From: Nonlabens ponticola
GTDB taxonomy: Bacteria > Bacteroidota > Bacteroidia > Flavobacteriales > Flavobacteriaceae
Length of the DNA: 32,000 nucleotides
Assembly: GCF_003966335.1 (NCBI RefSeq)
Contig: NZ_CP034549.1
Location: 2,070,001 to 2,102,000 of the forward strand
Direction of reading: 5' to 3'
Every line of letters starts with the position of its first letter. Positions within the stretch are counted from its first letter, which is position 1. This document shows positions 1 to 32,000 of this stretch, in pieces. Position numbers and translations under genes: made by a program. The notes beneath the pieces were generated by a model. It ran no database searches and had not been told where the DNA came from. It saw only the letters and a program-made list of their open reading frames with translations.

Positions 1-2
1 TT

Positions 3-671
3 AATCAACAAGGTGGTCGTGGTACGGTATTACGCTTTCGCGAAAGCGTAACAACTATCAATACCTTAACAAGTAATGATCCTAAAACTAGTGCCATCAT
101 CCAGTCTCTATTGCGCACACACGGTGGCAGTACACAACAAGAAAACAGATTGAATATCGGTATGATTGCAACACGCAGTAATGTGACCGAAGATGAAGTT
201 GTAGCGTTGCTACAAGCACTAGAGGCTAAGGAACTTATTGATTTACAACTGGGGCAAAGTGATATGCAAGTAACCCTACTTCTCCCAAGAGATGATGATC
301 ACGCAGTTAGTAAATATGCACCGCTCATAAAGCAACAAAACCAAGTCAAAACGCAACAGTTGCAAGCAATGATGGCGTTATTGCAAGAAAACAAGAAATG
401 CTTGCAACAAATCATACTAGAATATTTTGATGAAAAGCATAGCACTCCATGCGGTACTTGTTCAAATTGCCTAAAACAAACCAAGTCTCAAAGTCCTAAA
501 AATATCTCTCTGCAAATTCTAAATATGTTGTCTGGAAAATGCCTAAGCGCACAGGAATTAGTTAACGCATTACATGTCAATCTAGAAGAAGTTCTTACAG
601 CTGTGAAAAGCCTAATGGAACAGCAAAAAATTACCATCACCTCTCATAATAAATACAAATTGAATGGATAA
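3..671 (+). CDS. RecQ-family DNA helicase, C-terminal fragment (5' end lies outside the window)
   Basis: Frame 3 is open from base 3 with no upstream stop. It carries a RecQ-type zinc-finger-like segment, CLQQIILEYFDEKHSTPCGTCSNCL. The ORF track start at 111 is an internal TTG. Confidence 0.6.
   Translation, partial: NQQGGRGTVLRFRESVTTINTLTSNDPKTSAIIQSLLRTHGGSTQQENRLNIGMIATRSNVTEDEVVALLQALEAKELIDLQLGQSDMQVTLLLPRDDDHAVSKYAPLIKQQNQVKTQQLQAMMALLQENKKCLQQIILEYFDEKHSTPCGTCSNCLKQTKSQSPKNISLQILNMLSGKCLSAQELVNALHVNLEEVLTAVKSLMEQQKITITSHNKYKLNG
30..51. repeat. palindrome copy 1: TTACGCTTTCGCGAAAGCGTAA (22 bp perfect, core 34-47)
   Basis: Read directly from the sequence. It lies inside the RecQ-like CDS, where the core region is read as R-F-R-E-S. 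Confidence 0.95.
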
Positions 672-1620
672 GAAATTGAAAATTGTCTTCTACGGTACGC
701 CAGAGTTTGCCACTGGTGTTCTAGAAACGCTACATAAGTCACCGCATGAGATAGTAGGTGTAGTTACCGCACCAGATAAGCCTGCTGGACGTGGTCGCAA
801 GATTCAGGAAAGTCATGTAAAACAGTATGCCGTGCAAAATAATTTGAACGTGCTGCAGCCTACTAATCTTAAAGCTCAAGAATTTCTGGACGACTTACAA
901 AGCCTTGAGGCAGATTTGCAAGTTGTCGTTGCCTTTAGAATGTTGCCTAAAGCTGTGTGGAGTATGCCGTCACGAGGAACTTTTAATTTGCACGCCAGCC
1001 TATTGCCTCAATATCGTGGAGCAGCACCTATTAACTGGGCAATCATCAATCAAGAGAAGGTTACTGGTGTTACAACCTTTTTTATTGATGAAAAAATAGA
1101 TACTGGAGCCATTATAGATCAAGAGAGCATTTCTATAGAGAAAGACGAGAATGTTGGTTCTTTATATAGTACGCTAATGCAATTGGGAGCTCAACTCACT
1201 CTCAAAACGGTAAATGCCATTGCCAAAGGCGATGTAAGCACTACCATTCAAAAGAATGCACAAGATCTTAAGGAAGCACCCAAACTAAATGCCAAAAACA
1301 CAACCATAGATTTTGAAAAATCAGCTAGAGAGGTTGATGCCTTGGTACGTGGCTTGAATCCCTATCCTGTCGCAAAGGCTAGTTTAATACAAGATGGAGA
1401 GCAGATGACAGTGAAAATTTTTGAAACGAGGATTATTGAAAAAGATCACCACATGACGGCTGGCAGCATCGTCATTGACGATAAGAGGATGATAGTTGCT
1501 TGTGAAGATAATTGGGTCGAGATCATCGAGATACAATTGCCCAATAAGAAACGAATGAAGATCGCTGATCTTCTTAACGGCTATTCATTCGCGCCGGATG
1601 CTAGATTTGGCAAGGCATAG
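664..1620 (+). CDS. fmt: methionyl-tRNA formyltransferase
   Basis: N-terminus KIVFYGTPEFA and the formyltransferase core HASLLPQYRGAAPINWAI. Length is 318 aa. The ATG overlaps the upstream stop by 8 nt. Confidence 0.93.
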   Translation: MDKKLKIVFYGTPEFATGVLETLHKSPHEIVGVVTAPDKPAGRGRKIQESHVKQYAVQNNLNVLQPTNLKAQEFLDDLQSLEADLQVVVAFRMLPKAVWSMPSRGTFNLHASLLPQYRGAAPINWAIINQEKVTGVTTFFIDEKIDTGAIIDQESISIEKDENVGSLYSTLMQLGAQLTLKTVNAIAKGDVSTTIQKNAQDLKEAPKLNAKNTTIDFEKSAREVDALVRGLNPYPVAKASLIQDGEQMTVKIFETRIIEKDHHMTAGSIVIDDKRMIVACEDNWVEIIEIQLPNKKRMKIADLLNGYSFAPDARFGKA

Positions 1621-1702
1621 CGATAAAATGATACGAACGCCAATGAGTTATTAACAATTGTTCGTGTTTATGAACATTTTATCGGTTTTATTGCTGTAAT
1701 CC

Positions 1703-1732
1703 TTGTGTGGTAGCATAATTCGGATAAATTTG
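1703..1732 (+). promoter_or_regulatory. Bacteroidota-type promoter candidate for hup
   Basis: TTG at 1703-1705, a 19-nt spacer, then TAAATTTG at 1725-1732, which matches TAnnTTTG. It lies about 40 nt upstream of the hup ATG. Confidence 0.4.
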
Positions 1733-1773
1733 TTTCACATTTTAGTTTAACCAACATTAATTTAAACTCCGTT

Positions 1774-2046
1774 ATGAACAAAACAGATTTAATTGAAGCA
1801 ATGGCAGAAGATGCTGGCGTTTCAAAAGCAGCAGCAAAAAAAGCACTAGAGTCATTTCTAGGAAACGTTGAAAAGAGCCTTAAAAAAGGTGACCGTGTAT
1901 CTCTAGTAGGATTTGGTTCTTTTTCAGTTTCTAAAAGAGCAGCTCGTGAAGGTAGAAACCCACAAACTGGTAAGACGATCAAGATCGCTGCTAAGAAAGT
2001 AGTAAAATTCAAAGCAGGTAGCGATTTACAGAAAGCTGTAAACTAG
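1774..2046 (+). CDS. hup: HU family DNA-binding protein
   Basis: A 90-aa protein with MNKTDLIEAMA...GFGSFSVSKRAAREGRNPQTGKTIKI, the typical HU/IHF arm. Confidence 0.95.
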   Translation: MNKTDLIEAMAEDAGVSKAAAKKALESFLGNVEKSLKKGDRVSLVGFGSFSVSKRAAREGRNPQTGKTIKIAAKKVVKFKAGSDLQKAVN

Positions 2047-2066
2047 TCTCACTAGCTTAAAGATTT

Positions 2067-2095
2067 AAACCCGCTTTTTAAAGCGGGTTTTTTTA
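2067..2095 (+). terminator. rho-independent terminator after hup
   Basis: Hairpin CCCGCTTT-tt-AAAGCGGG followed by a run of seven T. Confidence 0.8.
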
Positions 2096-2166
2096 TACCT
2101 AAGTGACAAAATTAAAAGTTTTGTTAATGTTGAAAAATAGTGTATGTTTAAACAAGGCTAATAAGC

Positions 2167-2727
2167 ATGGAAACGATCAAACCACAAAAAGGTAAACTAC
2201 TGGTTGCTGAACCTAGCATCATAGGCGATGAATCTTTCTCGAGATCTGTGGTCTTACTAACGGAGTTTAATCAGGAAGGCATCGTTGGTTTCATTGTCAA
2301 CAAGCCGCTTGATTACACATTAAGTGAATTATTACCTGAGGTTGATTGTGATTTTGAAGTCTACAACGGCGGCCCGGTAAGTACAGACAACCTTTACTTC
2401 TTGCATACGGTTCCAGATCTTATTCCAGGCTCCCATCATATACAGGATGGCATATTTTGGGGTGGTGATTTTAAAACAGTTTCACAGCTTATCAATGACA
2501 ATAAGCTTGATCACAATGACATAAAGTTCTTCTTAGGTTACACTGGTTGGGCAAGCTTGCAATTAGAACAAGAACTTAAACTCAAATCATGGGTTGTGAT
2601 TGACAATGAGGACCATGAGAACATCTTGTCAGACAAGATGCACGACATCTGGAAAGTTAAGATGCGTGATCTAGGCGATGGCTATGAAATCTGGTCAAAC
2701 GCTCCAGAAAATCCTGCCTACAATTAA
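2167..2727 (+). CDS. YqgE/AlgH family protein (UPF0301)
   Basis: GKLLVAEPSI..FSRSVVLLTEF...G.VGFIVNKP is the family signature. Length is 186 aa. Confidence 0.8.
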   Translation: METIKPQKGKLLVAEPSIIGDESFSRSVVLLTEFNQEGIVGFIVNKPLDYTLSELLPEVDCDFEVYNGGPVSTDNLYFLHTVPDLIPGSHHIQDGIFWGGDFKTVSQLINDNKLDHNDIKFFLGYTGWASLQLEQELKLKSWVVIDNEDHENILSDKMHDIWKVKMRDLGDGYEIWSNAPENPAYN

Positions 2728-3560
2728 CACAATAGTTTCTCGTTGAAATACTCGCGCAATTCTTGTGCGGCTTCTTGAGTATAGCTTTTCTTTCTATACT
2801 TAGTAATACTTTTTATTCCTTGAATAGAATTAGTAAAGAATAGCTCATCAGCTCGTTGTAACTCAAACGGTGTGATACTTTCCTCCTTAAATTCATAGCT
2901 CATCATGCGCTTTATTTGAGTAAGTACTTGCTCTCTCATGATGCCGTTGAGACAACCGTCTGATAACGGTGGTGTTTTAATGATGTTTCCTTGTCGCAGG
3001 AATAGATTTCCTGATATACATTCTGCCACCATCTTGTTATCATTAAGTAATAACATATCCTGGTAGTCATTCTCTTCTGCAAAAATACCAGCGAGTATGT
3101 TGACGGTTTTGGTAGTCGTCTTAAGATTAGTTAATAAGCTGGCCTGTACATAGAAATCTTTGAAGAGTTCAACCTCATAATTCGTGGAATCAGTAAAAAC
3201 TTGATCAAGAGTAGATAATTCCATACTCCATTGCACATTATTATCAGTAGGCGTATAATATCCGCCTTGTTTGCGCCATACGGTAATGCGTATCCTGCTG
3301 TGATCTAATGACGATGATTGCTGGTTGTGTAATAAATCTATTTGCTCTTTAAAAAACTCAAGCGTGAAATTATCAGGTATTTCCATACGCAGCATGCGCA
3401 TTGATGACATGAGCCTAAAGTAATGCGACTCAAGAAATATAGGAGCCGTTTTAAAACAGCGTATTGTTTCAAACAATCCATCACCGTAGTAGGTACCACG
3501 ATTGTTGTATGAGATTGTCGCATCGTTTTGTGCTACTAAGTTGCCGTTCAATAAGATCAT
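2724..3560 (-). CDS. class IV aminotransferase / aminodeoxychorismate lyase-like protein
   Basis: N-terminal segment ...RGTYYGDGLFETIRC, typical of fold-type IV PLP enzymes. Length is 278 aa. Its stop overlaps the stop of the convergent gene within TTAA. Confidence 0.7.
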   Translation of the reverse strand: MILLNGNLVAQNDATISYNNRGTYYGDGLFETIRCFKTAPIFLESHYFRLMSSMRMLRMEIPDNFTLEFFKEQIDLLHNQQSSSLDHSRIRITVWRKQGGYYTPTDNNVQWSMELSTLDQVFTDSTNYEVELFKDFYVQASLLTNLKTTTKTVNILAGIFAEENDYQDMLLLNDNKMVAECISGNLFLRQGNIIKTPPLSDGCLNGIMREQVLTQIKRMMSYEFKEESITPFELQRADELFFTNSIQGIKSITKYRKKSYTQEAAQELREYFNEKLLC

Positions 3561-3585
3561 AAAAAAAGCCCTGAATTACAGGGCT
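3561..3585 (-). terminator. hairpin plus U-tract downstream of the START-like gene, abutting the next ATG
   Basis: The minus strand reads AGCCCTG-taatt-CAGGGCT, then TTTTTTT, then ATG at 3560 with no spacer. Confidence 0.65.
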
Positions 3586-3609
3586 TAAAATTACAGCTTA
3601 TGTAAGTGT

Positions 3610-3999
3610 TTATCTAGATCCTAGAATCTTTTTTAGTCCACTTATCTGGTTTTCCCAGAACATTTTTTGCTCCTCAACTTCATCCTCATCATCACCAAAG
3701 TCAGTGATCATCAAGGAAACATCTTTGGTGATATCATCTACCTCAATGCGCAATTCAAAAAACTTTTTGGTATCCTCGTCATAATCCCATTGGAATCTTG
3801 CACGTTCCTCGCCTACACGTTTGATAATTTTGGCTTTTTCTTCTTGCCCATCCCATATAAAACGGAAGTACTCACCGCGGCTATTAACATTGTCAGCAAA
3901 CCACTCAGACATTCCAGATGGTGTGGCTATATATTGATACAATAGAGATGGCGATACTTGGACCACAAACTCCATTTCAAACTTTATTGGATCTTGCAT
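3610..3999 (-). CDS. START-like / SRPBCC (AHSA1-like) domain protein
   Basis: A 129-aa acidic protein. The pattern SPSLLYQYI.TPSGMSEWFAD resembles Bacteroidota START-like domain proteins. Confidence 0.55.
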   Translation of the reverse strand: MQDPIKFEMEFVVQVSPSLLYQYIATPSGMSEWFADNVNSRGEYFRFIWDGQEEKAKIIKRVGEERARFQWDYDEDTKKFFELRIEVDDITKDVSLMITDFGDDEDEVEEQKMFWENQISGLKKILGSR

Positions 4000-4080
4000 T
4001 TAAATTTACTTTGACGGCAATATACTGTATTACACTTAAGAGTTGAAAGTAATAATCATGAAAATTTAAGTGCAAGGCAT

Positions 4081-4112
4081 TTGGTCACCATATCAAATTA
4101 AAGTTATATTTG
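4081..4112 (+). promoter_or_regulatory. promoter candidate for the tRNA gene
   Basis: TTG at 4081-4083, a 21-nt spacer, then TATATTTG at 4105-4112 (TAnnTTTG). It lies about 34 nt upstream of the tRNA 5' end. Confidence 0.35.
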
Positions 4113-4145
4113 CACCCGCTTAAATGCTTGTGTGTTTAAGCCTCT

Positions 4146-4219
<74 letters not shown>

Positions 4220-4223
4220 CTTA

Positions 4224-4254
4224 AAACCTCTATCAATTTGATAGAGGTTTTTTA
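4224..4254. terminator. bidirectional terminator hairpin between the tRNA and the LacI-family gene
   Basis: A stem of about 11 bp, AACCTCTATCA-att-TGATAGAGGTT, followed by a T run on the + strand and TTTT on the - strand. It lies next to the LacI stop codon. Confidence 0.75.
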
Positions 4255-5256
4255 TTTTCTGGTAGTTCCTCTCTCTAGTAAAGAAGTCTTGAGCGTATGA
4301 ATGCGTGTCACTTTGATATCATCTTCATTATCAATGAGATTGCGCATTCTTATAAATGCCTTATTTCCCAATTCACGAGCGTGCTGATCAATTACCGTCA
4401 TTTTAGGATAAGAATATCGTGATAAAATACCATTAGAATATCCTATGATCTGTAGATCCTGAGGTATGGCAATATTGAGTTCATTAGCTTTATTTAATGC
4501 AATGATTGCTGCTGCTTGATCAAGCGCTATCACAGCGTCAATACCATCATAGCGCAACGCATCTTCCATGCGTTTCTCAAATTGAGCCTCTTCGGTAGAA
4601 GTTATTACATTGAGGATGACATCCTCATGGGATTCCATCGCCTTGCGCACGCCTTGTTCTCGCAACTGCCCTACATTGATCTGACTTATGGAGCTGGCCA
4701 TACAAATGTGCTTATCACCACGATCTACTAGGAACTCTACCGCACGAGCTGCGGATAGAACGTCATCAACCACAATCTTATCACATTCTACGTCATCGAT
4801 ACTGCGGTCAAACATCACCATAGGTATGTTTTTATCGACCACTCGTTGTAAATGAGTAATTTGATTACTTGTTTGAGTTTCTTTGGCTGCTGCGATGATT
4901 ATTCCATCAATACTGTTATCATCCAGTACATCAAGATATGCTACCTCCTTATCCAGCGACTCATTGGTAAGACAAGTGATGACTTTATAATTATGTTGAG
5001 TAGCTACTTCTTCTATACCTGTTAGGACTTGTGCAAAAAAGTCATTAATCACGTCAGGAATGACTACGGCGACGATTTTGTTCGTCTTAGGATTGACAAC
5101 GGTACCTTTGTAACCCAACCTTTTGGCTGCTTCTATTACGAGCAGTTTAGTCTCTTCACTAATCTCATCGCTATCCTTGAGCGATTTTGAGATAGTTGAT
5201 ATAGACAGTCCTACTTCTTTTGCTAGTACGTTCAGGGTGACTTTGTTACGTTTCAA
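4252..5256 (-). CDS. LacI family transcriptional regulator
   Basis: N-terminal HTH VTLNVLAKEVGLSISTISKSLKD followed by a periplasmic-binding-protein-like sugar-binding fold. Length is 334 aa. The start appears to be TTG, and an in-frame stop lies 9 codons upstream. Confidence 0.88.
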   Translation of the reverse strand: MKRNKVTLNVLAKEVGLSISTISKSLKDSDEISEETKLLVIEAAKRLGYKGTVVNPKTNKIVAVVIPDVINDFFAQVLTGIEEVATQHNYKVITCLTNESLDKEVAYLDVLDDNSIDGIIIAAAKETQTSNQITHLQRVVDKNIPMVMFDRSIDDVECDKIVVDDVLSAARAVEFLVDRGDKHICMASSISQINVGQLREQGVRKAMESHEDVILNVITSTEEAQFEKRMEDALRYDGIDAVIALDQAAAIIALNKANELNIAIPQDLQIIGYSNGILSRYSYPKMTVIDQHARELGNKAFIRMRNLIDNEDDIKVTRIHTLKTSLLERGTTRK

Positions 5257-5310
5257 GAATGTCGTTTTAATGGTAAAGGTAACTCATGATTGTTCAAGTG
5301 AAAGTTGTGA

Positions 5311-5332
5311 TTACGCTTTCGCGAAAGCATAA
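5311..5332. repeat. palindrome copy 2: TTACGCTTTCGCGAAAGCATAA (core 5315-5328, one mismatched pair in the arms)
   Basis: Read directly. It is intergenic, in the divergent region between the LacI gene and the giant T9SS-protein gene. Confidence 0.95.
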
Positions 5333-5458
5333 TAATTATAAATAAAAATCTTAAAACATCGTTTAAAAGCGTTTTCATATCGTTTAAATACATAATAATA
5401 GGTTAATTACCGTTTATTAGGATGAAATACACTAGGTTTATATCAGAAGTGTACGATT

Positions 5459-8400
5459 ATGAAACTTATTACTCTACAAAAATTTACGATCGCTCTACTT
5501 TTCTTAAGTCTTTCTCTATCAGGACAAACCAGTTATGTTGAGGTAGAAGCATTCTTTGAAAATGGCGATAGTTTTCAAGCTGCACAAATATTTGACAGCG
5601 CTGGCAACGTTGTTCTCACAGTATGTGATGATGCTAATTGCTACGACGGCACCACCCAAAATAATTATAGCATTGCTGGAAACATAGGTTGTATCGCAAA
5701 CGGCACCTATACATTGAGAACATATGACCGTAGTCCGGATGGCAACTGGAATGGAAATTCTTTTTTCAGGATCGTTGTTGCAGGCGTTGAGGTAGTCAAT
5801 AGATCTCATACCAGCGGTACACAAACACAGGACAATACCTTTAGCATTTCAGGAGGCGGCACACAGTGTGCAGCTGATATTAATATTCAAGGCGCCGGAA
5901 ACGATATTATAGATGGTGATACTACACCATCTATCAATGATGGCACTGACCATGGTAACGTTACTGTTTCTCAAACAAGTACCAAGACATTTATCGTACA
6001 GAATACAGGTACTAATGACCTCAATCTAAATAGTGGCACTCCGGTACAAATTTCGGGAGCGGACGCTGCGGACTTTAGTATTACCTCACTACCTGCTTCT
6101 ACAATCTCTGGTGGTGGAAACAGTACTTTTGAGATTACCTATACGGCACGTAGTACGGCACCATACACAAGTAATGCGACTGTTACAATCGCCAACAATG
6201 ATCCTGATGAAGGATCCTACTCTTTTAATATCTCAGGTAATACCACTCGTGATTTATCCAATTTCCCACTTACAAACATCGCTTATTACAATTTTGAAAC
6301 AAATCTAGTAGGATGGACTACCGCTGGTACAAATCTGACTTGGGTAGTAGGAAGAAACGCAGAGAAAGGTGAAGGCGATTATGCCTACACCAGCAACTTT
6401 AACGATTACCCTAGTAATTCAAGCGCTTATTTAATCTCACCAATTATTAGCACCGTAGGATTTGATAATCTAGAACTGTCGCTGGACTTTTTCACGAACA
6501 CCGCAGACGCTGAAGACGGCATGCGTGTAGAATATAGTCCCGATGGCGGCGCAAGCTGGTTTGTTTTGGGTAGCACAACTTCGGGATCTAATTGGTATGA
6601 TACCACAACAGTTACTGGAATAAGCGCGACGGCAAATGCCTGGACTGGATTAAGTAGTACACTAGATTCATCAATTAGTAGATTTGAAACTGGGAAGCAT
6701 GAGCTGCCTGCTACCCTAGAAAATAATCCTAATGTTCAAATAAGAGTTCTATTTGCCGCTAATGGATCGGGAAACAGCGATGGTGTAGCTGTTGACAATA
6801 TGATTGTCTCTGGACGACCACTAACTTATAGCGCACCTCTGGTTGGTCCGGCAAATGAAACCTCTCAACTATCCTTATGGCTAGATGCATCAACTCTAAG
6901 TGCTGCAAATGGCAGTAAACTAACTCAATGGGATGATCAGGCCGAAAACAATAACGCAGCCGAAACTACCGCAAATGCACCTACATACACTGATAATGTC
7001 AATGACAATGTAAACTTTAATCCTGCGGTAACCTTTGATAGAAGTCAAGGGCAACACATGAGAGGCTCCGGTGGTTTCAATTCTCAAGATTACTGGATTG
7101 TCGTGCGCAGTACGCTAGACATATCAAATGAACTAGCTGATGAGACATTGCTGCTAGGTTCCAAATACTCTGTAGATAACTCTTCAAATGATCCATCAGG
7201 ACTAGGTTGGGGAACGGTATCTATACGTTATGACGATGAAGTGCTGGCTCACAGTATTGATCCTGTTTCTCAATCTGACGTGAACACACCTAGTTATGGT
7301 CGCGCCTTTACCGATGCCAGTAGAAGATTTGATGATGTCAACATTATCAATGTAAAAACCAACGCTGCTGGAACCCAGACAGAGCTTTATATCAATGGTC
7401 GTCGTGTGGACAACACAACAGGCCAAACAACGCAAAGCTTTGAGCAACTCTTGTTCAATGAATTTACCAACACACCATATTATTTAGGTGTAGGTCGCTA
7501 TACATTAACTGGACTACCCTTTGAAAGTCATCTTGATGGTCAAATTACTGAAGTTATCAGTTTTAGGGATTCAAGATCTGCGGCAGCTCAGCAAAAGATT
7601 TTCTCTTACCTCGCTATAAAAAACGGAGTGTCATTACACAATCCTAATAGTGCCTTGACTATAGACGATCATATAGCCAATTGGGATTACGTAAACTCTG
7701 ATAACACTGTGATTTGGGATGCAAGCGCAAATACAACTCACAATTATGACGTTGCAGCAATAGGTCGCGATGATGTCCTAGGATTAGAGCAAAAACAATC
7801 GCAGAGTGAGAATAGCACGAGCATACTTTCCATCGGACTAGTTAATGTTACTGATCTAGGAACACAAAATTCTAATGCTTTTTTAAGCGACAAACAGTTT
7901 TTGATTTGGGGTCATGATAATGGTTCATTGGCAAAGAGCCCTGCAGATATCAATCATACCGTGGGAACTACAATATCCGTACCTACACAAATGACTAGAA
8001 TTAATAGATCCTGGAAGATTCATGAAGTAGGTTCTGGCGATATAGAAGTTGCAGAAGTTAGGGTGCCAACATCAGCGTTTGCATCGCTGGGTGCGATAAG
8101 TGGCGATCAAGAAAGAGTTTTGATCATTGCAGACGATGCTAATTTCACTAGCAACGTTAGAACAGTATTTTTTAAGACGGATGGGATTTATGAGCGAGTA
8201 AAAGTCGATATCGATGGTGTCAAATACTTTACACTTGGTAAGGCAGATGTGGTTTATTCTGCACAAGGGCTTGAATTTGATGGTATAGATGACTATGTAG
8301 AGATTCTAGGTGGTAACGATATATCTACCTCATTTACGGTAAGCTCTTGGGTAAAAAGCACTGGTTCCAATAACACTAATAGTGTCAAAACGATCGTAGC

Positions 8401-10816
8401 AAAGAGAAACAATGCAGACGGTTTTCATTTCTTCATTAGAAATGATAACAAATTGGGCGTTTATTGGAATAATGGCACAGCACAAAGCCTTGTTTCCAAT
8501 ACCGCATTATCAAATAACGCATGGAGACATGTAGCGGTTACATTCAATGGTTCTCAAGTAAAATTGTACATAGATGGCGTCCTTGATAGGCAAGCAAATC
8601 GCACCGCTCCTATTGTAAATTCAAACATCATGTCCTTAGGTGCTCGCAAAAGGGCAAAAAATAATATCGTAAACAACTTTAAAGGTAAACTCGACGAGGT
8701 GCGTATCTGGAATCAAGCTTTGACTCAGGATCAATTAAGATATGTCATGAATCAAGAATTAGAAGATAATTCAAGTTTTGTAAGCGGTAAAATCATGCCT
8801 CTTGATGTGACCAAAGATGTCATTAAAACCGTTGACTGGAACAACCTACAGGCATATTACGACATGAACACCTTTATAGGTACAGCACTTAATGATCATT
8901 CATTGAATAAAAGCCATGGTCAACTAGCCTATGAAGATGAGTACACCATGACGCAGCAAACCGCACCACTACCTTATGTGACTGCGTCAAGTGGATCTTG
9001 GGAAGATTCCGTAAACTGGGAAAATGGTAATGAGCTATTTATACCAGGTACCACAAGAGTCATCAATGGTAATACGGTATCAATTGACTGGAATATTGTA
9101 CAAACTAGACACGATATAAACATCAACTCAACTGATGCTACTTTGCTAGGATTATTTGTAGAATCAAATGAATTGAGCGTGAATAATGACCACGGTCTTA
9201 CAGTAACTCATTACCTAAAATTAGATGGTATTATTGATCTTGTAGGAGAATCACAGTTAGTCCAGACAGACTTAAGTGACTTTGACCCTACATCAAGTGG
9301 TACTTTAGAAAGAGATCAACAAGGAACTTATGACAAGTACAATTACAATTATTGGTCATCGCCAGTAAGCTACCTAAATAATTCAACTATAAATGATGGA
9401 TACGATATTGAGACCGTCATGAAAGATGGTACTGATGTTAATAATCCAGTAACACTCAATTTTACTCCAGAATCTCAAGGTGATGGCGCACCGGCAAGCG
9501 GTTCAACAGCCGCTACAATATCAGGAAGATGGTTGTATAAGTATGCTAACTTGACTTCAGGCACCTATTCTAACTGGCAATATGTTGGTAAGGATGGCGC
9601 GCTCAACGCTGCCGAAGGTTTTACTATGAAAGGTACTGGCAGCAGCGCAGATCAAAATTATGTGTTTGTGGGAAAACCTAACAATGGTGATATTGAACTA
9701 GACATTTTTAATGGTAACGACTACCTAGTTGGTAACCCATACCCTAGCGCCATGGATTCTCATGAGTTTATTATGGACAATCCAGATCTTGATGGGACAC
9801 TATACTTCTGGGAACATTGGGGTGGCAATTCTCACACGCTTGCAGAATATCAAGGTGGTTATGCTATGTATAATTTATCTGGTAGCACTCCTAATGCTAC
9901 CATGGGAACCTCTAGCCCATTGGTGAATCAAGGTGGTGTTGCTACAAAACTTCCAGGTCGTTACATTCCTGTCGCTCAAGGATTTTTTGTCACAGGAACA
10001 AGAGATGGTAAAATCAATTTTGCTAACTCACAACGCGTATTTGAGAAGGAAAGTTTTGGAAATAGCATCTTTGTTTCTGCACCTGTTAGTGACAACAGTA
10101 ATACCGCCCAAATGTATCAAGCTCAAGAAGATGATCGTACTAAAATACGTCTGGGCTTCAATTCTCCTCAAGGCATTCACCGACAATTATTATTGACGAT
10201 TGACCCTAATGCAACCATGGGATATGATCGTGGTTATGATGGTCGATTGTTTGAAAACCAAATAGATGACATGGCATTTCTAGTAGACAATTCTAGAGTT
10301 TCCATTCAAGGCATCCCTAATTCAGGAGAATCCATAGAATTACCATTGAGCGTAAAAATGGGCGACCAAGGTTATATGGAAATTATTATTGATCACCTAG
10401 AGAATGTAAGTGATGACACAGAACTTTTCCTACTAGACAAGAAAACAAATACCTATCATAACTTGAGAGAAGAGTCCTATAAAAGTCCATTTTTATACAC
10501 GGGTACTTACAAGGATAGGTTTGCTCTTACCTTCAAGATGCCACAAACATTGAGCAATGATGATATTACAGATAACAACGCGATTAAGGTTTACACGCCA
10601 GCGTCCAATCAGTTCATCGTTATTGAATCAAACAATGCCCAAAAGATTGAATATGTAGAACTTATAAACATGTTGGGTCAGCGAGTAATGAATATGGATA
10701 CCATGAATAACACAGGTCGTATTGAGGTTCCTAGAGCAGGATTGAGCAGTGGAACTTACGTTGTAAAGATGAACAGCGGCAGCGACTCTCAATCAACCAA
10801 AGTTATTCTAAGATAA
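5459..10816 (+). CDS. giant secreted multidomain surface protein (1785 aa) with a T9SS C-terminal sorting domain
   Basis: Signal peptide MKLITLQKFTIALLFLSLSLSGQ. An Ig-like 'choice-of-anchor D'-type segment at about 5900-6240. A MAM-like segment at about 6290-6820 (NFETNLVGWTT...VDNMIVSG). A LamG / concanavalin-A-like domain at about 8266-8760 (LEFDGIDDYVE...GKLDEVRIWNQALTQDQL). A Por/T9SS CTD at about 10580-10813 (...LINMLGQRV...GTYVVKMNSG...KVILR). Confidence 0.85.
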   Translation: MKLITLQKFTIALLFLSLSLSGQTSYVEVEAFFENGDSFQAAQIFDSAGNVVLTVCDDANCYDGTTQNNYSIAGNIGCIANGTYTLRTYDRSPDGNWNGNSFFRIVVAGVEVVNRSHTSGTQTQDNTFSISGGGTQCAADINIQGAGNDIIDGDTTPSINDGTDHGNVTVSQTSTKTFIVQNTGTNDLNLNSGTPVQISGADAADFSITSLPASTISGGGNSTFEITYTARSTAPYTSNATVTIANNDPDEGSYSFNISGNTTRDLSNFPLTNIAYYNFETNLVGWTTAGTNLTWVVGRNAEKGEGDYAYTSNFNDYPSNSSAYLISPIISTVGFDNLELSLDFFTNTADAEDGMRVEYSPDGGASWFVLGSTTSGSNWYDTTTVTGISATANAWTGLSSTLDSSISRFETGKHELPATLENNPNVQIRVLFAANGSGNSDGVAVDNMIVSGRPLTYSAPLVGPANETSQLSLWLDASTLSAANGSKLTQWDDQAENNNAAETTANAPTYTDNVNDNVNFNPAVTFDRSQGQHMRGSGGFNSQDYWIVVRSTLDISNELADETLLLGSKYSVDNSSNDPSGLGWGTVSIRYDDEVLAHSIDPVSQSDVNTPSYGRAFTDASRRFDDVNIINVKTNAAGTQTELYINGRRVDNTTGQTTQSFEQLLFNEFTNTPYYLGVGRYTLTGLPFESHLDGQITEVISFRDSRSAAAQQKIFSYLAIKNGVSLHNPNSALTIDDHIANWDYVNSDNTVIWDASANTTHNYDVAAIGRDDVLGLEQKQSQSENSTSILSIGLVNVTDLGTQNSNAFLSDKQFLIWGHDNGSLAKSPADINHTVGTTISVPTQMTRINRSWKIHEVGSGDIEVAEVRVPTSAFASLGAISGDQERVLIIADDANFTSNVRTVFFKTDGIYERVKVDIDGVKYFTLGKADVVYSAQGLEFDGIDDYVEILGGNDISTSFTVSSWVKSTGSNNTNSVKTIVAKRNNADGFHFFIRNDNKLGVYWNNGTAQSLVSNTALSNNAWRHVAVTFNGSQVKLYIDGVLDRQANRTAPIVNSNIMSLGARKRAKNNIVNNFKGKLDEVRIWNQALTQDQLRYVMNQELEDNSSFVSGKIMPLDVTKDVIKTVDWNNLQAYYDMNTFIGTALNDHSLNKSHGQLAYEDEYTMTQQTAPLPYVTASSGSWEDSVNWENGNELFIPGTTRVINGNTVSIDWNIVQTRHDININSTDATLLGLFVESNELSVNNDHGLTVTHYLKLDGIIDLVGESQLVQTDLSDFDPTSSGTLERDQQGTYDKYNYNYWSSPVSYLNNSTINDGYDIETVMKDGTDVNNPVTLNFTPESQGDGAPASGSTAATISGRWLYKYANLTSGTYSNWQYVGKDGALNAAEGFTMKGTGSSADQNYVFVGKPNNGDIELDIFNGNDYLVGNPYPSAMDSHEFIMDNPDLDGTLYFWEHWGGNSHTLAEYQGGYAMYNLSGSTPNATMGTSSPLVNQGGVATKLPGRYIPVAQGFFVTGTRDGKINFANSQRVFEKESFGNSIFVSAPVSDNSNTAQMYQAQEDDRTKIRLGFNSPQGIHRQLLLTIDPNATMGYDRGYDGRLFENQIDDMAFLVDNSRVSIQGIPNSGESIELPLSVKMGDQGYMEIIIDHLENVSDDTELFLLDKKTNTYHNLREESYKSPFLYTGTYKDRFALTFKMPQTLSNDDITDNNAIKVYTPASNQFIVIESNNAQKIEYVELINMLGQRVMNMDTMNNTGRIEVPRAGLSSGTYVVKMNSGSDSQSTKVILR

Positions 10817-12178
10817 TCTACTGATAATATCGCCAGGAGTAAGTGATTGTTGCTCGCCAGTAAGCATATTCTTTAGAGTAAGTTTACCAGCTGCAATTTC
10901 ATCTTCGCCAGCTAGAACGACATAAGGAATAGCGTTCTTGTCGGCATAGGTCATTTGCTTTTTCATCTTTGCATCGTCTGGATAAAGCTCTGTTTTGATT
11001 CCGCTTTCGCGAAAGCGGAACACCCAATCAACACAGTAACTAGCTTCTTGCTTTCCAAAATTGATAAACAATACCTGCACGCCAGCTCTCACGGTTTCTG
11101 GAAAAAGATCCAGTTCTTCAAGAACTAGATAGATACGATCCAATCCAAAACTGATGCCAACGCCGCTCATATCCTTCATACCAAAAATACTGGTCAAATC
11201 GTCATAACGGCCACCGCCACTGATGCTTCCCATGCTTACTCCATGAGGAGCAGCAACTTCAAAGATGCAACCCGTATAATAATTGAGGCCTCTAGCCAGT
11301 GTTATGTCTAGGTCTAATAAAGTGGTTTTGAGTCCTAATGTTGAGACATGATCAAGCACCGTTTCAACCTCAATGATACCTTCTTGACCTGTTGTTGATG
11401 TCTGGAGTAACTCTTTCATTACTACCAGCTTTTCTTGAGCAGTACCAACAAGAGCAAACACGGGCGATAATTGGTCAATAGCATCACGGCTTATGCCTTT
11501 ATCAATCATCTCTTGCTTAACCTTGTCCTCTCCTATTTTATCAAGCTTATCAAGAGCAACTGTAAAATCAATGAGCTTATCCTGCGCACCGATTACTTCG
11601 GCAATTCCAGCTAAAATTTTGCGATTGTTTATTTTGATGGTGCAGCCGTTCAATCCTAAATCTGAATAGACATCGTCAAATAGTTTCACTAGCTCTACTT
11701 CTTGTAGCAAACTATCGCTACCTACAACATCTGCATCGCATTGTGTGAATTCCCTGTATCTACCTTTTTGCGGTCTATCGGCACGCCAGACGTTTTGAAT
11801 CTGGTATCTTTTGAAGGGAAAAGCAATCTCATTCTGGTGTTGCACAACATATCTCGCAAATGGTACAGTAAGATCATATTTTAAGGCACGGTCGCTAATC
11901 ACGCTTGTGATTTTTGTCTCATCCTTATCAGCTAATAAGGCTGAGTCTACTTTTCTTAAATACTCACCATTATTAAGCACCTTAAAAATCAAACGATCAC
12001 CTTCATCTCCATACTTACCCATCAAGGTCTCGCTATTTTCAAAGCTAGGCGTCTCAATAGGCATAAAACCATACAGCTCAAAATGCTTCTTGATCGTATC
12101 GATGATATAGGATCTGCGCGATACTTCCAGCGGATTGAAATCTCTTGTACCTTTAGGTATAGACGGTTTTTGTGCCAT
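10808..12178 (-). CDS. hisS: histidine--tRNA ligase
   Basis: PKGTRDF near the N-terminus, class II aaRS motifs (FRYERPQKGRYREF-like WRADRPQKGRYREFTQCD, GGGRYD), and a C-terminal anticodon-binding domain. Length is 456 aa. Confidence 0.95.
   Translation of the reverse strand: MAQKPSIPKGTRDFNPLEVSRRSYIIDTIKKHFELYGFMPIETPSFENSETLMGKYGDEGDRLIFKVLNNGEYLRKVDSALLADKDETKITSVISDRALKYDLTVPFARYVVQHQNEIAFPFKRYQIQNVWRADRPQKGRYREFTQCDADVVGSDSLLQEVELVKLFDDVYSDLGLNGCTIKINNRKILAGIAEVIGAQDKLIDFTVALDKLDKIGEDKVKQEMIDKGISRDAIDQLSPVFALVGTAQEKLVVMKELLQTSTTGQEGIIEVETVLDHVSTLGLKTTLLDLDITLARGLNYYTGCIFEVAAPHGVSMGSISGGGRYDDLTSIFGMKDMSGVGISFGLDRIYLVLEELDLFPETVRAGVQVLFINFGKQEASYCVDWVFRFRESGIKTELYPDDAKMKKQMTYADKNAIPYVVLAGEDEIAAGKLTLKNMLTGEQQSLTPGDIISRLS
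10999..11020. repeat. palindrome copy 3: TTCCGCTTTCGCGAAAGCGGAA (22 bp perfect, core 11003-11016)
   Basis: Read directly. It lies inside hisS (minus strand), read as R-F-R-E-S-G in the anticodon-binding domain. Confidence 0.95.
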
Positions 12179-12314
12179 GGTTTAATTTGAAGTGCAAATA
12201 TAAAAAGCTAGAACCGTACCTACACGACGATCATGTTCTAATACAGGAGAGTCATCACTTTAATTATTCTCTGTATTACTGTAACTTTTACCATTGTAAA
12301 CAGTCAAACAAACC

Positions 12315-13559
12315 ATGAAGGGATTACTACGCGAGAATATTAGTATTGCTCAAGGAAGCATCAAGGGTCAACTGCTTCGCACCATTCTTACGGTTTTTAT
12401 TATTGCTATAGGTATCACGGCACTTGTAGGTATCTTGAGTGCGGTCAATGCGCTAGAAACCAACTTAGCAAGTGGATTTTCTGGAATAGGAACTAATACG
12501 TTTAACATACAACGTTATGAACGATCGTTCAATAGACGCGGTGGCGGCGAGGAACGAAAGATAAATCCCATCATAAGTTACAGCGATGTACGAGAGTTTG
12601 AAACAAAATTTGAGTACCCTTATTCTCAGGTAGGAACCAGTTTTCAAGCCACCTCACAAGCTGAGGTAAAAAGCGGTGATGAAAAAACCAAACCTAAAGT
12701 AATTGTTACTGGAGTCAATGAAAATTACATCGAGAACAGCGGCACGACCATTCTAGAAGGTCGTGGTTTCTCAAATCTTGACATTGAGAACAACGCTCGC
12801 GTTTGCCTTATAGGTAGTGATATGGAAGATGCCTTGTTCAATGGCTTAAACCCAATTGGCCAGCAATTATCCATAAGAGGTAACAAGTTTAGAGTTATAG
12901 GTTTACTGGAAGAAAAGGGTTCTACCTTTGGTAATAATGTTGACCTTAGAGTATTGATTCCTATAGGTATCGCTCGTGGGATTTATACGGCTCCCAATAT
13001 AAATTATGAATTAAGTGTCAAGGTACGCGACAAGCAGCTTTTGGAAGGTGCACAAGACCGCGCCATTGTTACTATGCGCAATGTTCGTGGACTGGAGCCG
13101 CTCGACGAAAACAACTTTGGAATTATTAAACGTGATGAATTATTGTCATCGCTTAATGAAGCAAGCACTGCACTCAACGCCGCAGCCATCATTATTAGTG
13201 TAATAACCATCTTTGGATCCAGTATCGCGCTTATGAATATCATGCTCGTATCAGTAACAGAGCGTACTAGAGAAATAGGAGTGCGCAAAGCTCTAGGTGC
13301 AAAACGTAGTACTATCTCATGGCAATTTTTTATTGAAACGCTACTTATAAGTCAATACGGCAGTATTCTAGGAATCTTATTAGGAATGTTGATCGGTTGG
13401 ATTGTATCGTCAGCCGTATTTGATATACCGTTTGAAATTCCATGGGGTGCGATTATCGCAGCGACGATCATATCTATTGTAATTGCAATTTTCTCTGGTA
13501 TCATACCAGCGATAAAAGCTGCAAGGCTCGATCCTATTGAGGCATTGAGATATGAATAA
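12315..13559 (+). CDS. ABC transporter permease, MacB/FtsX-like
   Basis: N-terminal TM helix, a large periplasmic MacB-type core, and a C-terminal FtsX 3-TM bundle with ...ERTREIGVRKALGA.... No ATPase gene is adjacent. Confidence 0.8.
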   Translation: MKGLLRENISIAQGSIKGQLLRTILTVFIIAIGITALVGILSAVNALETNLASGFSGIGTNTFNIQRYERSFNRRGGGEERKINPIISYSDVREFETKFEYPYSQVGTSFQATSQAEVKSGDEKTKPKVIVTGVNENYIENSGTTILEGRGFSNLDIENNARVCLIGSDMEDALFNGLNPIGQQLSIRGNKFRVIGLLEEKGSTFGNNVDLRVLIPIGIARGIYTAPNINYELSVKVRDKQLLEGAQDRAIVTMRNVRGLEPLDENNFGIIKRDELLSSLNEASTALNAAAIIISVITIFGSSIALMNIMLVSVTERTREIGVRKALGAKRSTISWQFFIETLLISQYGSILGILLGMLIGWIVSSAVFDIPFEIPWGAIIAATIISIVIAIFSGIIPAIKAARLDPIEALRYE

Positions 13560-13634
13560 CAACATGGATTAAGTTAGAGTTAAGCTAATTAGACTTATAA
13601 GCCTAATAGATGTATTAGCTTTAAAATAAAAATC

Positions 13635-13922
13635 ATGAAACGTACACTACTCAACCTCTCACTATTCTCAATGATGGTCATAGGTGTTATATCTTGTGGC
13701 GACGATAAGACCAAACTTGAAAAGCTAGAAGAAGAACTTGAGCAAAGATCTGACGACCTAGAAGACGCTGCAGATGATATAGGCAACGCTGCCGAAGATA
13801 TCGAGGATGCGCTCAAGAGCTTTGAAGATGCCTTACAAGAAGTTGAAAACGCCGAGGATCGCGCTGCCATACGAGAGCGCGTCAATAAGATATTTGACGA
13901 GATGGACGTGCGCTTGCAATAA
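13635..13922 (+). CDS. small acidic lipoprotein, hypothetical
   Basis: Signal peptide with lipobox (VISC). The mature part is very D/E-rich and helical (EDAADDIGNAAEDIEDALKSFEDALQEVENAED). A strong terminator follows. Confidence 0.6.
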   Translation: MKRTLLNLSLFSMMVIGVISCGDDKTKLEKLEEELEQRSDDLEDAADDIGNAAEDIEDALKSFEDALQEVENAEDRAAIRERVNKIFDEMDVRLQ

Positions 13923-13945
13923 GCATTTACCACGATTAAAAACCA

Positions 13946-13980
13946 ATATCCCTAGGCGGTTGCCTAGGGATATTTTTTTT
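13946..13980 (+). terminator. rho-independent terminator
   Basis: A 12-bp stem, ATATCCCTAGGC-ggtt-GCCTAGGGATAT, followed by a run of eight T. Confidence 0.85.
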
Positions 13981-14137
13981 GAAGGTAATCGTTGATAAAA
14001 ATACATTAGCAGATAATTTCTAATCAAATTCTCGTTTATCTAGAGTTGGTAGAACCGCGATAGTGACTACAAACTCGTAAGCTACAGAATAGGTAGATTA
14101 CGATAATCACCTACCTTGTAAGTCTCTTTTGACCACT

Positions 14138-14677
14138 ATGAAGACTGATCACATTTTCATACAGCAATTTAAATCCAGGTTTGGCAAGTTGATCATAGGC
14201 GTTCACAATGATAAGTTATGCCTGTGCGACTGGAAATATCGAGCAAAAAGACAGCAAATAGATGAACGCATAAAGCAATATCTCAATGCAGAATTTGTGC
14301 AAAAAAATCATGAGCTGATAGATGAGACCGTCAATCAGCTTAATAAATATTTTATTGGAGATCTTCGATCATTTACAGTACCCATAAAATTGAGTGGTAC
14401 CGACTTTCAAAAAAGTGTTTGGAATGATTTAATGACGATTCCTTACGGCAAGACTTTGTCGTATGGTCAGCTTTCGCGAAAGCGTAACAATCCTAAAAGC
14501 ATTAGAGCAATCGCCGCAGCAAACAGTGCAAACGCCATATCGATCCTCATACCTTGTCATAGAATTATAGGCAGCGATGGCTCATTGGTAGGCTATGCTG
14601 GTGGCTTAAAAGCAAAAGAACAATTACTAAAATTGGAAGGCGTGGACTTAACTAACGGTCAGCAACAGCTGTTCTAA
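14138..14677 (+). CDS. ogt: methylated-DNA--protein-cysteine methyltransferase
   Basis: Active site IPCHRIIGSDGSLVGYAGG and the upstream helix-turn-helix segment. I prefer the ATG at 14138 over the TTG at 14129 used by the ORF track. Confidence 0.9.
   Translation: MKTDHIFIQQFKSRFGKLIIGVHNDKLCLCDWKYRAKRQQIDERIKQYLNAEFVQKNHELIDETVNQLNKYFIGDLRSFTVPIKLSGTDFQKSVWNDLMTIPYGKTLSYGQLSRKRNNPKSIRAIAAANSANAISILIPCHRIIGSDGSLVGYAGGLKAKEQLLKLEGVDLTNGQQQLF
14470..14483. repeat. palindrome copy 4: core GCTTTCGCGAAAGC only
   Basis: Read directly. It lies inside ogt, read as (Q)L-S-R-K-R. Confidence 0.95.
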
Positions 14678-15168
14678 AAACCATTTTTCTCATTACCCAT
14701 TTCCATGAGGTCGTCAAAATAACGGTATAAATCACCCTTTGTAATTGAGGCGCCAGTCTCGATGAGTTTGAACTTATCAGCATTGGCATCCTCACCATAG
14801 GACTTGTTTGCTGTAAAAATCTTTACCTCTTCATCCATTAGGTTTTTTTGTAACCATTGATAGCCAGTAGACGTAGTGATATCAATTTTATCATCACCTA
14901 CAATGATAGATATGAGTGACATCTGCTTTTCCTGAAGTTCAAAGAGATTCATAGTTTGCGGCGAGATATGTTCCAGGTATTGAGCGCTGGTAAGTACACG
15001 TTCCCAAACAAGATCAGAGAATATATCCAATTCATCTTCAGCTACTTGTGGTTTTTCTTTTTTAATCTTTTCCCACTCATCACCAGTAATTGATTGAGTC
15101 GCTAGAAAGGTGATAAATTCTTGATGTAGCTCTTCTAATTGTTCTTGTGTAAGTCTTCTATATTTCAT
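14674..15168 (-). CDS. conserved hypothetical cytoplasmic protein
   Basis: A clean 164-aa acidic ORF (MKYRRLTQEQLEELHQEFITFLA...) packed tightly between ogt and rplI. I do not confidently recognise a family. Confidence 0.55.
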   Translation of the reverse strand: MKYRRLTQEQLEELHQEFITFLATQSITGDEWEKIKKEKPQVAEDELDIFSDLVWERVLTSAQYLEHISPQTMNLFELQEKQMSLISIIVGDDKIDITTSTGYQWLQKNLMDEEVKIFTANKSYGEDANADKFKLIETGASITKGDLYRYFDDLMEMGNEKNGF

Positions 15169-15178
15169 GACATGCTAT

Positions 15179-15210
15179 AAAAAAACCGTCTTAGGAAAAC
15201 CCAAGACGGT
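15179..15210 (-). terminator. hairpin plus U-tract downstream of rplI
   Basis: The minus strand reads ACCGTCTT-(10 nt loop)-AAGACGGT followed by seven T, 10 nt before the next ATG at 15168. Confidence 0.65.
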
Positions 15211-15231
15211 AGTTGTAATTTTAGGAAGCAA

Positions 15232-15684
15232 TTAGTTTGCTGCTCCTACTACTTCAAAAGTAAATGTTGTCTGTACTGCTCTGTGAAAACGTACGGTTGC
15301 TTCATATTGTCCTAAACGCTTGATGTTACCACCAGCGATAGAGATAAACTTCTTGTCGATCTCGATACCTTCTTTTGCAAGTGCATCAGATACATCTGCT
15401 GTTGTAACAGATCCAAAGAGTTTATCACCTTCTCCAGCTTTTGCAGTCATTTTAAGGTCAAGATCTGAAAGTTTATCAGCTTGTTTCTGCGCTGCCTTGA
15501 TATTTGATTCTTCTTTGTGAGCGCGCTGCTTTAATGTTTCTGCAAGTTGCTTCTTTGCTCCGGTCGTTGCCATTGTAGCAAGACCTTGTGGTATTAAGAA
15601 GTTGCGACCATAACCAGGCTTAACTGTAACCACGTCGTCAGTAAAACCTAAGTGTTCTACGTCTTTTTTTAATATTAGTTCCAT
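15232..15684 (-). CDS. rplI: 50S ribosomal protein L9
   Basis: MELILKKDVEHLG...VTVKPGYGRNFLIPQGLA is the canonical L9 N-terminal domain. Length is 150 aa. Confidence 0.95.
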   Translation of the reverse strand: MELILKKDVEHLGFTDDVVTVKPGYGRNFLIPQGLATMATTGAKKQLAETLKQRAHKEESNIKAAQKQADKLSDLDLKMTAKAGEGDKLFGSVTTADVSDALAKEGIEIDKKFISIAGGNIKRLGQYEATVRFHRAVQTTFTFEVVGAAN

Positions 15685-15702
15685 TCTATAAGTCTGATTA
15701 AA

Positions 15703-15999
15703 TTATTTTAAAAGGTCTCCTACGTATGGCATAAGAGCTAGGTGGCGAGCACGCTTAACAGCTACTGCTACCTTGCGCTGATACTTAAGTGATGTACCTG
15801 TCAAACGACGTGGTAACAATTTACCTTGCTCGTTTACTAGTCCCATCAAGAAATCAGGATCCTTGTAATCTATGTATTTAATACCACTGCGTTGAAAACG
15901 GCAGTACTTTTTTCTCTCTTGAGTCTCTATCTTTAAAGGAGACAGGTAACGTATGTCACCGTCCTTTTTACCTTTAGCTTGTTGTTGTAATGTTGCCAT
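15703..15999 (-). CDS. rpsR: 30S ribosomal protein S18
   Basis: ...KKYCRF...IKYIDYKD...L...[29 protein letters not shown]. Length is 98 aa. Confidence 0.95.
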
Positions 16000-16001
16000 G
16001 A

Positions 16002-16346
16002 TTAAGCTTTTGATTTTTTAGACATTCTACTTCTTCTCTTCTCTGCCCACTCAATAGCATATTTATCAAGTCTTACAGTAAGGTAACGCATGATGCGCTC
16101 ATCACGACGGAACTCAGTCTCATAATCGTTGATGATCTCACCAGGAGCTTCAAATTGGAAAAGGTGGTAGAAACCACTTTTCTTGTTCTCGATTGCATAG
16201 GCTAGTTTTTTCAAGCCCCAATCTTCTTTAGCTACCATTTTGGCACCTCGCTCAGTAAGGAAATTCTCAAACTTCTTTACTGTTTCCTTTACCTGGTCAT
16301 CAGATAAAACGGGATTCAAAATGAAAACAGTTTCGTATTGATTCAT
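16002..16346 (-). CDS. rpsF: 30S ribosomal protein S6
   Basis: [20 protein letters not shown]... and WG.KKLAY.I....G.Y. It is first in the rpsF-rpsR-rplI order. Confidence 0.95.
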
Positions 16347-16368
16347 AATTTGTTATTTTAAACGGTTG

Positions 16369-16399
16369 CAAAAATACTTCTTTTCTACATTTTACACAA
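16369..16399 (-). promoter_or_regulatory. promoter candidate for the rpsF-rpsR-rplI operon
   Basis: On the minus strand, TTG (plus strand 16397-16399), a 20-nt spacer, then TATTTTTG (plus strand 16369-16376). It lies about 22 nt upstream of the rpsF ATG. Confidence 0.35.
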
Positions 16400-16556
16400 T
16401 AATAAATTTTAAGCAGATTTCTCCTTTTGCAGGCTTTAATCAGCGATAATGATGATTCGTTATAGAACTTATAAAAATCGATTAAATACATTTATTACTT
16501 GCAAAACCAATTTAAACATATTAGTATTGTATGGTTAACTTAATTTGGGGAAATAG

Positions 16557-17261
16557 ATGACTGATACTATACTTAAGTGTTTTGTAGTAGATGATTCCAG
16601 CATTCAAAGGCTGGCAATTGTTAAACTCATTGAGAATCACCCCAATCTCAAGCTTTCAGGAGAATTTAGCAATGCAATAGAAACCAAGGCAGCCATCAAG
16701 GATGCTGGCGTGGATCTCATCTTTCTAGATGTGGAAATGCCTATACTCACAGGATTTGACCTACTAGATGATATAACTGAAAAACCAGGTGTCATTTTTG
16801 TAACGGGTCAAACTAAGTATGCTTTCAAAGCATTTGACTATGCCGCCATTGACTATCTACAGAAGCCCATAAAAAAAGACCGTTTTCTATACGCAGTAGA
16901 ACGTGCCCTACTTTCTCACAAGATGCGCAACGAGATGGTCGAGGATAAGGGTGAGTTCATCTTTGTCAAGAGTAATTTAAAAAAACGTAAAGTTTACCTC
17001 AACGACCTTAAGTTTATTCAGGCATTAGGCGATTACGTAAAACTAATTACCGAAAATGAGAGCCTAGTAGTTCTTTCTACCATGAAAGCCTTTGAGCAAC
17101 AATTACCTAAAGAAGACTTCTTGCGCATTCACAAATCCTACATCGTGAACTTGAAACGTGTTGAAAAATTCAACAGCAAGGCGGTAGAGCTTGATAACGA
17201 GGTACTTCCATTGAGCCGAAACCGCAAGTCAGAGTTAGTTGAGGCGCTGTCGCAATTTTAA
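16557..17261 (+). CDS. LytR/AlgR (LytTR) family response regulator
   Basis: Receiver domain (VVDDS...IFLDVEMP) plus a C-terminal LytTR DNA-binding domain (...FLRIHKSYIVNL..V...). No histidine kinase gene is adjacent. Confidence 0.88.
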   Translation: MTDTILKCFVVDDSSIQRLAIVKLIENHPNLKLSGEFSNAIETKAAIKDAGVDLIFLDVEMPILTGFDLLDDITEKPGVIFVTGQTKYAFKAFDYAAIDYLQKPIKKDRFLYAVERALLSHKMRNEMVEDKGEFIFVKSNLKKRKVYLNDLKFIQALGDYVKLITENESLVVLSTMKAFEQQLPKEDFLRIHKSYIVNLKRVEKFNSKAVELDNEVLPLSRNRKSELVEALSQF

Positions 17262-17317
17262 TTTTCCAATTCTAATAGAGGATTTTACAGATGCAGGTGG
17301 CGTCATGATATTCTATT

Positions 17318-18040
17318 ATGAAAAAGTATGTAAAACTTATAGGGATTGTCTGGATTCTAGCCGGATTCAGCTTCTTTGTTTACATGTACTTCACATTTAT
17401 GGCACAAGGTGTAAATGCAGATGTACACAGCGATACTAAAGTAGTTTCCGTTACCCGATCTTCTAACTTTGATCTTTTTGAACCTAACGAGAATTCTAAA
17501 GGAACCATTTTCTTTTTTCCTGGTGCGCTAGTTGATCCAGCAGCCTATGCTCCTATTTGCCGTGAGCTTTCTCTAAATAATTACAAGACATACCTAATTC
17601 ACATGCCTTGGCGCATGGCTAGTCTGGGATACCAGTCAATACTTGAGGATAGTCTTATAGTAAAGGAAGAAAATAATATTTTAATTGGTCATTCTCAAGG
17701 CGCCAAAATGGCCGCCCAGTTTACCCAAGAACATCCAGAGCTGATAAATGGACTGGTTTTATTGGGAACCACACATCCACGAGATTACGCTCTAACGGCA
17801 AACGATGTTCAGGTGCTCAAGATTTATGGCGGCAATGATCAAGTAGCACCAGTAGATAAAGTATTGCTAAACAAAGTAAACCTTCCTGAGCACACGATTT
17901 ATGAAGAAATTGATGGTGGAAATCATTCTCAATTTGGACACTACGGGCAACAAATTGGCGATGGCTCTGCCTCTATCTCTCGTGAAAAACAACAGGAGAA
18001 AACCATCAATCATATTCTTCAATTTCTGGAAAATCTTTGA
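17318..18040 (+). CDS. alpha/beta hydrolase (membrane-anchored or secreted)
   Basis: N-terminal hydrophobic helix, nucleophile elbow GHSQGA, and a C-terminal GGNHSQF segment carrying the likely catalytic His. Confidence 0.7.
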   Translation: MKKYVKLIGIVWILAGFSFFVYMYFTFMAQGVNADVHSDTKVVSVTRSSNFDLFEPNENSKGTIFFFPGALVDPAAYAPICRELSLNNYKTYLIHMPWRMASLGYQSILEDSLIVKEENNILIGHSQGAKMAAQFTQEHPELINGLVLLGTTHPRDYALTANDVQVLKIYGGNDQVAPVDKVLLNKVNLPEHTIYEEIDGGNHSQFGHYGQQIGDGSASISREKQQEKTINHILQFLENL

Positions 18041-18104
18041 CCTTCAAGATTTAAAATAGAAACACGTTATAATGACATTTTGCTGTGGAAATGCTTTTAG
18101 AATA

Positions 18105-18126
18105 TTCCGCTTTCGCGAAAGCGTAA
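18105..18126. repeat. palindrome copy 5: TTCCGCTTTCGCGAAAGCGTAA (core 18109-18122, one mismatched pair)
   Basis: Read directly. It is intergenic, between the convergent 3' ends of the hydrolase gene and priA. Confidence 0.95.
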
Positions 18127-18162
18127 ACACGAATAACCAAATCACAATAGCTAAATTATCTA

Positions 18163-20613
18163 CTAATAACAATCTACATCAATAATACAACGCACTGACC
18201 TGAAAGCTTTAGCAGCTTCAAAACTGCGTTTTACTTTATTAATAAAAGCTTTTACCGCTGCTGGATTTTGCTGCTTATTCATTTTTACTAGGACGTTGAT
18301 CAGGTACAGATTTCTTACACGAGAAACTGGTGGGAATTCTGGACCCAGCACCTCAACGCCATGATCCAGCTGATTTAGTGCGCCCACAAACCACTCGCCT
18401 GCTTGCAGCGTGAGCTGGTAATTACGATGCTTCAACGTGATGCGTATCAATCGCTCGTATGGTGGATATTTAAACTGATACCTATCGTAAAGCTGTTCCT
18501 TGAACATAGTCGCATAGTCATACGTACTCACCTGTTGCATGATCCTATGTTCTGGATGGTATGTTTGTATAAGCACTTGACCGCGCTTTGACGTACGGCC
18601 GGCACGACCTGCTACTTGAGTTAATAATTGAAAGCAACGCTCGTGCGCTCTAAAGTCAGGAAAATTAAGCATGGTATCTGCATTGAGGACACCAACCAGC
18701 GACACTTGACGAAAGTCCAAACCCTTGGTCAACATTTGCGTTCCTACCAGACAATCGACTTCTTTATTTTCTACTTTTTCTATCAGTTTTTGGTAACTAT
18801 GCTTACCTCTTGTAGTATCAAGATCCATCCTGGCAATCTTATAATCAGGAAATAGTTCTTTGAACTCTTCCTCAATCTGTTCAGTTCCAAAACCTTTGGT
18901 ATCAATCTCTACGCTACTACAGGCTGCACATTCTTTGGGTAATAGAGTATGATATCCACAATAATGACAACGCAGCTCATTGCGGTGCTGATGCACAGTA
19001 AGACTTACATCACAATTAGGGCACTGTGGCGCATGACCACAGGTGTTGCATTCTAATACAGGAGCAAAACCGCGCCTATTTTGAAACAAAATCACCTGTT
19101 CTTGATTCTTAAACGCTGTTTCCATCTGTTCAATCAACGTGTCAGAAAAGTGATGCTGCATTCTTTTTTTACGATGCTTTTCTTTGATATCTACCAGCTG
19201 TATGGCTGGCATCAATACATTATTGAATCGTTTTTTAAGCTCAACGAGATCATATTTCCCAGTAGTTGCATTATGATAAGTTTCTAGCGCTGGCGTGGCA
19301 CTACCCATGAGTACGTTTGCTTGTTTGATTTTGGCAAGAACTACAGCAGCGTCGCGAGCATGATATCGCGGTGCTGGGTCAAACTGTTTGAAACTGGTCT
19401 CATGCTCCTCATCAACAATGATTAGCTTGAGATTCTGGTAAGGCAATAACACCGCGCTGCGCGCTCCTATCACCACATAGGGTTCTTCATCATTAAGAAC
19501 ATGATTCCATACTTCTTGACGCTCATTGGTGGTATATCTCGAGTGATAGACCAGCACTTGATGCTTGAAAAAATATTGAAGCCTAGCAATCAATTGCGTG
19601 GTCAAGGCAATCTCTGGTAACAAATAAAGAACCTGCTCACCTCGATCTAATGCTTCCTTGATGAGATGCACATAAATCTCGGTCTTACCGCTGCTAGTGA
19701 CGCCATGCAACAAACACACCTTGTCATTCTCAAAACTGGTTCTGATTTGTTCTAAAGCAGTTTGCTGATATTCATTGAGCTCATAAGTATCGCTACCTGC
19801 TTGCTCGTCCATAAGCATGCGACTTACCTCTTGCTCAGTCTCAATCAGGATGTTCTTTTCGATCAAGGTTTTAATAATTGCACGACTAGTACCAGCTCGT
19901 TTCTCAAGTTCTTTGCTTTTGACCAATTTATTGCTGGTTCCCATTATAAATAAGGTCATGATGACCTCGCGCTGTTTGGGCGCACGCGATAGTTCGTCTA
20001 GCAAGACTTTAAGCGTTTCCTCATCCTGATACTCTGCCGCTAGCTGGATGTACTTCTCAGTTTTTGCACTATAAGAGTTGGTCATTTCTTCTTGTAGAAG
20101 AATGGCGCCTTTGGCAAGCATGTTTTTTAGAATAGGTAATACTGTTTTGCGATCAAGTATCGCGATTACATCGTCAATCTTTAGTGCCTTGCGATGTTCT
20201 AGTGCTTCTAGCACAAGAAACTCTTGATCTGTGAGGTCGCTCTCATCAAAGCTGCCTTCTTCATCGCGCTGTATGATAGTCTCGCTTTCCAGCAATAAGG
20301 ATCGCGGCATGGCCGCGCGCATTACTTGACCTACACTACACATGTAGTAGGATGCTATCCATTCCCAAAACTTGATTTGATCTTTATGAACCACTGGCTC
20401 ATCATCAATGATAAACTCAATGTCCTTGATCTCATACGTGGCTTTCACATCATTGCGCACGGCGATAGCAATACCTGTATAAAGTCTCGATTTGCCAAAT
20501 GGAACGGCAATCCGCATTCCTGGTTTGATAACCTCAGCCTCGGCAGCATTGATGCGATAAGAGAAGTATCGATCTAGCGGTAATGGTAGAACAACATCTA
20601 GAAAATAGGCCAT
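18163..20613 (-). CDS. priA: primosomal protein N' (replication restart helicase)
   Basis: Walker A GVTSSGKTE, DEEH box VDEEHE, and the cysteine-rich zinc insert CNTCGH..CPNCDVSL......LRCHYCGY. Length is 816 aa. Confidence 0.93.
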   Translation of the reverse strand: MAYFLDVVLPLPLDRYFSYRINAAEAEVIKPGMRIAVPFGKSRLYTGIAIAVRNDVKATYEIKDIEFIIDDEPVVHKDQIKFWEWIASYYMCSVGQVMRAAMPRSLLLESETIIQRDEEGSFDESDLTDQEFLVLEALEHRKALKIDDVIAILDRKTVLPILKNMLAKGAILLQEEMTNSYSAKTEKYIQLAAEYQDEETLKVLLDELSRAPKQREVIMTLFIMGTSNKLVKSKELEKRAGTSRAIIKTLIEKNILIETEQEVSRMLMDEQAGSDTYELNEYQQTALEQIRTSFENDKVCLLHGVTSSGKTEIYVHLIKEALDRGEQVLYLLPEIALTTQLIARLQYFFKHQVLVYHSRYTTNERQEVWNHVLNDEEPYVVIGARSAVLLPYQNLKLIIVDEEHETSFKQFDPAPRYHARDAAVVLAKIKQANVLMGSATPALETYHNATTGKYDLVELKKRFNNVLMPAIQLVDIKEKHRKKRMQHHFSDTLIEQMETAFKNQEQVILFQNRRGFAPVLECNTCGHAPQCPNCDVSLTVHQHRNELRCHYCGYHTLLPKECAACSSVEIDTKGFGTEQIEEEFKELFPDYKIARMDLDTTRGKHSYQKLIEKVENKEVDCLVGTQMLTKGLDFRQVSLVGVLNADTMLNFPDFRAHERCFQLLTQVAGRAGRTSKRGQVLIQTYHPEHRIMQQVSTYDYATMFKEQLYDRYQFKYPPYERLIRITLKHRNYQLTLQAGEWFVGALNQLDHGVEVLGPEFPPVSRVRNLYLINVLVKMNKQQNPAAVKAFINKVKRSFEAAKAFRSVRCIIDVDCY

Positions 20614-20642
20614 AAAAAAATCGGTTATGTAAAAATAACCGA
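20614..20642 (-). terminator. hairpin plus U-tract downstream of the DUF2147 gene, abutting the priA ATG
   Basis: The minus strand reads TCGGTTAT-ttttac-ATAACCGA, then TTTTTTT, then the ATG at 20613 with no spacer. Confidence 0.65.
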
Positions 20643-20681
20643 TCTATAAATGTTGCCTATTATTAAAACTACAATTTTACT

Positions 20682-21098
20682 TTAAAGACGCTGCCATTGT
20701 TGCGTGCGATAAAAAAATGCTACATAACCACGTACATTAAGTGTGTTCTTATCCTCAAGCCAGATTTTACAGTCATATGATTTACCATTTTTGGGGTCGA
20801 TCACAGTACCATCCTCATATTTATCGCCATCTTTCTCTAGCCCATACATGATGACCATTCCTTCAATAGGTTGATCCTTGCGTGATCCTGGGCAATAAAC
20901 ACATAAAGCAGGATCTGGCGCATCTGGGTCAAGAACCTTGAGAACTTTACCCTTGATCTGGTCACCGTCACGATAGATTTCTACATGAGACATTACATTA
21001 CCAGTATTATCGTCGATGGTTTTCCAGGTTCCTGTGACGTCTTGAGAGTTAGCTTTCGCGAAAGCAAAACACAACAAAACCGCAACTACATATTTCAT
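20682..21098 (-). CDS. DUF2147 domain-containing secreted protein
   Basis: Signal peptide followed by GTWKTIDDNTG...SHVEIY..GD.IKGKV, typical of DUF2147. Length is 138 aa. Confidence 0.75.
   Translation of the reverse strand: MKYVVAVLLCFAFAKANSQDVTGTWKTIDDNTGNVMSHVEIYRDGDQIKGKVLKVLDPDAPDPALCVYCPGSRKDQPIEGMVIMYGLEKDGDKYEDGTVIDPKNGKSYDCKIWLEDKNTLNVRGYVAFFYRTQQWQRL
21052..21065. repeat. palindrome copy 6: core only
   Basis: Read directly. It lies inside the DUF2147 gene (minus strand), read as A-F-A-K-A at the end of the signal peptide. Confidence 0.95.
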
Positions 21099-21112
21099 AA
21101 TTCTAGGGTATT

Positions 21113-21138
21113 AAAAAGCCCATGAAGACATGGGCTTT
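21113..21138 (-). terminator. rho-independent terminator downstream of the chalcone-isomerase-like gene
   Basis: The minus strand reads AAAGCCCATG-tctt-CATGGGCTTT followed by TTTTT (A run 21113-21117 on the plus strand). Confidence 0.7.
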
Positions 21139-21158
21139 GATATTATAAATAAAGATAA

Positions 21159-21722
21159 TTACTTACCTAAAAGACCATCTTTAAGATCGTCATCTGCTGG
21201 CTTATCGCCCAACCATATACCGAATAGAGCTTTTTTGAAGTCCATTCCTTCAATCGTTCCTAAAAGTGCGCCGTTCTTATGCACCATTGTTCCTTTACCA
21301 GGCACATAGGATAACTGAAACTCGTTACCACTCACGATAGGCTTATTGAAGAAACCGATGAATTTATCAATCTTAGGTTGCAATGCCTTACGTTCTGCCT
21401 TTGAGGTACTAGCTTGAAAACCTTCTTCTACAGAGCTAATCATCTTATCTTGAGTTACTAATTTACTCACGATATCTAATGTAATAGCCATAAACTCGTC
21501 GGCATTTACAATTGCTTTACCATCAGAAGATTTTGTAGTAGTATAAAGACCACCTACATAAAGATCGATCCATAATTTCTCGCGCAGACCAGCACCGTTA
21601 AGCATGAGTTCCTTACCATCAACGGTAACAGATTTCTCAACAGTAACGTCTTCTACAACGATCTGTGCATCAGCAGTATAAATTCCCATAAATGCCACAG
21701 CAACAAGAAGTAATTTTTTCAT
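21159..21722 (-). CDS. chalcone isomerase-like family protein (secreted)
   Basis: Signal peptide plus LMLNGAGLREKLWIDLYVGGLY, the bacterial Chalcone_3-type signature. Length is 187 aa. Confidence 0.7.
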   Translation of the reverse strand: MKKLLLVAVAFMGIYTADAQIVVEDVTVEKSVTVDGKELMLNGAGLREKLWIDLYVGGLYTTTKSSDGKAIVNADEFMAITLDIVSKLVTQDKMISSVEEGFQASTSKAERKALQPKIDKFIGFFNKPIVSGNEFQLSYVPGKGTMVHKNGALLGTIEGMDFKKALFGIWLGDKPADDDLKDGLLGK

Positions 21723-21751
21723 TTTATAAATTTTAGTTGTTTAAATATACA

Positions 21752-22681
21752 CTATACTTTCAAATTCCGTGCCTTTAATGATCTTATGGATGCATTAAGC
21801 TCGTATCCCAGCAATAATAGGTTTGCATTGAGCCATATATAGATCATTAAAATGATCAACGCGCCTATGGATCCATATATCTCATTGTAGGAAGCAAAAT
21901 TATCTAGGTAAATACCGTATAAATAAGAAATGATAATGATCAAAACGGTTGTCATCACAGAACCTATTGAAAAGAAATGTGTATCACGTCCTTCCTTAGT
22001 TCCTGTATAGTATAGAGTCGCTACAAATAAATAGAGTAAAAGAATTGCCGTAGAAATCCTGATGATGATAAGCCAGATCTCAGTAGAGCTTTGAGTCATA
22101 AAATCTTGTGCCCGCAAGTCATTGATCCAGAATTCAAACGTACCCGTGATAATAACCATTACTAATAAAAACAACGATAATAATAAAGACACACCTACTG
22201 ATATAATGTATTGCCTGATCATATTACGGTTAAAAGAGCTATGGTAACTGCGCTCAAAACCGTCAAAGACCGCATTGATACCGTTGCTCATAAAGAACAA
22301 TGAGGTCACAAACGATATCGTCAATAGACCTGTGTTTTCTTGCAGCGCTATCTCTCTAAAAATATTATCAAAAGAACCTGCAGCCTGCGCTGGCAATAAA
22401 TCATTGACAAAAGAGAGAAATTCTATCTGAAAATCATCAATAGGCACAAACGGTATCAAATTCAAAATAAAGATGATAAACGGAAAAATGGCCATGAAGA
22501 AACTGTAGCTTATAGCACTGGCACGCAGTGTAAAAGCACCTTGGACAATACCTACACTATAAGTTTCCCACAGATCATAGGCAGTCATACCTTCAAATCC
22601 TGGCAAACGTGCACGGCTACTTACGGCCACAAGCCAAGAAATTACAGGTATTCTATCCAGTATTTCCTTAAGTTTACTCAT
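21752..22681 (-). CDS. YihY/BrkB family inner membrane protein
   Basis: A 309-aa polytopic membrane protein with about 6 TM helices. The N-terminal pattern ...GFEGM..YDL...Y is typical of the YihY family. Confidence 0.7.
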   Translation of the reverse strand: MSKLKEILDRIPVISWLVAVSSRARLPGFEGMTAYDLWETYSVGIVQGAFTLRASAISYSFFMAIFPFIIFILNLIPFVPIDDFQIEFLSFVNDLLPAQAAGSFDNIFREIALQENTGLLTISFVTSLFFMSNGINAVFDGFERSYHSSFNRNMIRQYIISVGVSLLLSLFLLVMVIITGTFEFWINDLRAQDFMTQSSTEIWLIIIRISTAILLLYLFVATLYYTGTKEGRDTHFFSIGSVMTTVLIIIISYLYGIYLDNFASYNEIYGSIGALIILMIYIWLNANLLLLGYELNASIRSLKARNLKV

Positions 22682-23543
22682 GCACTGCTTTAAGACTCAA
22701 ATCCAAATTGTAAACACTATGTGTAAGTGCGCCGCTTGAGATGTAATCAACGCCGCATTCTGCATACTGGCGTACGGTATCGAGTGTGATGCCGCCACTA
22801 CTTTCGGTTAGGCACTTATCGCCTATTAATTTGACAGCCGCTCGTGTATCCTCATAATTAAAGTTGTCGATAAGAATACGATAAACATGCTCGTGGGATT
22901 CCAGTATTTCCTTTATCTCTTCCATATCTCGCGCCTCTACAATAATTTTCAAGTCACGACCTAGCTCTTCAAGGTAAGCTACCGTCTTGCGTATTGCCTG
23001 CGTGATGCCACCAGCAAAATCAATGTGGTTGTCTTTAAGCATAATCACATCGTACAATCCTTGACGATGATTGACGCCACCACCTATATGTACTGCCCAC
23101 TTTTCCAACAGCCTTATTCCTGGTGTGGTTTTTCTGGTGTCCAGAATCTTAGTTCCAGTACCTTCAAGTTTCTCAACAAAGGTTTTGGTTTTGGTAGCAA
23201 TCGCACTCATACGTTGCATGCTGTTCAGTACAAATCTTTCTGCCAGCAATATGGATTGAGATGATCCAGATACATGAAATACCTCATCACCATGCGTTAC
23301 TTGATCACCGTCGTTAAAACACGTGGCAATTTTTATGTTGGGGTCGACTTTGTGGAATACCGCTTTCGCGAAAGCTACACCAGCAACAACACCTGTGTCT
23401 TTGACTAGCAACCGTGCTTTGCCCATAGCACTTGCAGGGATGCATGCGAGACTGCTGTGATCGCCGTCACCTACATCTTCTCGTATGGCATTAGCGATGA
23501 TACGATCTTGTTCCCTTTCAAATTGGGAGCCACTATATTTCAT
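22674..23543 (-). CDS. nadC: nicotinate-nucleotide diphosphorylase (carboxylating)
   Basis: QPRTase pattern ...EDVG.GDH.S.. ..., ILDTRKTTPG.R.LEK.AV..GGG.NHR.GL.D..MLKDNH. I prefer the ATG at 23543 (MKYSGS...) to the upstream GTG at 23594, whose extension is hydrophobic and looks non-genic. Confidence 0.9.
   Translation of the reverse strand: MKYSGSQFEREQDRIIANAIREDVGDGDHSSLACIPASAMGKARLLVKDTGVVAGVAFAKAVFHKVDPNIKIATCFNDGDQVTHGDEVFHVSGSSQSILLAERFVLNSMQRMSAIATKTKTFVEKLEGTGTKILDTRKTTPGIRLLEKWAVHIGGGVNHRQGLYDVIMLKDNHIDFAGGITQAIRKTVAYLEELGRDLKIIVEARDMEEIKEILESHEHVYRILIDNFNYEDTRAAVKLIGDKCLTESSGGITLDTVRQYAECGVDYISSGALTHSVYNLDLSLKAVHE
23362..23375. repeat. palindrome copy 7: core only
   Basis: Read directly. 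It lies inside nadC (minus strand), read as A-F-A-K-A. Confidence 0.95.
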
Positions 23544-23621
23544 AAATGGAATGGTTATTACCTCAAAAGTAATTAGGAATAAGGCAATCACCACATATTT
23601 AAAGAATTTACCTTTGCGTTT

Positions 23622-24095
23622 ATGAAAATCACCTTGCTTGCCGTAGGAAAAACTGATGACCAGCGCATTGCAGACCTAACTGATGTGTACGTGCGGCGCT
23701 TAGGTCATTATATAGACTTTGAGTTACTCATAATTCCAGACCTCAAACGCACAAAAAACCTGAGCGAAGACCAGCAAAAGTCAAAAGAAGGTGAGATTAT
23801 TATTAAACAGTTGGAAAAAAGTGACTTTGTCACTTTGCTAGATGAAAAAGGAAAACAGATGTCCAGCATGCAATTTGCTCAATTGATCAATAAACGAAGC
23901 GTAGCAGGATTGAAACGACTGGTATTTGTAATTGGTGGCCCGTACGGATTTTCAAGCGATGTCTACGATCGAGCCAACTCAAAATTGAGTCTAAGCAGCA
24001 TGACTTTTTCACATCAAATGGTGCGCTTATTTGCTGTCGAGCAACTTTATAGAGCGTTCACTATCCTCAAGAATGAACCTTATCATCACGAGTAG
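23622..24095 (+). CDS. rlmH: 23S rRNA (pseudouridine1915-N3)-methyltransferase
   Basis: A 157-aa SPOUT-family protein: MKI.LLAVGKT.......Y..R......... ..IGGPYGFS..V..RA....SLS.MTFSHQMVR....EQLYRA..I....PYH. Confidence 0.9.
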   Translation: MKITLLAVGKTDDQRIADLTDVYVRRLGHYIDFELLIIPDLKRTKNLSEDQQKSKEGEIIIKQLEKSDFVTLLDEKGKQMSSMQFAQLINKRSVAGLKRLVFVIGGPYGFSSDVYDRANSKLSLSSMTFSHQMVRLFAVEQLYRAFTILKNEPYHHE

Positions 24096-24175
24096 ATTCT
24101 GACTGGTAAAAAATCGCAAACTATCGTACTTTTATAGGAACCAGCAACCCATCAATTTGCTGTTGTCTACTATTC

Positions 24176-25846
24176 ATGAAAGATCCACGATTTCCCGAAC
24201 TTACTGCACGCCAAATAAAGATTTTAAAAGAATACGGCGAGGTAAAATCCTTTGATAAACCAGAACGCATCTTCTCGCTGGGTGAACAGCGTTATAAATT
24301 CTTTGTCGTTCTTGATGGCGTCGTCAATATTGAAGATCCAACTAACGACAACAAGATTATTGTAGAACATGGCAAAAATGAGTTTACCGGTGACGCTGGA
24401 ATGCTATCCAATCGTGGTGCACAATTTCATGCGGTAGCACAGCCTGGAACCAGCGTACTATCCATAAATCCAGATCGTATTCATGAGATTATTTCAAAGC
24501 ACAGCGATATAAGTGACACGTTGCTTAATGCTTTTTTACAGAGACAGGAAACGGTACTCAATGAATTTACGGGCGGCTTGAAGCTTATAGGTTCTGGTAA
24601 ATCCAATACGACCTATGAAATAAGAGACTTTCTTGAAAAAAATCACATCTGGCATAACTTCTTGAACGTGGATAGTTCTAAGGAAGCAGTCGAGCTATTG
24701 GATCAATTCAGCATTTGTCCAGATGACTTGCCTATCTTGATCAATGCAGATGGTAAGGTTTGCGCACAGCCCAATCTTGATGAGTTGGCTAGATACACTG
24801 GTGTATTGATGGATTTTGAAGATCGCGTCTTTGATGTGTTAGTAATAGGCGCTGGCCCATCTGGACTGGCTGCGAGCGTTTATGCAGCATCAGAAGGTTT
24901 GAGCACCGTTACCATTGATAGTAGTGCGCCAGGTGGACAGGCTGGTAAAAGTTCTAAAATTGAAAACTATTTAGGGTTTCCTACAGGTATCTCAGGAAGC
25001 GATCTTGCTAATCGTGCCTACATTCAAGCGCAAAAGTTTGGGTGTAACATATCGATCCCACATAAGGCGGAAAGTATTGAGCATACAGGCGACCATTTTA
25101 TTTTGTGCGCATCTAACGGTAAGGAAATTAAAACAAGAGCTTTGGTGGCCGCGACAGGTGCCAATTACCGCAGATTGCCTGTTGATAATCTAGAGAAGTA
25201 TGAAGGTAGCGGCGTTTACTATAGTGCAACAGGAATGGATGCCAGTGGTTGTGAAAATGAACTCGTAGGAATCGTTGGTGGCGGAAACAGCGCTGGACAA
25301 GCTGCTATGTTTCTGGCAAAATTTGCCAAGCACGTTCATGTGATTTTACGAGGTGATGATCTAGGTGCTAAGATGAGTGATTATCTGGTTCAACGCATTA
25401 TGGCGTCTGAAAGAATCACATTGCACAAGAATACAGAGGTTACTGAACTGCATGGAGATCATTCTCTAGAAAAATGTACACTGATCACACCTGGTGGTGA
25501 TGAGCAAATGGAAATTACAAACCTATTCACCTTCATAGGAGCAAAACCTTGTACAGAATGGCTGGGTGATTTGGTTGTGACAGATCCTAAAGGTTTCATT
25601 TGCACTGGACCCGATATCAGAAATACTGAGAAAAGTACCTGTAGTATTTATAAACAACGTGATCCACAATCCTTAGAAACTAGTATTCCAGGCTTTTTTG
25701 CCGTTGGTGATGTACGCAACGGTTCTGTCAAGCGTGTGGCGAGTGCCGTAGGTGAAGGTTCTATGGTAATAAGCCAGGTGCACCGATTTTTAGGAGAATT
25801 GCGTACTAATGAAAATGTAGATATGGAAGTTGCTTCCAACTCTTAA
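24176..25846 (+). CDS. cyclic-nucleotide-binding domain fused to a thioredoxin-reductase-fold FAD/NAD(P)H oxidoreductase
   Basis: N-terminal cNMP-binding beta-barrel (...FFVVLDGVVNIED...GKNEFTGDAGMLS...). FAD GxGxxG VIGAGPSGLAA, NAD(P)H GxGxxG IVGGGNSAGQAA, and C-terminal FAVGDV. No CxxC occurs anywhere in the protein. Confidence 0.8.
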   Translation: MKDPRFPELTARQIKILKEYGEVKSFDKPERIFSLGEQRYKFFVVLDGVVNIEDPTNDNKIIVEHGKNEFTGDAGMLSNRGAQFHAVAQPGTSVLSINPDRIHEIISKHSDISDTLLNAFLQRQETVLNEFTGGLKLIGSGKSNTTYEIRDFLEKNHIWHNFLNVDSSKEAVELLDQFSICPDDLPILINADGKVCAQPNLDELARYTGVLMDFEDRVFDVLVIGAGPSGLAASVYAASEGLSTVTIDSSAPGGQAGKSSKIENYLGFPTGISGSDLANRAYIQAQKFGCNISIPHKAESIEHTGDHFILCASNGKEIKTRALVAATGANYRRLPVDNLEKYEGSGVYYSATGMDASGCENELVGIVGGGNSAGQAAMFLAKFAKHVHVILRGDDLGAKMSDYLVQRIMASERITLHKNTEVTELHGDHSLEKCTLITPGGDEQMEITNLFTFIGAKPCTEWLGDLVVTDPKGFICTGPDIRNTEKSTCSIYKQRDPQSLETSIPGFFAVGDVRNGSVKRVASAVGEGSMVISQVHRFLGELRTNENVDMEVASNS

Positions 25847-25888
25847 AATTCGTGCAATCCTACTACCTTTGCACAAAATTCTTTTTTC

Positions 25889-26497
25889 ATGCTCATATTA
25901 GGAATTGCTGGTGGTACTGGTAGTGGTAAAACAACCGTGGTCAATCAGGTAGCACACGAGTATCCAGACAGCGATGTTACAGTTATATCGCAAGATTCCT
26001 ATTATAAAGATACCAGTCATTTGACTTATGAGGAACGTGTCAACATTAACTTTGACCATCCTAATTCAATAGATTTTGATCTACTTGAACAACACTTGCA
26101 TGAACTGCGCAAAGGAAATACAATTGAACAGCCAGTTTATTCTTTTGTGGATCATAATCGCACTCAAGAAACAGTCACCACGGCACCCAGTAAAGTTATT
26201 ATTGTTGAAGGAATTTTGATATTGACGCAGCCAGCGATACGTACATTGTTCGATATCAAGGTTTATATAGACTGCGATAGTGATGAGCGATTGATCAGAA
26301 GATTAAAACGTGATATCGCAGATCGTGGTCGTGATCTTGATGAGGTTCTTGATCGTTATCAAAACACGCTCAAACCTATGCACCAGCAATTTATTGAGCC
26401 TACTAAGGCTTATGCAGATGTCATCATACCTACCAATAAAATCAACCGCGTAGGTGTTAAAATCTTACGCTCTATTCTGGACAACCGCCTAGGCTAA
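25889..26497 (+). CDS. udk: uridine kinase
   Basis: P-loop GIAGGTGSGKTT, ...SQDSYYKD..., and ...R..RD...RGR. Length is 202 aa. Confidence 0.92.
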   Translation: MLILGIAGGTGSGKTTVVNQVAHEYPDSDVTVISQDSYYKDTSHLTYEERVNINFDHPNSIDFDLLEQHLHELRKGNTIEQPVYSFVDHNRTQETVTTAPSKVIIVEGILILTQPAIRTLFDIKVYIDCDSDERLIRRLKRDIADRGRDLDEVLDRYQNTLKPMHQQFIEPTKAYADVIIPTNKINRVGVKILRSILDNRLG

Positions 26498-26515
26498 TTT
26501 CTTACCTTAGACCTC

Positions 26516-26854
26516 ATGAAATGGAAGGATCTGAAGCAACAATGGTACTGGAAGTATGCAACTAATAAGTACATACTTATAACTATTGTCTTTGTAATCT
26601 GGATGTTGTTCCTTGATGGCAACGCATGGCTCACATCACATCGAGCGATGGACAAGAAGATTCAAGAAAAAGAACAAACTGCAGACTTTTACATGCGTGG
26701 TATTGCGCGAGATCAAGAGCGCATCAAGCAACTCAAAGACAGCAACGGTATAGAAAAGTTTGCACGAGAGCGCTATTTAATGAAGCGAGACAATGAGGAA
26801 ATCTACATCATTGAGTATGCAGATTCCATAAAAAATGAAGACGATGAGCGATAA
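26516..26854 (+). CDS. FtsB/DivIC-type septum formation initiator family protein
   Basis: A single TM helix, then a coiled coil, then the ...IEKFARERYLMKRDNEEIY motif. Length is 112 aa. Confidence 0.75.
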   Translation: MKWKDLKQQWYWKYATNKYILITIVFVIWMLFLDGNAWLTSHRAMDKKIQEKEQTADFYMRGIARDQERIKQLKDSNGIEKFARERYLMKRDNEEIYIIEYADSIKNEDDER

Positions 26855-28241
26855 ACTATTTACAGAGTTTGATCCAGTAAGCGAGGCGCAATGGAAACAG
26901 AAAATACAGTACGATCTCAAGGGCGCGGACTATAATGAGACGCTCATAACCAAAACTCCATCGGGCATTCATATCAAGCCATTATATCTTCCAGATAGCC
27001 AGGTAGAAATGAATTTACCATCACGAGCCACGCATGATGGCGGCTGGTACATTTCGCAAAAAATCTATTGTGGCAATGCCGCCGCAGCTAATAAAAAAGC
27101 GCTGGATATACTCAATCGAGGTGCCGAAGGTTTGATCCTAGACATACCAAAGGCTGATGTTGATCTGGAACAACTCTTTGACAACCTGCCAGCAGTTGGT
27201 ATTCAAGTACATCCACGGTTCATGGATTTGGATTTTTTGGACAGACTCCACAAAATTGCCCCTAATGCTTATGTGCATTTTGATATTCTACACGAGTTGG
27301 GTCATCGCGGCAATTGGTTCAAAAATCAAAAAGTTGATTTTGAAAAGCACTCAAAATTTCTAAAAAACTACAAGGGCTATTTCTCAAATATAACGATCAC
27401 CACCAGTCATTATCAGCAGGCTGGAGCTACTGTAGTTCAGGAGTTGGCTTACTACGCTGCGCATTTGCATGAATATTTGAATGCTTATTGCCATGATGCT
27501 AGCTTGCAGGATGATGGTATTTATTCCGCTTTCGCGAAAGCTGACAAACGAATAAACATCGATACAACCATTGGGCCTGATTACTTCATGCAAATTGCTA
27601 AATACAGGGCTTACCGAGTCATCACCAAGTCCGTTGGAAAGCTATATGATTTGAATCTTGAAGCATACATCACGGCAACGCCTAGTTTGCGCAACAAATC
27701 ACTATTGGATTACAACGTTAACCTGCTGCGCACAACAACCGAATGCATGAGTGCGGTCTTGGGTGGCGCAGATACGGTACACAACCTAGCTTATGATGCT
27801 TTCTTTCATAAGGAAAACGAATTTGGCGACAGGATCGCTCGCAATCAGTTGCTCATTCTCAAGGAAGAGGCTTACCTGAACAAAGTAGCTAACGTCGCAG
27901 ATGGCACTTACTATATCAACGCACTCACTAAAGAACTGACGGAAAAGGCCATGCAAATTTTCAAAGAAATTGAAAAAGCAGGTGGTTTGGTTCAGTCGCT
28001 ATTTGAAGGTACTATCCAGCGCAAGACCAAGGAAAGTGACACGTCGGAGCGTGAAAAAGTGCAAAACGGCAACCAGATCATGGTAGGTGTCAACAAATTT
28101 CCAAACACAGCGCAACCGCTGCAAAGCGAATACGAAATCCTGCCGTTTCAAAAAATTGAACATCGCAAAACCTTAGTGACGCCTATCTCATTCAAACGAC
28201 TTGCCGAAGAAATAGAAAAATCAGAAATGCCGAAAAAATGA
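26835..28241 (+). CDS. mutA: methylmalonyl-CoA mutase small (beta, non-catalytic) subunit
   Basis: The FDPVSEAQWKQKIQYDLKG N-terminus and mutase-fold core match. The DxHxxG B12-binding motif is absent. It lies upstream of the large subunit gene. The start could instead be the ATG at 26844. Confidence 0.8.
   Translation: MKTMSDKLFTEFDPVSEAQWKQKIQYDLKGADYNETLITKTPSGIHIKPLYLPDSQVEMNLPSRATHDGGWYISQKIYCGNAAAANKKALDILNRGAEGLILDIPKADVDLEQLFDNLPAVGIQVHPRFMDLDFLDRLHKIAPNAYVHFDILHELGHRGNWFKNQKVDFEKHSKFLKNYKGYFSNITITTSHYQQAGATVVQELAYYAAHLHEYLNAYCHDASLQDDGIYSAFAKADKRINIDTTIGPDYFMQIAKYRAYRVITKSVGKLYDLNLEAYITATPSLRNKSLLDYNVNLLRTTTECMSAVLGGADTVHNLAYDAFFHKENEFGDRIARNQLLILKEEAYLNKVANVADGTYYINALTKELTEKAMQIFKEIEKAGGLVQSLFEGTIQRKTKESDTSEREKVQNGNQIMVGVNKFPNTAQPLQSEYEILPFQKIEHRKTLVTPISFKRLAEEIEKSEMPKK
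27528..27541. repeat. palindrome copy 8: core only
   Basis: Read directly. It lies inside mutA, read as A-F-A-K-A. Confidence 0.95.
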
Positions 28242-28723
28242 TTTTAAATGTAAATATCTCAACTAACCGTTTTGCCTCAATAATTTCTAGTGTACTAGTA
28301 ATCATGTTGGCAACGACTTCCTGCAAAACCGCGATGGAAACCAAGAGTCTTAAAGGAACTTGGGAGATAGTAAGCGTTATAGATGTGGATAAACAAGATG
28401 GTGTCAAAAACGTACCTAGACGAGGCGATTTTGGAAAGATCAAGATCTATTTCCATACTGGTGATACGTACAGTTTTAAAGATAAAAATGTGCTTTGGGT
28501 AGAAAGAGCTACATCTAACTGGCCGCGACCTAATTTTTGGGATATCAATGAAGATCAAGAATTGCAACTATTCTTGAGAGATCCTAACGAAATTGAGGAT
28601 TTAGGTGAACTTGTCAAGTTTCAGATTGTAGATTGGGATGATGAAAAGTTTATCATTCAATCCATAAGCGATACCAGAGTTGAAAATGCTCAGGCTACAC
28701 TCAAAAGAGTGAATGATAATTAA
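28238..28723 (+). CDS. lipocalin-like lipoprotein, hypothetical (paralog 1)
   Basis: Lipobox LATTSC followed by LKGTWEIVSV, a lipocalin-like beta-barrel entry motif. The ATG overlaps the mutA stop (ATGA). Confidence 0.65.
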   Translation: MILNVNISTNRFASIISSVLVIMLATTSCKTAMETKSLKGTWEIVSVIDVDKQDGVKNVPRRGDFGKIKIYFHTGDTYSFKDKNVLWVERATSNWPRPNFWDINEDQELQLFLRDPNEIEDLGELVKFQIVDWDDEKFIIQSISDTRVENAQATLKRVNDN

Positions 28724-28767
28724 GCGGTCAAGTGGTTAAATCAATAAAGAAATATAGAATATCAGGA

Positions 28768-29229
28768 ATGAAAGCTGTTAACAGATTTGCCTGTATATCT
28801 TGTTTCTACATATGTCTTTTATTTCTTGCTACTTCATGCCATGACAATGAATTAGAGCAGCAATTGATAGGGTCGTGGGAAGTGGTAAGCAGTGAAATAA
28901 TGGAAAAACCGCTACCAGAAACAGCACCTGATGAAAATCGAGGCAACCCCAATTCCTACTTTACCATAGGCGACGGCTGGAGATTTACTGATGAAAATGA
29001 TATTTATCTTTCTGGTGCGATTACAAGTCAATTATCGCCACCTCGATATTTTGAGATCGTGGGCGATCGGCTCCATCTATTTCTGCGCAGGAAAAATGAA
29101 AAGTACAGTAGTCAATATCCGCCCATGGCGACTTTTAAAACTACCATGGACAGCGACTCAACTTTGCTTGTGCAATCTTTACGCAGTGCACAGCATGAAA
29201 ATGTGCAGGTGACCCTTAAGAAACAATAA
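28768..29229 (+). CDS. lipocalin-like lipoprotein, hypothetical (paralog 2)
   Basis: Lipobox LATSC followed by [10 protein letters not shown]. It shares NRFA..., L(Q/H)LFLR..NE and (A/V)TLK(R/K) with paralog 1. I prefer the ATG at 28768 to the GTG at 28732. It ends 2 nt before the mutB ATG. Confidence 0.6.
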
Positions 29230-29231
29230 TT

Positions 29232-31361
29232 ATGAGTAGAAAAGATATTTCAAACCTAGAAATCATATTTGATGACGCAACTAGCGTTTCTAAACAGGTC
29301 AATGAATCTACTTATGAGACTTCAGAAGGTATTCATCTTAAAAATCATTATTCAAAAGATGATATAGCAGATCTAGAACACCTAGAATTTGCCGCTGGAA
29401 TAGCACCTAATTTACGTGGTCCCTACTCTACCATGTACGTGCGCAGACCTTGGACCATAAGGCAATACGCTGGCTTCTCTAGTGCGACAGAATCCAATGC
29501 ATTTTACCGTAGAAATCTTGCTGCAGGACAAAAAGGTCTTTCTGTAGCATTTGATCTAGCCACACATCGCGGTTATGACAGCGATCATGAGCGTGTGATA
29601 GGTGACGTAGGTAAAGCTGGTGTTGCCATTGATAGTGTCGAGGATATGAAAATCCTTTTTGATCAGATACCATTGGATAAAATGTCTGTGTCCATGACCA
29701 TGAACGGTGCCGTGTTGCCTATTATGGCTTTTTACATCGTGGCTGCTATGGAGCAAGAAGTTGACGTCGATAAATTAAGCGGTACGATACAGAATGATAT
29801 CCTAAAGGAATTCATGGTGCGCAACACCTATATCTATCCGCCTACACCTAGTATGCAGATCATCTCCGACATTTTTGAGTACACCAGTAAGAACATGCCT
29901 AAGTTCAATTCCATCTCTATTTCTGGTTATCACATGTATGAAGCTGGTGCGACGAGTGATATTGAACTAGCCTACACACTGGCAGATGGATTAGAATATG
30001 TGCGCAAGGGTCTAGCCGCAGGAATGGACATCGACACCTTTGCACCACGCTTGTCATTCTTTTGGGCTATAGGCATGAATCACTTTATGGAAATTGCCAA
30101 GATGCGCGCAGCACGCATGCTGTGGGCAAAAATGATCAAGCAATTCAATCCTAAAAATCCCAAATCGCTGGCATTACGCACGCATTGCCAGACATCAGGC
30201 TGGTCTCTGGCAGAACAAGATCCGTTCAACAACGTTGCGCGAACAACTATCGAGGCTGCCGCTGCCGCATTTGGTGGTACGCAGAGTTTGCATACCAATG
30301 CCCTTGACGAGGCCATTGCCTTGCCTACAGATTTCAGCGCGCGTATCGCTAGGAACACGCAGATATATCTGCAGGAAGAGACTGGAATTACTAACACGGT
30401 CGATCCTTGGGCTGGCTCCTATTATGTTGAATCGCTTACCGATCAAATCGCTCACAAATCCTGGGAACTTATACAAGAAGTTGAGAAATTAGGCGGAATG
30501 ACCAAGGCCATTGAGGCTGGCATTCCTAAAATGCGTATAGAAGAAGCAGCCGCCAAAAAACAGGCACGTATTGATTCAAATCAGGACGTGATTGTTGGCG
30601 TCAACAAATATCCTAGTCCAGACGAGGATCACATAGACACCCTTGAGGTGGACAACGCTGCCGTGCGCGCAGATCAAATCAACCGCCTAGAAAAGATCAA
30701 GGCAGAACGTGACAACGATAAAGTCAATGCAGCACTGGACGCTTTAACGGCACGCGCAAAGACTGGCGATGGCAATTTGCTGGAACTAGCCGTTACCGCT
30801 GCAAAGGAACGCGCCACTTTAGGTGAAATTTCAGATGCTTTGGAAAAGGAATTCGGTCGCTATCGTGCACAGATCAAGAGTGTTCAAGGTGTTTATAAAA
30901 AAGAGATTATGGATGATTCCGCTTTCGCGAAAGCGCAACAATTAGCAGACGAGTTTGCAAAAAAAGAAGGTCGTCGTCCACGCATCATGATCGCAAAAAT
31001 GGGTCAAGACGGTCACGACCGTGGTGCCAAAGTAGTCGCAACAGGCTATGCAGACGTAGGATTTGACGTGGACATAGGACCACTATTCCAAACACCAGCC
31101 GAAGCAGCCAAACAAGCCGTGGAAAATGATGTGCATGTTCTAGGTGTTTCCTCACTTGCGGCAGGTCACAAAACACTTGTACCACAAGTCATGGCAGAGC
31201 TCAAGAAGTATGGCCGCGACGACATCATGATTATAGTTGGCGGCGTGATACCGCGAAAAGACTATGAATTCCTATTTGAATGCGGCGTGGCAGCAGTCTT
31301 TGGCCCTGGTACTAAGATCAGTGATGCGGCAATTGATATATTGACGTTGCTGGAAGCCTAG
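29232..31361 (+). CDS. mutB: methylmalonyl-CoA mutase large (alpha, catalytic) subunit
   Basis: ...[53 protein letters not shown]... plus a C-terminal B12-binding domain with GQDGHDRG (DxHxxG). Length is 709 aa. Confidence 0.95.
30920..30935. repeat. palindrome copy 9: CGCTTTCGCGAAAGCG (16 bp, core 30921-30934)
   Basis: Read directly. It lies inside mutB, read as A-F-A-K-A in the linker before the B12-binding domain. Confidence 0.95.
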
Positions 31362-31423
31362 AATTATGTTGCTGTAACATATCAGCTTTTTTCCAGTCAT
31401 CTAACAGAACCCAAACCACAAAA

Positions 31424-32000
31424 GATGTATCGCTCGATCATAGTTTTTCTCTCATTATTTATCAGTATAACTTCAGGCGCACAGCAATTAGAGTTAGCGC
31501 CTTATGAGTTTACGTCAAGATCAGGTGACACCATAAATGCACAGTTAGGATCATTTAAAGTTCCATTAGATAGAGCTAGCGCTACTTCTACGGATTCAAT
31601 CGACATAAGATTTGTCAGGTTTAAGAGCACGAATCCTAATCCACAGGCACCCATTGTATATCTAGCTGGTGGACCTGGCGGTGCTGGAACAGGCGCGGCA
31701 TCGGGTAATCGCTTTGAGCTTTTCATGAAATTGCGTGAGGTTGCAGATGTCATTGCCTATGATCAACGTGGTACTGGATTATCTTATCAGCCACCTGTTT
31801 GCCCTTATGACATAGCGTTTGAAACTGATCGTGCGATTGATCGCAAAGAATATGCCGATAGAACCACAGCAGGATTGAAAAAATGCATTGAGTTTTGGGA
31901 AGAAGAAAATGTCAATCCTATGGCATATAACACGAGCGAAAACGCTCAGGACATAGATGACCTTAGAAAAATACTAGGCGCTGATAAATTATCACTTTGG
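31424..32000 (+). CDS. secreted alpha/beta hydrolase (S33 prolyl-aminopeptidase-like), N-terminal fragment running off the window
   Basis: Not in the ORF track because no stop is reached. The ATG at 31424 gives MYRSIIVFLSLFISITSGAQ (signal peptide) ...PIVYLAGGPGG...AYDQRGTGLS. The frame stays open to base 32000. Confidence 0.7.

Follow-up and report, generated by a model that had tools for sequence, protein, structure and literature searches.

We find that the 14-base palindrome GCTTTCGCGAAAGC is a genomic word specific to one clade of marine Flavobacteriaceae, the Nonlabens-Dokdonia lineage; it is best read as a word of the HIP1/DUS class that is maintained by selection on the DNA itself. 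The word is apparently undescribed so far in this phylum, and we found no described precedent of it in the literature. By analogy, its likeliest role would be that of a self-DNA tag read in DNA uptake and/or recombination, an assignment that we make tentatively and at somewhat less than an even chance.

The window analyzed here is a stretch of 32,000 nt of Nonlabens ponticola, in which we recover all nine exact copies of the word at the coordinates given in the initial annotation. The expected number in 32 kb is 1e-4 to 2e-5 (Markov models of order 1 and 3), and dinucleotide-preserving shuffles of the window contain 0 copies, in line with the chance expectation far below 0.001 that had been claimed. 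The count of one-mismatch neighbours suggested in that annotation was run on the window, and nothing beyond the nine exact copies appeared even when one or two mismatches were allowed. The palindrome extensions and gene placements it reported are also correct, with copies 2 and 5 being intergenic:

Copy 1, 34..47: in recQ (plus strand, window start to 671), read R-F-R-E-S; perfect 22-bp palindrome (TTAC..GTAA)
Copy 2, 5315..5328: intergenic, between a LacI-family regulator gene (4252-5256, minus strand) and the gene of a 1785-aa T9SS-secreted protein (5459-10816, plus strand), whose starts diverge; 22-bp palindrome with one mismatched pair
Copy 3, 11003..11016: in hisS (minus strand), read R-F-R-E-S; perfect 22-bp palindrome (TTCC..GGAA)
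Copy 4, 14470..14483: in ogt (plus strand), read L-S-R-K
Copy 5, 18109..18122: intergenic, between an alpha/beta-hydrolase gene (17318-18040, plus strand) and priA (18163-20613, minus strand), whose ends converge; 22-bp palindrome with one mismatched pair
Copy 6, 21052..21065: in a DUF2147 gene (minus strand), within the part encoding the signal peptide, read A-F-A-K-A
Copy 7, 23362..23375: in nadC (minus strand), read A-F-A-K-A
Copy 8, 27528..27541: in mutA (plus strand), read A-F-A-K-A
Copy 9, 30921..30934: in mutB (plus strand), read A-F-A-K-A; perfect 16-bp palindrome

The frame of copy 1 runs on into an open reading frame at 111-671, and RecQ_Zn_bind is found in that frame. All 14 positions of the word are invariant and its half-sites are not enriched, with centred sub-words of at least 8 nt (TTCGCGAA and longer) being confined to the full 14-mer. 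Either strand of the word has the octamer d(GCGAAAGC) as its 3' half, and only 5 of 61 occurrences of this octamer lie outside the full 14-mer, indicating that the octamer alone is not the selected unit. The predicted DNA hairpin has a 5-bp stem around a CGCG loop for the 14-mer (-2.1 kcal/mol) and a 9-bp stem for the 22-mer (-7.3 kcal/mol), which agrees with the fold proposed earlier.

The copies are orthologous between species. Nonlabens sp. YIK11 has a copy in recQ at a similar distance from the stop codon (L245 19477) and one in the intergenic gap matching that of copy 2 (L245 14178), with Rasiella recQ showing neither word nor indel at the copy 1 site. In hisS, the word occupies identical codons in N. 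marinus, YIK11 and Croceiramulus, and the Rasiella and Gillisia sequences read K/E-L-R-E-A without an indel. The RFRES footprint is found in nearly all Nonlabens/Dokdonia-like HisRS and, among the named outgroup genera, in Croceiramulus only; judged by these sequences, copy 3 dates back as far as the clade. Copy 4 is orthologous in N. marinus, YIK11 and one Dokdonia genome (CP138994), which makes it a site shared by the two genera. At the copy 5 site, which follows priA, N. marinus (L122 12467) and N. dokdonensis (L125 12480) also have the word, and in YIK11 the site is interrupted by a 21-nt hairpin insert (L121 12467). The same insert interrupts, in frame, the copy 8 site in YIK11 mutA; copy 8 is orthologous in N. 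marinus, and Dokdonia sp. R86516 mutA carries the word at another codon position than Nonlabens. Copy 6 is orthologous in YIK11, N. marinus and N. arenilitoris, with Croceiramulus showing a one-mismatch version (GCTTTCGCGAAATC) and Rasiella and Gillisia no word at this site. Copy 7 is shared with YIK11 and N. marinus, and copy 9 with YIK11, N. marinus and one uncultured Flavobacteriaceae metagenome-assembled genome, whose mutB has kept the word at only 71% DNA identity.

Word-less orthologues of word sites are free of indels wherever compared, indicating that the word arises by base substitution and agreeing with the earlier claim that it is not a transposable element. Likewise, no indel is seen at copy 7 against the NadC sequences of solved structures (PDB) or at copy 9 against MutB of P. 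shermanii and human. The sites fall in all three reading frames and in intergenic DNA, with approximately 78% of copies lying inside ORFs and in frame, and the word lands where the local protein or intergenic sequence permits. Peptides at these sites are coded by exactly the word in 14 of 17 cases for AFAK, 5 of 5 for LSRK and 4 of 4 for FRES. At the nadC site, N. arenilitoris lacks the word and encodes a near-identical peptide (E-F-A-K-A for A-F-A-K-A, via GAA TTT GCA AAG GCC), an indication that selection acts on the DNA and not on the peptide. Between N. ponticola and N. marinus, all 6 aligned genic copies are conserved, or 7 of 7 when the intergenic one is included (every copy of the window that falls within the synteny block shared with N. 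marinus), compared with only 2.2% of control 14-mers. At the level of DNA the word does not vary, even at synonymous positions, although silent sites are near saturation between the species (third-position identity, 0.38-0.50). Exact copies outnumber one-mismatch copies by approximately 12:1, and word sites are all-or-none, either perfect or beyond recognition. Rsequence amounts to at least 28 bits, compared with an Rfrequency of 12 bits.

With respect to abundance, Nonlabens/Dokdonia loci picked independently of the word and totalling 164.6 kb contain 39 copies, or one per 4.2 kb, which predicts approximately 680 copies per genome. Matches are spread along the entire chromosomes of many Nonlabens and Dokdonia genomes, bearing out the proposal of a genome-wide word, and the flanks of different copies are unrelated beyond ±4 save for a weak consensus. 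This is not the picture of duplicates restricted to the window and set in homologous blocks that the initial annotation had weighed against its own claim. The look into related genera that it recommended indicates a lineage-specific word, weaker in Croceiramulus and with zero copies in orthologous Rasiella and Gillisia loci. Rasiella, a sister genus, shows a hyper-abundant 9-mer of its own, CTTCGGAAA, with the common core TTCG(C)GAAA; this looks like a dialect of the word, seen in one 21-kb locus and with a common core that could be coincidence.

Copies of the word observe a minimum mutual distance. Adjacent distances below 1 kb occur in 2 of 70 cases compared with 18 expected (P < 2e-4), spacing in the window has a CV of 0.30 (P = 0.0008), and for 26 independent spacings the CV is 0.37 and the shortest distance 2259. 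On either strand, the word is flanked by polar tracts of approximately 25 nt each, giving a symmetric context of approximately 64 bp: 5'-[~25 nt C-poor, G/T-rich]-TTMC-word-GKAA-[~25 nt G-poor, A/C-rich]-3'. The polar skew holds for each of the three codon positions and is found to either side of the same copy. Pairing covariation in the flanks was not observed past position ±2, indicating that they are not an extended stem. Four observations go beyond the initial annotation: the polarity of the flanks, a spacing that is too regular, the conservation of position between species and the identity of the 3' half with d(GCGAAAGC).

The lytic Nonlabens phage P12024S contains 0 copies compared with approximately 8.5 expected at host density, an absence that, in this thin sample of one lytic phage, could simply reflect avoidance of CGCG, the centre of the word (9 versus 43.6 expected, about five-fold, z = -5.2). 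The phage avoids GGCC and CCGG, both unrelated to the word, equally. A prophage-like contig carries the word at a density like that of the host, and host CGCG and TCGCGA show no enrichment outside the word.

If the word is a self-DNA tag, a sequence-specific machine, probably a dimer, would read the entire 14-bp dyad, and the word would mark the cell's own chromosome in DNA uptake and/or the recombinational processing of DNA ends. Even spacing would put one tag on every few-kb fragment, the information excess (28 versus 12 bits needed) would leave foreign DNA without the tag, and a host methylase, either an orphan or part of a restriction-modification system, would probably methylate the central CGCG. 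The Rsequence excess, the word-free P12024S, the prophage-like contig at host density and the putative Rasiella dialect argue for this role. RecA prefers GT-rich DNA, and the G/T-rich strand 5' of the word, on each strand, is the one expected to survive Chi-type resection. Against it, the uptake sequences and Chi sites known to us are 5-12 nt long and non-palindromic; under molecular-drive models, uptake sequences should be accompanied by many one-mismatch copies, which are rare here; and no model offers an established explanation for the polar flanks.

An architectural DNA-binding protein would account equally well for the even spacing and the exact dyad symmetry. The word may then be bound by a dimeric protein that is specific to the clade and associated with the nucleoid or with condensin, setting off regularly spaced chromosome units as loop anchors or supercoil-domain boundaries, which we consider unlikely but a serious candidate. 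Xu et al. reportedly proposed such a role for HIP1, and the argument has precedent (PMC5861425). The perfect dyad with 14 of 14 positions invariant and half-sites unenriched, the minimum distance, the positions conserved between species, the word-free lytic phage and a symmetric context the size of a protein-complex footprint are all consistent with it. A structural site, however, requires approximately 12 bits and not at least 28, the differing mutA position in Dokdonia and Nonlabens fits a density requirement better than fixed anchors, and strand-polar flanks (no C 5', no G 3') are unexpected if duplex DNA is what is read. That polarity is expected of a single-strand process, and d(GCGAAAGC), present within the word on both strands, forms an extraordinarily stable, SSB-refractory and nuclease-resistant mini-hairpin, known from primase-dependent origins of ssDNA phages (reviewed in PMC13037366). 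The mini-hairpin would be exposed on the template of the lagging strand or on single strands that are resected or incoming, and there mark priming or replication restart sites or shield 3' ends, and two YIK11 copies carry their insert exactly at the would-be hairpin tip. We nevertheless regard a hairpin signal as doubtful, given the scarcity of the octamer outside the 14-mer, the low folding energy of the latter, inconsistent flank-inclusive folds (z of -5.2 to -0.2), a stem not extended by covariation and the lack of the compensatory variants that a structural signal would tolerate.

Regeneration of the word as a functionless by-product of a CGCG/TCGCGA methyltransferase and a short-patch or mismatch repair bias, a methylation-linked repair of the type Elhai is said to have proposed for HIP sequences, is improbable. 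Its centre is indeed CGCG within TCGCGA, the phage avoidance of CGCG implies a host activity targeting it, and HIP words co-occur with methylases recognising HIP cores (PMC4390886). However, repair bias at a 4-6-bp site cannot set all 14 positions, host CGCG and TCGCGA are not enriched beyond the word, the phage avoids unrelated sites just as much, and regular spacing together with orthologous conservation far above controls points to site selection over replenishment. An RNA-level element (mRNA hairpin, processing site, Rho or intrinsic terminator, sense or antisense), which was among the earlier candidates, is very improbable, despite the identical hairpin that a palindrome yields from either transcribed strand and a downstream A/C-rich, G-poor tract like a short Rho-utilisation site. 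Terminator-type T-tracts occur at 0 copies and T is depleted downstream, copy 5 did not score as an intrinsic terminator, and the word matches no Rfam family; moreover, the hairpin is weak, host genes are of every kind and orientation, and RNA structure would need no exact sequence and be expected to show compensatory changes. High copy number, a palindromic core and the weak flank consensus would also suit ordinary duplicated DNA, or else a REP-like repeat or miniature mobile element that spreads by inserting itself or through a REP-associated transposase. We hold this to be scarcely credible, with mobile insertion or duplication refuted in the cases examined (0 indels against word-less orthologues), the flanks unrelated, the copies orthologous and mostly in frame within ORFs, and a length of 14 nt that is no multiple of 3, so that insertion would break the reading frame.

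Among known systems, parS, NBS, matS and SBS are palindromic chromosomal sites that number tens per genome and are limited to one macrodomain, in contrast to approximately 680 copies everywhere, which speaks against the architectural reading. The likeness to Chi lies in the proposed role in the recombinational processing of DNA ends; the earlier Chi/KOPS candidate survives in part, since a perfect palindrome has no orientation, which excludes a strict orientation signal, and an orientation-independent Chi-like function is possible. DUS and USS are matched in the proposed role as a DNA-uptake tag, and natural competence is known in Riemerella, classed there as Flavobacteriaceae (PMC7965970). 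The resemblance to HIP1, DUS and USS pointed out in the initial annotation is apt, with HIP1 and the present word sharing orthologous-site conservation beyond protein constraint and non-random spacing. HIP1 is periodic and under conserving selection (PMC5861425), and it raises natural transformation, with both uptake-like and Chi-like action having been proposed for it (bioRxiv 10.1101/2024.09.10.611283, 10.64898/2026.06.24.733823).

Nine exact copies of the palindrome GCTTTCGCGAAAGC are present in the window, at the positions reported in the initial annotation, and its view that so many copies cannot be due to chance is confirmed: dinucleotide-preserving shuffles contain none, and the expectation is 1e-4 to 2e-5 under Markov models of order 1 and 3. 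Allowing one or two mismatches adds no further copy in the window. The palindromic extensions described around individual copies are correct, and so are the genes to which the copies had been assigned, which are listed here by the start of each copy.

34, copy 1: in recQ, with the same frame continuing into ORF 111-671
5315, copy 2: intergenic
11003, copy 3: in hisS
14470, copy 4: in ogt
18109, copy 5: intergenic
21052, copy 6: in a DUF2147 gene
23362, copy 7: in nadC
27528, copy 8: in mutA
30921, copy 9: in mutB

The genic copies in the window are read as A-F-A-K-A four times, as F-R-E-S twice and as L-S-R-K once, depending on the reading frame of the word. An Rfam search of the window returned a tRNA as its sole match and nothing at the word sites. 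That tRNA-Met (CAT) gene, at 4146-4220, lies between genes for a START-like protein and a LacI-family regulator.

The PriA and HisRS proteins of the window are 100% identical to those of Nonlabens ponticola (2.87-Mb contig). A scan for the exact 14-mer with one genome per species returned at least 120 stretches, and about two thirds of the stretches listed belong to Nonlabens, Dokdonia and uncultured Flavobacteriaceae, many of them being 8-kb blocks with two or three copies, while the rest are single matches in unrelated high-GC genomes, as chance predicts. Matches within one genome lie far apart (0.88, 1.38, 2.15 and 2.82 Mb in Dokdonia sp. R86516), with similar scatter in other genomes. Comparison loci were fetched through PriA or HisRS and were thus not chosen for the word.

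Copies of the exact 14-mer in comparison loci fetched through PriA or HisRS
Nonlabens sp. YIK11: 4 and 5 copies, in two loci of about 22 kb each
N. marinus: 7 copies, about 22 kb
N. arenilitoris: 4 copies, about 22 kb
N. dokdonensis: 4 copies, about 22 kb
Dokdonia genome CP138994: 6 copies, about 22 kb

The window and the loci not chosen for the word together hold 39 copies in 164.6 kb, i.e., one per 4.2 kb, a density that predicts about 680 copies in the N. ponticola genome. Like the words of the HIP class, this is a short perfect palindrome that is over-represented by orders of magnitude at widely separated positions, and k-mer counts in the Nonlabens and Dokdonia loci revealed no other k-mer near its abundance. 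In 21 kb of Croceiramulus getboli (CP123444), we find two exact, two one-mismatch and two two-mismatch copies, at least two of which are orthologous to Nonlabens sites (exact in hisS; GCTTTCGCGAAATC in the DUF2147 gene), and the word system seems to be weaker or decaying there. The loci from Rasiella rasia and Gillisia, largely syntenic as they are, contain no copy of the 14-mer. The word is lineage-specific, being common to Nonlabens and Dokdonia, weaker in Croceiramulus and absent from the Rasiella and Gillisia loci.

Comparison of filled and empty sites shows how the copies came about. No indel is seen at the word when MutB and NadC are aligned with distant homologues of solved structure (PDB), nor in codon alignments of hisS, nadC, the DUF2147 gene and recQ with species that do not carry it. 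At the hisS site, Rasiella has AAA CTT CGT GAG GCA (K-L-R-E-A) and Gillisia GAA TTA AGA GAA GCA, where the Nonlabens clade has CGC TTT CGC GAA AGC (R-F-R-E-S); roughly eight substitutions and three altered amino acids separate the clade from these outgroups, and the length is unchanged. A set of 684 kb of flavobacterial sequence contains 153 copies, of which 63 are read in the AFAK frame, 29 in the LSRK frame and 28 in the FRES frame, and 33 lie outside any ORF of at least 90 aa. As in the HIP class, the copies thus occupy both coding DNA, in several frames, and noncoding DNA, and were made by substitution, not insertion. The earlier judgment that the word is not a transposable element stands, since about 78% of copies are inside ORFs and filled and empty sites align free of gaps, neither of which fits REP, BIME or MITE elements; a mobile repeat is effectively refuted as an explanation.

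What is conserved is DNA, not peptide. NadC of N. arenilitoris keeps nearly the same peptide (E-F-A-K-A) in other codons (GAA TTT GCA AAG GCC) without the word, indicating that the peptide is not the target of selection. In long ORFs of five Nonlabens loci, the peptides are encoded by exactly the word in 14 of 17 cases for AFAK, 5 of 5 for LSRK and 4 of 4 for FRES. Selection at the peptide level is ruled out by this near-exclusive encoding together with the codon alignments. For annotation, it matters that the recurrent AFAKA, LSRK and RFRES peptides of these proteomes are by-products of a DNA signal.

The sites are kept between species. N. ponticola and N. marinus share 72% DNA identity, with third-codon-position identity of 0.38-0.50, and all six genic window copies within the aligned block are intact at the same N. 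marinus codons; with the intergenic copy after priA, which is found in the same place, the count is seven of seven. Only 2.2% of control 14-mers are fully conserved in the same alignments (chance of six of six, ~1e-10), and the synonymous positions of the word are fixed in them. Conservation above control words, independent of peptide and codon usage, is again as in the HIP class. Several window copies are also common to YIK11, N. arenilitoris and N. dokdonensis, the ogt copy is common to Nonlabens and Dokdonia, and the mutB copy recurs in an uncultured Flavobacteriaceae metagenome-assembled genome whose mutB is 71% identical at the DNA level. Nearly all Nonlabens- or Dokdonia-like HisRS homologues show the RFRES footprint, which, Croceiramulus excepted, is missing from the named outgroup genera; this dates the hisS copy to the base of the clade.

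Sites that have been lost are several substitutions away from the word (for example, CGT TTC CGT GAT AAC in hisS of Dokdonia CP138994). Exact copies outnumber one-mismatch copies by about 12:1, and two-mismatch copies are near the chance level. The scarcity of one-mismatch copies and the distance of lost sites indicate that sites are all-or-none. In mutA, the copy lies at different codons in Dokdonia sp. R86516 (around residue 140; position 7881 of its stretch, L075) and in Nonlabens (residue 231; window 27528), which suggests positional turnover with one copy still kept within the gene.

The copies repel one another. Of 70 distances between neighboring copies, only 2 are shorter than 1 kb, where 18 are expected, and none falls below 856 bp. 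None of 5000 simulation runs reached the observed value; the simulations kept the copy number of each locus fixed, which removes any effect of ascertainment. Within the window itself, the coefficient of variation (CV) of the spacing is 0.30 (P = 0.0008); in loci not chosen for the word, the 26 independent spacings average 4.4 kb (CV, 0.37) and are never shorter than 2259 bp. In one of the YIK11 sequences (L245), the longest gap between exact copies (7.2 kb) is divided midway by a one-mismatch copy, GCTTTCGCGCAAGC, at position 3215, where regular spacing would place one. The window's longest interval without the word (5.7 kb) is almost filled by the gene for a 1785-aa T9SS-secreted laminin-G protein (5459-10816), whose counterparts differ widely in size, with 871 aa in YIK11 and at least 1618 aa in N. 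marinus; anecdotally, this gap supports a depletion of the word in variable DNA.

Beyond the 14-mer, we observe a weak palindromic consensus, TTMC-word-GKAA, with C at -1 and G at +1 in 80% of copies. Outside it, the flanks are strand-polar. Over about 25 nt, the 5' flank is T/G-rich, with C at 0.06-0.09 (background, 0.19), and the 3' flank is A/C-rich, with G at 0.08-0.12; both skews return to background by about 30 nt, as can be followed at window 10978-11002 and 11017-11041 or at 21027-21051 and 21066-21090. The skew is present at all three codon positions, including the third, and is independent of gene orientation. Both flanks are skewed in 69% of copies, with no negative correlation between them; this two-sided skew within the same copy rules out a simple leading- or lagging-strand mutational cause, such as replication asymmetry through lagging-strand deamination. 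The strand-polar flanks fit none of the models proposed.

Neither an extended structure nor a terminator accounts for the word. The left and right flanks show no base-pair covariation beyond position +-2, and fold z-scores with the flanks included are inconsistent, so that the flanks are not a longer stem and an extended hairpin or cruciform is rejected. None of the 29 terminator-like sites in window 1-20000 coincides with a word copy, and T is depleted downstream of the word (0.22-0.25 versus a background of 0.31), which dismisses an intrinsic terminator. A hairpin quite unlike the word, with a perfect 13-bp stem and T-tracts on both strands, lies at window 13945-13974, downstream of an FtsX-like permease gene and upstream of ogt, and is a strong bidirectional intrinsic terminator.

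Phage DNA offers a contrast to the host. The lytic Nonlabens phage P12024S (JQ823122, 35.7 kb) has no copy of the word, even with two mismatches allowed, against about 8.5 predicted by host density. TCGCGA is missing from it, and CGCG occurs 9 times versus 43.6 expected (z = -5.2), an approximately fivefold avoidance; GGCC (0 versus 34.8 expected) and CCGG (2 versus 33.9) are avoided as well. Such avoidance implies, as read from the phage sequence, at least three 4-bp restriction specificities in the Nonlabens host, and, since avoidance of 4-bp sites is the usual signature of host restriction, CGCG is probably methylated there. The phage encodes a DNA methyltransferase of its own (32699-33376). 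Unlike the lytic phage, a prophage-like IMG/VR contig (IMGVR_UViG_2617271332_000001) that encodes a depolymerase-like tail protein, an amidase and an S49 prohead protease has a host-like density, with three word copies in 11.3 kb. The scan of viral contigs otherwise yielded mostly single matches, presumably due to chance, and a few prophage-like contigs with several. With respect to information content, the core of the word holds 28 bits, and one site per 4.2 kb needs only 12. On the grounds of information theory, an excess of this kind is typical of discrimination words such as DUS and USS, not of ordinary binding sites.

Although the 14-mer is absent from the Rasiella rasia locus (CP049057, 21.4 kb), this stretch contains 12 copies of a nonpalindromic 9-mer, CTTCGGAAA, in several frames; in 200 order-2 Markov simulations of the locus, the best 9-mer had 4 copies on average and never more than 7. 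It is found on both strands, and 9 of the 12 copies, all of which are in genes, are on the coding strand. Its core, TTCGGAAA, is one base apart from that of the Nonlabens word, TTCGCGAAA, the common core being TTCG(C)GAAA. The Gillisia locus has neither the 14-mer nor CTTCGGAAA. From this one Rasiella locus, the comparison suggests that there may be dialects, as in Neisseriaceae and Pasteurellaceae.

In one 22-kb locus of YIK11 (L121), two of six word sites are split at the same central point and the other four are intact. The insert is in both cases an identical 21-nt perfect hairpin, CCTGCCTG-ACCGG-CAGGCAGG (whole, CCTGCCTGACCGGCAGGCAGG).

L121 4760-4800: split copy in mutA, orthologous to window 27528, in frame, adding seven codons
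L121 12467-12508: split copy after priA, orthologous to window 18109

The 20-mer CTGCCTGACCGGCAGGCAGG of this insert is widespread and unrelated to the Nonlabens-Dokdonia clade, being found in at least 120 metagenome contigs from soil, groundwater and sediment (G+C 33-75%) with unrelated flanks, nearly always with C before it and C or T after it. A spanning ORF surrounds 53 of its occurrences; the frame stays open in 50 of these, 41 of which are read in a single frame, L-P-(D-R or A-G)-Q-A-G (LPDRQAG or LPAGQAG). A literature search found no paper that contains the insert sequence, which is either a very widespread in-frame micro-insertion or an artifact.

Taken together, this is clearly a word under selection of the HIP1/DUS kind: it is confined to one lineage, arose by substitution, is conserved as DNA and is spaced nonrandomly. 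As for its role, we tentatively favor a self-DNA tag that would be read during uptake and/or recombinational end processing. The surplus of information, the contrast with the phage, the even spacing, the putative dialect and the polar flanks speak for this reading, as does the analogy with HIP1. With regard to the flanks, Chi-type resection would leave the G/T-rich strand 5' of the word intact. To our knowledge, natural competence is not known in Nonlabens or Dokdonia.

A binding site for an architectural protein seems rather unlikely to us. Like parS (16 bp), the Noc-binding NBS (14 bp), matS (13 bp) and the SlmA-binding SBS (12 bp), the word is an exact or near-exact dyad of 12 to 16 bp, and those sites, which are read by dimers, often lie inside genes and have a half-site similar to its own (TTTC...GAAA). 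However, a genome has between a few and about 70 of them, confined to one region, whereas the word has hundreds of copies everywhere, and its TTTC/GAAA arms are 2 bp apart instead of 4 bp as in parS and NBS; a parS-like local cluster is ruled out by the chromosome-wide scatter and the predicted copy number. A signal formed by a single-strand hairpin is improbable. Positions 7-14 of the word read d(GCGAAAGC) on both strands, which matches by sequence the mini-hairpin pattern d(GCGNNAGC), and GCGAAAGC is described as an extraordinarily stable mini-hairpin that is resistant to nucleases and exonucleases, poorly bound by SSB and present at the phage G4 primase site (PMC13037366). That motif, unlike the word, is a physicochemical feature of a few phage and plasmid origins and not a genome-wide repeat, and only 5 of 61 occurrences of GCGAAAGC lie outside the full palindrome, so that the selected unit is the 14-mer. 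We regard a by-product of methylation-linked repair as more doubtful still; the center of the word is CGCG within TCGCGA, the very tetramer that is probably methylated, and CGCG outside the word is not enriched in the host. An RNA element, for which Rfam offered no match at the word sites, is scarcely credible.

A different proposal, and a long shot, is that the word is actively written: a clade-specific enzyme would cut at or near the dyad center, and repair would copy a short patch from another copy. Cutting at cognate and near-cognate sites would then amount to "homing" gene conversion without a mobile element. Active writing would explain why orthologous sites are all-or-none (perfect or 5-8 substitutions away) with one-mismatch intermediates scarce, why flank consensus and composition fade over about 25 nt, as conversion tracts would, and why two YIK11 copies are broken at the same center by an identical hairpin.

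A full-text literature search (subscription journals being outside its scope) found no paper with the word or with an iterated palindrome in Nonlabens or Dokdonia, and one combining Nonlabens with methylome terms returned nothing relevant. Hyper-abundant selected words such as HIP1, DUS, USS and Chi are among the few DNA signals that act chromosome-wide, and the role of HIP1 has been debated for three decades. The present word looks like an independent case in another phylum with an unusually clean signal, in which copies can be dated through orthology and spacing rules can be measured. It comes with handles, namely, a 22-mer bait, likely CGCG methylation and a word-free phage, and with cultured, sequenced hosts in Nonlabens and Dokdonia, which serve as models of marine proteorhodopsin bacteria. 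Should the word prove to be a self-DNA tag, abundant marine Flavobacteriia would have cryptic natural transformation or a new Chi-like system, and there could be a practical route to transforming these hard-to-engineer bacteria.

Among known systems, the highly iterated palindrome of cyanobacteria, HIP1 (GCGATCGC), whose function is unsettled (PMC5861425, PMC4390886), shares much with the word. A function for HIP1 has been inferred from over-representation, conservation at orthologous sites and periodicity (PMC5861425), and HIP words are tied to methylases that recognize their core (PMC4390886). [quoted passage not shown] Both words are palindromes with a CG-containing center, and both are G+C-rich compared with their genomes. 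They exceed expectation by orders of magnitude, lie in coding DNA (all frames) and noncoding DNA, spread by substitution, are kept at orthologous sites more than codon and peptide constraints require, are nonrandomly (quasi-periodically) spaced and are likely to have a methylated core. The word is nevertheless not HIP1 proper, which is GCGATCGC in cyanobacteria: it has 14 bp rather than 8, another sequence and its home in Bacteroidota, and at one per 4.2 kb it is about 4 to 10 times sparser than HIP1 (one per 0.4-3 kb). One-mismatch variants are rare for the word but common and conserved for HIP1, and the spacing signal is short-range repulsion instead of a period of 10-90 kb. Words of the HIP1 class have a cognate, often orphan, methyltransferase that recognizes their core, whereas that of the present word is putative, with CGCG avoidance by the phage as indirect evidence. 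We know of no report of strand-polar flanks of about 25 nt for HIP1.

The uptake sequences DUS (Neisseriaceae, 10-12 nt) and USS (Pasteurellaceae, 9-nt core with AT-rich flanks) resemble the word in being clade-specific, in carrying more information than their frequency needs, in arising by point substitution at tolerant genic and intergenic sites, in joining a core to a weaker extended context, and in being common to related genera, with a possible related dialect in a sister genus (Rasiella, CTTCGGAAA). Like the word, both are fairly evenly spaced along the chromosome. They differ in being nonpalindromic, shorter and present about once per kb, with one-mismatch copies common. Biased uptake and competence machinery have been demonstrated for them, whereas such a role of the Nonlabens/Dokdonia word is putative. 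Natural competence is described in Riemerella, which the paper calls a member of Flavobacteriaceae (PMC7965970).

HIP1 has recently been likened to Chi (bioRxiv 10.1101/2024.09.10.611283), and Chi shares with the present word a possible role as a mark of "self" absent from a lytic phage. Chi differs in being 5-8 nt long, asymmetric, co-oriented with replication and over-represented only a few-fold. The density of the word is similar to that of E. coli Chi, at about one per 4.5 kb, and the G/T-rich strand 5' of it resembles Chi and RecA-preferred sequences. The initial annotation's suggestion of a polar signal of the Chi/KOPS type does not hold for the word itself, which is its own reverse complement and therefore cannot carry orientation. 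We thus place the word in the same class as HIP1, DUS and USS, with its occurrence in Bacteroidota, its length of 14 bp, its strictly all-or-none sites, its strand-polar flanks and its short-range repulsion setting it apart.
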